Of a stretch of DNA of 51,907 nt, positions 1 to 51,907 are shown in pieces (the stretch's first letter is position 1; every line of letters begins with the position of its first letter). The position numbers and the translations under genes were made by a program. A model generated the notes under the pieces. It made no database searches. It saw only the letters and a program-made list of their open reading frames with translations, and was not told the DNA's origin. The stretch is from a virus. Lineage: Duplodnaviria; Caudoviricetes. The stretch spans positions 1 through 51,907 of the IMG/VR virus record IMGVR_UViG_3300017743_000014, one strand, 5' to 3'.

Positions 1-1
1 A

Positions 2-508
2 CCGATGCCAGCTCTGATGAAGATTATGGAGTGGGAAGACATACCTGAGTTCCCAGCTCAAAAGATATGGACTCAAAAAGGTAGGATTGATTCGCCTGAA
101 TGTAATATTTATCAAACAATATATTATCCAGATCCTTTGACGCCATATTATCGGGTGTCTGTGATTGGCGACACTGTGATATCTGAATTTGTACGAGACC
201 CTGATGGCTCAATTGGTCCACACATCATGAGTGTGTTGATGGATGATTTCGGCATCAAGCCTGATGCCATTGTTGACATGAAACAGTCTCAGCAGTATTA
301 TGGTAAGATCCGTCCCATTGATGAAGACTTGCGCAAGCAGTTCATCTTTGAGATGACAAGCAAACATGGCATCTATTCATTGGGTCGTTTTGCGACTTGG
401 CGTCAGTTGCTACTAGATGATGTTGTGGATGACCTACAGCACATCGAATCATTCATTCGGGCAAAGTCGGACTATGCTCGTTTGATGCACTCTCAGAAAG
501 GAGAATAA
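2..508 (+). CDS. 5'-truncated FAD/NAD(P)-dependent oxidoreductase-like protein (C-terminal part, UDP-galactopyranose-mutase/amine-oxidase-like fold)
   Basis: Frame is open to the window edge. C-terminal GIYSLGRFATWR resembles the GR(F/L)xx(W/Y) FAD-binding tail of UGM-like flavoproteins. Confidence 0.55.
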   Translation, partial: PMPALMKIMEWEDIPEFPAQKIWTQKGRIDSPECNIYQTIYYPDPLTPYYRVSVIGDTVISEFVRDPDGSIGPHIMSVLMDDFGIKPDAIVDMKQSQQYYGKIRPIDEDLRKQFIFEMTSKHGIYSLGRFATWRQLLLDDVVDDLQHIESFIRAKSDYARLMHSQKGE

Positions 509-509
509 C

Positions 510-1154
510 ATGAAAGTCCAATTGGTAAATTATACGGATGATGCAGTGAACCTGCTCATCTTCACAAAGAACACTCGCCTTATGAACGACGAGGACTCCT
601 ACGCAAAGGTGTCTGGGTGGCCTGAGGAAAAGAAGCAGGAAGAGCTTGACTACATGCTCAAGACCATCCGCTCATCTTGGGAGTTTATCGACTACACATT
701 TAATATCCGTGATGTCAGCAGAGGCTTCACCCACCAGTTCGTGCGGACTCGTCAGGCTTCATATGCCCAGCAATCACAACGCACAGTAGACATGCATGGC
801 TTCGGGTACTACACGCCACCTCGTGTTGCTGAGAATGAAGTTGCCAAGGCTTTGTATGATGATGCGATGAATCAGATCAATGAAGCCTATCAAGCATTGC
901 GAGACATTGTTCCTGCTGAAGATGCTCGTGGCGTTCTGCCGACAAACATTCATACCAACATTGTTGCCAAGTTCAATCTGCGCACGATGAGTGAGATGGC
1001 TAAGTCTCGCCTATCACCCAGAGCACAAGGCGAATACCAAGAGGTGTTCAAAGGCATGGTTGCGGAGGTTGTTAAAGTTCACCCATGGGCTGAGGCATTC
1101 CTTACTCCAACTGAGTGGGCAGCACCATCAATGTACAAAGCACTAAACAAATAG
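510..1154 (+). CDS. thyX: Flavin-dependent thymidylate synthase family protein (divergent ThyX)
   Basis: SRGFTHQFVRTRQASYAQQSQR matches the RHRx7SxR motif with H>T. EDARGVLP and NLR...R...AQGE are present. AGAAAGGAG RBS. Confidence 0.85.
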   Translation: MKVQLVNYTDDAVNLLIFTKNTRLMNDEDSYAKVSGWPEEKKQEELDYMLKTIRSSWEFIDYTFNIRDVSRGFTHQFVRTRQASYAQQSQRTVDMHGFGYYTPPRVAENEVAKALYDDAMNQINEAYQALRDIVPAEDARGVLPTNIHTNIVAKFNLRTMSEMAKSRLSPRAQGEYQEVFKGMVAEVVKVHPWAEAFLTPTEWAAPSMYKALNK

Positions 1155-1163
1155 GAGGTATCA

Positions 1164-1439
1164 ATGCCTAAACAAGAAATGATTAACAAAGCTCATTATA
1201 TGAAGCAACTTGGCGAAAGCCACAGCACAATCAAGAAAAAGCTAAAGTTGACTCAAAATCAGCTTTCGTACATCTTGTATCAAAAAGAGCCATCTCCCAA
1301 AAATAACATTGTCGCTATAGCACCAGCCCCAAAGAGGGAAACAGAGATTGAAGCTGCATACAAGCAAGCATCAGAAGCTGTGTCATTCGCCAATGAAACC
1401 ATTCGTCGGGTCAAGAAGATTCTTGGGATGAAGGCTTGA
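1164..1439 (+). CDS. Hypothetical protein, possible N-terminal HTH
   Basis: AGGAGG RBS. STIKKKLKLTQNQLSYILY is HTH-like. Confidence 0.6.
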   Translation: MPKQEMINKAHYMKQLGESHSTIKKKLKLTQNQLSYILYQKEPSPKNNIVAIAPAPKRETEIEAAYKQASEAVSFANETIRRVKKILGMKA

Positions 1440-1464
1440 TCTGACGACTTAAAAAGAGTAAAGT
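1436..1464 (+). promoter_or_regulatory. sigma70-like promoter upstream of the DenV-like gene
   Basis: TTGATC-N17-TAAAGT followed by ACTGAGAAAGGA RBS. Confidence 0.5.
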
Positions 1465-1486
1465 AAAGACACTGAGAAAGGAATTA

Positions 1487-1999
1487 ATGATGAACATATT
1501 TTACTTAGACGATGACCCTGTTGTCGCTGCAAAGATGCATTGTGACGTGCATTCTTACAAGATGATATCAGAGTCTGTGCTCATGCTTTGCAATGCGCAT
1601 AGGTTTTTGGATGGGGATGAGTATGCTGATGAGGTTGGCATGTTCCCTGTGGGATACGAGAATCACCCATGCTCAAAATGGGTTAGGAAGTCAGCAGCAA
1701 ACTACAACTGGCTTCTGGTTATGGTCACTCAGCTTGCCAAGGAATATTATCAGCGTTATGGCTCAAAGAAAAAAGAGCCAGTGAATCACAAACATGCTTC
1801 GCTGATACCTGCCCTCAACAAGTTGCCCAACAATATCCATTTTGCTGACCTGACTGCCCCTCACTTGGGGATGCCAGATGAATACAAGGTCAATGATCCT
1901 GTTCAATCATACCGCAACTACTACTTGGGTGAAAAGCTCGGCCACATTCAAAACGGAACATACAAATATACGGAGGCACCATCATGGGCAAGCGTATAA
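1487..1999 (+). CDS. Pyrimidine-dimer DNA glycosylase / endonuclease V-like protein
   Basis: MNIFYLD...HCD.H..KM..E...L, NHPC.KW, NY.WL, EY..RYG and MPDEYK..DPV..YR.YY are typical of this family. Confidence 0.75.
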   Translation: MMNIFYLDDDPVVAAKMHCDVHSYKMISESVLMLCNAHRFLDGDEYADEVGMFPVGYENHPCSKWVRKSAANYNWLLVMVTQLAKEYYQRYGSKKKEPVNHKHASLIPALNKLPNNIHFADLTAPHLGMPDEYKVNDPVQSYRNYYLGEKLGHIQNGTYKYTEAPSWASV

Positions 2000-2421
2000 T
2001 TATCTGCGATCTTGATGGCACGATATCTGATTATGGGCATCGTTTGAAGCTCTTCAAGTTACGAGACTATGAAGCCTTTAATGCCGCAGGCATAAACGAC
2101 AAGCCAATTCAAAATATTTGTAATATCCTGCGAGGTCTTCATGATGAAGAGACTCATGTAATAATTATGACTGCAAGAGATGAGTCCCACATGGCTCAAA
2201 CTGAAAAGTGGTTGAATCTGAATGAAGTCCCTTTTGATGAATTGATCATGCGTGATACAGGTGATCAGTCGAGTGATGATGTTTGCAAACTCAAACTCAT
2301 GGAAAAGCATATCCCGAACTATGAAGACATTTGGTTCGTGCTTGAAGACAGGAAGTCGGTCGTTGATATGTGGCGTGGTGAAGGATTGACTTGCCTTCAA
2401 GTTGCCCCAGGAGACTTTTAG
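1984..2421 (+). CDS. HAD-family phosphatase (PseT/PNKP 3'-phosphatase-like)
   Basis: DLDGT motif I, TAR motif II, LIMR..GD...D...K, EDR..VV.MW...GL.CLQV..GDF. Confidence 0.85.
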   Translation: MGKRIIICDLDGTISDYGHRLKLFKLRDYEAFNAAGINDKPIQNICNILRGLHDEETHVIIMTARDESHMAQTEKWLNLNEVPFDELIMRDTGDQSSDDVCKLKLMEKHIPNYEDIWFVLEDRKSVVDMWRGEGLTCLQVAPGDF

Positions 2422-2685
2422 ATGAACATAAGAATCATAGGGAATGACATTGAAATTGATGGTGAGAAGGTTGCCCGTATATTTGATATTAGGGCAACTC
2501 TTAGGGATTGCCTCGAAGATGCTGTAGACAGAGCTGAACGCTATGAGCGTATGGTTGATGATCAAGTCAGCAAATCAGAAGACGCATATGAAAAAGGTTA
2601 CGAGGAGGGAAAACAATATGGCAAGGAAGAAGGAAGGCAAGAAGGATATGAGCAACGAGAAGCTGAAGAACAGAATACCAACTGA
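2422..2685 (+). CDS. Hypothetical protein with GxxxG-type acidic repeats
   Basis: Abuts the previous stop. Contains KGYEEGKQYGKEEGRQEGYEQ. Confidence 0.6.
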   Translation: MNIRIIGNDIEIDGEKVARIFDIRATLRDCLEDAVDRAERYERMVDDQVSKSEDAYEKGYEEGKQYGKEEGRQEGYEQREAEEQNTN

Positions 2686-2986
2686 TTGCATTGCTGAGGC
2701 TCTTGAAACATTCAGAGAGCGTAACCAATCATATGGTGACAATTATCTTCAGCATGGTGAAGTTATGACTGTATTATTCCCTGATGGCATTGAGCTGAAG
2801 ACTGTTGAAGATTGGAACAGGTTTGGGATTATTAATATGATCGTCGCAAAGATGACTCGTTACGCTCAAAACTGGCCTGACGTAAACAAAGGCACCATTG
2901 ACTCGCTGCACGACTTAGGAGTTTACTCATTCATGCTTGAGTCAATTGATTCATTTAAGTGGGGATCAGAAGATGACAGCAAGTGA
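2648..2986 (+). CDS. Alpha-helical nucleotide-modification-associated / MazG-like domain protein (Nmad1/DUF1599-like)
   Basis: ETFRERNQSYGDNY...K.TRY...DSLHDLGVY pattern. Start re-assigned to ATG 2648 behind AAGGA. Confidence 0.55.
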   Translation: MSNEKLKNRIPTDCIAEALETFRERNQSYGDNYLQHGEVMTVLFPDGIELKTVEDWNRFGIINMIVAKMTRYAQNWPDVNKGTIDSLHDLGVYSFMLESIDSFKWGSEDDSK

Positions 2987-3143
2987 AGAAGCAAAAAAAG
3001 TTCTTGATACTATGATGAAGGAAATGCCTATTAAATTTGAGCTATTGTTGGGTGACGATGTCAGAGAGACTATGCAAAAATGCTACGAGCTTGGATTCAA
3101 GCATGGCTTTGAACACGAGGATGAAAAACATGATAGTATTTGA
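2973..3143 (+). CDS. Hypothetical protein
   Basis: Short ORF overlapping both neighbours. Confidence 0.5.
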   Translation: MTASEEAKKVLDTMMKEMPIKFELLLGDDVRETMQKCYELGFKHGFEHEDEKHDSI

Positions 3144-3663
3144 CCTAGAGACCACAGGCTTGCCTAAAGCAGAAGGTTCTGACCTAGACATTCAACCTCG
3201 CATCATTGAGTTCGGTGCAATCAAGTTGGATGGCTCTTTGAAAGAGATTGAGAGGCTTGAGTTCTTCTGCAATCCTGGGCATCAGCTTGACCCGAAGATA
3301 ACCAAGATCACAGGCATAACAGACGACATGTTAAAAGGCGAAAAGCCATTCATTGCTTATTATAAAAATCTTTGCGAGTTCTTTTTAGGAGAAACTTCTA
3401 TTGCTGCTCACAACTTGGCTTTTGACAGAAAGATATTAAAGTTTGAGCTTGAGAGGCTTGACAAGCTGACAAAGTTCCCATGGCCATATGATCATGTCTG
3501 CACAGTTGAGGTTGGAGAGTCTGTTTGGGGCAAAAAGAAAAAGCTCGGGGATATCCATGAAGAGCTTTTCGGGACTAAGATTGATGGAGCGCACAGATCA
3601 ATCAATGATGTTGAAGCAACTGTGCGCATAATTGAGTGGTATGAAAAGGAGGGGCATCTATGA
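3130..3663 (+). CDS. DnaQ/epsilon-like 3'-5' exonuclease (DEDDh)
   Basis: Exo I DLETTG, Exo II HNLAFD, Exo III HRSINDV. Confidence 0.9.
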   Translation: MIVFDLETTGLPKAEGSDLDIQPRIIEFGAIKLDGSLKEIERLEFFCNPGHQLDPKITKITGITDDMLKGEKPFIAYYKNLCEFFLGETSIAAHNLAFDRKILKFELERLDKLTKFPWPYDHVCTVEVGESVWGKKKKLGDIHEELFGTKIDGAHRSINDVEATVRIIEWYEKEGHL

Positions 3664-3719
3664 TGGAAAGTATATTGTTAGGTATTTTCTTTGCGCTTGT
3701 GAAAGTAGCACTTTCATGA
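3660..3719 (+). CDS. 19-aa hydrophobic micropeptide MMESILLGIFFALVKVALS (not in ORF track)
   Basis: AAGGAGG RBS. ATGA overlaps with the upstream stop and with the downstream start. Confidence 0.55.
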   Translation: MMESILLGIFFALVKVALS

Positions 3720-3880
3720 CCGCTGTTGAGATACAACAGTTCGTTGAGAAGTTGATCCGTAGGTGGGAAGAAACGCACACAATCGCTCCTACGGATCACA
3801 TATCAAAATTTCTTATATCAAACGACATTCTTAAATTAGTTAAAAAGGTGAAAGATGCTCAACATAAGAGTCAGAACTGA
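3716..3880 (+). CDS. Hypothetical protein (54 aa)
   Basis: ATGA-coupled start at 3716. Overlaps the dnaE start. Confidence 0.5.
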   Translation: MTAVEIQQFVEKLIRRWEETHTIAPTDHISKFLISNDILKLVKKVKDAQHKSQN

Positions 3881-6668
3881 ATACTGCTTCCGCAAGGCAT
3901 ACGGACCACTTCAAAAAGTCATAGACTCAATTGATGGGTCAGCCATCGGGATCTGCGACACTGGCACTTGGGGTCATGTGAATTTTGAACATGCCTGCAA
4001 AAAAGTTGACAAAAAGCCTTTGCTTGGGGTTGAGATACCTATAGTTGAAGATGCAACAGAGCGATCAAAGCAACCAGCCAATGACATGGCATTCATAGCT
4101 AAGAACAATGATGGCCTCACAGAGATATATCACCTCGTCACAAAAAGCACAGACAAAGAACATTTTTATTATCATCCTCGTTTAAGTTATGAAGATTTAT
4201 TTGATGTCAGTGAAAATGTAATAATACTCAGCGGGACAAACCCAGATTGGGGATTGTTGCCTTTGACCAAAAAAGACAATCTTTATATTGAGTTGAATCC
4301 AATGAGCACTCGTAAGGCTTTGGAGTTTGCGGACAAAAAAGGATTCAATGTTGTAGCGACTTCAGATAATTTTTACCCAACAGTGCAAGACAAAAAGGCA
4401 TACGAGGTTTTGGTGGGTCGTAACCGAACAGACCGAACAAAGCCAATGCATGTCATGAATGAATGGGAGTGGAGAGACGCAGTGCCGTGGGCACCAGAGT
4501 CAGCCATAGAAAACACCTACAAGATTGCAGAGATGTGTAACGCAGAGTTGCCAACAGCACAAATGGTTTCATTTGATCCAGAAAAGACTTTGCGCAAAAT
4601 GTGCGAGGAAGGTGCACCACCCCGCAACATTGACCTAAATGACCCAGCTTATAAAGCTCGTCTTGACCGAGAGTTGAAGTTGATATCTGACAAAGAGTTT
4701 GAAGATTACTTTTATGTCATCGCTGACATGATCAACTACGCCAAGAAACATATGCTCGTTGGGCCAGCACGAGGATCATCTTCTGGTTCACTGGTTTGCT
4801 ACCTCACTGGCATAACTGACATTGACCCGATTGAGCATGACTTACTGTTTGAGAGATTCATTGATATCACTCGTGAGGACTTGCCCGACATTGATATTGA
4901 CTTTCAGGATGATCGCAGAGAGATGGTGTTTGAGTATCTGAGGGAAAAGTATGGAGCGGAAAAGGTTGCACACCTAGGAACAGTGTCACGCTACAAAGCT
5001 AAAAGCACAATCGCAGAAGTAGCCAAAGAGCTCGGCATACCAGCGTGGGAAGTAAACGATCTCAAAGGTGCAATCATTGAACGTAGCTCTGGCGACTCCC
5101 GTGCAGCATTCTGTATCCTTGATACTTTCAACGAGCTTGATGTGGGTCGGGAAGTGATGCAAAAATATCCGCAGATGAAAGTTGCCGCAGACATGGAGAA
5201 CCATGCACGTCACAATGGTGTTCATGCCGCAGGAATCATAGTGACAGAAAAACCAGTCAGTGAGTATTGCTCTGTTTCAGGTCAGACAGGTGCAGCCCAG
5301 ATAGACAAAAAGGATGCTGAGGATCTCAATCTACTGAAGATTGATGCACTGGGGCTGAGGACTCTTTCAGTTTTGCAAGATGTTCTTGATCAAGTCGGTT
5401 GGACTCGTGATCAGTTGATCAATTACCCTCTTGAGGATGAAGAGGCATTCAAAATATTAAACGACGAGAAGTATGCAGGAATATTTCAGTTTGAAGGCTA
5501 TGCACTGCAGTCAGTGACTAGGCAGATGAAAGTTCACAAGTTTGAGGACATTGCAGCCATCACTGCTTTGGCTCGTCCTGGACCACTCAACTCAGGTGGC
5601 ACAACCCAGTTTATAAAACGCCACACAGGTGCATCGCCTGTTGAGTATCTTCACCCACTGACTGAGACAATAACAAAGGTCACCAATGGGGTTGTTGTTT
5701 ATCAGGAACAAGTGATGACAATAGCCAGAGATGTGGGTAAGCTCTCATGGGAAGATGTATCAACTCTTCGCAAAGCAATGTCAAAGTCATACGGGAAAGA
5801 ATATTTTGATACCTTTTGGGAAAGGTTCAAAGTTGGTGCAGCTGAGAATGACATTGAGGAAGACCAAGCCCAACGCATATGGGACAACATCAACACAATG
5901 GGATCATGGGCATTCAACAGATCACACGCCATCGCATATGGGATGGTCAGCTATTGGTGTTGCGTTCTTAAGAGCAAGTTTCCTCTGGAGTTTGCTGCAG
6001 CATGTTTGCGTAACGTCAAAGATGACGAGCAGGCAGTCAGGCTTTTGCGTGAGGTTGTGCGTGAGGGTTTGGACTACAAGCCATTTGACAAATTCAAGTC
6101 AAATCAAAACTGGTCTGTGCAAGATGGTGCTTTGATAGGTGGTTTGATCGGAATAAAAGGAATCGGTCCAAAAATGGCTGAGGACATCCTTAACAGACGT
6201 GAGATGGCCCAACCTATGACTCCTCGTCAAGAGTCGCTCCTAGACAATGGAGAAACGCCTTACGACGACATATTTGAATGCGAAAGAAGGTTCGGGCATA
6301 TAAAAGCTGACCCAGCCGCACATAACATTGTTTCTGACATAACTGACATAATGGATCTGGATGCTGACAATCCAGGAATGTTTGTGTTCTTCGGGAAGCT
6401 GAAAGAAAAGAATCTGCGTGATATGAATGAGACTGTTAACCTTGCCAAGCGTGGTGGTCGCAGGGTTGATAAAAATAATCTGTGGCTCAATCTGACTTTT
6501 GAGGATGACACTGGCCCAATCATATCAACCATTGATCGTTTCAAATATTCACGCATGGGCAAGCCAATAGTTGAGGATGGCAGGATCGGTGATTGGTATC
6601 TTGTCAAAGGCATGATCAGGCAAGGATTCAGGAAAATTTATGTAGAAAAAATTCGTAAACTTACATAA
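3855..6668 (+). CDS. dnaE: DNA polymerase III alpha subunit (family C)
   Basis: GPARGSS.GSLV, LLFERF, PDIDIDF catalytic motif, HAAG, KIDALGL, GIFQFE, RPGP, YQEQVM, AFNRSHA, C-terminal OB (LTFEDDTG). Confidence 0.97.
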   Translation: MLNIRVRTEYCFRKAYGPLQKVIDSIDGSAIGICDTGTWGHVNFEHACKKVDKKPLLGVEIPIVEDATERSKQPANDMAFIAKNNDGLTEIYHLVTKSTDKEHFYYHPRLSYEDLFDVSENVIILSGTNPDWGLLPLTKKDNLYIELNPMSTRKALEFADKKGFNVVATSDNFYPTVQDKKAYEVLVGRNRTDRTKPMHVMNEWEWRDAVPWAPESAIENTYKIAEMCNAELPTAQMVSFDPEKTLRKMCEEGAPPRNIDLNDPAYKARLDRELKLISDKEFEDYFYVIADMINYAKKHMLVGPARGSSSGSLVCYLTGITDIDPIEHDLLFERFIDITREDLPDIDIDFQDDRREMVFEYLREKYGAEKVAHLGTVSRYKAKSTIAEVAKELGIPAWEVNDLKGAIIERSSGDSRAAFCILDTFNELDVGREVMQKYPQMKVAADMENHARHNGVHAAGIIVTEKPVSEYCSVSGQTGAAQIDKKDAEDLNLLKIDALGLRTLSVLQDVLDQVGWTRDQLINYPLEDEEAFKILNDEKYAGIFQFEGYALQSVTRQMKVHKFEDIAAITALARPGPLNSGGTTQFIKRHTGASPVEYLHPLTETITKVTNGVVVYQEQVMTIARDVGKLSWEDVSTLRKAMSKSYGKEYFDTFWERFKVGAAENDIEEDQAQRIWDNINTMGSWAFNRSHAIAYGMVSYWCCVLKSKFPLEFAAACLRNVKDDEQAVRLLREVVREGLDYKPFDKFKSNQNWSVQDGALIGGLIGIKGIGPKMAEDILNRREMAQPMTPRQESLLDNGETPYDDIFECERRFGHIKADPAAHNIVSDITDIMDLDADNPGMFVFFGKLKEKNLRDMNETVNLAKRGGRRVDKNNLWLNLTFEDDTGPIISTIDRFKYSRMGKPIVEDGRIGDWYLVKGMIRQGFRKIYVEKIRKLT

Positions 6669-6775
6669 GTCTTTGATTTGCATGAAAAGAAAAATCACTT
6701 TCTTGTTATTTTTTTGTTGCTTTCTTTCCCAGAAAAGGCGATACTAACAAGAGTTAGGAATTACTGAGAAAGGAA
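6666..6775 (+). promoter_or_regulatory. Early promoter cassette copy 1 (IHF-like box, A/T tract, -35, -10, RBS)
   Basis: TAAGTCTTTGATT (reverse complement AATCAAAGACTTA), TTGCTT 6717-6722, N17, GATACT 6740-6745, TTACTGAGAAAGGA. Confidence 0.75.
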
Positions 6776-6781
6776 AATAAA

Positions 6782-7297
6782 ATGGAAAAGCACACCCCAA
6801 CCCGTCGCCCTATTACTGATTGGATCGGTAACCAACGTAAAACTTGGTGTGGCCCATACGCCATTGCCACTGTTTGCGGAACTGGTTATGAGCCAGCCTA
6901 TCAGGTCGCCAAAACTGTTCGCGGTAAGCGTCACGCCAAAGGCATCACCAACACTGACCTGCAGAAGTCTTGCGCAAAGCTCGGTGTCAAAGGCGAGTGG
7001 TTCCCGATCTCAAGCGTCGGTGCTGGCAACAAGTCAAAGATGAAGCTCGAGAACTTCCTCAAGCTCCTGCTTCCTGGAAAGGTTTATGTGATTAATATCA
7101 CCAAGCATTTCATCGTTGTTGACACTCGTGACTTCACGACCATTGACAACCAGAACCCTGACGCATGGATCGCGATGGAAGCGACCAAGCATAAGAACAA
7201 GCTCGTCCACAACTACTTTGTGGTTGAGAACCCGAAGTTCGATCCCAAGAGTGACGACACTTGGCTGATTGAACCACTGGCTGCAGCCAGCAACTAG
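6782..7297 (+). CDS. Papain-like (peptidase C39-like) cysteine hydrolase
   Basis: WCGPYAIA (Cys), KHFIVVD (His), IDN (Asp/Asn) in papain-fold order. Confidence 0.5.
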   Translation: MEKHTPTRRPITDWIGNQRKTWCGPYAIATVCGTGYEPAYQVAKTVRGKRHAKGITNTDLQKSCAKLGVKGEWFPISSVGAGNKSKMKLENFLKLLLPGKVYVINITKHFIVVDTRDFTTIDNQNPDAWIAMEATKHKNKLVHNYFVVENPKFDPKSDDTWLIEPLAAASN

Positions 7298-7310
7298 CAA
7301 GAAAGGGATC

Positions 7311-7338
7311 CCTCCTGAGCATGAGGCAAAACTGCTCA
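7311..7338 (+). ncRNA. Candidate compact H-type pseudoknot in the intergenic leader
   Basis: S1 CCTC/GAGG, L1 C, S2 TGAGCA/TGCTCA, L2 T, L3 CAAAAC. Confidence 0.5.
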
Positions 7339-7361
7339 CAACCAACTGAGAAAGGATTGAT

Positions 7362-7778
7362 ATGTTTGAGGCAGCATTAGTTTGCATGACTATGGCAGTT
7401 TACTTTGAAGCGAGAGGTGAGCCTCTTGTTGGGCAGTCAGCCGTAGCTCATGTCATTATGAATAGGGTTGAGGATGAACGCTATCCTGATAGTGTTTGTG
7501 AGGTTGTGAAGCAAGGACCAACCTACAAGTGGGCAAACTTCCCGATCCGTCACAAATGCCAGTTTAGCTTTTACTGTGATGGAATGTCTGATCAACCTAA
7601 AGATGAAGATGCTTACAGATGGGCTGAGATGATATCGTTTGGTGCTTTGACTGGAAGAACATATGACCCAACAGAAGGTGCCACTCACTATCACGCCTAC
7701 TACGTCAATCCCTCTTGGGCTCAAACAAAGCACATGACAGTTCGTATCAACGACCACATATTTTATGCTTGGGACTAA
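7362..7778 (+). CDS. SleB-like cell wall hydrolase (Hydrolase_2)
   Basis: CM..AVYFEARGE, AVAHVIMNRV, CQFSFYCDG, DPTEGATHYHA, I.DHIFY. Confidence 0.92.
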   Translation: MFEAALVCMTMAVYFEARGEPLVGQSAVAHVIMNRVEDERYPDSVCEVVKQGPTYKWANFPIRHKCQFSFYCDGMSDQPKDEDAYRWAEMISFGALTGRTYDPTEGATHYHAYYVNPSWAQTKHMTVRINDHIFYAWD

Positions 7779-7823
7779 CACATTGCATTGCCCAATGCAA
7801 CCAATCGTTGAAGAAGAAAATTA

Positions 7824-7922
7824 TAAGTCCTTGAAAAAGAACGAAACAAATATCACTTTCTTTGTTGCCTTTTGCATCAAAAAAGCCGATACTAAGAAGG
7901 TAAAGAGTTACTGAGAAAGGAA
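7824..7922 (+). promoter_or_regulatory. Early promoter cassette copy 2
   Basis: TAAGTCCTTGAAA, ATCACTTTCTTTG, TTGCCT 7865-7870, N17, GATACT 7888-7893, GAGTTACTGAGAAAGGA. Confidence 0.75.
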
Positions 7923-7928
7923 AGAATC

Positions 7929-8702
7929 ATGAATTTCAAATGGATGACAGAGCAGGATGGTGATTTGTTTCGTAGCCTAAAGGGTCTTGTAAACAATGGT
8001 GGCTTTTTCAAGTCATCAGGTCAGGCAGCATTTTTTGAGAAGCGTGTTAAAGATGGCTGTCCTCACATTGGTCCATGCACTGCTTGGGATGCTTCTGTTG
8101 AGATTGCTGAAGGTCAGTACGCAGTCATCTGCGAGGGTCTGATCGGTATCACTGGTGACGACAACAGCTGGGGCAGTCGTTCACGTCGCAAGGCTTGGAT
8201 CTTCCTCATGGACAGCATGGGTGTTGTGGCTATGTTCATCGGTCGCTGCAAACACTACAGCGATGGATCTTCCCCGAATGGTGAAAAGACTGTTCGTGAG
8301 TTCGTCCGCACTGATGATGGTCGTGCGCAGGAGCTTGCCAAGACTTGGGCAGATGAGCGTGCCGCAAAAACCAAAGCCATTGGCGACAAGCGTTCTGCTT
8401 CCGAGCATGTTGGTGAGGTTGGCGAGCGTATCGTGATTGAAGGTTTCGCTAGACTCATCACTTCTTTTGACAATGCATATGGCACCAGCTACATGTACAT
8501 GATTGAGGACGCAAATGGCAATGCCTATAAATTTATCGGCAAAGGCATTCACACCTCAGAGCAGAGTGCTGATCGTCGCATTGCTTTTAAGTTGAAGGCA
8601 AAGTTCACTGTTAAGGCTCACGACGAATACAACGGCCAGAAGCAGACTGTGGTCAACCGCCCAAAGCTCATTGAGAACGAATCATTAGGAGTTGCGGCAT
8701 GA
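7929..8702 (+). CDS. Hypothetical early protein with C-terminal OB-fold-like domain
   Basis: HVGEVGERI...YGTSY...D..GN...TVKAH.EY.G.KQT...RPK pattern. Confidence 0.6.
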   Translation: MNFKWMTEQDGDLFRSLKGLVNNGGFFKSSGQAAFFEKRVKDGCPHIGPCTAWDASVEIAEGQYAVICEGLIGITGDDNSWGSRSRRKAWIFLMDSMGVVAMFIGRCKHYSDGSSPNGEKTVREFVRTDDGRAQELAKTWADERAAKTKAIGDKRSASEHVGEVGERIVIEGFARLITSFDNAYGTSYMYMIEDANGNAYKFIGKGIHTSEQSADRRIAFKLKAKFTVKAHDEYNGQKQTVVNRPKLIENESLGVAA

Positions 8703-8920
8703 TTAGTTGGCACAATGCTCCCGAGTATTCTTATAAAGGATACATTTATAAACCAGATGTTGATGAATACGATGATGGGGTTCGAAAGGCTTGGCACAAC
8801 ATAGTCAGAAGAGAGAACCCTGATGTTGTTGTCTTTACAACCAACCACTCGCCATACAGATGGATGACAGAAAGTGATTTCAAAGATTTTATAAACAGGA
8901 TGGAAAAAGTGACAGCTTAA
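8699..8920 (+). CDS. Hypothetical protein
   Basis: Translationally coupled on both sides (ATGA, TAATG). Confidence 0.65.
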   Translation: MISWHNAPEYSYKGYIYKPDVDEYDDGVRKAWHNIVRRENPDVVVFTTNHSPYRWMTESDFKDFINRMEKVTA

Positions 8921-10611
8921 TGATAATACAAAAAGCAAAAGGCAAGCACCTCATAGCTAGGGTTGCGCTAGATGGCAACTCAATACAAAAACTTTCCTCC
9001 CTCCCAGGATTTAAAAAGTGGGTCGGGAGGGATTTGCTTTTTGCACCAACTGGTGCCAACATTGAGCACATTCACAAGTTTTGGCCAGACGCACATTGGT
9101 CTGTTGATGCTATGCCTGTGCTTGAAGAATATATTGAGACTCTTCGGGAAGCTGAGCAAAACCGAGAAGACAAAAGCAAGCCTGTTGAAGATCTCGGTGA
9201 CTTCATGTTTAAGACTCGTCCCTTTGATCATCAACGTAAAGCCTTTTATCTTTCCCGAGACAAAGAGTCGTTTGCACTTTTGATGGAGCAAGGCACAGGC
9301 AAAACAAAAGTAGTGCTTGACAATGCGGCATATCTTTACGGAAAAGGCAAGATAACAGCTCTTGTTGTTATAGCTCCCAATGGTGTTCACCGAAACTGGC
9401 TTAGCAAAGAGATACCAGATCATATGCCTGACTGGTGCCCAACAAAGCCAGTTTATTATTACTCAGGCATGACTAAAAAAGAAACAGAAGCCTTTGATGA
9501 GGTTCTGGCTGAAACAGAGATGCTAAAAGTCTTTAGCTTCAATGTTGAGGCTTTTGTGAGCGACAAAGCTACAAACTTCATGAAGAGAGTTCTTTTAAGC
9601 AACGAGGTAATGCTTGTTGTTGATGAAAGTTCCCGCATCAAACGTCCAGGAGCCAAGCGAACAAAGATCATAACTAAATTTTCAAACATGGCTAAATATC
9701 GTCGGATAATGACAGGCACACCAGTGACCAAAGGACCAGAAGACATTTACAGCCAGTTCAAGTTCCTTGATCATCAGATCCTAGGATATGACAGCTTTTA
9801 CTCATTCAGAGCTCGCTATTGCATCATGGGTGGTTTTGAGAACAAACAGATCGTCTCGTATCAAAACATTGATGAGCTAACGAGGAACATTGAAGGTCAT
9901 TCATTCAGAGTTCTTAAAAAAGATTGCCTAGACTTGCCTGAGAAAATATATCAGCGTCACCCTGTTGACCTATCCCCAAAACAACGCAAGCTCTACAATC
10001 AGCTTCGCAAAGACTTCATAGCAGAACTAGAGGGTGAGCAGATTGATGCTCCAGAAGCAATAACTAGGTTGCTCAGGCTTCAGCAGATTGTTTGCGGGTG
10101 GTTCCCAATGGAAGAAGAGGTGAAGCCAATTGATGAAAAGAATCCTCGTTTGCAGGCTCTTTTGGATATTCTTAGCGACATTGAGTGCAAAGTAATCATA
10201 TGGGCACGATTTAAAGCTGATTTAAGGGTCATAGAGCGTGCTCTTGGGGAGTTGGCAGTGGCTTACCACGGAGAGGTGTCAAACGACCAGCGAGCGATCT
10301 CCGTAGAGCGATTTCAGAATGACCCGAAGATACGTTATTTTATAGGTCAGCCGCAGTCGGGTGGAATCGGTTTGACGCTGACAGCTGCAGAGTGTGCCAT
10401 CTATTATTCAAATAGCTTTGATCTTGAGACTCGCCTTCAATCCGAGGACAGGTGCCACCGCATCGGCACAAAGAATAATGTCACTTACATTGATTTGGAA
10501 TCACCAAAAACAATTGACACAAAAATCATCAAAGCTCTGAGAAGCAAAAAGAGCCTAGCTGATATTGTAACAAAAGACCCCATATCATTATTTTTAACAG
10601 ACGAGGACTGA
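8920..10611 (+). CDS. SNF2-family SF2 helicase/ATPase
   Basis: MEQGTGKT, DESS, TGTP, RLQQI, GGIGLTL, QSEDRCHRIG. Confidence 0.93.
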   Translation: MIIQKAKGKHLIARVALDGNSIQKLSSLPGFKKWVGRDLLFAPTGANIEHIHKFWPDAHWSVDAMPVLEEYIETLREAEQNREDKSKPVEDLGDFMFKTRPFDHQRKAFYLSRDKESFALLMEQGTGKTKVVLDNAAYLYGKGKITALVVIAPNGVHRNWLSKEIPDHMPDWCPTKPVYYYSGMTKKETEAFDEVLAETEMLKVFSFNVEAFVSDKATNFMKRVLLSNEVMLVVDESSRIKRPGAKRTKIITKFSNMAKYRRIMTGTPVTKGPEDIYSQFKFLDHQILGYDSFYSFRARYCIMGGFENKQIVSYQNIDELTRNIEGHSFRVLKKDCLDLPEKIYQRHPVDLSPKQRKLYNQLRKDFIAELEGEQIDAPEAITRLLRLQQIVCGWFPMEEEVKPIDEKNPRLQALLDILSDIECKVIIWARFKADLRVIERALGELAVAYHGEVSNDQRAISVERFQNDPKIRYFIGQPQSGGIGLTLTAAECAIYYSNSFDLETRLQSEDRCHRIGTKNNVTYIDLESPKTIDTKIIKALRSKKSLADIVTKDPISLFLTDED

Positions 10612-11022
10612 ATGAGCGAAAAAAACTTTTGGGTGCTGTTGCGCACTTCAATGAGAAAATTAAAAATGTATAGAGTTGAGAACAGGGTTATGAAAGGAAT
10701 GCCTGATGTTCATTACATACGTGAGGGAAGCTCTGGCTGGATAGAATTAAAATATATGAAGAGTTGGCCAAAGACCCGCATGTCAACAGGATTAAAATTG
10801 AATCAATCTTTCTGGCTAAAGGAATACGACGAACACAAAGGCAAGTGTTGGATCCTTATAAGAGTCGGTAGAGACTTCATAGGCCTAATAAATGGCAACA
10901 ATGCAAAAAGGCTTTTTGACAGACCATCAAGAAAAGATTTTTTTGAAATGCTTGATTACAAAAAGATGGGCAACATGACCAAGGAAGATTGGGACGAGCT
11001 TCAGGCTATCTTGATTGCTTGA
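10612..11022 (+). CDS. PD-(D/E)XK nuclease (VRR-NUC / Holliday junction resolvase-like)
   Basis: MSE..FW, GMPDV, WIELK, Q..WL. Confidence 0.75.
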   Translation: MSEKNFWVLLRTSMRKLKMYRVENRVMKGMPDVHYIREGSSGWIELKYMKSWPKTRMSTGLKLNQSFWLKEYDEHKGKCWILIRVGRDFIGLINGNNAKRLFDRPSRKDFFEMLDYKKMGNMTKEDWDELQAILIA

Positions 11023-11449
11023 GTATATAAAGCCACCAGACAAATGCAACAAGAATAGCTACACCGATCGCTATGATGCCAGCGACAGCTATATATTCTA
11101 TGACCTCTTGCCGTCGTCTTTTTGCAAGCTCTTCTTGAACCCTGCGTGACTTTCTTGCTTCAACCAAGAATCTTTGATAATCACTCCATAGTCCAGGACG
11201 CCCTGACCAAATCATAAATTGTTTCAGCTGGTCTTCTTGTTCTCTGATTTTTTCAAGAGCCATAAACTCTTCAAGGTCTGACCCGCCAACCCCACCACGT
11301 TTTTTCTTATTGCCTTTACGTTGAAGCTCTTCTTTGGCTGTCACAAAGTTGGCTATTGCTGAGCCAGCCGCAGTTAGCTCTCGTCCGTTTTGGACGCAAC
11401 TTTTGATTACTGCGAATGCGGCATTTGCTGCAGCAAGTTCTGCTAACAT
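11006..11449 (-). CDS. Hypothetical protein with C-terminal transmembrane helix
   Basis: Coiled-coil body plus YIAVAGIIAIGVAILVAFVWWLY. Last gene of the late operon. Confidence 0.7.
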   Translation of the reverse strand: MLAELAAANAAFAVIKSCVQNGRELTAAGSAIANFVTAKEELQRKGNKKKRGGVGGSDLEEFMALEKIREQEDQLKQFMIWSGRPGLWSDYQRFLVEARKSRRVQEELAKRRRQEVIEYIAVAGIIAIGVAILVAFVWWLYILKQSR

Positions 11450-11450
11450 G

Positions 11451-13709
11451 TTACTGCGATTGAGCTGACTGATTCAGCTTGTTGATTACTGATGGGGGTG
11501 CAGACTCTATTATTGATTGAAGTGATGGAGAAGAAACTTCGTCTCCCATTTCTTCAACAACTGTTGGCCTTGTTGATATGGACAATGCGGAGGTGAACAA
11601 AGGCATATTGGTTCTTCTTAAATATTGCCTTGTTGCGTCTTTTGCGGCACCTGTGGCTTTTATGCCTTCAATCGCGTCAACTGCATCCCTACCAACAATT
11701 GGCACTATCCTCGCATAGTTAAGCAAGCCATTGCGAGCCAAACCTGACAAAACTGTGTAGCCTGAGTTTGAAGGATTCAATTTTACTTCAGCCCAAAGTG
11801 TAGGCATCACATCATTGCGGAACTGGCTTACACGTGCAATCTCATCAGGACTAAAGAGCAGACCTGTGATCGCTTTGTTTTTGACGAACACATCATCATA
11901 GTTGTTAACGATATTTGTGCGGGTGACACCAGACTTGCCAGACCCTGAGAATGCTTTCTCAAGAACTGCGTCTTTGGCTAATGCAACCACTTCTGAATAT
12001 TGATCTTCAGGCAGTGCTGCCTTCAGTTTATTCAAGACCAAACCCATTGATTGATTCGGGTTAAATTTTGCATGACCGAAGAATGCATTCACAACTTGCT
12101 TGGGGGTGAAGTTCTCATTTGTGATCATTGTTAGTATTCTGTTGGCTGCTTTTTCTTGAGCATCTTTGCCTGTGGCTTTTCCTGTCAGTCCGATGTACTG
12201 CCTGTAAAGGTCTGTGGCCTCTTTAAGCGAATCAAGAACAGCTTGGTCACCAGTCATAAAGCCTGATTCAATTCCATCAAAGACAGCTTGATCAACTTCT
12301 GTTTTAATTTTTCCGAGAGCCAATGCCTCTGGTGATCCTGCTTCTGCTGTCCTCATTGCTCTGTTAAGGCTTTTTTGATAACCATGCAAGATATTAAGTG
12401 GCGAACCTTTGAAACGAGGATTTTGGGCGAGCTTGTTAATTTTTTTCAAGTAGTCAATCTCACGCTTGAGCAAAGACATATCACCAAGCTCTCTGGCTGT
12501 AATGCCAAGTCCATCAGGGCTAAGCACTGAATCAAGAGCACGTTGAGAAGTCGTCAAAACTCCATCGCGAGTCATCACAGGCTGAAACTCAGACCCTTGA
12601 ACAACATCATAGGCTTTGCCTGCTCTGGCTTTAAGGCTTGCTGCGGCTGATACGCCTGTTGCTTGAATCTCTTCAGCGACTGCCGTTGGCACATCTGCGG
12701 CATCTGTTATTGCTGGGCGACCTGTTCCAAACTCATCAGCCAAAGCTGCTGCATCAGCCCTAATCTCATCAAGCTGACGCTCATCAAAACCACGAATAAT
12801 GTTTGCGGCAACTGGGTTAGTTCCTGGAGCACGACGCATAACGTCTTCAGACTCAAGATCTGGAGTGACCTTTTCAGTTGGTCCAGATTTCCTGTCAGGC
12901 AGAGGTGCGGTACGTTGCCCGACTGTCAGTGGGTACTTTGATGTTTGTATGTTCTTAGGCTCAAACCTTGGGAAAACTTTCGCCACAGTTTCGGAGACTG
13001 TGCTTGTGCCTGCTCTCAGAGCTTTGCTTGTGCCTTTGATTACTGGTGGTGCCAGAACATCAATAGCTACGCCCAAACCTGTAGCCACCCCGACATCACC
13101 AGCAACATCACCCATGTCTTGATCTTTGGCTTTTGTTGTTTCGGGTGTAAGCAATGCCTCACCAGCTTGCCCAGCCAACTCTGTGGCAGAGTATGCACCA
13201 GTTCCGCGAAGGATTGTTTGAACTATATTTTTTGCACCACTGACAAATTTACTAGCAGGTGCGAACTTAATTATCTCACCAGTCAGAGTCCCGATGTCTT
13301 GGCCAGAGAATCCTGGCTTGTTTACATAATATGGCTTGTCATTCCAAACAATCATAGGGTTGTCAAACTTATCAACAAATGCTCCACCCCAGCGTTCATC
13401 GTCGCCAAAGGTGTCTTCCATGATTTCAGCTTTACCAAAGTCGTCACGAGCGAACATTAGCTTGTTGTTCATCATGAATGCTTCAAAGAATCCTGGAGCT
13501 GCATCGCCCATGTCTGTTGTTTCAGGAATGTTCGGGAACTCAATCGGGATGCCCTCGCCAGTAGCAGCTGCATATATGCCTCCAGGAAGAGCAGCAATGT
13601 CTTCCCAAAGACTAGTTTCGTTTGCCTCAACAACTTGCTCTGCCTCAGGAGTCGGGTTGTTCCCTACATTAACACCGCCAGCACCAGCTGGTAAAGGAAT
13701 TCCTGCCAT
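11451..13709 (-). CDS. Large internal virion / DNA ejection protein
   Basis: Ala/Gly-rich helical protein at the end of the podovirus tail module. Start at TAATG overlap (13709). Confidence 0.6.
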   Translation of the reverse strand: MAGIPLPAGAGGVNVGNNPTPEAEQVVEANETSLWEDIAALPGGIYAAATGEGIPIEFPNIPETTDMGDAAPGFFEAFMMNNKLMFARDDFGKAEIMEDTFGDDERWGGAFVDKFDNPMIVWNDKPYYVNKPGFSGQDIGTLTGEIIKFAPASKFVSGAKNIVQTILRGTGAYSATELAGQAGEALLTPETTKAKDQDMGDVAGDVGVATGLGVAIDVLAPPVIKGTSKALRAGTSTVSETVAKVFPRFEPKNIQTSKYPLTVGQRTAPLPDRKSGPTEKVTPDLESEDVMRRAPGTNPVAANIIRGFDERQLDEIRADAAALADEFGTGRPAITDAADVPTAVAEEIQATGVSAAASLKARAGKAYDVVQGSEFQPVMTRDGVLTTSQRALDSVLSPDGLGITARELGDMSLLKREIDYLKKINKLAQNPRFKGSPLNILHGYQKSLNRAMRTAEAGSPEALALGKIKTEVDQAVFDGIESGFMTGDQAVLDSLKEATDLYRQYIGLTGKATGKDAQEKAANRILTMITNENFTPKQVVNAFFGHAKFNPNQSMGLVLNKLKAALPEDQYSEVVALAKDAVLEKAFSGSGKSGVTRTNIVNNYDDVFVKNKAITGLLFSPDEIARVSQFRNDVMPTLWAEVKLNPSNSGYTVLSGLARNGLLNYARIVPIVGRDAVDAIEGIKATGAAKDATRQYLRRTNMPLFTSALSISTRPTVVEEMGDEVSSPSLQSIIESAPPSVINKLNQSAQSQ

Positions 13710-15379
13710 TAGTTTGTGCCTCCCCAACCTTTAATTATGTATGGCGAGTTTGAATCAAATATGCCATTGTTGATTATTACAGACCCATCAGGCAGTCCGT
13801 TATAAAACTCAAGGACAGCTTCTTCATCAGAGGGATCGCCTAAGAATTTTTCAAAGATTCCTGTATCATTTGTCCCCAGAGCTGCGTTAACTTCTTTCAT
13901 GCTGCTATATTCACCCGAAGTTAAAAGTTCTGTCTCAAGTTGATTGAGCCTAACTCCATTTTCAGCCATCTTTTTAAAAGCATACAAAGAGATATAGTTG
14001 GCTTCAGGAGTGTTGCCGAGGTATAATGCTGCTTGCTGGTAGGCTTTAAATTCCATATCGGAAGTTGAACCAGAACCAACAGGACGCATCTTAGGAGCCA
14101 AGAAGTTTGAAGTCGCTTGCAAAGTCTCAAGACCCATAACTTCAGGATCATTGATCCCAAACGACTGATTAAATATCTGCTTGAATGGGAGCAGTGCTTG
14201 ATTAAGACGACCTGTTTCAACTTTACCAGACAACAATAGGCTCATCGCCTCATCAACCCTCGGGATAACCTCACGAGCTGTCGTGTTGTATGTGTCGGCT
14301 GACTTCGCAATGATCGGGAGACGCTTCTCAACATATGTCGTAAAGTATGGAGCTGCTGCACTTTTGGAAGGTGAAAGCTGAAGACTAATGACCTCTCCAT
14401 CTTTGAAGAGTGGGAACACCTCTGTATATACGCCAGCTTGAACGATAGGTTTTCCGACTTGAGCATCTCTTTTTGCTGTAAGTTGATCAACAAAAGATTT
14501 AAACTTAGGATTGTCTTTCGCCATCCCCTGAGAAATAACGAATGCTTTTGCATCTTCCGCAGTCATGTATGTTGCCAGAGTTCCTGCGCTAACAGTCTTG
14601 ATTGTGCTGGTTAAGGATTCAGGCTTGATGTCTGACCAACCACCTTCTTCACTTGTGGAAGAAATGTAATCAGCCTCAGAATAAACTTTTTTCTCTTCAC
14701 CATCTTTGTAAACTGTACGAGCAGAAAACTTTGTAGGTTTGCTGGTCAGGAAGAAGCCACCACCCTGCGCAGCATCAGAGGTCGCAGTTGAATAGGCTTG
14801 TGTTCCTGGAACAACTCTGACAGACTCACCAGAACTGTTATAAAGAGTTACGGCTGGCTGCTTGGTTGTCGGGTCAGCCATCTGGACAGTTCGGAGCAAG
14901 TTGCCTGCTTTGTCCTCAACCCTATAATTATAAAATGTTGCACCTGTTGTTTGATCAATCTTGACTGAACCATCTTCATTAGTCACTGGCTCTGCTCGCT
15001 TGTAGTTTTCGCCTACGCCTGTGCCTGCTGGTGATTTTGTAAGTTGTGCGATGTTAAGAGCTGTTTGAGGAAGAGATGCTTCATACTTCTGCTGGGCTTC
15101 TCTGTCTTTCATTAAATATTGTGCTGGGACGAGTGCTGCTTGACTTGCTGCCCCCAGAGCTGTGGCTCCTGGCTTTGAAGCCTCTGCAGCCATGTTAGTA
15201 AAAAACTGGAATGCAAGTTGTGCGGGTGTTAAGCCTTGTGGCCTTGGCTGAATTGATTGAGCCAGCTGGATGGCATTTGCAACATTATCACGTCCACCGA
15301 ATCCTTTAAGTGCACCCTGCGGGAGATTCAAGATGTTTGTGTTTGATGCTCCTAGGAGTTTATTATCACCAACAGCCAT
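13709..15379 (-). CDS. Internal virion / ejection protein
   Basis: Position in operon. GSGSTSDMEF motif, Ala/Gln-rich N-terminus. Confidence 0.6.
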   Translation of the reverse strand: MAVGDNKLLGASNTNILNLPQGALKGFGGRDNVANAIQLAQSIQPRPQGLTPAQLAFQFFTNMAAEASKPGATALGAASQAALVPAQYLMKDREAQQKYEASLPQTALNIAQLTKSPAGTGVGENYKRAEPVTNEDGSVKIDQTTGATFYNYRVEDKAGNLLRTVQMADPTTKQPAVTLYNSSGESVRVVPGTQAYSTATSDAAQGGGFFLTSKPTKFSARTVYKDGEEKKVYSEADYISSTSEEGGWSDIKPESLTSTIKTVSAGTLATYMTAEDAKAFVISQGMAKDNPKFKSFVDQLTAKRDAQVGKPIVQAGVYTEVFPLFKDGEVISLQLSPSKSAAAPYFTTYVEKRLPIIAKSADTYNTTAREVIPRVDEAMSLLLSGKVETGRLNQALLPFKQIFNQSFGINDPEVMGLETLQATSNFLAPKMRPVGSGSTSDMEFKAYQQAALYLGNTPEANYISLYAFKKMAENGVRLNQLETELLTSGEYSSMKEVNAALGTNDTGIFEKFLGDPSDEEAVLEFYNGLPDGSVIINNGIFDSNSPYIIKGWGGTN

Positions 15380-15383
15380 TCAC

Positions 15384-16493
15384 CTATCTCCCTTGACTCA
15401 TATAGTAAGCACTGGCCAAAGAGCCAAGCCCACCGAGTGTTTGTCCATAAATAGATGGCGTTTGAACATACTGCTGACCCTGAGAAAGAGAGTACTGAGT
15501 TGTCTCATACGGCACACCTTTAAGAGCACCCATAGCAAAGTTAAGCATCTGGAATGGATATTCTCTTTGCTCTACGTAATCTGAATAGGCCAAGTCAAGA
15601 GCCATCTGATCAAGCTTCCTGCGACCTTCTCCAGCAGAAAGCAATCCTGATGCTGCTTGTTCTGTCAATCCTTGAACCAAAGGTGCGAATGTTTGAAGTT
15701 GCTCTGCTGACCTTAGTCTTGAGGCTTCTTGAGTTTCGTAGCCAGCACGTTGTGCGCTCTCAGCCCCAAAACGAGCTTCTCTTTCTGTGTCAAAGTTTGA
15801 ACGCATTACATTCTCAGCTTGGAATCTTGCAGCCCTGTCTCTTTCTGATTGCGCTCTGTCTGCATCGAACCTTTGTGCACCAAACTGCAAACCTTCTGCG
15901 CCAGCTCTAGCACGGATGTCTCCTGCTGCCCTAGCAGTGCGGTCTGCCACTTCCATCTCTCCGAGGAACTGACGAGAACCTCCGAAAGATGATCCTGATC
16001 TTGCACGTTGTTGAATAAGTTGCTGTTGAAGTTGCCTTTCAGCTTCTGCGACTGCTGGGTCTGCGGCAGCTTGATACATGTCTATGAATGGCTGGGCTTG
16101 ATCAAGGCTAAACTGAGCAGATGGTCCACCTACAAGATCTTGCCTACTTGCACCTTCATATTCTTGGCCAAGAAGATCAGCACGAGATGCTTGATCATAA
16201 CCACTGCCAAGACGCTGTGTCGCATCATATGCTGCTTTCAAATATGGGTCGTAAACATCAGCACCCTGAGCCAAAAGACCAAAGCCTTGCTGCTCTTCTG
16301 GTGTTAGCTTGCTTCCACCATAGCTGGCGATCCTTGGACCTTGATACCCAGGATAATCACTTTTTGCTAGTTCTGCAGCTTGCTCAAAAAGGGTTCTGCC
16401 TCCTGCAGAAACCCAAGCAGGGATGTCTGTGCCTGTGAGAGTTTCTTCATATGTGGGTAAGTCTTCAACCCCTGTTGTACACAATCCACCCAT
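15384..16493 (-). CDS. Internal virion / DNA transfer protein (P22 gp7-like position)
   Basis: Gln/Ala-rich coiled coil, SFGGSRQ motif, hydrophobic Gly-rich C-terminus. Follows the GNAT gene. Confidence 0.6.
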   Translation of the reverse strand: MGGLCTTGVEDLPTYEETLTGTDIPAWVSAGGRTLFEQAAELAKSDYPGYQGPRIASYGGSKLTPEEQQGFGLLAQGADVYDPYLKAAYDATQRLGSGYDQASRADLLGQEYEGASRQDLVGGPSAQFSLDQAQPFIDMYQAAADPAVAEAERQLQQQLIQQRARSGSSFGGSRQFLGEMEVADRTARAAGDIRARAGAEGLQFGAQRFDADRAQSERDRAARFQAENVMRSNFDTEREARFGAESAQRAGYETQEASRLRSAEQLQTFAPLVQGLTEQAASGLLSAGEGRRKLDQMALDLAYSDYVEQREYPFQMLNFAMGALKGVPYETTQYSLSQGQQYVQTPSIYGQTLGGLGSLASAYYMSQGR

Positions 16494-16934
16494 CTATGCC
16501 TCCACGAACACTGAACCTGCTTTGGTCATGCCCAACTTTTCAAAGAACTTATCTTTACGTTCAAGATCTCCTGAAAAAATATGACCTAGCCTTACAGGTA
16601 GTTTAGCGTCATTTGCTGATTTTATAAAGTTTTTAATCAGATTAAGAGCTGCAGGAGTTTTACGATGATCAGGCGAAACATAAAACCAGTTGTCTGCAAG
16701 GAATTTTTCTTCCGACCACCAGTCTTGGCCGACCATCCCTCCGACAGACCCGATTAAATTATTTTTTTCATCCAATGCCACGAAAACAACACCTCTGTGT
16801 ATCACTTCATTTACTTTCGCCACCATCTTCTCGCTATTTATCTTTGGGGTTTCAAGCTCTGTACCTTGATGCATTTCTAGCAACATTCCCAATATAGCTG
16901 TAATATCAAATGGCGAAGCTCTCCTGATTTCCAT
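16494..16934 (-). CDS. GNAT-fold protein (T7 gp13 / P22 gp14-like position)
   Basis: MEIRRA...D, WFYVSPDHRK, KFFEKLG GNAT motifs. Confidence 0.75.
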   Translation of the reverse strand: MEIRRASPFDITAILGMLLEMHQGTELETPKINSEKMVAKVNEVIHRGVVFVALDEKNNLIGSVGGMVGQDWWSEEKFLADNWFYVSPDHRKTPAALNLIKNFIKSANDAKLPVRLGHIFSGDLERKDKFFEKLGMTKAGSVFVEA

Positions 16935-17260
16935 TACATGTTTCCAAGAGCACCCATATTTTTAGGCATGCCACCTGCTTGTTGGGGAGCTGCTTGACGC
17001 TGCATTCCTTTTGATTGCCCTGCGACAGCTTGTACGAGCTCTTGCAACTCTGGCAACAGCTTCATAAGAACTCTGGCAACTTCTGGGGTGATCGCAGAAT
17101 CAAGCATCCTCAGCTCTTCTGGACCCATGTTTGCCAGCCTTGACATAAGAACTGCACGGATGCCGTCTGATGATTTCATTAGGTTGGTGCGAGCTTCAGC
17201 TGGCATTGCTGCCAGAGGATTGGCAGTAGCACCATCCATCTTCATTGGTTCACGAGCCAT
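16934..17260 (-). CDS. Hypothetical protein
   Basis: TAATG coupling on both sides. Confidence 0.7.
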   Translation of the reverse strand: MAREPMKMDGATANPLAAMPAEARTNLMKSSDGIRAVLMSRLANMGPEELRMLDSAITPEVARVLMKLLPELQELVQAVAGQSKGMQRQAAPQQAGGMPKNMGALGNM

Positions 17261-18594
17261 TATTTAATCTCCTTTGGCTTATATAATACAGACCAGTCTT
17301 TGGTCTTTGAAAATGCACCCATGACCCAACATGTTGGCTCTAAAATGCGACGATATACTTTGCCTAAATAATCAGGCTTTTCCCGCTCACCATAAATGTA
17401 AGCTATTTCATTTGCTCTGTGCCCAGCAACATGTTTCCAAAAATTTACAAATTGACCTTTGCGCATCTGGCGTACCATCCACAAAGCCCATAGGTGATAA
17501 CCATTGACATGTTGCGGTGTTAAGTAATCACGAGTAAACCGATAATCAAGAACAACTTGCTTGCGAGTCATTACACCTTGACGACAAAGCTCGTTACATA
17601 TAACTCTGCCACCGAGAACCCCGCCAAGCACGCCACCGACAACTCCACCGAGTCCAGGAAGCAATGCATTTCCGATTGCAGTTCCGATTGCTGATGCGCC
17701 AGCTGACTTGGCTGCTTTCTCGGGATCTTCGCCCATAGCGAGTTGAACACCAAAGTTAACAAGACCAGCACCTGCGGCACCAGTCCAGTTTGCTTTTGCT
17801 GCTTCAGTACCATAAAGTCTATCGCCAACAGTTTCTATATATCCTGGAGTTGATGAAGATGCTGTGATTGCTTCGGATGTTATGTTGCCCTTGCCGTCTG
17901 CTACGGAAACAGAGCCTGACTTATCAACTTTGACTCCTGCTTTGCCTAACTCATCTGCGGTGTAAGAGGTAACATTGTCTCCGAGATTAGTTCCGACTTT
18001 ATCTCCTAGTTTATTATAAATGTCTAGGTTGCCTGTGGCTTCAGCGACATTCCTGTTGGCCAACTCAGAAACAACAATATTTTCTTTTGGCATTGATGCT
18101 ATATTATCAAACGCCAAACCCCTCACTGACGAGACTTCTTGCCCAGGAAGTTTACCGAATGTGCTTCCTACGCCTGAAAGAACTTTACTTCCTGTTCCTC
18201 CTGTCAAGTAAGGATCAAACAGTGCCGCACCAACTTGAGATGCTGCAGCTTGCCCTACTTGTCCAGCTGTGCCGATTGCTACTGCTTTGCCGATGTCTGA
18301 CCAATTAGGAAGTCCTGGAGGTGGCTCTCTGCCTTCTGTTAACTCTCTGTATTCTTCTAGCCTTTGCCTATCAACCAAATCATTAGGGTCATATGTGCGA
18401 GTTCCTGACTGAATGGTTTTGACCCATTCAAAAACAGGCATTGCTCCTGTGCCATAATTTTGCTGTATGTATTCAGCACTCACTGTTGGCGTTTGAGCTA
18501 CATTTTGATAAACACCATATACAACTGGCCTATCACCTTCTTCATCAAGCGTGAGGCCTGTCAGTGCTCCTGGATTATCTGTCACTTGTACCAT
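17260..18594 (-). CDS. Putative virion protein with glycine zipper and C-terminal VIC/GYxxW domain
   Basis: GTAIGNALLPGLGGVVGGVLGGVLGG followed by RVICNEL...GYHLWA. Confidence 0.65.
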   Translation of the reverse strand: MVQVTDNPGALTGLTLDEEGDRPVVYGVYQNVAQTPTVSAEYIQQNYGTGAMPVFEWVKTIQSGTRTYDPNDLVDRQRLEEYRELTEGREPPPGLPNWSDIGKAVAIGTAGQVGQAAASQVGAALFDPYLTGGTGSKVLSGVGSTFGKLPGQEVSSVRGLAFDNIASMPKENIVVSELANRNVAEATGNLDIYNKLGDKVGTNLGDNVTSYTADELGKAGVKVDKSGSVSVADGKGNITSEAITASSSTPGYIETVGDRLYGTEAAKANWTGAAGAGLVNFGVQLAMGEDPEKAAKSAGASAIGTAIGNALLPGLGGVVGGVLGGVLGGRVICNELCRQGVMTRKQVVLDYRFTRDYLTPQHVNGYHLWALWMVRQMRKGQFVNFWKHVAGHRANEIAYIYGEREKPDYLGKVYRRILEPTCWVMGAFSKTKDWSVLYKPKEIK

Positions 18595-18842
18595 TAGCTT
18601 ATGACTCCTTTCGCTTTCAAATCTTCAATTAATGTCCCTAAAACATCTGCCACTTCTGCTAAAGTTGTTGAGTCTGCGTCTAAAACATAATCTTTTGTTA
18701 CATTGGTTGTTTGATATGGTGTTGCAGAGGCAGAAGAATTTATTTCATTAAGCTGAAGCTCAATTGTCGATATGGTTCTTTGTGCCCAAGACTTGTCCCA
18801 TTCTTTGGGTGGCTGTGGCAATCTTACATTTATCCTGCTCAT
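18594..18842 (-). CDS. Small tail-associated protein
   Basis: LPQPPKEW...W.QR N-terminus. Coupled to the nozzle gene. Confidence 0.6.
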   Translation of the reverse strand: MSRINVRLPQPPKEWDKSWAQRTISTIELQLNEINSSASATPYQTTNVTKDYVLDADSTTLAEVADVLGTLIEDLKAKGVIS

Positions 18843-20740
18843 CTTAAACCATCCTGCCGTACATTAACTCTGAAATCACCAAGCGACCAACTATCACCGA
18901 TGGCATCACTTTGCAATTTAACACTCATCTGACGACCACGTGCTCGCATGCTTACTTTAGTTGAATTCTGAGAAATAGTAAATGGTCCTTTTGTGACAGC
19001 TGTCGAATTAGGATATTTCTGCGTTTCTATCGTAACATCCAAAGTTCCTGTTATTGTTGCGTCTGGTATTATTTTATCAACCAGCATCAAAGAGTCTCCA
19101 GATCCTGTCATCTCCAAAGGTGAAGACTCAACATGAGCATTCAATGCTGCGCCATCTGCGTCTGTGCCACTCTCATGTTCGTATAGACATCCATCAGAAT
19201 CATATGCGAAAGGCTTAGTCCTGAAGCCAAAAGAATCAAACCAACAAGTCCTATCAATAGAACCAAAAGACCAAGCTGCATTCTCATAATTATAAGTCAC
19301 ATATGAATCAGGCTCTGGGTTTCCTGTTGTGTTTGTGTTGGCTGTTGAGACATAAAACCAACTGACCTCATTAAACTCTTTGTTGTGGGCTGCAAAACTT
19401 TTATCCGCAAAATCATTTTGCATCCTGTCAAACACAAAGTATTTAACTGAGCAAGGCATTTCATTAACAGCACCATTGTACATGAAGAAATTTTTCTTGC
19501 CCATCCAGTAAACATCACCATCAACATTCATCAAGGTATTTTTGCCAATAGCACCGCAATTTGTACCCACAAGCCTGAATGCAAAAGTGAATGGCGGACC
19601 AACAAAGCTCATTCCGTAAACTGCTTCATCAGTAGATATAAATGTTTCGTCTCTCGTCGGGATCATAGCGACAATCTTTGTCCCGATCTCCAGCCTTTGA
19701 TCACCTGCTGTGTTTGTTGCGGATGGAGTCCAATTCTTAAAATCTTCTTGATCAGACCAACGAACAAGCATAGGGTCGATATCTGAACCACCCAATGGAG
19801 TTGTTCCACCGCAAACAAGATGCCTATCAGGGAAGGAAACTGTTGAGACTCTGTTTTCAGTAGGAACACCTGATGCACCCCCAAGACTAGAAACCAGAAC
19901 TGCCCTAGATCCAACTCCTGTTGAGGTGTCCCAATAGTATATACCACCATTACGAACAGTGGCTATCAAGTCTTCGCCCCAAAGAGACAAAGACCACTGA
20001 GAGTTTTCCATAACAACAGTTGAAGTTGTTGATGACCTCGGTGTTCCCCAAGTGCCAATTCCCCAGCCACCTGACCCCCAGCCTAGAGCTGCTGCAGATG
20101 TTTGAGTTCCTAAGTTGTCTGCCAAGCCTATTAAGTAATCAGCATCTACCCCAGAGCCACCACCAGATGCTGTTGAGGTTGCTGCTGTTGGGACTTCAAT
20201 TGAATATGAGTTCGCATTTATATAAGTGAGCTGATATCCGTAATATCTGTTAAGGGTGTCTGCAGATATGCCACCTGTTGCTGTTGCTTCTTTGAAGCGA
20301 ACAAAGTCTCCATCACTCGCACCATGTGCTGTGTCTGTAACTGTGACAGTTGTGCTACCACTAACAGCAGCAAAAGGATCTGCATTTATATTTGTTGCTG
20401 AAGCACGCAAAGGTGTTATGTCAAAAAGAGCTTCATTCTCAAGTATGAAAAGATGATTGTGCGTCCCGATCGCCATATAATCTTCGCCATCAGAAAGCGA
20501 TCTCCAGAAATTCAAATTTCTTGCCATTCCTATAAGTTTCGCTTCTGTTGAGTAATCAGCATTACCATCAGGCAACACTCCATACATTGTGTCTTTTACC
20601 CAACCACCTATTTTTGTAGGATAGCCATTCCGGAAACGGATGTTGCTCCCATCAACCCAATATGGACCATTTTTGCCAGCACTGTATTCAGTAATATCTT
20701 TAACGATTCCTGGATTAAATTTAAGAAGCTGCAATGTCAT
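18839..20740 (-). CDS. Tail nozzle / DNA stabilisation protein (P22 gp10 / T7 gp12-like)
   Basis: Beta-propeller-like sequence, VRWSDQED, VYWMG..NFF.Y.G, R.RGRQ, FCCH-like insert TVTVTDTAHG. Confidence 0.75.
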   Translation of the reverse strand: MTLQLLKFNPGIVKDITEYSAGKNGPYWVDGSNIRFRNGYPTKIGGWVKDTMYGVLPDGNADYSTEAKLIGMARNLNFWRSLSDGEDYMAIGTHNHLFILENEALFDITPLRASATNINADPFAAVSGSTTVTVTDTAHGASDGDFVRFKEATATGGISADTLNRYYGYQLTYINANSYSIEVPTAATSTASGGGSGVDADYLIGLADNLGTQTSAAALGWGSGGWGIGTWGTPRSSTTSTVVMENSQWSLSLWGEDLIATVRNGGIYYWDTSTGVGSRAVLVSSLGGASGVPTENRVSTVSFPDRHLVCGGTTPLGGSDIDPMLVRWSDQEDFKNWTPSATNTAGDQRLEIGTKIVAMIPTRDETFISTDEAVYGMSFVGPPFTFAFRLVGTNCGAIGKNTLMNVDGDVYWMGKKNFFMYNGAVNEMPCSVKYFVFDRMQNDFADKSFAAHNKEFNEVSWFYVSTANTNTTGNPEPDSYVTYNYENAAWSFGSIDRTCWFDSFGFRTKPFAYDSDGCLYEHESGTDADGAALNAHVESSPLEMTGSGDSLMLVDKIIPDATITGTLDVTIETQKYPNSTAVTKGPFTISQNSTKVSMRARGRQMSVKLQSDAIGDSWSLGDFRVNVRQDGLR

Positions 20741-21249
20741 TTCATAAGCTCCTTGGCTTGGTGCTCTGTTTCTGAATTTCGACGTGTCCAGCCTTTGCCG
20801 AATGTTTCAAATGTTTTTAGGCTTTCATAGAAATCTTGCCTAACATTGCAAACTTTTTCTATTATATCTATAGGTTCCACTTTGGCCACTGCAGCCAGTG
20901 TCATGGGACCAATGGCTCCGTCTGTAGAAACCCCCACAACTTCTTGGAGAGCCTTTGCAGAGCGTCCTGGACCACTGTTAACAGCCCAATCAAATATGCA
21001 CCAGTCAACCCCGTCTGGCAGGTCATCACCTTTAACTTTATCCCAGTATTTTTCTTTATAAAGTGGAGTCACGTCTGCAACAGTCAAAGCCTTTATATCA
21101 TCTTTCGTAACTTCTTGACCTATGTAATCTTCCCAGACCTTTTTTGTAACACCCAGATTCGTTGCCCCTCCAGGATCATCTGGGTGATCAACATAGCCAC
21201 CTTCATGAGCCAGAAGCATCTCCATACATTTATTTAGGTTGTGATTCAT
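20737..21249 (-). CDS. Endolysin, glycoside hydrolase family 108 with PG-binding domain
   Basis: HEGGYVDHPDDPGGATNLGVT, FDWAVNSG, DGAIGP.TL, FGKGWTRR. Confidence 0.93.
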   Translation of the reverse strand: MNHNLNKCMEMLLAHEGGYVDHPDDPGGATNLGVTKKVWEDYIGQEVTKDDIKALTVADVTPLYKEKYWDKVKGDDLPDGVDWCIFDWAVNSGPGRSAKALQEVVGVSTDGAIGPMTLAAVAKVEPIDIIEKVCNVRQDFYESLKTFETFGKGWTRRNSETEHQAKELMK

Positions 21250-21250
21250 T

Positions 21251-21628
21251 TTATTTTCTCAACCCTCTTATTCCTCTTATGCCAAAGCTAGCTCCAATGC
21301 TAGCATACATTGCCCATTGAAACCAATCTGGTGTTTTTGAAAGTGCTTCAAATCCACCTTCAACATAAGGCTGTGTGAAAGGTATGAAGCACATTGCAAT
21401 GATAACTATAAACAGAATAGTCCAAGCCTCATCTTTCCAACTGTTGTCGGAGGCCTGTGCCATTATTTTTTCCCAGCCAGCTTCATGCGTAGCGGCAACC
21501 TTCATCACTTCAGCTTCAGCCTCAGCTTTTGCTCTTGCGACTGCACCTTTGGCTTTTGTTTGCTCAACCTTTGATTCCATCCAAGACCCAGCAAGGTTAG
21601 CGATCGGTCCAATTAAAGCCTGTATCAT
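21251..21628 (-). CDS. Holin-like membrane protein (3TM / GTA-holin-like)
   Basis: SWKDEAW.ILF..., P.WFQW..Y..I.ASFGIRG. Adjacent to the endolysin. Confidence 0.65.
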   Translation of the reverse strand: MIQALIGPIANLAGSWMESKVEQTKAKGAVARAKAEAEAEVMKVAATHEAGWEKIMAQASDNSWKDEAWTILFIVIIAMCFIPFTQPYVEGGFEALSKTPDWFQWAMYASIGASFGIRGIRGLRK

Positions 21629-21819
21629 TTCTCACTCCCGAGCCAAACAGCGAATGCACCAGTCATCGCCCCACTGACGACGCTGATCATTGCACTTTGC
21701 TGAGTTGTCAAATCGTCAAGGCTGATGCCCCATTCAATGACACGTATATACATGACAGTCATAACAAACATCATCAATCTTGGAAGTATTTTCCATCTCA
21801 AAAATGTTTCTACTGTCAC
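21625..21819 (-). CDS. Small two-TM membrane protein (lysis cassette)
   Basis: GTG start, two hydrophobic segments. Confidence 0.6.
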   Translation of the reverse strand: MTVETFLRWKILPRLMMFVMTVMYIRVIEWGISLDDLTTQQSAMISVVSGAMTGAFAVWLGSEK

Positions 21820-21993
21820 CTAAACACTCCTTGTTAAAATGCCCACCAACAAAAGTATGGTAGTTCCAGCAGTGCCAATCATTATATGCTCAATGCGTTT
21901 TATACGGAGGATTGTTTCTTTCCACCTCTCCGCACAAACTGCCTCATGAGTATCAATTTGCGATTGTAGCTTCTGAACTGTTGGCTTGGTCAA
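21820..21993 (-). CDS. 57-aa coiled-coil + C-terminal TM protein (not in ORF track)
   Basis: TTG start behind GGAGGAG. MTKPTVQKLQSQIDTHEAVCAERWKETILRIKRIEHIMIGTAGTTILLLVGILTRSV fills the gap in the operon. Confidence 0.65.
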   Translation of the reverse strand: MTKPTVQKLQSQIDTHEAVCAERWKETILRIKRIEHIMIGTAGTTILLLVGILTRSV

Positions 21994-22189
21994 CTGGCTC
22001 CTCCACAGATTTTATTAAGGCAGCAGTGAAATGGTCTTGAGCAACCTGAACCTGATCAAGTTGAAATCTCAAAGAACCAGCTTTTCCCTGAAGGTCTCGT
22101 ATCTGATTGATCAGATACACCTGCTGATTATTCAAGCTGGACTCATCGTACTCTTTGCCTGCGATTGTGATCACATTTGACTCACTCAT
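21953..22189 (-). CDS. Hypothetical coiled-coil protein
   Basis: ITIAGKEYD N-terminus. Coupled to the upstream gene. Confidence 0.65.
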   Translation of the reverse strand: MSESNVITIAGKEYDESSLNNQQVYLINQIRDLQGKAGSLRFQLDQVQVAQDHFTAALIKSVEEPVDQANSSEATIAN

Positions 22190-22431
22190 GATGCGGTGTA
22201 CGCCTTACCTGCTGTGATTGCGGCATTTACTGCTGTCATGCTTTGATCTGTCCAGTAAGATTGAGCTACCATCAACTCCAGATGTTCAACATTGCGATCA
22301 ACACACTTCTGACGATCTGCTGCATCTTCTGTTTCCATTCTGCTGCCAGCAATAACAGCAGTAATCATGTCAACACTGTCACCCATTGCGCTATAATTCT
22401 GTGCAATTTGCTCTGTTGTGATTTCGTCCAT
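22186..22431 (-). CDS. Hypothetical protein downstream of the tail fibre
   Basis: AGGAG RBS, operon position. Confidence 0.65.
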   Translation of the reverse strand: MDEITTEQIAQNYSAMGDSVDMITAVIAGSRMETEDAADRQKCVDRNVEHLELMVAQSYWTDQSMTAVNAAITAGKAYTAS

Positions 22432-22432
22432 T

Positions 22433-25306
22433 TTATTCTCCTATTTTGGTTTCCAATTCAGCGACCTTTGCTGAAAGTTCTTTAACGGCATTTACCAAAT
22501 ACCACGTCATGTTATCTGGGTCAACAGACATGACTCCTGTCGTTTCTGTTCTTACCATGTCTGGAAGAACTTCTGCGATTTCTTGAGCTATAACGCCAAG
22601 CTGTTCTCCTGGTTTGTTGAGGATCGCTTGATTAGAATCAAGTTCTGTTACTTCTCCTGGATCACGATACTTAAAGTTTTTTACTTTAATTTTATTAATC
22701 GCATCAAGACCAGTGCTGTTGTCTATGATATCTTTTTTAAGCCGTCTGTCTGAAGTGGTGGACCAAGAAGAAGAGTTATTACTTTGATACATACCTCCAC
22801 CATGGAGTTGCATGATGCCAGTACGAGACCCTTTGGTGGTGGCGTTGTAGCCGATGCCTATAGAAAACTCATCGCTGGCGGCAGCTGGCTGACTGTAATC
22901 ACCTATTATAGTGTTACCAGTTCCAGTTGTCAGTGAAGTGCTATAATAAGCTGCTTGGAAACCAATTAAAATATTATCTGTTCCAGTAGTAACGTTGTTA
23001 CCAGCACGCTTACCTATACAAGTATTCAAACTGCCTGTTGTTATGCTTACTCCTGCGTCCCGACCAATAAGTGTACATCCATCTACTGTCGTAGCCAAAC
23101 GCCCAGCGTCAATGCCCATACCTACATTGTCTGTGCCTGTGGTAAGGTCAGCAAAGCAGTTTTGGCCCACGGCTGTGTTGTAGCTTCCTGTAGTCAAATC
23201 AGAAAGGCAGAAAATGCCTACACCTGTGTTTTCAGTTGCCGTTGTCATCGCATCCAAAACAAAAGCACCAAGTGCTGTGCTGTCTGTGCCTGTGGTACAA
23301 GATGCAAGAGCCAACTTGCCAAATGCTGTGTTTGTTGATCCTGTGGTGTTTTGATACAAAGCAGCATAACCCATAGCAGTGTTTCCTGCTGCTGTCGTGT
23401 TGGCTTGAAGTGCCTGTTGGCCCACTGCTGTATTATCGTTGCCTGTGGTGGTGTTTTGAAGAGCAAATGTACCCAATCCAGTATTAGATGAGCCTGTTGT
23501 TGTTGTGTTTAGTGCACTCGCACCAAGAGCTACGTTGTTTCCACCAGAAGTTATAGAATATCCTGCATTATCACCAATTATAGTATTAAGGTTGCCTGTG
23601 ACAGCCCCGCCAGCAAGAGCATTATCACCAATAGCAATATTTTGCTGGCCTGTGGTCATTGATGCACCAGCATTATTACCCACACAAACATTTTCACCAT
23701 TACCAGTAGTGATGGCAGAGCCAGCATTGTGACCAACAAGAGTGTTGCTTGGAGAAGTCGTTATTGCATCACCAGCGTTCATGCCGATTACTACGTTGTT
23801 TGATGCTGTAGTATTTGACGCTAAAGCATTATCACCAATTCCTACGTTAGATGCACCAGTAGTATTTGCAATTAATGCACCCTCTCCTACCGCCGTATTT
23901 CCTGCTCCTGTCGTGTTTGAAAACAAAGCACTGTCACCGACTGCCGTATTGTTAGCCGCAGTGGTGTTTCCGCTTAGAGCATTTCTTCCAACGGCTACGT
24001 TGTTTGAGCCTGTTGTGTTTGCATCAAGTGCTTGGGCACCGATAGCAACATTCTGTGCGCCCGTGGTGTTTGCGTATAACGCTTGATACCCGCAAGCGGT
24101 ATTGCTTCCTCCTGTGGTGTTTGTCTCCAGTGCAAGACCACCAACCGCTGTGTTTATTTCGCCAGTGGTGGTTGAGTTCAAAGCAGAGTATCCAATAGCC
24201 GTGTTGTAATCCACACCGCTATCAGTGGCGTTATATGTTTCAAGCGCACCATACCCCATCGCCGTGTTTCGGCCACCAGTGGTGTTTGCAGTCATAGCGT
24301 TGTAACCGATTGCTACGTTTCTATCACTTGAAGTGGCAGCGTCAAGTGACGCATAACCAACAGCTACGTTTCTTGCGCCATTAACATTAGCGTCCATTGA
24401 CGCATAACCGATAGCCGTATTGGAACTTGCTACGGTGTTGTTTTGCAAAGCAGCCCTGCCCACAGCGACATTCTCTTCGCCTGTAGTGTTTGAAGTCATA
24501 GCATTTTGACCGATTGCTGTGTTACTATTTGCCGTAGTATTTGCATCAAGAGCTTGCGCCCCTACAGCTACGTTAAGAGTGCCAGTGGTGTTTGCATCCA
24601 AAGCACGAAAGCCCATCGCCGTATTGTTAGATGCCGTAGTGTTGTTATCTAACGCCCGATGTCCGACTGCTGTATTTGATGCCCCCGTTGTATTTGCTAC
24701 TAGGGCAGACATTCCTACCGCAATATTTTCTGCACCAGATGTATTAGCGGATAAGGCCGCATGACCAATAGCTGTGTTGTTTCCACCAGACAACGAACCA
24801 TCATCCAATGCGGTGTCACCCAATGCCACATTGTTTGTGCCTGTCGGGTAGTTGCCGTCTAGCTTGATTGTGCCGCCGTCTACTGACAAGTTTGTTAAGC
24901 TGTCAACAGCTTCAACAACATTAGTTGCATCGCAATATAAAAACTTCGTTTGGCCATTGGGGATCGTTATCCCTGTGCCACCAGAAGTTTTAACTGTGAT
25001 TGCGTAGCCACCACCTGTATTATTTTTGAATAGGTACAACTTATCAGAACTAGGAACTACAACATTCCTAGCAGCACCTAAAGTTCCTGTTATAATGACA
25101 CAAGCATTACGAGATTCATCACTCGCACCATTGCTTGTTGTCAAGGAATAATTTGCTGAATCGTCGTGAGTTACATTAGCGACTCCTGAGATTGATTGCT
25201 CAATCAAAGTGCCAATGTTAGTATTTGAGATGTTTCCCCATGTTCCTGACTTCTCGCCAGTCGCCATGAGTTCAAAGCGAAGATTGGTTGAGTAAGTACT
25301 AGCCAT
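22433..25306 (-). CDS. Tail fibre with 14-aa beta-roll repeats and C-terminal S74 intramolecular chaperone
   Basis: Dozens of NTAVGxxAL / xxNTTG repeats. SDRRLKKDI...GVIAQE...LVNAVKEL. Confidence 0.9.
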   Translation of the reverse strand: MASTYSTNLRFELMATGEKSGTWGNISNTNIGTLIEQSISGVANVTHDDSANYSLTTSNGASDESRNACVIITGTLGAARNVVVPSSDKLYLFKNNTGGGYAITVKTSGGTGITIPNGQTKFLYCDATNVVEAVDSLTNLSVDGGTIKLDGNYPTGTNNVALGDTALDDGSLSGGNNTAIGHAALSANTSGAENIAVGMSALVANTTGASNTAVGHRALDNNTTASNNTAMGFRALDANTTGTLNVAVGAQALDANTTANSNTAIGQNAMTSNTTGEENVAVGRAALQNNTVASSNTAIGYASMDANVNGARNVAVGYASLDAATSSDRNVAIGYNAMTANTTGGRNTAMGYGALETYNATDSGVDYNTAIGYSALNSTTTGEINTAVGGLALETNTTGGSNTACGYQALYANTTGAQNVAIGAQALDANTTGSNNVAVGRNALSGNTTAANNTAVGDSALFSNTTGAGNTAVGEGALIANTTGASNVGIGDNALASNTTASNNVVIGMNAGDAITTSPSNTLVGHNAGSAITTGNGENVCVGNNAGASMTTGQQNIAIGDNALAGGAVTGNLNTIIGDNAGYSITSGGNNVALGASALNTTTTGSSNTGLGTFALQNTTTGNDNTAVGQQALQANTTAAGNTAMGYAALYQNTTGSTNTAFGKLALASCTTGTDSTALGAFVLDAMTTATENTGVGIFCLSDLTTGSYNTAVGQNCFADLTTGTDNVGMGIDAGRLATTVDGCTLIGRDAGVSITTGSLNTCIGKRAGNNVTTGTDNILIGFQAAYYSTSLTTGTGNTIIGDYSQPAAASDEFSIGIGYNATTKGSRTGIMQLHGGGMYQSNNSSSWSTTSDRRLKKDIIDNSTGLDAINKIKVKNFKYRDPGEVTELDSNQAILNKPGEQLGVIAQEIAEVLPDMVRTETTGVMSVDPDNMTWYLVNAVKELSAKVAELETKIGE

Positions 25307-25321
25307 GGTTTATAATCTCCC

Positions 25322-25738
25322 TTAGTCTATCCGTATGATTGCGCTTGTCCCAGCTGCAGGGAAAACAATTTTGAAAGTTCCTGAGGAAACTGTGAAATCT
25401 CCACCAAAGTCAAGAACAGCTATCGCCTTGTCACTAGCAGAGCTGTTATAAACTAAAGCACCCCTAGCAGTAAATGAAGCAGAAGTCCAAGTTGGGTCGT
25501 CTGCGTCAAAATAAGCAGTTGTACCAGAAGTTGCTACAACTCTGTTTGTAAGAGTTTCTCCGCCAGCACTGTAACCAGAACCGCTGACTTCATTGCTTGT
25601 GCTGTATGCTGTTGTTGTTGCACCCAAAGAAGCAGAGCTTGTAAAAAGTGCAATCTTAATGGTGTCTGCTACTAGGTCGTGAACTTCGTCCAAGATCTCT
25701 GCCTTGAATGATGTACACATTGCTTGTGATATCGCCAT
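25322..25738 (-). CDS. Virion structural protein
   Basis: MAISQAMCTSFK..., NEVSG.GY.AGG, A.GAL.YN...DFGGD beta-rich family. Confidence 0.7.
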   Translation of the reverse strand: MAISQAMCTSFKAEILDEVHDLVADTIKIALFTSSASLGATTTAYSTSNEVSGSGYSAGGETLTNRVVATSGTTAYFDADDPTWTSASFTARGALVYNSSASDKAIAVLDFGGDFTVSSGTFKIVFPAAGTSAIIRID

Positions 25739-26361
25739 TATATACCTCCATTGTATTCAGCTGTGTAGTTCCGAGCCATCTCTTGCTGGAACAGTTGAAC
25801 AGCTTCATCAAACTGCCCCTTGTATAAGTTTAGCGTTTCTGATGCTTTAAGAAAAGCAGAACTTTCATAAAGTGCTGCAGAAAGCAAAACATTTTCTGCA
25901 TTGTCACCGACCCAACTGTTTGAGTTTGTTGCGGAAAGACCAGTTTCTGGTGCTATTATATCAGCTTCATAAGAATAAGTTGCATCTGGCGTAGGAGCCA
26001 CAGTTATTGTTGTTCCTGCTATTGCGGAGGAATCTGTGCTATAAACTTCTGGAGTTCCTTGTGTCGCTGGATTTGGGAAATAATCCCTTAAATAAGAGTC
26101 GATCCTGTGATCTAAAAAAATAAGATTGTTTGAATTTGTTATTGATACTTGACGAATCATCCTAACGCTTGGTATTGTGTATGCTGCTGTGCCTATGACC
26201 ATGTTTCCTGTTGCAGATGACCTATAACAAGGCAAGCTTGGCAATCGCTGAAAGATCATCTCTTCAGCTTGAGATATTATTGTATCTATTGAATTAGAAA
26301 ACTCTGTTGAGTCGTCTTCCATGAAATCTTTAATGTTTTGAACTAATGCTGTATAATTCAT
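25738..26361 (-). CDS. Head-tail adaptor-like protein
   Basis: MNY..L...I.D..E, AE..I, G.P.VY, APTPD..Y, LL.AAL.E...FLK. Confidence 0.65.
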   Translation of the reverse strand: MNYTALVQNIKDFMEDDSTEFSNSIDTIISQAEEMIFQRLPSLPCYRSSATGNMVIGTAAYTIPSVRMIRQVSITNSNNLIFLDHRIDSYLRDYFPNPATQGTPEVYSTDSSAIAGTTITVAPTPDATYSYEADIIAPETGLSATNSNSWVGDNAENVLLSAALYESSAFLKASETLNLYKGQFDEAVQLFQQEMARNYTAEYNGGI

Positions 26362-27908
26362 CATTCACCCCATGCACCTGCACCCCATGCACCTTGACCC
26401 CAAGCAGCATCAACTTCGACTGAGAGAGTTCCAATAGCACCTGTTCCTGCGAGTCCTGTTTCAATAGCTTCACTAACTGCCTCTTCTGTTCCAACATTTC
26501 CTACTCCAGCTATACCTGATATTCCTGTAACAATCAATTGAATGTTGCCACTTCCTGATAAGCCAAAGCCTTCTACACTTCCTGTTGCAGCAACTGATGA
26601 AGCTATAGCAAACCTAGATATCTCTATGCTACTTATTGTTCCTGTGTTTGCTGTTGCCTCAACACCTGCATTTGTTGGGGTGCTGACCTCTGGGACTTCT
26701 GTTCCTGTTGTGCCTGTGCCTATTGCACTTGATGGCTGGGCAGAGAGTATTATGTTGGTGCCTGATTCAGTTACAGCTGGTGTATTAAGTTGACCACCCA
26801 TGCCAGAGTGTGCTGTGCAATAATAGTAAAGTGTCGGTGCACTTGATGCCACAGTTATCTCTGTATATGCCCCTGCACTTCCTGGAGTGCCATTTGTCGT
26901 AACACCTGTTGTATATTCTGAACCGCCACTATGCGACCCACCAGAGGTTGTGCTGAATCTTAATGGATGCCCAGAGTTGGTGCCATCAGACTGATCAAAC
27001 CTGTATGTTGTTCCTTCTGTAAGGCTTATTGTTGGAGCAGGACCACCAGTGTCAATGTAATATTTATTGCCAGAACCAGGATTGGATACTGTTATGGCCA
27101 GAGATATGGTTCCTGCGGCTGGGGTGTAAGATGTGCCACCCATGCCAGAGTGATTTGTACAATAATAATATAAAGTTGGTGCTGAGCCAGCAACCACTAT
27201 CTGAGTGTATGCTCCTGCTGATCCTGGAGTTCCAACTGTTGTGACTCCAGTTGTATACTCTGACCCACCGCTGTGAGAGCCACCAGAAGTTGTTGAGAAT
27301 CTCAGAGGATGCCCAGAATTAGTAGCATTAGACTGATCGAACCTGTAGGTCTTGCCTTCTTGTAAATAAAGCTGTTGTTGCTGAACTGAATCAATGTAAT
27401 ACTTGTTCCCACTTCCAGGATTTGCTACAGTTATTGCGTAATCAACATACTCAATAGCATGCAAGCTTCCGACATCACCAGTGCCTGCTACGCCTGTTAC
27501 TTGTGCATCAAGAGTTATAAAGAGACTTATTGTCCCGACTGCCCCTGATCCTGCGACTCCTGTTACTGTCAGATTAGGTACATCTAAATTTATTTGGGCA
27601 TAGCCTATTTCTGAAAAAGCTGGGACACCTATTGGTGGCCTTTGTGTTATTGGGATGAAAGGATCAAAATTGAATCCTATTTTGACTTCTGCATTTTCAG
27701 GGTCATTATCAGGCCTAGGATTAAAAAGAGCAGTGGCATCAACAACATTCCTTGGTGGCGTAAGTTGAGGATGTTTCGGTTCATAATCCTCAGGCTCAAC
27801 ACGCAAGCCATCCCAAGTCGTTTTAAGAGAGGTGTATGGGACTCTGAATCCAGAGCGATCGCCTATCGCTACAGACTTTTTCCCTCTTGCTCTCCTAACT
27901 CCTGCCAT
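26361..27908 (-). CDS. Virion protein with two tandem cupredoxin-like repeats
   Basis: Two ~102-aa repeats containing GHPLRF and LYYYCxxHSGMGG. C-terminal WG repeats. Confidence 0.75.
   Translation of the reverse strand: MAGVRRARGKKSVAIGDRSGFRVPYTSLKTTWDGLRVEPEDYEPKHPQLTPPRNVVDATALFNPRPDNDPENAEVKIGFNFDPFIPITQRPPIGVPAFSEIGYAQINLDVPNLTVTGVAGSGAVGTISLFITLDAQVTGVAGTGDVGSLHAIEYVDYAITVANPGSGNKYYIDSVQQQQLYLQEGKTYRFDQSNATNSGHPLRFSTTSGGSHSGGSEYTTGVTTVGTPGSAGAYTQIVVAGSAPTLYYYCTNHSGMGGTSYTPAAGTISLAITVSNPGSGNKYYIDTGGPAPTISLTEGTTYRFDQSDGTNSGHPLRFSTTSGGSHSGGSEYTTGVTTNGTPGSAGAYTEITVASSAPTLYYYCTAHSGMGGQLNTPAVTESGTNIILSAQPSSAIGTGTTGTEVPEVSTPTNAGVEATANTGTISSIEISRFAIASSVAATGSVEGFGLSGSGNIQLIVTGISGIAGVGNVGTEEAVSEAIETGLAGTGAIGTLSVEVDAAWGQGAWGAGAWGE
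26793..27440 (-). repeat. Tandem ~306-bp intragenic duplication (27135-27440 and 26793-27101)
   Basis: Protein repeats are near-identical while third codon positions have diverged. Confidence 0.9.
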
Positions 27909-27911
27909 TAT

Positions 27912-28592
27912 TTATCCTAAATTCATACCTGTTGGACGAATACGAAGTGTCACACCATCATTATCAGCTGCAGCTGCATAACTGAATGTTTGCTCATAAA
28001 CTTGATTCATTAATGTAAATTTGTCTGGCATATACTTCATAGCCAGCTTGCTAGCTAGGCCAGCACAAATGCAATCGCTCCATCTGTAAGGAACATCAGC
28101 ATCTTGATTTGAAGCATCTACATCTTCAAGCTGATTTATTGACCAATAAACAAGACTGTAATCATTGCTGTCAGGAACCTGCCAAGTGTAAAGAACAGGT
28201 ATGTACTGCTTGTCAAGCATGTACTGGCTAGGCCTACCTGAAGAAGTTTTGTCTGGAAGTTGATTGTATTCTGATATGCTTATTCTCTGAACTACTGTGT
28301 CAGTTGTAGAACCACCAACAGTTTCCCTGATTACAACATCAATTAAATCAATCGTGCCTGCTGGCAAAGCATAAGATGATGTTCCTTGAGTCAGTGCAAG
28401 AGTATTGTTTTGAACTGCCCAGTAGTTTATTCCTCTGTTTGCCCACTCACTAAATAAAAGATTTAAGCTCCTGCGAGCTGCTTTTGCATGATATCCTGTC
28501 AGGGTCTGAGAGTCCATGCCGATCCTCTCATAAGACTCGGCAATGATTTCTTCAACATTTGGCCTGAAAGCCACTGTGCCTGAAGTAGCCAT
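27912..28592 (-). CDS. Tail tubular / adaptor protein
   Basis: MATSGT..F, ARRSLNLLFSEWANRGIN.W, GRP.QY, GLA..LA.K. Confidence 0.7.
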   Translation of the reverse strand: MATSGTVAFRPNVEEIIAESYERIGMDSQTLTGYHAKAARRSLNLLFSEWANRGINYWAVQNNTLALTQGTSSYALPAGTIDLIDVVIRETVGGSTTDTVVQRISISEYNQLPDKTSSGRPSQYMLDKQYIPVLYTWQVPDSNDYSLVYWSINQLEDVDASNQDADVPYRWSDCICAGLASKLAMKYMPDKFTLMNQVYEQTFSYAAAADNDGVTLRIRPTGMNLG

Positions 28593-28611
28593 ATTGCCTC
28601 CTAAGTTTTAA

Positions 28612-28633
28612 GAGGGTGACCTGAGCCACCCTC
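28612..28633 (-). terminator. GC-rich hairpin, weak terminator or processing site
   Basis: GAGGGTGGC-TCAG-GTCACCCTC with only a short T tail. Confidence 0.4.
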
Positions 28634-28639
28634 CTTGGT

Positions 28640-29053
28640 TTAATATACTTTAGCCACCCTCATGACTATTTGATAAGTATCTCCTACAGCACCTGCACCA
28701 GTGGTCGTGAACTTCACATCACCAGTCGGGCTTGTTCCGTAGCTTTTGCTTGATGGAAGTCCACCAAAAGTTGTGAAGTCTTGATAGCCAGACTGATCTT
28801 CAGACAAGTGCAACATCATAACATTAGTCGATGCAGCTGCCAATATTTGAACAGTCATGCTTTTCATTACCCACCAGCACTCAAGGATTCTTATTCCTAC
28901 ACAAGTGTCACCTGCGGAACTTACAGCCAGAGAAGAAACATCAATTTTGCTGACAGCACTTTCGTCGCCAGTATCAACATACTGGTAATGAAAAGCGAAA
29001 ACAGCCTCACGAGGATTGTCGGCTATCGTAGTTACGCTTACGATATCAGCCAT
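28640..29053 (-). CDS. Virion structural protein
   Basis: AGGAG RBS, beta-rich, lies between capsid and adaptor genes. Confidence 0.65.
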   Translation of the reverse strand: MADIVSVTTIADNPREAVFAFHYQYVDTGDESAVSKIDVSSLAVSSAGDTCVGIRILECWWVMKSMTVQILAAASTNVMMLHLSEDQSGYQDFTTFGGLPSSKSYGTSPTGDVKFTTTGAGAVGDTYQIVMRVAKVY

Positions 29054-29063
29054 CTATCTCTCC

Positions 29064-29588
29064 TTACGATGCACTACCATCAGTTCCGAATGAAGAATCG
29101 TAAACGTGGTAGTGAATTCTCAAATTGATGTTGCCACCAGTTGCAGCAGAAGCACCCACACCACCTGTAATTTTAACAGGGAAGTCTGCGCTCATCACGA
29201 AGCCGAAGTCATTCCCAACAGTTGCTGTTGAAAAATTAAAGACTGTGTGACCTGCATCTGCATCGCCATCATCAATGATTCCATCGGTGTCTGAAGTAGC
29301 ACCAGAACTTTTTATTTCGATGAAGCCAAGGTCAAAAGTCGGGTTTGTACCGCCAGTTGCATCTGCTTCTGCTTCGATATTTGTGATGATTGCGCCAGCA
29401 GGCAAGATCACTGCCTTTGAAGAGTTGCCAGTTGCGCTGGATCCTCTGCGAAGTTCTGTCGTGGTTGCTGCTGTTGGGTCAGCCATGTAGGCTGTTGCGA
29501 CGAGACTTACTGCGCCAGCAAATTCTGCATCACTTGTTTTTTGAGCCTTTCCTACACGGACTGGACCCGAGAAAGTTGTTCTAGCCAT
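29064..29588 (-). CDS. Capsid decoration-like protein
   Basis: MARTTFSGPV N-terminus, ILPAGA.I, directly after the MCP. Confidence 0.6.
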   Translation of the reverse strand: MARTTFSGPVRVGKAQKTSDAEFAGAVSLVATAYMADPTAATTTELRRGSSATGNSSKAVILPAGAIITNIEAEADATGGTNPTFDLGFIEIKSSGATSDTDGIIDDGDADAGHTVFNFSTATVGNDFGFVMSADFPVKITGGVGASAATGGNINLRIHYHVYDSSFGTDGSAS

Positions 29589-29639
29589 ATCAATCTCCTG
29601 TCGTGGCTATGTCTGCCGAAGCAGTCAGGGTTGAGTTGA

Positions 29640-29661
29640 GGGAGGAGCTTCTGCCCCTCCC
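29640..29661 (-). terminator. Hairpin after major capsid gene (no U tract)
   Basis: GGGAGGGGC-AGAA-GCTCCTCCC. Confidence 0.5.
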
Positions 29662-29670
29662 CACATTTGT

Positions 29671-30579
29671 TTAAGCTCCTTCAGAACCGAAGATGCCACG
29701 CCAGTCAGTGAACCCGAACGAATAACGCTCACGCACCTTATAACGTACATTGCCAGTTTCAAAGTCGCCCTCTACACCTTTTTTAAGAGGTGAACGTTGG
29801 AAGTGCTTAAGACCATCAGGAACATCCGTCATAATGTAGAATGCATCTGAGTCAGAAAGACGACGCATCACGTGATAACCTTGTGGCAGATAACCGCCAT
29901 TACGGATCGCATTGATGTCGTTGTCAGCAGTCCCTGTGCGTAGCTGAGACTCAAGCAGACGCTCTGCAACAAAGCTGTATGCTGTCGGGATGACAAGCAT
30001 TGTGCCTTGAGCAGCAATCCGGAGACCTCGGTCATCCTTCATGTCTGCGATTTGAATCAGCATCTGCTCCAGAGAAGTTTCTGAAAGGTCTGCCGCAGTT
30101 GCCAAAGTGTTTGACTGGTTGCCTGAACGAGTCGGGTGATCAGTCGCACACAAAGTTTTGCCATCACCACCAGTTACGCCTGAACCGCTAAAAGCATTGT
30201 TCAGAACATTAGCACCTTTGATTTCCTTTGTGGAAGCCAGTGAGCGTGCTAGTGCTTTTGTGTAACGAGCTGCAATAGATCCATAGAGACCATCTTCTTC
30301 AGCTTCTTCTGTAATGCTGAAAGCAAGAGCAATTGTCTCATGTTGATAGCGAGAGGTAAAACCTTGACTCGCTGCATCATAAGATATCGCTGCACCTTCA
30401 TTTTTTACAGGAGCATTGCCGAAGCCTTCCAAAAGGACATCTTCTTCAAATGCCTTCTGAGAGGTGTTGGTATCAAAGACTGACTGCCACTCTGGTGGAT
30501 ATCGGTCGTACTCTAAGCCAAAGAGGGTGTTCAGTCCTGGCTCGAGCATTTTCGCAAATTGCGCTCTATTCATTGCCAT
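29671..30579 (-). CDS. Major capsid protein (HK97 fold, Mu gpT-like)
   Basis: RAQ..K.LEPGLN.LFGLEY, K.EG.AI.YD, DLSETSLE, GDFETGNVRYK.RERYSFG..DWRG. Confidence 0.9.
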   Translation of the reverse strand: MAMNRAQFAKMLEPGLNTLFGLEYDRYPPEWQSVFDTNTSQKAFEEDVLLEGFGNAPVKNEGAAISYDAASQGFTSRYQHETIALAFSITEEAEEDGLYGSIAARYTKALARSLASTKEIKGANVLNNAFSGSGVTGGDGKTLCATDHPTRSGNQSNTLATAADLSETSLEQMLIQIADMKDDRGLRIAAQGTMLVIPTAYSFVAERLLESQLRTGTADNDINAIRNGGYLPQGYHVMRRLSDSDAFYIMTDVPDGLKHFQRSPLKKGVEGDFETGNVRYKVRERYSFGFTDWRGIFGSEGA

Positions 30580-30594
30580 TTTTATAGCCCTCCG

Positions 30595-31146
30595 TTAAAT
30601 ACCAGCTGTGCCTTTCAGGACATGCTCATTGATGAGCACTTCCATAACAGCATTAGCACCGAATGCATTTTCTGGTGCGTCATACAACGCCAGAATCTTA
30701 CACTGGGCACTTCCTGCTGCCATGGTTCCTGAAATTTCCATAGCTGATTGGCCTGTTATTGTTGATCCAGAACCAACTACGATATCAGCACAATTGCCGA
30801 TGTTGGTCTGGGCGGTAGTGCCAGCTGATTGGACTTTGTACACAATGTACGGATCATCGTAAACATACGCGATAATATCTGTACCTGCAGTACTAGCGAC
30901 CCAATTTTCGCTGTACACATATGAGCCATCACTTGCAGTGTATGAAACTCCTGCGAAAACACCTACATTGTTGGTGTTGGTAGCTGCTGCTTGTTCAAGT
31001 TCGCCATCGGCTGCAAGAACAACCATGTCTCCGTTGAAGATACCAGTAGCATAACCAGTTCCAATAGTGTATTTGTTAGCACGAGGTGCATAACCGCTCA
31101 TGTGGCGAACTGGGACGAACCCAAAGGCTGCATCTGTATTAGCCAT
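30595..31146 (-). CDS. Capsid cement / minor capsid protein
   Basis: MAN.DA.FG..PV, IF.GD.V, GVF.G..Y, V.DDP. Directly upstream of the MCP. Confidence 0.65.
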   Translation of the reverse strand: MANTDAAFGFVPVRHMSGYAPRANKYTIGTGYATGIFNGDMVVLAADGELEQAAATNTNNVGVFAGVSYTASDGSYVYSENWVASTAGTDIIAYVYDDPYIVYKVQSAGTTAQTNIGNCADIVVGSGSTITGQSAMEISGTMAAGSAQCKILALYDAPENAFGANAVMEVLINEHVLKGTAGI

Positions 31147-31170
31147 TTTCGCTACTCCTTATTATAGCAG

Positions 31171-31656
31171 TTAATCATCAGCCATAACCGAAATGTCTCG
31201 GCCACGACTACTCGAAGATTTCCTATCCTGATGAATAGGAATGCCCCCTGTCCTTGCCATCGCATCAAGTTCTCCAGGAATCGATTCGTTCTGAGATTGT
31301 CCACGCTCACGAAAATATTCTTTCATAGCTTTGAATTTCTCTTCAGGCATTTCACATAAGATCATGCCTTCAATTCCAATTGAACCTGCCCACTGCCCGT
31401 GATTGATAGTTGGATATCTCTGATCTTTCACCGTATCAGCAGGACGAGGATTCCAGCCCGCACGCATACGCTTGTACACGTTGTCTGGAGTCTCTCTACC
31501 CTGAATCGAGGTAGCAATCCATCGTTGAACCATCCCAGGACGGGGATCGGGTGCGTCCAACAATGATGGTGGTTTCCATGCAGTATCTGGACGAGCATCC
31601 TCTGCACGGGTTTCGGAACGAGATTCTTGTGCACGCACATTTCTATTATTAGCCAT
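31171..31656 (-). CDS. Conserved head-module hypothetical protein
   Basis: W.PPS.LDAP.P.PG...RWI, R.GW.P, G.ILC..P.E. Confidence 0.7.
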   Translation of the reverse strand: MANNRNVRAQESRSETRAEDARPDTAWKPPSLLDAPDPRPGMVQRWIATSIQGRETPDNVYKRMRAGWNPRPADTVKDQRYPTINHGQWAGSIGIEGMILCEMPEEKFKAMKEYFRERGQSQNESIPGELDAMARTGGIPIHQDRKSSSSRGRDISVMADD

Positions 31657-31658
31657 GG

Positions 31659-32579
31659 TTAGCTCCTCTGCTGTTGTTTGATCTCATTAGCATATGCCTT
31701 CAAAGATCTTTCATCATTAATACCGAGTTCTCTAGCCATTCGTAACTGATCCTGTGTCATGCGAACCCTGTTTCCTTTGTAAGTTCCCGAACCGCCTGCA
31801 GTTGGGGCGACTGGTGCTCTGCTTTTTGTCCGAGGCTTACTCTGCTCGCTCCCTGAGCTTAACTCGGGGAACACATTAAGTAAACGATTATTAAGCAGTT
31901 CGTAATAATCATCACTATTTTTGTCATGACCTTCAAGGTCTAACTGCACATCAATCGCACGTGCTGCAGCAGTTTCACGCTCAAATCCTTGGGTATTGAA
32001 CCAACGATTTTTCTGCCACCAATCCATTGCTTTCGGTGGTGCGGGTTGCTGAGCAACTGATTCAGCTCGCCCAACTGTGGGCGAAACTGCTTGTGTTGCA
32101 GCTTCTTGCTTTCGCATTTCAGCAATGCGCATTGCCGCACGCATATCAGCTATTTGTTCAGTAAATTCGAGTTGGGCTTGAGTGTCACCTTCCTCCACTG
32201 ATTTGGCCAATGCTGCCTTTGTCTGCTCGTAGCGTTGATGAAATTCGTTTTCAGCTCGATGATTGTTTCCTTGCTCAAGTCTGGCAAGCCTTGCTTCAAG
32301 CTGTGCGACTTGATCTTGAGCTTGAGTTGTTTGTAACTCAGCTTCGCGACGTTGATCTACGAGTTTTTTGATTCGCGTTTGAACCTTTTGACCGTATTCT
32401 CCATCACTATCGGACTCTTGTACTTGTTCTTCAGCCTTTTCCTCAGCTGCCTGAACTTCATCAGAGCTTCCGTCGTCAATCTCGATTTCAAGATCTTCGT
32501 CATTTTGACCTTTTGTCTTTTCAATCTCTTTTTCGATTTCTGCCAATACTTCTTCTTGTGACATGGTAGCGTCCTCCAT
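31659..32579 (-). CDS. Capsid scaffolding protein
   Basis: Acidic N-terminus, VQ.RI.KL coiled coil, W..KN.WF, V.MT..Q..MA..LG C-terminus. Confidence 0.7.
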   Translation of the reverse strand: MEDATMSQEEVLAEIEKEIEKTKGQNDEDLEIEIDDGSSDEVQAAEEKAEEQVQESDSDGEYGQKVQTRIKKLVDQRREAELQTTQAQDQVAQLEARLARLEQGNNHRAENEFHQRYEQTKAALAKSVEEGDTQAQLEFTEQIADMRAAMRIAEMRKQEAATQAVSPTVGRAESVAQQPAPPKAMDWWQKNRWFNTQGFERETAAARAIDVQLDLEGHDKNSDDYYELLNNRLLNVFPELSSGSEQSKPRTKSRAPVAPTAGGSGTYKGNRVRMTQDQLRMARELGINDERSLKAYANEIKQQQRS

Positions 32580-32588
32580 GGTTAATCG

Positions 32589-32993
32589 CTATGTTAAATA
32601 TGATGTAAGGGTTGCACCTTCTGGGATGATTGATGTGATTTCATCATCATTCAGCAAGAGCATCTTTACACCATTCACTGTTAGTTTTTGACCTGCATAC
32701 TTCCCGTACGTAACACAGTCACCCACTTGTGGCCAATCGCCTTTCCATGAGCTGCCTGTTTCACGATCTCGGTATGCTAGTTCCCCTTTGGCCAAAATGT
32801 TTCCATGGGCAGTGAGATACTCCTCATTTTCCATGCTTTGGGATGGCAGATAGATTCCACCTTTGGTCTGTTTCTTAGCCTGATTTGGCTGAACCAAAAC
32901 TTTCCAACCCATAGGTTTTGGGAACTGATGCGACGCAATTGTCGCATTACTTTCCTCATCTGTGATGAGATCTTTTGCATGTGGATGAGACAT
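32589..32993 (-). CDS. GroES-like co-chaperonin
   Basis: PMGWKVLV, TKGGIYLP mobile loop, VGD.V.YGKYAG, LLNDDEI. Confidence 0.85.
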   Translation of the reverse strand: MSHPHAKDLITDEESNATIASHQFPKPMGWKVLVQPNQAKKQTKGGIYLPSQSMENEEYLTAHGNILAKGELAYRDRETGSSWKGDWPQVGDCVTYGKYAGQKLTVNGVKMLLLNDDEITSIIPEGATLTSYLT

Positions 32994-32996
32994 GAT

Positions 32997-33197
32997 TTAT
33001 ACATCCTCCTCGTCATCTAGTTTTTTCATCATATCGCCAATGATCTGATGAGCTCTGTCGAGACCCTCAGCTACACCGACGCTCTTTTTATACGACTCCT
33101 GATCTTGCATGCGACCAAGAACCATATTTTCAGCTATCGTCGCCCTCTCTTCTTTGAGATCTCTCTGAATCTTCCTCAACAGGTCTGTCACTGTCAT
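32997..33197 (-). CDS. Hypothetical protein
   Basis: Short helical ORF before groES-like gene. Confidence 0.7.
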   Translation of the reverse strand: MTVTDLLRKIQRDLKEERATIAENMVLGRMQDQESYKKSVGVAEGLDRAHQIIGDMMKKLDDEEDV

Positions 33198-33273
33198 TTT
33201 TTAACTCCGACTTTCCCGCCATTGAAACTCCAGAAACGAAGACTTCAACAACTTCAACTTCTTCATCATGCAT
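33130..33273 (-). CDS. 47-aa acidic micro-ORF (not in ORF track)
   Basis: MHDEEVEVVEVFVSGVSMAGKSELK..., start overlaps the upstream stop. Confidence 0.4.
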   Translation of the reverse strand: MHDEEVEVVEVFVSGVSMAGKSELKNDSDRPVEEDSERSQRREGDDS

Positions 33274-33412
33274 AAGATGATTTCTTTTTCATCTTTTTCT
33301 TGCCAGCCATTTTCTTCGTAGGCTTTTTCTTCATAGTCTTTTTCTTTTTACCTGCGTGATCCATCTTTGACCCTCCTTTGGTTATGAGCGATGAAAACGA
33401 AGCTCTGTTCAT
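33266..33412 (-). CDS. 48-aa Lys-rich micro-protein (not in ORF track)
   Basis: MNRASFSSLITKGGSKMDHAGKKKKTMKKKPTKKMAGKKKMKKKSSYA. ATGA-coupled to the upstream gene. Confidence 0.6.
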   Translation of the reverse strand: MNRASFSSLITKGGSKMDHAGKKKKTMKKKPTKKMAGKKKMKKKSSYA

Positions 33413-33705
33413 TTCTTTTTAGCCTTTTTCTTGCCTTTAATCAAATCGGCATCTGCTTTACGTGCGCCACCTTTGCCAGTAGCGAACGATCTTACCCGAC
33501 CAATAGCCCAAGAAGTGGGTGTTTGGCCAGGACGGGATCCTGATGAATAGTATGCGCCCATGCCTCTTTTGGCAACTTTGCGGAGCTTGTCTTTTGAAAA
33601 GCCTGAAGACTTACTATATTTATCAATAGCTGCTTCTAGGCCACCACCTTTTTTCTTTTTACTTGCGCTTTTTTTTGCTGGCTTTTTTGTAGCTTTTGGT
33701 GACAT
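33409..33705 (-). CDS. Basic protein, DUF5824-like
   Basis: LRKV..RG.GAY.SSGSRPG.TP..WA..RV.SF pattern. GGAGG RBS. Confidence 0.6.
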   Translation of the reverse strand: MSPKATKKPAKKSASKKKKGGGLEAAIDKYSKSSGFSKDKLRKVAKRGMGAYYSSGSRPGQTPTSWAIGRVRSFATGKGGARKADADLIKGKKKAKKK

Positions 33706-33883
33706 TTTTAGACCTCCTCTTTGCTATTCGCTCCATCTCAGCTTTGGTAAGTTTGCCTTCACGATACTTTTTGGCTGTGCTTTTAATTTCAGCTTCTTGG
33801 GCTTTTTTATTTTTTGCGCCAAGAACATATTTTACGTTGACGCCTTTTTTAGTTTTGGGCTGGGTTTTGAACTTGCGTGCCAT
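33659..33883 (-). CDS. Small Lys/Arg-rich protein
   Basis: GGAGGG RBS, highly basic. Confidence 0.65.
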   Translation of the reverse strand: MARKFKTQPKTKKGVNVKYVLGAKNKKAQEAEIKSTAKKYREGKLTKAEMERIAKRRSKNVTKSYKKASKKKRK

Positions 33884-34529
33884 TTTGCCCTCCTATTGCT
33901 GATAGTGCTCCTGGAGCTGCAATGCCCGCAACACTTAAAAATTTAATTAGATCGCCGAGAGTCCCGATGTTCCTGCTAGGGATCTCAACATCGTTAATAA
34001 ATGACTCTTCACTGAAGACTGGGGTGTCTGGTGACATTGTTTGCAGTCTTGGTGTTTTATATTGAGGGACAACTTCAACAAGTGACTTGGGATAGCCCAA
34101 CTCCTTCATGGCTGTGTTCATGTGCCTGCCATCATGCATGTTAACTTTCAAAGATCCATCATTTTGAAGCCTCAGACCCAGTTGCGGGAAGGTAAACTCC
34201 TCCCTAGGAACTCCTGCTGCTATGTCTGCTTTCTTTTTGTCAATTGTTTCTCTTATAAAGTCAAAACCCTTTTGATCAAGAGGCATCTGTGCAGCCATAT
34301 CAAGGAATCTTTGAGGGTCTGTTACGCCAAGGCCACTGCCTGCTGTTCTTGAGTTGTATATCGCTCTGCCAATGTCTTCTTCGTCATAGAGCTTGAAGAA
34401 TCTTGGATCCTCTTTTACTATTTTCTCAGCCTTTGCCCCGTATGTTGATGCTGTTTGATCAGGTGTCATGAATACCTTTTTGCCGAGGCTATCCAAAAAC
34501 TCGCTGACTATTTTTGATACTGCACCCAT
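33849..34529 (-). CDS. Hypothetical protein with ParB/Srx-like motif
   Basis: VNMHDGRHM.TAM..LG. Confidence 0.5.
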   Translation of the reverse strand: MGAVSKIVSEFLDSLGKKVFMTPDQTASTYGAKAEKIVKEDPRFFKLYDEEDIGRAIYNSRTAGSGLGVTDPQRFLDMAAQMPLDQKGFDFIRETIDKKKADIAAGVPREEFTFPQLGLRLQNDGSLKVNMHDGRHMNTAMKELGYPKSLVEVVPQYKTPRLQTMSPDTPVFSEESFINDVEIPSRNIGTLGDLIKFLSVAGIAAPGALSAIGGQNGTQVQNPAQN

Positions 34530-34531
34530 TA

Positions 34532-35662
34532 TTATTCGCCAACTATTGTAGTGTCTTGTTCAACAGCATTCATCCAATCAACAATGTTAACACGTGAATT
34601 AGGATATTCACTTTTGTATTGATCGAAGCTTCCTGAGAATGATTTCATTCTTGAGATCTCCTCTGCTTCATCAACAGGGAGATCAAAGCCCTCTTTTTTC
34701 ATCAGACCATCAGCTTCTTCATCTGACAGTTTGTAAATATCTTTGAGGTCTTCTTTTATAGCATCACGAACATCATCATATGTATCAGCTATATCAAATC
34801 TGCTTGAATCAGAAGCCTGATCAACAAGATCCATCATGTCATCACCAACATCTTCTATTTCATCAAGATTATCAATGAAATCATAATCGAATGTTTCAAA
34901 TTCTTCGACAAGATAATCGTCAATCAGTCGTTTTGCGTTTGGCAAGTCTCTTAAGATGTTAAAGTTTTTAGGAAGAGCTAGCCTCGTAGCTTTGGCAACA
35001 GGAGCGACATCATCAATCTTCCCCAAAGGCAACTTGCTCAGTGCACCTGCGACTGGTGTTGCTGCCATGCCTTGAACAAATGTTCTGCGAGGGATATTTG
35101 GACCAGCTGAAGCTATCAATGGCTCTGCATTTGGAACAATGTCTGAGGAAGTTTTGCGTCCCAAGCTACTCAAGAATCCCTTAATAGGCCTTGTGACTGC
35201 TTTGGCAAAGGGCAAAGCCTCAACAGCACTCAGACCCAAGTTAATGCTTGGCGCGATATAATCGGTTGCTGTTTGTGCCTTCCCTATATCTCTGGCAGCC
35301 TCCTCACTTGCATAAACCAGACCCATATTAAGACCTGTGTTCAAACTAGGGATCGGTATGAAATCAGCGATGCCAATGCCCCCAGCATTCCTTGGATCTG
35401 GACCAGCATTACCATAAATGCCTTCAGCGGCATCTTGTGCCAAAATTTTTGAAAGGCCACCATATTCTTGCAAAAAGTTTGCCAGTGCGGAGCGATCTTT
35501 CTCGCGCATTGTTGGTTCGTATGCACCAATAGTGCCTTCTTTGGCCATATAATCAGCTGTTGCCTGAGGAGCAAAATACATACGCCCAGTTGCGTCCATG
35601 CCTGTTTCGGGATTGAACAGGCGATCATTCTCTGGGTCGTAATAGTTGCTCTTGTCAGCCAT
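34532..35662 (-). CDS. Hypothetical protein (putative internal virion protein)
   Basis: Long ORF, TGATG coupled, acidic C-terminus, internal RRxFxxG motif. Confidence 0.65.
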   Translation of the reverse strand: MADKSNYYDPENDRLFNPETGMDATGRMYFAPQATADYMAKEGTIGAYEPTMREKDRSALANFLQEYGGLSKILAQDAAEGIYGNAGPDPRNAGGIGIADFIPIPSLNTGLNMGLVYASEEAARDIGKAQTATDYIAPSINLGLSAVEALPFAKAVTRPIKGFLSSLGRKTSSDIVPNAEPLIASAGPNIPRRTFVQGMAATPVAGALSKLPLGKIDDVAPVAKATRLALPKNFNILRDLPNAKRLIDDYLVEEFETFDYDFIDNLDEIEDVGDDMMDLVDQASDSSRFDIADTYDDVRDAIKEDLKDIYKLSDEEADGLMKKEGFDLPVDEAEEISRMKSFSGSFDQYKSEYPNSRVNIVDWMNAVEQDTTIVGE

Positions 35663-35853
35663 CAGACTTGTCCTCCTGAAAGCTCTCTCGCAAGAACCTG
35701 CAATGTTTCTTGAAAACCTTTGTCAAGCTCTTTTGCAGCCATGGCGAACTTCTTTGGGCTGACTTCTTCAGTCTTGATTCCTCTGCGATCTAAAAAACTC
35801 TTTGCTGCTCTTATTTCTGCTGCTGCTACTTTTTTGATTGCTGCTCTTGCCAT
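35662..35853 (-). CDS. Hypothetical protein
   Basis: Operon position and coupling. Confidence 0.6.
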   Translation of the reverse strand: MARAAIKKVAAAEIRAAKSFLDRRGIKTEEVSPKKFAMAAKELDKGFQETLQVLARELSGGQV

Positions 35854-35856
35854 GGT

Positions 35857-36066
35857 CTAACCTTTGATCTTTTTTGTTATATATAAAAATGCTGCGTAAA
35901 CAATGAAGCCATATATTGTTGCTATGCCTATGTCAAGCAAATGCTCACGCATATGATAAATAAATTCTATTCCTGCTTGAACGTCGCTTTGCGAACCGCC
36001 AGAGCCAATGTTAATTGACTTTGTGCCAACCTCTCCTATTGTTTGCTCAATATTTATTTCATCCAT
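35857..36066 (-). CDS. Small membrane protein
   Basis: Start re-assigned to MDEINIEQ. C-terminal TM segment. Confidence 0.6.
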   Translation of the reverse strand: MDEINIEQTIGEVGTKSINIGSGGSQSDVQAGIEFIYHMREHLLDIGIATIYGFIVYAAFLYITKKIKG

Positions 36067-36067
36067 A

Positions 36068-36325
36068 TTACCATGCCTTGCAAGACCAATAGCGTGCTTT
36101 TGTTTTTGGTCCAGGATTATCGCAGTTATGACGTGAGCGGAAGTTGCTTCTGCGTCCTTCTTGATTTTTCTTAATGCGCATGTTCGGATCCCCAAAAGTC
36201 ACACGCTTCACTCTATCGCCATCTTTAACATAAACGACAGATTTCTTTTTGCCATATGATGGTTCGCCTTTGCCAATGCGACGAGGCTTGTTAAGAGTTA
36301 CTGTGCGTCCTTTGTATTTGGCCAT
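36068..36325 (-). CDS. Small basic protein of the FRxRHxC...YWSC type
   Basis: V.FGDPNM.IK....RR..FR.RH.C.......ARYWSC..W. TAATG start. Confidence 0.7.
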   Translation of the reverse strand: MAKYKGRTVTLNKPRRIGKGEPSYGKKKSVVYVKDGDRVKRVTFGDPNMRIKKNQEGRRSNFRSRHNCDNPGPKTKARYWSCKAW

Positions 36326-36552
36326 TAATATATCCTCACAGAGTCTTTTTGAACATACTTGGGAATGCAATAAGACGTGACTTTGTCTTTGGCTGACATC
36401 CTGTCAAGGTATTGGTAGTTGCCATATCTTTTTGCCATTTGACTCGCATACCAGTTACACTCCACAAGATCGTAAAAATACATATCTTGACTTATAAGTT
36501 TTCTGCTGTCGCCAGCTCCTAAATAAACCATTAACAAAAAAACATGAACCAT
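36325..36552 (-). CDS. Hypothetical protein with hydrophobic N-terminus and Cys pair
   Basis: Coupled ORF. Confidence 0.6.
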   Translation of the reverse strand: MVHVFLLMVYLGAGDSRKLISQDMYFYDLVECNWYASQMAKRYGNYQYLDRMSAKDKVTSYCIPKYVQKDSVRIY

Positions 36553-36708
36553 TCATTTAGAGTGTGCTTTCTGCACTTCAAAAGACGCTTTCTTGCTAGC
36601 ACCTTTGTGAGACTTGTATCCTGTTGATGGGTCTTTCATTAGCTTATAGCCTTTGCCTGACTTCATCCAGTGAAAGCCTTTAGGTGCTTCTACGCTTCTT
36701 TTTGCCAC
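36553..36708 (-). CDS. Small basic protein
   Basis: GTG start behind AAGGAG. APKGFHWMK...LMK.P..GYK.HKGA. Confidence 0.6.
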   Translation of the reverse strand: MAKRSVEAPKGFHWMKSGKGYKLMKDPSTGYKSHKGASKKASFEVQKAHSK

Positions 36709-36832
36709 GCTTGTCTCCTTTGTATCCTGCCGCATAGATGGCTCTTCCTTGACGCTCGGCTGCTGCCTTTGTCTTGTAGACTTTGCCAGATGATCCCCAT
36801 CTGTAGCCACCTTTGACTTTGCGGACTGGCAT
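36680..36832 (-). CDS. 50-aa basic micro-protein (not in ORF track)
   Basis: MPVRKVKGGYRWGSSGKVYKTKAAAERQGRAIYAAGYKGDKRGKKKRRST. TAATG coupling. Confidence 0.65.
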   Translation of the reverse strand: MPVRKVKGGYRWGSSGKVYKTKAAAERQGRAIYAAGYKGDKRGKKKRRST

Positions 36833-37122
36833 TAGCTCATAATCTTTGGACCGCCATGACCAAGCATCTCATCCATTATACCAGCCATGTCGCCACCTTT
36901 TACTTTAATGACTTTGACTTTCATGCCATCGTCATGCATCTCATCCATCTCTTCGTCCTCAGACTCTGCACCAACGCCATATTCCATCTGCTGGCAAAGC
37001 AGCAAAAAGTTTACGAGCTGATCGTCCGAGAGCTCCAAGCCTTCCGAGTCATGAGCAAAGCCCATCTTCTCCATGAAGAGCTCTGCATTATTTTCCATGT
37101 TGTCTACTTCTACTTCAGCCAT
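36832..37122 (-). CDS. Acidic hypothetical protein
   Basis: AAGGAG RBS. Confidence 0.65.
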   Translation of the reverse strand: MAEVEVDNMENNAELFMEKMGFAHDSEGLELSDDQLVNFLLLCQQMEYGVGAESEDEEMDEMHDDGMKVKVIKVKGGDMAGIMDEMLGHGGPKIMS

Positions 37123-37123
37123 T

Positions 37124-38905
37124 TTAGTTCTCCTTTATAAATAAGCCAGTGACAAAAAACTGGGTTGTGCGTGCATAATATTTGATGCCCAGCATCAAGC
37201 CTTTTTTAACGCCACGACCATAGGCGACAAAGTCTTTGAATTCTTGATAGTGCTCACGAGCCTTGCCCTGATCAATACAACGTTGACCTGCAGCTCTGTA
37301 GCCTCTGCGAAATGCTTCGCCATACCACTTGCCGTGATATGTTTTTTGACACCACAACTCAGCTTTGGCTTTTTCCATTGGGGTGAAACCACCTGTCATT
37401 ATTCCATGAGTTGCGATCACACAACCACCGCCACCATTGCTGTCAGAATCATTGTTATCGTTTGATGAAGAAGTCGTGCCATCTTTGTCATTGGCTGTTG
37501 CTGCAATATTTGAAGATGAAGAGCTTGTGCTGTATTCTCCTGCGGCAGTTGGCGAAACACCTGAGCCTGATGAGATTCCTGAGCCTGTGCTAGTGCCACT
37601 TCCTGATTGGTCGTTGTTGTTGTTATCATCACTGCTAGCATCATTCGCAAACATTCCTGAGCTGGCAACTTCAAATGTTCCTGCTGGCCTTGGATCATCT
37701 TTAGCCTTTTGCATACCACTTGTTATGGCATCCATAATGCTTTGGCTGGTCAGATCTTCAGTAGGTTTTGATTCTGGCTCTGGTTCTGGCTCTGAGCTCA
37801 TGAAATCACTGAAGAAATTTCCTACAGATGAAAAAATATTGCCTGTTGTTTCAGTTTTATCTGGAAGTGCACCGAAGTTTGTGAATGTTCCGCCAGATGT
37901 TACAGGCTTTGATCCATCACCACTTGTGACTGCCTTGCCTGAACTGTCTGTGACAACTGAACCACCTACGAATGCTGAGCCACCTGAATCTTTCTGTTGT
38001 TGAATGTAATCAAGCATCTGCTGATTTGATACTGTTTTGTTTTCTTGAATGTCTTGGTAGGCTTGTGCTCCTGAGGACGTAGGATCAGAGAAAGCCTTAA
38101 CCTCATCAGCAGTAATAGTTCCATCATTGTTTAAGTCTGCTTGAGATGGCATCATATCAGTGTTGCCTGAAACAACTGTTCCGAAACCAAATAATCCAGG
38201 ACTCAAGCCAATTGGTGTTGTGGTTCCAGGAAGAGATCCAGGAGCATAAAAATCATAGCCTTCTGTGCCAGACTGAGTCTCGCCATAAATATTCTCAAGG
38301 TTGTTAAGTGACAACTGCCCAACAGCTCCGATGAGTCCACCACCACCTGTGTTGAATGGCGTTCCCCAAGAAGTTTCAACCATTGTAGGGTTGACGAGAG
38401 TTGATACCAAACCGAGTCCAGGAACAACATTGAATGTTGAATCAAGAGCTGTGTTTACTGCTAAATTAGGTACATTGACATCTCCGACTCCAGGAACAGA
38501 AAGATTTAGATTGCCAATATTATCTTGAACGAGGTTGGTGAGTGCACCATATTGCGTTTGGTTTAAATTAGGATTAAATGTTCCTGATGGACCAATCGCC
38601 CCACCAACAACAGGAACATTTGCATTGTCAGCCCCATCGCTTATAATATTTGTAATATCTTCTATGGGATTTGAAATGCCGTCGTCTGTTTCATCGTCAA
38701 GAGAAAATAGAGGATTAAATCCTGCCAGTGTGGCTCCTTGAAATCCACCTTTTCCAAATATGGGGGCATTCTGCCCTGCCAATGAAGCTCTGTATGCAGC
38801 TTCAGCTGCAGAGCCTGAACCTAGGATCGCACCTATCGACCCATCTTCTTCTTGATTTGTTAAACTTAAAAGTTGATCGGATGGTACGACTCCTGGAATT
38901 GCCAT
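37124..38905 (-). CDS. Low-complexity Gly/Ser/Asn-rich protein with CFI-box-like C-terminal domain
   Basis: Long disordered S/N/D linker followed by GGGGCVIATH...GEAFRRGY. Confidence 0.65.
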   Translation of the reverse strand: MAIPGVVPSDQLLSLTNQEEDGSIGAILGSGSAAEAAYRASLAGQNAPIFGKGGFQGATLAGFNPLFSLDDETDDGISNPIEDITNIISDGADNANVPVVGGAIGPSGTFNPNLNQTQYGALTNLVQDNIGNLNLSVPGVGDVNVPNLAVNTALDSTFNVVPGLGLVSTLVNPTMVETSWGTPFNTGGGGLIGAVGQLSLNNLENIYGETQSGTEGYDFYAPGSLPGTTTPIGLSPGLFGFGTVVSGNTDMMPSQADLNNDGTITADEVKAFSDPTSSGAQAYQDIQENKTVSNQQMLDYIQQQKDSGGSAFVGGSVVTDSSGKAVTSGDGSKPVTSGGTFTNFGALPDKTETTGNIFSSVGNFFSDFMSSEPEPEPESKPTEDLTSQSIMDAITSGMQKAKDDPRPAGTFEVASSGMFANDASSDDNNNNDQSGSGTSTGSGISSGSGVSPTAAGEYSTSSSSSNIAATANDKDGTTSSSNDNNDSDSNGGGGCVIATHGIMTGGFTPMEKAKAELWCQKTYHGKWYGEAFRRGYRAAGQRCIDQGKAREHYQEFKDFVAYGRGVKKGLMLGIKYYARTTQFFVTGLFIKEN

Positions 38906-39378
38906 TATTTTGCTCCTCTTGCCATCATCCTTTGCATGTCCATATCAGACATTGAGCCAGTCGGTGGAGGTGACTGAGGTGGCATTGACTTCATAACAGC
39001 ATCCAAAGCACCCATATCTGCATCACTCACAGCACCACCCATCCGTTCACGGATCTGACGAGCTTTTTCTTGAATGTAACGCATCATGCTTTCTTCATTT
39101 TGGAAATCAGGAGCTGGCATGTCACCAGACGGCATTTGTGACCTCATCATTGCTGCTTCTTGATCACTCATTGGTGGTCGCGATGCCATCGGATTCGGCA
39201 TCGGTGAAGCAGGCATTGAACTTCTCATCATTGCTGCTTCTTGATCACTCATTGCACCCATTAGAGGTGGAGCCATTCCTGCTTCAATCCCGCTGAATGC
39301 TCCTGGATTTACTGGCCTCATAGCCGAAAGTTGATTGGCTCCCATCATAAGAGCCATTTCTGTATCAGACATTGCCAT
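38905..39378 (-). CDS. Met/Pro-rich repeat protein
   Basis: Five (M/V)SDx(E/D) repeats including 2x MSDQEAAMMRS. Confidence 0.65.
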   Translation of the reverse strand: MAMSDTEMALMMGANQLSAMRPVNPGAFSGIEAGMAPPLMGAMSDQEAAMMRSSMPASPMPNPMASRPPMSDQEAAMMRSQMPSGDMPAPDFQNEESMMRYIQEKARQIRERMGGAVSDADMGALDAVMKSMPPQSPPPTGSMSDMDMQRMMARGAK

Positions 39379-41827
39379 TTTTCATTGCCTCCATTTGCAT
39401 CTTCGCTGCATTCTTTTCACGTTCAAGTTGCAGGTCTGCTTCAAGTTTTAATACTTTTGCCTCTAGATCTGCTTTAACTTTTGCTTGATTAATTTCCAGA
39501 TCCTGTTTAGCTTTCGCTTGATCGATAGCAATATCAGATTGAGCTCTAGCTTGGTCAGCTGCAATCTCAGATTGAGTTCTTTGCTGTAGTGCTTGAGCTT
39601 CGAGTTGAGCCAGTTGTTGAGCATATTGAAGAGGATTGCCTTTCTGTCCTTGTTGCTGCATCGCTTGAAGTGCACGTATCGGTGCCATCTGAGGTGCCTG
39701 CTGGACGACTTGGGCAGCTCTTTGCGATATCAACATATCCATTTGTGGGTCAATGTCATCGAACTTAAATTTAGGATCACGCAAGTTTGGCAAGTTCGGA
39801 AGTGGTACGCCAATGCTTGACTCCATGCGCTGACGATACAACAATGCAATATGTTCAGCAACGTGCGCAATCAGAATAGGTTGCATCGCCTTGGCTGCTG
39901 GGTTGCCTGCGAGTGATGGGTCTTGCATAAACTGGAGGTGAACTGCGATATGAGATTCATGCTCTTGCTCTGGAAATGCTTTGATTGGCTTGCCATACAT
40001 CACCGACATATTCTCATCGATCGGGTCAGTGCGGGGTGCCTCGTCTGGCTCTTTCAGAATCTCATCAATATTAGGGATGCGGATCGCTTCATACATACGT
40101 TTGTATGCCGCATATAAATCGTGCAGCTGGGGGGCTGAACGAGCCATTTCAAGAATGGCTTGAGCTTGTGCGATCCGCTGTGCAGTGCTGAAAATGTTTG
40201 GGTCTGATACGGGGAGGATGTCGACCCTATCATTAAAGTCAGCTGCAAAAATTGTTTGTGTTCTGCCTGATATTGCGAACTCAAAGGACTCAGGAAGGTT
40301 GTCAGCATTGACTTGAGAAAGCAATCTGAACTCTTGACCTTGTGAGTTGTGCAGGCGTTTGTGAATTGCTGAAAAGGCTTTTGAGCCTTGTTCAATCAGA
40401 GCCACAGTTGATCCGACTGGTGCATTGGGGTTGACATCGCCGACATTCATGTCTGCTGTTGATGCGAACCTTTGGCCAGACTCAACAATAAAGCCCATGA
40501 GCTGAAACAAAGTACCACTCGGCTCTTTGAACGGCAATGGCATGATTGCTTTATTGACATCATCAACTGTTGCGTCTAGGTCAACGAACTCTCCAGGATT
40601 GACATCGATCTCGCCACCGCTGACTCTGCCTTTAAGTTTGAAGCCACCTTGCATGTTTGCGAATGCAGCTGAATCAAGCAGAGCTCTGAGTGCTCCTGTT
40701 GCTGCCTTGCCTAAACCACCGATCATGTGATAAAGGCCAAAGCCATAAAAACCAACCCCAGGAAGGAACTTATAACTCACAAACCAATTTCTGCGCTCTT
40801 TACGACTGTCGTCTTCACGCCAGTTCCTGCGAATTGATACAATTTTCTCTGAATCATAATCAATAGTTATGACATACGGCAACGCCACAAGGCTTTCTTC
40901 CTCTTGGTTTTCAATGCCGTCCATGCCTTCAAAAGCCTGATAAACATGCATCTCAAGCAAGGTCATAACTTCATCTTGCTCGTCGTCTGCGTATGCATTT
41001 ACGCCTTCAATTTCAGATGTGATATCACCAGATGGGTCTATTCCATCACCTGAATATTTACTTGGTAAATACCAACCTGCCTGAACATAACGATTGTAAT
41101 CGTTTTTTGGCAAACGTATGACTTGGGTGTATCTTGGCGAAGTAAAAAGATCTGTGCTCTCTGGCGCAACAATGAAGTCTTCAGCCTTTACAAACTTCGA
41201 GCATTGACGCTCAAGATTTGCATCCCACCAGACCTTTTTAAAAGTTTGACCAACAAGAGGAAGTTGAAAGAGCATCTGATCAAGATCAGGAAAATATTCT
41301 GGCATCTGCTCAGTGATTTGGTAATTCATGAAGTCTCTGACACGAGCTGCTTGAGCTTCAGTGTCTTCATTCGGCTCACCAACGATTGTGGTCTTTACTG
41401 GTCCACCAGCTGGATAAAGTTCTGAGATTGCTTTAGCGTTAAACTGGGTTGCTGCTTCAGCTATGAGAGGATGAACAACTGTACTCAAGCCACGGCTGGC
41501 TCTTTCCTCTTCAGACTCCTCAAGCCCACCATCTGGGTCAAGTGTTCGCAAGCCATTTTTGTATCGCTCTTCCCATTCAGATCTTGCTGCGCTATCTGAC
41601 TCGTAAGATTTAATGAGAGTTGAAGCACGACGACCAAGCTCTTCTTCAGAGATTAATTCAGCAATGTTTGAATCAAAGTCTGTGCCGACCTCTTCAACAA
41701 AATCTAATTCAGGGTCACCTATGAGAACTTCATTATCGCCAAAAGCCTCAACTTGAAGCTCGTCTGATGGCGCACCCTCCGCAAACGGGATTGTGTCTGG
41801 GTTTAGTGGGATTGGTTCTCTAGCCAT
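39365..41827 (-). CDS. Portal protein (P22-like, long C-terminal coiled coil)
   Basis: Follows TerL. HPLI.EA..QF.A, V.DFMNYQ, GFYGFGL, GQRFAS.AD, SAIHKRLH. Confidence 0.9.
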   Translation of the reverse strand: MAREPIPLNPDTIPFAEGAPSDELQVEAFGDNEVLIGDPELDFVEEVGTDFDSNIAELISEEELGRRASTLIKSYESDSAARSEWEERYKNGLRTLDPDGGLEESEEERASRGLSTVVHPLIAEAATQFNAKAISELYPAGGPVKTTIVGEPNEDTEAQAARVRDFMNYQITEQMPEYFPDLDQMLFQLPLVGQTFKKVWWDANLERQCSKFVKAEDFIVAPESTDLFTSPRYTQVIRLPKNDYNRYVQAGWYLPSKYSGDGIDPSGDITSEIEGVNAYADDEQDEVMTLLEMHVYQAFEGMDGIENQEEESLVALPYVITIDYDSEKIVSIRRNWREDDSRKERRNWFVSYKFLPGVGFYGFGLYHMIGGLGKAATGALRALLDSAAFANMQGGFKLKGRVSGGEIDVNPGEFVDLDATVDDVNKAIMPLPFKEPSGTLFQLMGFIVESGQRFASTADMNVGDVNPNAPVGSTVALIEQGSKAFSAIHKRLHNSQGQEFRLLSQVNADNLPESFEFAISGRTQTIFAADFNDRVDILPVSDPNIFSTAQRIAQAQAILEMARSAPQLHDLYAAYKRMYEAIRIPNIDEILKEPDEAPRTDPIDENMSVMYGKPIKAFPEQEHESHIAVHLQFMQDPSLAGNPAAKAMQPILIAHVAEHIALLYRQRMESSIGVPLPNLPNLRDPKFKFDDIDPQMDMLISQRAAQVVQQAPQMAPIRALQAMQQQGQKGNPLQYAQQLAQLEAQALQQRTQSEIAADQARAQSDIAIDQAKAKQDLEINQAKVKADLEAKVLKLEADLQLEREKNAAKMQMEAMKNGNV

Positions 41828-43325
41828 ATAATGTCACCCTTTGTCTTGGTGCTTCATCATCATCTTCAAAATCTTCAGAATGCGAAACAAACCACCCTTT
41901 TCTAAGCCTCAACCAAGCTTGTGTGCATGTGTCAACTATATCGTCATTATCACCAGCTGGAAAGGCTGCACAAATATCTATTAAATTTTTAGCCCATTTT
42001 TTGTCAGAAGGAAAGTAAATTCTGCCATCTTCCAAAAGAGCAGAACTTGCATGAGCACGAGCTTCCTTGTCTCTGTCAGGCATATACTCAATTACTGGGA
42101 TTCCTGCAATGCGAAGATCTTGCAACAAACTTTGACCAGAAGCCTTCTTTTCAATCATAACTGCATCAGGTTCAAAATCATAATATGCTTCTTGAGCTAT
42201 TCTTCTCAGCTCTGGGTAAGTTACTCTGTCATACCACATATCAATAACAATAGCATTCATTTGACCATGTTGACGGAAAACACCCCATGTTGTTCTTGCT
42301 GAATACGAGCTTTTCTCTTTTGTGCTGAAAGCAGTGTCCCAAGATTGAATGACATATTCTATTTCGGGCAGATCATCACCCTCCCATGGAACCCACCATT
42401 CAGCTCGCAAGATTCCCCCACCTTTCGGCATCGGACGTTGCTGCAGTTGTCCTGCTGAGGCATATGTACCCAGTGACCGCTCGAGTTTTGTGAGTGTGAT
42501 GTCATCAATTCTCTTTGGCCAGAGGAGATCTCCCTCTGCTGTTCTCGGGTCTGTGAAACCGAGAGATGTCTGGGTTGGTGTTGGATGCCCGATCTCATAT
42601 CGAGCAGGTAAGCATAAATGATCCCAATCGTCATGTTCGTTCGCCAATATGTGTCCTGTTAAATCATTTTCGTGAACTCTCTGCATAATTATAATGAATG
42701 CACCTGTCTTTGGGTCATTGAGTCGGGATTGCATGGCTTGATCCCACCACTCAAGAACACCTACCCGCACTGCGGAAGATTCTGCTTCACGAACATTGTG
42801 CGGATCGTCAATTACAATGATGTCTCCACCTTCACCAGTCAAAGCACCATCAACCGAAGTGGCTATCCTTTGGCCAGTCTTGTCATTCTCAAAACGTTGT
42901 TTCTGGTTCTGGTCACCTGTTAGGCTGAATGTTTCCCCAAAGTGATCTTTGTACCATGGGCTATCAATCAGGCGTCTGCATTTTACCGAATCTCTGACGG
43001 AAAGTGATGCTGCGTATGACGCAAACAAGAATCTCTTTTGCGGCTGGATGGTCCAAGTCCAAGCAGGCAAAGCCACTGCCACCGATATTGACTTCATGTG
43101 CCTCGGTGGTATGTTGATGATCAATCTCTTTATGTCACCTTCAACAACTGCTTGCAAATGTTCGCTGATAGCGTCAATGTGCCAGTTGTCGTGAAACTCT
43201 CGTCCTGGTTCAATCGTTGGCCAAGAGCTCTTGGTAAACTCCTTCAGAGATCTCCTCATCTTCTCCGCTCTCACTTCCTTCAATGACAGCGTGTTCAAGA
43301 ACTCGTTCAATTGTGGTGAGGTCAT
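41820..43325 (-). CDS. terL: Terminase large subunit
   Basis: NIPPRHMKS Walker A, IIVIDDPH Walker B, MQRVH..DL, SWDTA, IEKKASG, DDIVD. Confidence 0.95.
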   Translation of the reverse strand: MTSPQLNEFLNTLSLKEVRAEKMRRSLKEFTKSSWPTIEPGREFHDNWHIDAISEHLQAVVEGDIKRLIINIPPRHMKSISVAVALPAWTWTIQPQKRFLFASYAASLSVRDSVKCRRLIDSPWYKDHFGETFSLTGDQNQKQRFENDKTGQRIATSVDGALTGEGGDIIVIDDPHNVREAESSAVRVGVLEWWDQAMQSRLNDPKTGAFIIIMQRVHENDLTGHILANEHDDWDHLCLPARYEIGHPTPTQTSLGFTDPRTAEGDLLWPKRIDDITLTKLERSLGTYASAGQLQQRPMPKGGGILRAEWWVPWEGDDLPEIEYVIQSWDTAFSTKEKSSYSARTTWGVFRQHGQMNAIVIDMWYDRVTYPELRRIAQEAYYDFEPDAVMIEKKASGQSLLQDLRIAGIPVIEYMPDRDKEARAHASSALLEDGRIYFPSDKKWAKNLIDICAAFPAGDNDDIVDTCTQAWLRLRKGWFVSHSEDFEDDDEAPRQRVTLYG

Positions 43326-43773
43326 TATCGCTCAATCTGCTGATATCCAGCACCTTTCTCTCTTCAATCTGTGCTTTTATTTCTACTGCCTTTAGGTCTG
43401 GGACGCACTTGCCCAAAAGTGTCTTGGCAGCCATTACACGCAATTCAGGATCAGCTGCAACCTTTCCTGCTTCTGTGGCCAATCCTTCAGAGTCTTTTAT
43501 ATAAACTGGGAACATCTCTTTGCCCTGCATGACGCCAGCAAGAAAACCAACAGGATCTGCTTGTCCCATGATCCAATTGATTGTTGCGTGATGATTCCAT
43601 TTGTATGGTTTTTGCCGAGCCTTCTTTTGGTTCTTCATTGGCTCAACTGATTTAAAACGACCATCCCATGTCTCTGGCCGGACTGGTGGTCCATCCTTAA
43701 CAGGACGCTTTATTATCGTCTCAGGTTCTCTAGGCTTCCTTGGACGACCTAGTTTCTTCTTCTCTTCTGACAT
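43210..43773 (-). CDS. terS: Terminase small subunit (putative)
   Basis: Directly upstream of and overlapping terL. GRP.K, LR..AAK.L..K..PDLKAVE, DIS.LSD.DL. Confidence 0.65.
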   Translation of the reverse strand: MSEEKKKLGRPRKPREPETIIKRPVKDGPPVRPETWDGRFKSVEPMKNQKKARQKPYKWNHHATINWIMGQADPVGFLAGVMQGKEMFPVYIKDSEGLATEAGKVAADPELRVMAAKTLLGKCVPDLKAVEIKAQIEERKVLDISRLSDNDLTTIERVLEHAVIEGSESGEDEEISEGVYQELLAND

Positions 43774-43846
43774 ATTTACAGCCTTTCAACCTTGGTTTCT
43801 GTGGTCAACAGTAAAACTAACTGTCATGAGTATTACTTATTTTTAC

Positions 43847-43877
43847 CAAAAAGAAAAGCCCAGACGAATCTGGGCTT
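43847..43877 (-). terminator. Rho-independent terminator ending the leftward early unit
   Basis: AAGCCCAGA-TTCG-TCTGGGCTT followed by TTCTTTTG on the - strand. Confidence 0.85.
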
Positions 43878-43948
43878 AAAGTTTAAGGGATAAAACATGC
43901 ATGAAATTGCTGCTTACTTTTTTATGATCGCTCGCATTGGTCAAAGAA

Positions 43949-44362
43949 TCAAGTTTTATTTTTCTCATCATCATCATTAGCTGGCATGAAAGGCCAATGA
44001 CCTTTTGGATCAACTGGTTCTTTGGCGTAACATTCGTTGCAATACCATTGGCCTTCAGAATAAACTGCCAAGAATAATTCACCAACTGATTGAGGTGCAC
44101 CACCACATCCCCTGCAAAGATCACCATGCCAAGTATACCAATAATGACTGCCCATGTTTTCAGTACCGATGTAATCAGTGAAGCCATGAAGAATCATTGT
44201 TCTTGTTTTTGAGTTGTGCTCAAGTTCTTTACGGATCTTTGAAAACCTTTTGAAGTCTTTCTTTAACTCAGCATGAGTTTTGTTACAGCAGATGCACCTG
44301 TTCTGGTGCACCTTTTTACCGTCAATAATTTTGAACCATTCACCTTTGTGATTATTTATCAT
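43949..44362 (-). CDS. Cys-rich (Zn-binding) hypothetical protein
   Basis: CICC, CRGC, CNEC. GGAGG RBS before ATG 44362. Confidence 0.6.
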   Translation of the reverse strand: MINNHKGEWFKIIDGKKVHQNRCICCNKTHAELKKDFKRFSKIRKELEHNSKTRTMILHGFTDYIGTENMGSHYWYTWHGDLCRGCGGAPQSVGELFLAVYSEGQWYCNECYAKEPVDPKGHWPFMPANDDDEKNKT

Positions 44363-44534
44363 AGTCAAACACCTCCATAAACTGTTCAACAGTCACACAA
44401 GAGCTGTAATCATTCCACAACTCTTTTTCCCAAGTCTGACAATTCATCATCATATTAATGACAACAAACACAACAGCGAAAGAGATGAACACAGTCATGA
44501 ACATCCCAATTATAAATTCAATCAACCTTATCAT
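44352..44534 (-). CDS. Small membrane protein
   Basis: N-terminal TM segment, ATGA coupling. Confidence 0.6.
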   Translation of the reverse strand: MIRLIEFIIGMFMTVFISFAVVFVVINMMMNCQTWEKELWNDYSSCVTVEQFMEVFDYDK

Positions 44535-44719
44535 TTTGACCACCCCCCAATAGTTGAGTAGCCGAGCATGTAGCTCAAACGACCATTGGCTGAAAATCCC
44601 TCAACACAAGTGTCAAACCCAGTTGCCTCTGCAGCCTTTTTGGCTTCATTGAGGTCACGGAACACTTTGTCTTCAACTGAGGAGTGCGGGATGTTAACAA
44701 GACGCAACTTATAAATCAT
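44531..44719 (-). CDS. Hypothetical early protein
   Basis: GAGAAAGGA RBS. Confidence 0.6.
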   Translation of the reverse strand: MIYKLRLVNIPHSSVEDKVFRDLNEAKKAAEATGFDTCVEGFSANGRLSYMLGYSTIGGWSK

Positions 44720-44735
44720 GATGATTTCCTTTCTC

Positions 44736-44767
44736 AAAAAGAGAGGGTGAGGCCAATCCCCACCCCC
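44736..44767 (-). terminator. Terminator-like hairpin whose U tract abuts the next RBS
   Basis: GGGGGTGGGG-ATTGG-CCTCACCCTC-TCTTTTT then GAGAAAGGA. Confidence 0.55.
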
Positions 44768-44776
44768 AATGTTACC

Positions 44777-45301
44777 TTAAAAATTGTAGTCGTAAAACTT
44801 TCTTGGCTGAGTTGACAGGACGTGCTTGCCCATGGCTGACTTCCAACCTCTTTTGCCCAAGCGAACTTTTACCACCTGACCATCAGGGCAAGATGTGTAA
44901 CCATAAGTCTGCTTGTTCTGGTTGGTGCAATGACCAGCAAACCCTCCAGGAATAACCTCAGGCTTGAATCCTTCATCAAGATCAGCCTTCATTGCCCTGA
45001 CTTCAATGGTCTTGGGAGAGACAACACGGATGATCTCAAATGGATAAACGTCTGACCAGCCATGCATGTTTGCATATTTGTACTCAATCGCTTCAACCTC
45101 ATACTGGTATTCACGAGAGTAGTTGCCCATCTCTTTGAAAGTTGGCAAAGTAGCCATGTGCTCTTCAGCTTCTTCACGAGTTGAAAAAACCAAGTCAGTG
45201 CCACCCATTTGACGAACAAACTCAGTTTGCATGTCGGAGTGGGCATTTGTGCCCTTGGCGAAGATGATGTAGTCAGAACGAATTTTGTAAACTGTAAGCA
45301 T
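44777..45301 (-). CDS. Hypothetical early protein
   Basis: First gene after promoter cassette copy 3. SDVYPFEI.RV...KTIEVR, RK.YDYNF. Confidence 0.7.
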   Translation of the reverse strand: MLTVYKIRSDYIIFAKGTNAHSDMQTEFVRQMGGTDLVFSTREEAEEHMATLPTFKEMGNYSREYQYEVEAIEYKYANMHGWSDVYPFEIIRVVSPKTIEVRAMKADLDEGFKPEVIPGGFAGHCTNQNKQTYGYTSCPDGQVVKVRLGKRGWKSAMGKHVLSTQPRKFYDYNF

Positions 45302-45308
45302 GATGTTT

Positions 45309-45406
45309 TCCTTTCTCAGTAACTCTTTACTCTTTTAGTATCGCTGATTCTTTCACAAAAAGCAACAAAGAAAGTTATTTTTATAATCAGGCAAAACAAA
45401 GACTTG
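45309..45406 (-). promoter_or_regulatory. Early promoter cassette copy 3 (leftward)
   Basis: On the - strand: CAAGTCTTTGTTT, ACTTTCTTTG, TTGCTT-N17-GATACT, GAGTAAAGAGTTACTGAGAAAGGA. Confidence 0.75.
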
Positions 45407-45689
45407 CAATATTTTACGAAAAAAGTTCCCAGACTCTGGGTTGCCGTTTCCCTTACTTTTTAGGTTTGGGTCGCCTTTCAGTACGTTGCAAACGAAAGGT
45501 TTTTTAACTTCCGAAACCGACGAAACCACAAAATTGGAGATTTTAAACAAAAGTTTTTTCACCCAAAATATTCCCTTATAGTAAAGAGCCCAAGGACGGG
45601 TACAAAAACAAACAAAGCTGAAAAGACTGGGATCTTTGGTTTCGCTATTGTTTTATTTGAGTAAGACTGGGTTCTTTGAAAAAATCTTC

Positions 45690-45718
45690 TTTTCATTTGA
45701 ATTTTTTTCAGGCATAGT
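45690..45718 (+). promoter_or_regulatory. Candidate rightward sigma70 promoter for the replication operon
   Basis: TTTTCA-N17-CATAGT (same -10 as cassette copy 4). Confidence 0.4.
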
Positions 45719-45722
45719 AAAT

Positions 45723-45816
45723 TTGTGATCGCTGTGGTGAACCCACTTGCGCGAACCCTCTAATGTACGCATGATGGGGGTCAATCCTACAGTCTTAGTA
45801 AACCATGGGATCACAA
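45723..45816 (+). ncRNA. Candidate structured 5' leader RNA
   Basis: Closing helix TTGTGATC(G)CTGTGGT / ACCATGGGATCACAA. Inner hairpin ACCCTC..ATG-TACG-CAT..GGGGGT. Confidence 0.4.
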
Positions 45817-45838
45817 CAATTGAGAAAGGAAACAACCT

Positions 45839-46171
45839 ATGAAATGTCCGAAGTGCAATTTTGGTAAGAGCTTGGTCTGTGACTCAAGACCTCGTGAAGA
45901 TGACTTTGCGACTATGCGTAAACGCAAATGTCAAAATTGTGACTTCGTTTATCACACTGTTGAGATATTTTATAATAAGCCTGTGAAGCCAAAAGTTGTG
46001 AAGCCAAAGCCCAAGGCTGATATCAAGCAAGCCAAGAAAGCCCAAATGAATAAAAGGCTCGCAAAGATTAAACGCAGGGAAGCAGCAGAGCGCATTGATA
46101 TGATGAGTGATGAAGAGCTTGAGCAGGCAATGTTTTCAGGTTCAGATTTAAAAGAGCTTGGCCTCGACTGA
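45839..46171 (+). CDS. NrdR-like zinc-ribbon protein (no ATP-cone)
   Basis: MKCPKC...V.DSRP......RKRKC..C...Y.TVE. Confidence 0.75.
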   Translation: MKCPKCNFGKSLVCDSRPREDDFATMRKRKCQNCDFVYHTVEIFYNKPVKPKVVKPKPKADIKQAKKAQMNKRLAKIKRREAAERIDMMSDEELEQAMFSGSDLKELGLD

Positions 46172-46185
46172 GAAAGGAATGTTGA

Positions 46186-46572
46186 ATGTCAAAAGTATAT
46201 ATAGTGAACAGGCCTGTGAAGAATAAGTTTGGTTGGGTGCCAGACTTAAGTGATGCCAGTCGGTATGGTGCACTTGAGATTGTTTTTGAGCCCAATGACA
46301 AACCACAGTTTCTTCCTGGACCAAGCGTCCAAAAGGCTCGAAGAATAATGAAGGACTTTTCGTCAGAGGATTACATACTCTGGCCAGGAGGTGGTGACCC
46401 AATCGCTGTAATGATCACATGCATGATCGCCAGTGAAAAGGCCAACACAGTGAGAGTGCTCCGCTGGGAGCGTAACAATGATGAGGGTGAAAGGGATAGA
46501 CGGAAAGGTTGGTATATGCCTGTAGCTCTCGAACTGAGAAAGGAAGACTATGACAGATATAGATCTGCTTGA
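46186..46572 (+). CDS. Conserved phage hypothetical protein
   Basis: KVYIV, D.S.A..YG.L, DYIL..GGDP, LRWER. AGAAAGGA RBS. Confidence 0.7.
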   Translation: MSKVYIVNRPVKNKFGWVPDLSDASRYGALEIVFEPNDKPQFLPGPSVQKARRIMKDFSSEDYILWPGGGDPIAVMITCMIASEKANTVRVLRWERNNDEGERDRRKGWYMPVALELRKEDYDRYRSA

Positions 46573-47140
46573 GGATGTGGCACCAGCATCCAATGAACTT
46601 GGTGCAATCGCTGATGTGGCTCAGAGGATGTTTAATCTTGAAGATGAGATAAAGCAACTTGAAGAGGCATTGAAGCAGAAAAAGCAGAATCTCAAGACGT
46701 TGGCAGAACAGGACTTGCCTGACTTAATGCAAGAACTGAACATCAAGAACTTCACTCTGAGCAATGGTGCAAAGGTTGAAGTGAAAGATGTAATCTCAGC
46801 TTCTGTCCCATCACAAGGTGCGATTGATCGCGTCAAAGATGAGGATGAAAAGGAAGCAATGAGAATGCTCCAACAGCAGTGCTTTGGTTGGTTGCGTGAG
46901 AATGGTCTCGGTGACTTAATTAAAAGTAATGTTGAGGTTCAGTTTGGTCGTAATGAAGATGACGCATGCAATGAATTCACTGAAGAGTTGCGGGAGCGGA
47001 AACTTTATTACAAACGTGCAGTCGGGGTGCATCCCTCTTCACTTAACGCAACATTAAAAGAGCGTATGGGTGAAGGCAAAGATGTACCTGTTGAAATGTT
47101 CCGTGTTTACATGGGACGCAAAGCCAACATAAGGAGATAA
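46550..47140 (+). CDS. Conserved phage replication-module protein
   Basis: Coiled coil, LPDLM.E, WLRENGLGDLIK, VHP.SL.A..KE. Confidence 0.7.
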   Translation: MTDIDLLEDVAPASNELGAIADVAQRMFNLEDEIKQLEEALKQKKQNLKTLAEQDLPDLMQELNIKNFTLSNGAKVEVKDVISASVPSQGAIDRVKDEDEKEAMRMLQQQCFGWLRENGLGDLIKSNVEVQFGRNEDDACNEFTEELRERKLYYKRAVGVHPSSLNATLKERMGEGKDVPVEMFRVYMGRKANIRR

Positions 47141-47144
47141 TGAA

Positions 47145-47933
47145 ATGGCTAATGATGTAGTTAAGAAAAAAGAAAGCAATGTTGTGGCGTTTGACGAAAG
47201 CATCTTGCTTGAAGATATTGGTTCTGGTTCAGAAGGAATGACAAAAGACGATGTGATGATTCCTCGTCTGAGTATCCTTCAACAAATGTCAGACCAAGTA
47301 AACAAGCGTCATGGTTCATACATTGATGGTGCTGAGCCAGGAATGATTATGGACAATGTTGCAAACGTCTCATTTGATGGCGAGAAGGGCATAACAGTCG
47401 TCCCGATCAGCTATCGTCGTGCACACATTGAATGGAAGCCAGATAGAGGTGGCTTGGTCAATGATCATGGCTCATCTTCTGATTGCCTTGAAAGCTGTCA
47501 GCGTGGTGACAAAGGTGAGTACTTTACTAGCGAGGGCAATGAGATTGTTCCTACTGGTGAGTATTTTGTATTTGTCATTGATGGTGATGGCAACCACACA
47601 CCTGCACTTTTGAGTATGAGCAAGTCTCAAATGAAAAAGGCAAAGCAGTGGAATGCCATGATCTCACGCCTGATGATTGATATCAACGGCAAAAAAGAAA
47701 ACCCAGCGATGTTCTGGACATCATACCAGCTGACAACTGTTCCTGAGTCAAATGATCAGGGTTCGTGGTTTGGTTGGTCTGTGAAGATGAATCATGACGC
47801 TCAATCAGGTGGCATCATTCAAAACTTGTCCAATGGCAAGAACATTTACCTTGAAGCACGCAAATTTAAAAAAGACGTGCAATCAGGTAATGTTAATGTT
47901 TCTGCTGAGTCAGTAGACGATGATGTAATGTAG
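47145..47933 (+). CDS. ssDNA-binding / annealing-like protein
   Basis: IPRL.ILQ.MS, GA.PG, EW.P...G, N.QG.WFGW, acidic tail DDDVM. Confidence 0.6.
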   Translation: MANDVVKKKESNVVAFDESILLEDIGSGSEGMTKDDVMIPRLSILQQMSDQVNKRHGSYIDGAEPGMIMDNVANVSFDGEKGITVVPISYRRAHIEWKPDRGGLVNDHGSSSDCLESCQRGDKGEYFTSEGNEIVPTGEYFVFVIDGDGNHTPALLSMSKSQMKKAKQWNAMISRLMIDINGKKENPAMFWTSYQLTTVPESNDQGSWFGWSVKMNHDAQSGGIIQNLSNGKNIYLEARKFKKDVQSGNVNVSAESVDDDVM

Positions 47934-47955
47934 AGGGGTCTCATTGCATTATCTA

Positions 47956-47976
47956 GGGAGAGGCACTGCCTCTCCC
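47956..47976 (+). other. Perfect 9-bp hairpin between the SSB-like and primase genes
   Basis: GGGAGAGGC-ACT-GCCTCTCCC, no U tract. Confidence 0.6.
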
Positions 47977-47998
47977 GACGACTCAGAAAGGAACAAAG

Positions 47999-49531
47999 AT
48001 GGAACTGACTAAAAGATTTATGCGTTTGTTCAGAGGCTATGAAAAAGCTCATGGCGAATATCGCGTTCAAAAAACAGAAGCTGACGGCAAGATGTCTGGT
48101 CGTGCAGTCACAGTGGCTGAGCCAGCAACAGCTAATCATTTTGAATCTCACCTTAGAGGTGGTGACTACATTCTCGGAATTATTATGTTGCGTGAAAACA
48201 ACTCATGCAATTTTGGAGTTATTGATATTGACATCAGAGGCGAGGTAAAACTCAACGAGTCGCTTGAATCGTTGGAGAAGAAAATTGAAAGCACGCCTCT
48301 TGTTCTGTGCCGCTCTAAGTCTGGTGGTGCTCATCTTTATTTGTTTTGTGAACCTGCGATTGCCGCTATTGATATGGTGGCTAAACTTAACGAGTTCGCA
48401 GCTACATTAGGTTATGGTGGGGCTGAAATTTTCCCCAAGCAAATATCTCGTGCTAATGAACGTGACCGAGGCAACTGGATAAATCTTTGTTACTGGGATG
48501 GCAATGAATCTGAGCGTCACGCAATACACAAAGGCAAAAAGCTAAGTCTTGAGCAGTTTCTAGACCTCGCTGAGAAAAAGCAAACCAGCTACGAAGCTCT
48601 TGAAAATTTTAAGCCTGACTTGATCAACATGTTTGAGGATGGTCCACCATGCCTCCAACACATCATGACAATGGGCTTCCCAGAAGGTGGCAGAAACATA
48701 TCTCTGTTCAATGTGGGTGTTTATTACAGAAAAAAGAATCCAGACGACTGGCAAGAAGATTTAATGAAATTCAACTATGAGCATTTGTCTGAGCCACTGC
48801 CTAGTGGCGAGGTCAATGGCCTAGTCAAATCAGTTTCAAAAAAAGAATATGCCTACACATGCAAACAAGCACCAGTCTGCAACTATTGCGAGAAAAGCAA
48901 GTGCATGAAGCGTGAGTATGGGGTTGGTGGGATTGGTGGCGGTCAAGCCATAGAGATTGACGCCATAACAAAATACGAAACTGAGAACAGACAATCAGTC
49001 CGTTGGTATATTGAAATACAAGGTGAGCGGATTGAGGTGACTACCCAGCAACTTCTTGATCAGCGTCAGCTGCAAAAGCTATGTGTTGAGAAGTTGAACA
49101 AGTGCCCAAGTACTATGCCAGGACAACGCTGGGAACAACGCATCAATGAGCTGTTGGGTTCTGTTGAGGTTGTCATTGACCCAGATGATGCAAGTCCGCA
49201 AGGTCAATTTGAAAAGATGCTTGACTCATTTTTGACAGGCAAAGTCCAAGCTCGTCATCGTGATGAGATCATGAATGCCAAGCCTTGGCACGATACAGAT
49301 GAGGGGAAAGTTTATTTTAGATCTGAAGATCTTTTCATATATCTTGACGCAAGACGATTCAGATATCCTTCTCAACATCAAATTTGGTCTTGGCTAAGAG
49401 TTATTGGTGGTGACAGAAAAACATTTAGAATTAAATCAAAACCAGTTAAAGTATGGTCAGTCCCTGCTCCTGATTTTTATGATGATGAGGATCAGCTGGA
49501 TGTCCCGACAACTGTAGAGGATAATTTTTAA
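47999..49531 (+). CDS. Archaeo-eukaryotic primase (AEP) with PriCT-like domain
   Basis: FGVIDID motif I, SKSGGAHLY motif II, EIFPKQ, GNWINL, GPPCL, GGRNISLF, Cys cluster. Confidence 0.8.
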   Translation: MELTKRFMRLFRGYEKAHGEYRVQKTEADGKMSGRAVTVAEPATANHFESHLRGGDYILGIIMLRENNSCNFGVIDIDIRGEVKLNESLESLEKKIESTPLVLCRSKSGGAHLYLFCEPAIAAIDMVAKLNEFAATLGYGGAEIFPKQISRANERDRGNWINLCYWDGNESERHAIHKGKKLSLEQFLDLAEKKQTSYEALENFKPDLINMFEDGPPCLQHIMTMGFPEGGRNISLFNVGVYYRKKNPDDWQEDLMKFNYEHLSEPLPSGEVNGLVKSVSKKEYAYTCKQAPVCNYCEKSKCMKREYGVGGIGGGQAIEIDAITKYETENRQSVRWYIEIQGERIEVTTQQLLDQRQLQKLCVEKLNKCPSTMPGQRWEQRINELLGSVEVVIDPDDASPQGQFEKMLDSFLTGKVQARHRDEIMNAKPWHDTDEGKVYFRSEDLFIYLDARRFRYPSQHQIWSWLRVIGGDRKTFRIKSKPVKVWSVPAPDFYDDEDQLDVPTTVEDNF

Positions 49532-49752
49532 TGACCTCTCCTGAAGAAGATTACAAAAAGAGGCAAAGAGCAAACTGCCATGAAAGAGTAAAAAATATGA
49601 CTGAGGCAAAAGCCAATGAGATGGTTGACAGAACATTAGGTATTTTGCGGAACTGTGCAGTGCCCAAAGATTATTTCAAAGATGTTGAGAAAATGGTTGA
49701 GCATTTCGAGCAATTGAAAAATGGAAATACTATATATGTCGAAAGGCATTAA
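49531..49752 (+). CDS. Hypothetical protein
   Basis: TAATG coupling. Confidence 0.55.
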   Translation: MTSPEEDYKKRQRANCHERVKNMTEAKANEMVDRTLGILRNCAVPKDYFKDVEKMVEHFEQLKNGNTIYVERH

Positions 49753-50020
49753 ATACGAACAGCATTATGAACGTCACATCGAGTGTGACTTCTGCGGGGC
49801 AATGACTCGTGGCAGAATATGGGAAGATGACCCAAAGAATATAAAATGCGGTGCATGTCACAATGTGCTGTTTGAGAAAGGAACTGATCATGAGGCGAGT
49901 ACAGATAATTCTTGGACCTCCAGGAACAGGCAAAACCACAACTCTGCTGCGCATAGTCGAAGACGCACTAGCACGTGGAATCCCTCCCGAGCGAATAGCA
50001 TATTTGGCTTTCACTCGTAA
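49736..50020 (+). CDS. Small Zn-ribbon protein
   Basis: CDFC...CGAC. C-terminal tail overlaps the helicase start. Confidence 0.45.
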   Translation: MSKGIKYEQHYERHIECDFCGAMTRGRIWEDDPKNIKCGACHNVLFEKGTDHEASTDNSWTSRNRQNHNSAAHSRRRTSTWNPSRANSIFGFHS

Positions 50021-51350
50021 AGCTGCATATGAAGCTCAAGAAAGAGCCATGGCCCAGTTTAGTTTTGATGAGGGCAGATTTCCTTACTTCAGGACACTTC
50101 ACTCTTTGGCCTTCAGAGAGCTGGGAATGCAAAGAGAAGAGGTAATGACCAATGCACACTATCGCAAGTTGGGCAAGGCTCTCGGTGTTGAGTTCAAAGG
50201 AATTTATGATGAGGACTTGGGGATCCATACAGGTGATGGGCTTGGTGACAAGTGCTCAAGAGTTGAGTCTCTGGCAAGAGTTGGCTTAAGAGATCTTGAG
50301 ACTCAATACTCAATAACAAACACAAACGACCTGACTCTTCACGCAGTTAACCAGTACGACTCTGCTTTGAAAAAATACAAACATGAAAATGGACTTTTTG
50401 ATTTTACTGACATGCTTGAAAATTATGCTTCACCTTTGCCTGTTGACATAATAATATTTGATGAAGCTCAAGACTTGAGTTCACTTCAATATAAGATGGC
50501 TATCATTGCTGCACAAAACGCTGAGGAAGTTTATATTGCTGGCGATGATGATCAGGCTATTTTTGGTTGGGCTGGTGCGGATGTTAACAAGTTCTTGAGC
50601 CTCAAAGGTGATAGGCTCGTCCTGCCACAAAGTTACAGAATCCCAAGATCAGTCCACAAGTTGGCTGCAGAAGTTGTGACGAGGATAAAGCACCGATATG
50701 TAAAGCCTTGGTCACCAAAGACTGAACAGGGCATGGTTGATTATGTTGCGGATGAACAGCAGATAGACTTTTCAGGCCATGGCACTTGGATGTGCTTGAG
50801 CCGAAGCAAATATCTTATGAACAGATTTCAACAATCCGTCAGGCAACAAGGCTATGCATATTCCTACAATGGCAAGCACTCCCTAGAGTCCAGTGAAACA
50901 AGGGCAATAATGACTTGGGAAAGATTGCGCAAAGGCAACAAGGTCTCTTTACATGAGGCCAAAAATGTTATACAGTTTTTTGGGTTCAATGTTAATCTCA
51001 TAAAACAAGAGTCATATGGCTTGACTGATCTGGGACTGCCAGAGGACGCAAAGAAAATTGATTGGATGAGTATGCTCAGAGGCATAGCTCCAGACGAGAG
51101 AGAATATTTAAGGTCATGTTTGCGCAATGGTGAAAAGTTTTCTGACAAGCCAAGAATCAGCATATCAACCATTCATCAGTCAAAAGGTGGTGAGGCTGAC
51201 AATGTTGTGTTGGCCACCGACATGGGAAAGCTCAGTTGGGAAAACTCTCACACAGATGAAGAGAACAGAGTCTGGTATGTCGCATTGACCAGAGCGAAGG
51301 AAAATTTGTTCATAGTGAGGCCTAGGAGCTTGAGGCATTATGACATTTAA
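49890..51350 (+). CDS. UvrD/Rep-like SF1 helicase
   Basis: GPPGTGKT, AFTRKAA, TLHS, DEAQD, GDDDQAI, QSYR, STIHQSKGGE, YVALTRA. Start re-assigned behind AGAAAGGA. Confidence 0.93.
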   Translation: MRRVQIILGPPGTGKTTTLLRIVEDALARGIPPERIAYLAFTRKAAYEAQERAMAQFSFDEGRFPYFRTLHSLAFRELGMQREEVMTNAHYRKLGKALGVEFKGIYDEDLGIHTGDGLGDKCSRVESLARVGLRDLETQYSITNTNDLTLHAVNQYDSALKKYKHENGLFDFTDMLENYASPLPVDIIIFDEAQDLSSLQYKMAIIAAQNAEEVYIAGDDDQAIFGWAGADVNKFLSLKGDRLVLPQSYRIPRSVHKLAAEVVTRIKHRYVKPWSPKTEQGMVDYVADEQQIDFSGHGTWMCLSRSKYLMNRFQQSVRQQGYAYSYNGKHSLESSETRAIMTWERLRKGNKVSLHEAKNVIQFFGFNVNLIKQESYGLTDLGLPEDAKKIDWMSMLRGIAPDEREYLRSCLRNGEKFSDKPRISISTIHQSKGGEADNVVLATDMGKLSWENSHTDEENRVWYVALTRAKENLFIVRPRSLRHYDI

Positions 51351-51365
51351 TTTCGTAAAAAATCA

Positions 51366-51476
51366 TAAGTCCTTGAAAGTGTTGAAAAAGAAAATCACTT
51401 TCTTTGTTGCCTTTTGTGACAAGTTGGCGCATAGTAATAGGACAGTCGGAAAGATTCTGGCTGATTTGAGAAAGGA
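51366..51476 (+). promoter_or_regulatory. Early promoter cassette copy 4
   Basis: TAAGTCCTTGAAA, ATCACTTTCTTTG, TTGCCT 51407-51412, N17, CATAGT 51430-51435, leader hairpin, TGAGAAAGGA. Confidence 0.75.
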
Positions 51477-51485
51477 AAAAATCAA

Positions 51486-51907
51486 ATGACAGCTTTTGCT
51501 ATTGACTATAAAAAGAACACCATCCGTGCTTTTAAATCTAAGAGTGCTGCTCAGAACATGGGCAATGGTTTGGTCGTTTTCACCTCTGTTGACGAGTTGC
51601 TTGATAATCGCAATACAACCAATCAAGGCATCGTCGCAGTTTATAACAACAACACAGATGTAGCAGTGAAGAGATTCTCTGACACCCGCACAGGTGCAGC
51701 ACGCCTGTTCAAGCTGGCTCAGCAAATTCATATCGAGTCAACTCCATTTGACAACAGCAAGGAAAAAGAAATGAACGATGTTGAAATTCACGTCAAGACT
51801 GCAGACGCAAAAAAGAAACGTGGACGCAACTCTGGGTTTGAGGGCAAGATGATTCGTGCGCTCGTTGAAAAGAATCCTCGTCGTGAAAACACTCATGGCT
51901 TTCATTC
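51486..51907 (+). CDS. 3'-truncated early protein (not in ORF track)
   Basis: MTAFAIDYKKNTIRAFKSK...KNPRRENTHGFH is open to the window end, behind a promoter and RBS. Confidence 0.75.
   Translation, partial: MTAFAIDYKKNTIRAFKSKSAAQNMGNGLVVFTSVDELLDNRNTTNQGIVAVYNNNTDVAVKRFSDTRTGAARLFKLAQQIHIESTPFDNSKEKEMNDVEIHVKTADAKKKRGRNSGFEGKMIRALVEKNPRRENTHGFH

Follow-up and report, generated by a model that had tools for sequence, protein, structure and literature searches.

A short GAL-type linear motif common to unrelated late proteins of CRP-901-type marine podophages, a candidate docking tag for procapsid loading

Several late proteins of CRP-901-type marine podophages carry a short linear motif, Gly-Ala-Leu separated by two residues from a hydrophobic residue (GAL..hydrophobic), which is specific to these phages and on which selection acts at the protein level. 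The carriers comprise conserved ejection-type proteins encoded where the late operon ends and a fast-changing set of genes lying between the portal and the scaffold, and their gene positions and domain content suggest that they are probably virion-internal and subsequently injected. With somewhat better than even confidence, the motif is regarded here as an uncut docking tag, presumably acting by binding, that loads the ejection proteins and a variable effector cargo into the procapsid.

The window, i.e. the whole stretch of 51,907 nucleotides analysed, represents a complete CRP-901-type marine podophage. Phages of this type constitute an abundant group in the ocean. A sequence-only reading of the window had pointed out nine GAL-type strings in eight open reading frames as a common motif of unrelated putative internal proteins. 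All nine strings were found in the reading frames named (Table 1) and the eight carriers are indeed mutually unrelated, the best E-value in an all-against-all BLASTP comparison being 0.099 and the sole match between the 369-aa and the 556-aa proteins being the 12-residue motif region. Gly, Ala and Leu make up 9.3%, 10.5% and 6.7%, respectively, of the residues in the late proteins of the window. GAL alone occurs 14 times in these proteins against 6.85 in shuffled sequences (p 0.007), a significance that is lost once all tripeptides are considered. The longer pattern GAL..[FILMV] is observed nine times in the late proteins against 1.65 in shuffles, none of the 3000 shuffles reaching nine, and once in the early proteins against 0.42. 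Although it is the top pattern among the 8000 comparable abc..hydrophobic patterns in the window, 11% of the shuffled window proteomes give some equally extreme pattern; since the correction for all 8000 patterns thus leaves a family-wise p of about 0.11, the enrichment from the window alone is only suggestive, and the decisive support for the motif comes from the relatives. The Leu of GAL is specified by five different codons across the eight window sites, which argues that selection acts on the peptide and not on the nucleotide sequence.

Enrichment over shuffled controls, a check proposed earlier, was borne out in the relatives. Counting one protein for each family in 240 related contigs gave 23-39 occurrences of the pattern, by far the top one, where 3-8 were expected. 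CRP-901 has 10 motif matches against 2.35 expected, a number reached by none of 1000 shuffles, and CRP-902 has seven against 2.17 (p 0.004). For a set of 80 portal loci (207 families with one representative each, about 28,000 aa), 23-27 matches against 2.9 correspond to Poisson probabilities of 1e-14 to 1e-17; the motif tops all 8000 abc..hydrophobic patterns in these loci and none of the 100 shuffles per trial gave any pattern as extreme. Specificity was examined in a control set of 444 family representatives (65,083 aa), in which the forward motif occurs 39 times, as against six for the reversed motif, 4-15 for other orders of G, A and L, four each when the hydrophobic residue is shifted to the third or the fourth position after G (GAL+Phi, GAL.Phi), and seven for GSL..hydrophobic, which is not enriched. 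Shuffling in blocks of 10, 20 or 40 residues gave a mean of about eight and a maximum of 18. No excess was observed in the sister HTVC023P-type clade (3-4 matches in 140 families, 2.8 expected), nor any enrichment in the phage 023Pt_psg01 (two matches, 1.72 expected).

The 39 family-level sites are distributed over 38 of the 444 families, which represent fewer than 38 independent acquisitions since BLAST families may split fast-evolving orthologues. The motif in its best form reads [hydrophobic or aromatic]-G-A-L-[S/K/G/D/T]-[G/A/N/S]-[L/I/V/M]-[G/P]; four places after G, 27 of the 39 sites have Gly, Ala, Ser or Asn, and hydrophobic residues recur at positions -1, +2 and +5. N-terminal, C-terminal and internal positions are all seen, with 23 of the 39 sites lying within 30 residues of a terminus (10.3 expected), as do six of the nine sites in the window. 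The earlier reading had placed most sites in terminal or disordered segments; disorder-promoting residues are only slightly commoner in the flanks than at random sites of the same proteins (0.56 against 0.53). Seven of the eight window carriers have the motif conserved across their orthologues, with near-variants such as GVL, AAL, GAF and GAI in the same alignment columns, and it persists next to flanks too divergent for BLAST to recognise.

Table 1. Motif carriers and other proteins of the window discussed in the text (positions are those of the window)
Feature	Coordinates	Strand	Motif or basis of assignment	Motif nucleotides
556-aa carrier	13709..15379	-	QGALKGF, residues 21-27	GALKGF 15299-15316
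369-aa carrier	15384..16493	-	MGALKGV, residues 321-327	GALKGV 15513-15530
GNAT acetyltransferase, untagged, within ejection block	16494..16934	-	PHROG acetyltransferase, E 2.8e-17	
108-aa carrier	16934..17260	-	C-terminal MGALGNM, ending at the stop, residues 103-108	GALGNM 16937-16954
444-aa carrier	17260..18594	-	PGALTGL, residues 8-14	GALTGL 18553-18570
Major capsid protein, 302 aa, HK97-type	29671..30579	-	Pfam Phage_capsid_4, Mu-like gpT; PHROG major head protein	
Scaffold-like protein, 306 aa	31659..32579	-	Sequence and alignment	
226-aa carrier	33849..34529	-	PGALSAI, residue 207 of 226, 14 residues from C-terminus	GALSAI 33894-33911
376-aa carrier	34532..35662	-	Internal AGALSKL, residues 205-211	GALSKL 35030-35047
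593-aa carrier	37124..38905	-	YGALTNL, residues 119-125	GALTNL 38531-38548
157-aa carrier	38905..39378	-	MGALDAV, residue 123; PGAFSGI element, residue 26	MGALDAV 38995-39012; PGAFSGI 39286-39303
Portal protein, 820 aa	39365..41827	-	PHROG portal, E 2.5e-34	

Four carriers belong to the distal ejection-protein block. Nine of the 11 relatives of the 556-aa protein retain GAL..hydrophobic at the same N-terminal site, in the context NLPQ-GALxxL-GG, and the orthologues from CRP-901 and from CRP-902 have the tag at residue 22. Several families of about 500 aa with the tag at residues 18-27 resemble divergent orthologues of this protein. The 108-aa protein, organised as a helical core, a variable Gln/Gly-rich linker and the motif, has the latter in 34 of 35 relatives (27 of 28 unique sequences) with the consensus M-G-A-L-[GKS]-[GN]-[MI], followed by 0-2 residues. 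The 444-aa protein, which contains a hydrophobic segment of the glycine-zipper kind and has a weak tape-measure-like match among the PHROGs, has the strict motif in 26 of 39 relatives and near-variants, e.g. GAFGDI or GxxGALP, in the others. The tag of the 369-aa protein is embedded in a longer conserved block, NFAL-GALxGV-PY; of the 33 near relatives, 21 have the strict motif, conservation reaches 84% at G, A and L as compared to 58% across the whole alignment, and the best 120 database homologues include 63 with the strict motif and 55 with GVLQGT. Confidence is lowest for this site, since the sister clade retains the block but lacks GAL in it. The motif is absent from three further families of the ejection block, namely the GNAT (0/34), the 758-aa (0/8) and the 147-aa (0/15) families, the GNAT family being represented at 34 near loci and at no far locus; the tag therefore cannot be the sole route into the capsid if those proteins are packaged.

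The other four carriers lie in the portal-proximal variable island, where some tag carriers possess effector-type domains such as PBECR5 (44.7 bits), LysM and GNAT. The strict motif is found in 15 of 24 members of the 226-aa family, the remainder having GVLSQL, AALSQI or GTLGGL in its place near the C-terminus, and in 15 of 23 members of the 376-aa family, with GAISQI and GTLGDL variants at the same column. In the 376-aa protein the tag sits between the N-terminal part and an acidic C-terminal part; a Tat signal peptide would show an N-terminal RRxF[LV] with a hydrophobic stretch after it, whereas the one match, in this protein, is weak and internal (residues 189-207), with an E-value of 0.093 and 13.2 bits against a Pfam cut-off of 22.7. 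The exception to the conservation among orthologues is YGALTNL of the 593-aa protein, which neither of the two homologues found possesses and whose surroundings are rich in indels. This protein has a degenerate N-terminal site, IGAILGS, at about residues 24-30, and one of the homologues carries the strict motif (NPGALVGL) at the N-terminal site. The 157-aa protein is rich in Met, Pro and Gln, and its reading frame begins before the portal gene has ended. GAL..hydrophobic occurs near the C-terminus in 79 of 80 relatives of this portal-adjacent family, in the context RMGxGDM-GALxxV-xxAM. Its second string, PGAFSGI, is present as noted earlier but forms part of a separate conserved N-terminal element, P-[IV]-N-P-x-A-F-G, in which P, N, P and F are invariant.

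The motif is absent from the major capsid (0/80), scaffold-like (0/65), cement-like (0/75), 161-aa (0/72), adaptor (0/64), GroES (0/58) and large terminase (0/77) relatives, and from the lysis proteins. Fibre and nozzle-like relatives have it in seven of 59 and nine of 56 cases, occurrences that look like chance. The portal, which is 72-87% identical in the 80 related loci and bounds the start of the variable cargo island, has a strict match (GALRAL) beyond the nine strings noted earlier; it is seen in four of 80 portals and is probably fortuitous. Among the untagged proteins, the scaffold-like protein is acidic at its N-terminus and coiled-coil-like in the middle, and ends in a C-terminal block that is conserved; it has a homologue in HTVC023P gp37 (29% identity) and would be the first candidate for a receptor of the tag, with the portal and the inner face of the capsid protein as alternative candidates.

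Docking would fit the placement of the tag at termini on variable linkers, the restriction of the carriers to the portal-proximal variable island and the distal ejection block, and the effector-type domains on some of them. A role during or after ejection instead of at loading is considered unlikely. The tag might be a helix-packing or strand element (G-x-x-x-small with hydrophobic residues at every third position) that joins the internal proteins into a core or a trans-envelope conduit; exit might depend on its engaging the portal channel; or one host factor might be its binding partner. The small residue at position 4 and the hydrophobic residues at -1, +2 and +5 appear compatible with tight helix packing, the two conserved elements of the 157-aa protein could bridge partners, and for all carriers exit from the capsid is no less necessary than entry. 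However, the flanks of most carriers are insufficiently hydrophobic for membrane segments, it is not evident why soluble cargo of the effector type (nuclease, GNAT, LysM) should join a conduit, and the known precedents for a peptide common to unrelated internal proteins are loading signals.

A cleavage site for a head-maturation protease, with or without a targeting role, had also been suggested for the motif and is less probable still. Recognition sites of such proteases are L/I-x-E in T4 and S/A/G-x-E in giant phages; no L/I-x-E-type site follows the tag in the logo of the 39 sites. In its favour are accounts of T4 and the giant phages in which a peptide common to many head-internal proteins is a protease site (PMC3012670, PMC7411985, PMC10052503), the T4 targeting sequence itself being described as ending in one (PMC3012670), and the location of several tags, which only 4-30 residues separate from the N-terminus, so that a short propeptide could come off. 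It is disfavoured by the searches for head protease families, which detected none in 37 late proteins (Pfam, PHROGs) and 22 early proteins (Pfam), and by the usual main substrates, since capsid and scaffold are without the motif and only the few portals mentioned above have it. The one unassigned head-module protein, of 161 aa, gave a model of moderate pLDDT (62.6) with no fold match. In the 108-aa family the motif makes up the final 6-8 residues and only 0-2 residues follow it, so that a cut there would remove almost nothing.

That the motif is functionless, reflecting Gly/Ala/Leu-rich composition, a common structural turn or unrecognised homology of the carriers, could appeal to the frequency of these residues in late proteins, the family-wise value from the window alone and the chance-like fibre and nozzle-like matches, and is close to refuted by the local-composition shuffles and the reversed and permuted motifs (4-18 against 39), the lack of excess in a sister clade with similar proteins, the retention of the motif despite flank divergence and the absence of other similarity between the carriers. 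Thus, of the interpretation offered in the sequence-only reading, a motif common to unrelated late proteins is strongly supported by the relatives, neither of the two refuting outcomes named there (no enrichment over shuffles, no conservation in orthologues) having been observed; docking would be consistent with its placement, while the cleavage alternative has lost ground.

The principle of loading by a peptide tag is already known from the T4 capsid-targeting sequence and the encapsulin targeting peptides. The T4 sequence, of about 10 residues, is confined to the extreme N-terminus of the cargo precursor; a prohead-protease site closes it, and it is removed. As described in PMC3012670, it is the only feature common to the T4 internal proteins IPI-III and Alt, directs proteins to the scaffolding core and can bring foreign proteins in. 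Here also, one peptide is the sole feature common to diverse fast-evolving proteins, which would likewise be packaged and injected. Unlike in T4, the tag may be N-terminal, C-terminal or internal, standing at the C-terminal end in the 108-aa family; its sequence is unrelated, the same 37 late and 22 early proteins yielded no prohead protease family, and the phage is a small podovirus whereas T4 is a large myovirus.

Encapsulins are cellular compartments whose peptides are typically C-terminal, often ending in Lys or Arg, and bind a pocket on the inside of a shell with the HK97 fold; the capsid protein of the present phage is HK97-type. The encapsulin peptides reported in PMC7925596 have the consensus DGSLGIGSLKG and the native form PLTVGSLRRGG, with a widely conserved GSL motif. 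Both kinds of peptide are short and have a conserved Gly-small-Leu core with hydrophobic anchors spaced by small residues, and the 108-aa family, with its helical core, variable linker and C-terminal MGALGGM, has an encapsulin-like layout. The short peptide at the end of a flexible linker, usually C-terminal in encapsulin cargo, is seen in the 108-aa, the 226-aa and several cargo families, whereas many other tags are N-terminal or internal, the position of the phage tag being free; its core is GAL and not GSL, so that the resemblance is one of style, not of sequence.

The P22 ejection proteins gp7, gp16 and gp20, in the account of PMC8402733, require the scaffold and not the portal for incorporation, and the N-terminal parts of gp7 and gp20 suffice for loading. 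P22 resembles the present phage as a podovirus without a head protease that loads ejection proteins into the procapsid, as would be the case here. It differs in that its ejection proteins reportedly bind at a separate site each, and the available portions of PMC8402733 describe no linear motif common to them. Polyvalent proteins, as presented in PMC5512222, carry effector domains (PBECR RNase-like, ART, GNAT and others) for which packaging, and injection early in infection, are predicted. The PBECR5, LysM and GNAT domains on tag carriers are reminiscent of these, although polyvalent domains are covalently fused in one giant polypeptide or to MuF/portal, while here separate genes have a seven-residue tag in common.

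For the CRP-901-type phages, loading by docking would mean that the uncut tag binds one common site of the assembling procapsid, for which P22 and T4, by analogy, point first to the scaffolding protein as a candidate. Any tag-bearing protein would then be enclosed and may later leave with the DNA.

The tag, a peptide of the form GAL-x-x-[FILMV], was claimed by the sequence-only reading to recur in eight unrelated proteins, named here by their lengths (108, 157, 226, 369, 376, 444, 556 and 593 aa). All nine strings listed as its instances were found at their positions in the respective ORFs, and the eight carriers proved unrelated, the best E-value among them in BLASTP being 0.099; the sole local match between the 369-aa and 556-aa proteins was the 12-residue motif region. 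The carriers cluster in two places, with four in the terminal block at the end of the late operon and four in the cargo island, the variable genes between portal and scaffold, just 3' of the portal. Five different Leu codons are used at the motif in eight window sites. As synonymous codons vary there, the recurring unit is a peptide rather than a DNA word, and a DNA-level motif was therefore rejected.

GAL alone is unremarkable among the tripeptides of the late window proteins (14 occurrences against 6.85 expected). GAL-x-x-[FILMV] occurs nine times in the same proteins against 1.65 in residue shuffles, a count reached in none of 3000 shuffles, and once in the early window proteins against 0.42. 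Among the 8000 patterns of the same shape it ranks first in the window, and 11% of shuffled proteomes hold an equally extreme pattern. Judged from the window alone, the enrichment is suggestive, no more.

The pattern was set on the window before the relatives were looked at. Loci were fetched around 80 related portals (72-87% identical), around the 633-aa virion protein (80) and around the capsid gene (80); ORFs were called on the gene strand and clustered into BLAST families. The expected enrichment over shuffles was borne out by one representative for each of the 207 portal-locus families (~28,000 residues), with 23-27 occurrences against 2.9 expected (Poisson p 1e-14 to 1e-17; next-best pattern p ~4e-5) and an equally extreme pattern in 0 of 100 shuffles per trial. 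The cultured phages CRP-901 and CRP-902 hold 10 occurrences against 2.35 and seven against 2.17, respectively. A pooled set, which includes the late proteins of the window and comprises 444 families with 2,376 unique proteins, gave a motif count of 39, compared with 6 for the reversed motif, 4-15 for the five other orders of G, A and L, 4 and 4 when the hydrophobic residue was shifted one or two places nearer, and ~8 (maximum 18 in 300) for shuffles that keep the local composition by staying inside 10-, 20- or 40-residue blocks.

The same analysis of the sister clade, the HTVC023P-type phages, revealed no excess (3-4 against 2.8 in 99 loci, 140 families and ~27,500 residues), with 0 against 1.5 in HTVC023P itself and 2 against 1.72 in the phage 023Pt_psg01. 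Enrichment in the CRP-901-type relatives together with the flat counts in the sister clade establishes that the motif is real and specific to the CRP-901-type clade of marine podophages, to which the window belongs. De novo scans for three exact residues were underpowered in single genomes; at the family level such a scan placed GAL second among the near-clade patterns, and in the sister clade, which may still have a different tag, it gave no standout pattern.

The window is a whole virus record, 98% complete as estimated by CheckV. The late gene order runs from the small and large terminases through the portal (820 aa) and a series of genes of no known family to GroES, a scaffold-like protein (306 aa) and a pair of small head proteins; the major capsid protein (302 aa) comes next, then SU10-type adaptors, fibres and lysis genes, and after the 633-aa virion protein the order closes with the terminal block of large proteins, likewise of no known family. 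With its counterparts in the Roseobacter phages CRP-901 and CRP-902 the capsid protein shares 81% identity, with that of the pelagiphage HTVC023P 59%, and no near DNA match to the window was obtained in the phage collection (megablast, 11 kb query). The replication module, with a DnaE-type polymerase and ThyX, is unlike that of CRP-901/902; a distinct replication module joined to a CRP-901-type structural module thus makes the genome a modular mosaic. The portal-to-GroES stretch is a hypervariable gene island, in the window as downstream of the portals in the 80 related loci (L004-L083). On both portal sides, these loci and the late proteins of the window comprise 853 proteins in 227 BLAST families; many families 3' of the portal are found in few loci only, and the constant features are the portal, the terminase and the small portal-adjacent protein. 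A link between GroES and the tag was rejected, as GroES is also encoded in HTVC023P and 023Pt_psg01, the two records of the tag-less sister group whose annotation the analysis covered.

Coordinates of the features discussed, in window positions
Feature	Position	Strand	Remarks
Replication module	510-1154 and 3855-6668		Bacterial-type DNA polymerase III alpha (DnaE with PHP domain), ThyX, RNase T-like exonuclease
Further replication-module genes	510-1154 and 3855-6668		PNKP-type phosphatase, Pam3 gp32-34-like proteins
Late genes	~45,300 down to 11,006	minus	
Terminal-block carriers (four)	13,709-18,594		
369-aa carrier	15384-16493		
GNAT acetyltransferase	16494-16934		Inside ejection-protein block
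444-aa carrier	17260-18594		
GroES	32589-32993		Between cargo island and scaffold gene; Cpn10 match, E 6e-13
Portal-to-GroES stretch, with island carriers (four)	33849-39378		
226-aa carrier	33849-34529		
376-aa carrier	34532-35662		
593-aa carrier	37124-38905		
157-aa carrier	38905-39378		14-nt overlap with portal stop

Conservation in orthologues was observed in seven of the eight carrier families, the motif being kept at aligned sites. The C-terminus of the 108-aa family reads M-G-A-L-[GKS]-[GN]-[MI] followed by 0-2 residues in 34 of 35 relatives (27 of 28 unique sequences), in a layout where a conserved helical core leads through a Gln/Gly-rich linker of variable length to the tag. GAL-x-x-[VI] is present in 79 of 80 members of the family of the 157-aa protein, the small portal-adjacent carrier, in the context RMGxGDM-GALxxV-xxAM, and the 556-aa family has the motif at the same N-terminal site in 9/11. 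Lower proportions were found in the 369-aa (21/33), 444-aa (26/39), 226-aa (15/24) and 376-aa (15/23) families; where the aligned column lacks the strict motif it usually shows a conservative variant such as GVL, AAL, GTL, GAI or GAF. That the tag persists in sequences otherwise wholly diverged is evidence of selection.

Two of the listed strings, though present, fared less well as instances. YGALTNL of the 593-aa protein falls in a stretch rich in indels, and neither homologue found (two in all) has it; this family also shows a conserved N-terminal site, at which one homologue has the strict motif and the window has GAILGS. PGAFSGI is part of P-[IV]-N-P-x-A-F-G, a conserved element of its own in the portal-adjacent protein; its shape is the same as that of the tag, and some members of the 444-aa family have GAF instead of GAL at the tag column. 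The site in the 369-aa protein is the least certain tag, being embedded in a longer conserved block in which 55 of the best 120 homologues read GVLQGT where the window has GALKGV. These readers of GVLQGT form a large subclade of the family (55 of the best 120 of 688 relatives). The 688 relatives come from a large protein database; for the 120 listed, source names are limited to 'hypothetical protein' and a single gene-call string.

With a carrier family defined as one having the motif in at least half of its members, 38 of the 444 families are carriers (17 of them with at least three members), a number that overstates independent origins since BLAST families probably split some fast-evolving orthologues. 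The anatomy of the tag was drawn from 39 sites in 36 representatives. The residue preceding the Gly is hydrophobic or aromatic in 49% of these sites, the two variable positions are mostly S/K/G/D and then G/A/N/S, and the hydrophobic residue that ends the motif is one of L, I, V and M, followed by Gly or Pro in 17/39. Most of the sites had been described as lying in terminal or disordered segments. The terminal bias is clear, 23 of 39 lying no more than 30 residues from a terminus against 10.3 expected, and 12 no more than 15 against 5.4, with some tags starting at residue 4-5 and others forming the protein end; the flanks are only slightly enriched in disorder-promoting residues. In several C-terminal tags of relatives, a stretch of 8-12 residues, small or hydrophobic (A, P, V, I), precedes the motif and may mark a longer hydrophobic subclass.

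The tag is absent from the capsid protein (0/80), the cement-like 183-aa protein (0/75), the 161-aa head-module protein (0/72), the scaffold-like protein (0/65), the adaptor (0/64), GroES (0/58), the large (0/77) and small (0/20) terminases and the lysis proteins. Sporadic matches in the portal (4/80), a fibre-like family (7/59) and the 633-aa family (9/56) look like chance. Within the terminal block, the GNAT acetyltransferase (0/34), the 758-aa protein (0/8) and the 147-aa protein (0/15) lack the tag. GNAT is present in 34 near-clade loci and in 0 of 18 far loci; it therefore occurs in the same clade as the tag, though itself tag-less.

Most carriers belong to no known family. Exceptions are CRP-902 gp65, with a PBECR5 nuclease domain and the tag 14 residues from the C-terminus, and CRP-901 gp72, with LysM and TrAA12-like domains; other carrier domains include a weak GNAT, DUF7178 and a sub-threshold ART-PolyVal match. 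PBECR and related domains were predicted by Iyer and colleagues to be virion-packaged and injected (PMC5512222).

The Met/Pro/Gln-rich 157-aa protein has one helix flanked by P-[IV]-N-P-x-A-F-G on the N-terminal side and GDM-GALxxV-xxAM on the C-terminal side and could be a bivalent adaptor; its window-like relatives bear additional MSDQEAAMMR-type repeats. The 226-aa carrier has no Pfam match even at E <= 1; it includes the string HDGRHM, a tentative lead to the DGxHR signature of ParB/sulfiredoxin-like nuclease domains. Residues 189-207 of the 376-aa carrier, RRTFVQGMAATPVAGAL, gave a Tat-signal match, a reading rejected for its sub-threshold E-value (0.093) and mid-protein position. In the 593-aa carrier, residues 254-271, DLNNDGTITADE, resemble an EF-hand-like calcium-binding loop (E 7e-4, under the Pfam cut-off). 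A glycine-zipper-like hydrophobic segment, LPGLGGVVGGVLGGVLGG, at residues ~290-330 suggests that the 444-aa carrier may be a membrane-inserting ejection protein; in relatives, a fortuitous fit of the aligned segment to the GAL pattern is sometimes seen (IGGALGSI).

The principle that one common peptide can direct cargo to a capsid is known already. The T4 capsid targeting sequence is described as the only feature common to the diverse internal proteins of T4 and brings foreign proteins into the head (PMC3012670), and encapsulin targeting peptides attach to the inner side of an HK97-fold shell, with Gly-Ser-Leu as their conserved core and hydrophobic residues as anchors (PMC7925596). The T4 sequence is N-terminal and removed by a protease, whereas the present tag has neither of these defining features, and unlike the encapsulin peptides it lacks the GSL core. 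New here are the tag sequence, its free position, the presence of such a tag in a clade of small protease-less podoviruses and its spread across ~38 families. A keyword search of the open-access literature found no published description of the tag, and a term search of the CRP-901/CRP-902 paper (PMC10149686) found no use of the words 'motif' and 'internal virion'. In P22, a protease-less podovirus, incorporation of ejection proteins is reported to need the scaffold and not the portal (PMC8402733).

Given these T4, encapsulin and P22 precedents, the favoured reading is that the tag would be an uncut docking peptide, for predicted ejection-type proteins and for the interchangeable effector-like proteins encoded beside the portal; among its candidate receptors the scaffold-like protein ranks first, ahead of the inner side of the capsid and the portal. 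The two kinds of carriers plausibly share only a need to enter and leave the capsid, and a short, position-free peptide on linkers or termini has the look of a docking tag; both points argue for this reading. Of the docking motif proposed earlier, the shared, conserved and enriched peptide is confirmed, and the docking role is partly supported, through precedent and carrier type. A more specific form, in which the tag would be a protease- and position-independent cargo-loading peptide binding the inner face of the HK97-fold capsid (or the scaffold) in the encapsulin manner, is considered rather unlikely. Alternatively, the tag may act at or after ejection, through mutual assembly, channel engagement or a host partner. 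The maturation cleavage site suggested as another possibility is weakened by a scan of 37 late and 22 early ORFs (59 in all) that detected no protease, by a capsid and scaffold free of the motif and by its position at the very protein end in one family.

As regards the candidate receptors of a docking tag, the AlphaFold model of the capsid protein had a mean pLDDT of 33.7, from an 18-row alignment with rows 83-92% identical. The model of the 161-aa protein (pLDDT 62.6) gave no PDB match at E <= 0.001 and only unnamed viral clusters in the Atlas, where the 183-aa protein gave a weak lead to phage cement proteins (0.84). PDB sequence searches with the capsid profile and with the 369-aa and 556-aa carriers returned nothing under E 0.28. 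Choice of the receptor by comparing scaffolds between the clades was dropped, since the scaffold architecture is conserved in both and the comparison is hence uninformative.

The route by which ejection proteins and internal cargo enter the procapsid of protease-less tailed phages is described as poorly understood, even in P22 (PMC8402733). A defined seven-residue tag turns this loading question into a simple binding and packaging assay in the cultured phages of the tag clade, CRP-901 and CRP-902, with Roseobacter sp. FZCC0083 as host; if sufficient for loading, it would also be a tool to package foreign proteins. The tag further offers a way to list, from sequence alone, the proteins that an abundant group of ocean phages probably injects, including those of the fast-changing island with nuclease, LysM and acetyltransferase domains, which are likely to be relevant to host takeover and counter-defence. 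If the capsid-binding reading were true, the tag would be portable, carrying foreign proteins into podovirus heads, and would provide a direct mechanistic, possibly evolutionary, bridge between the packaging of phage internal proteins and encapsulin cargo loading; appending seven residues would be enough for a roseophage genus abundant worldwide to load an exchangeable arsenal of effectors for injection.
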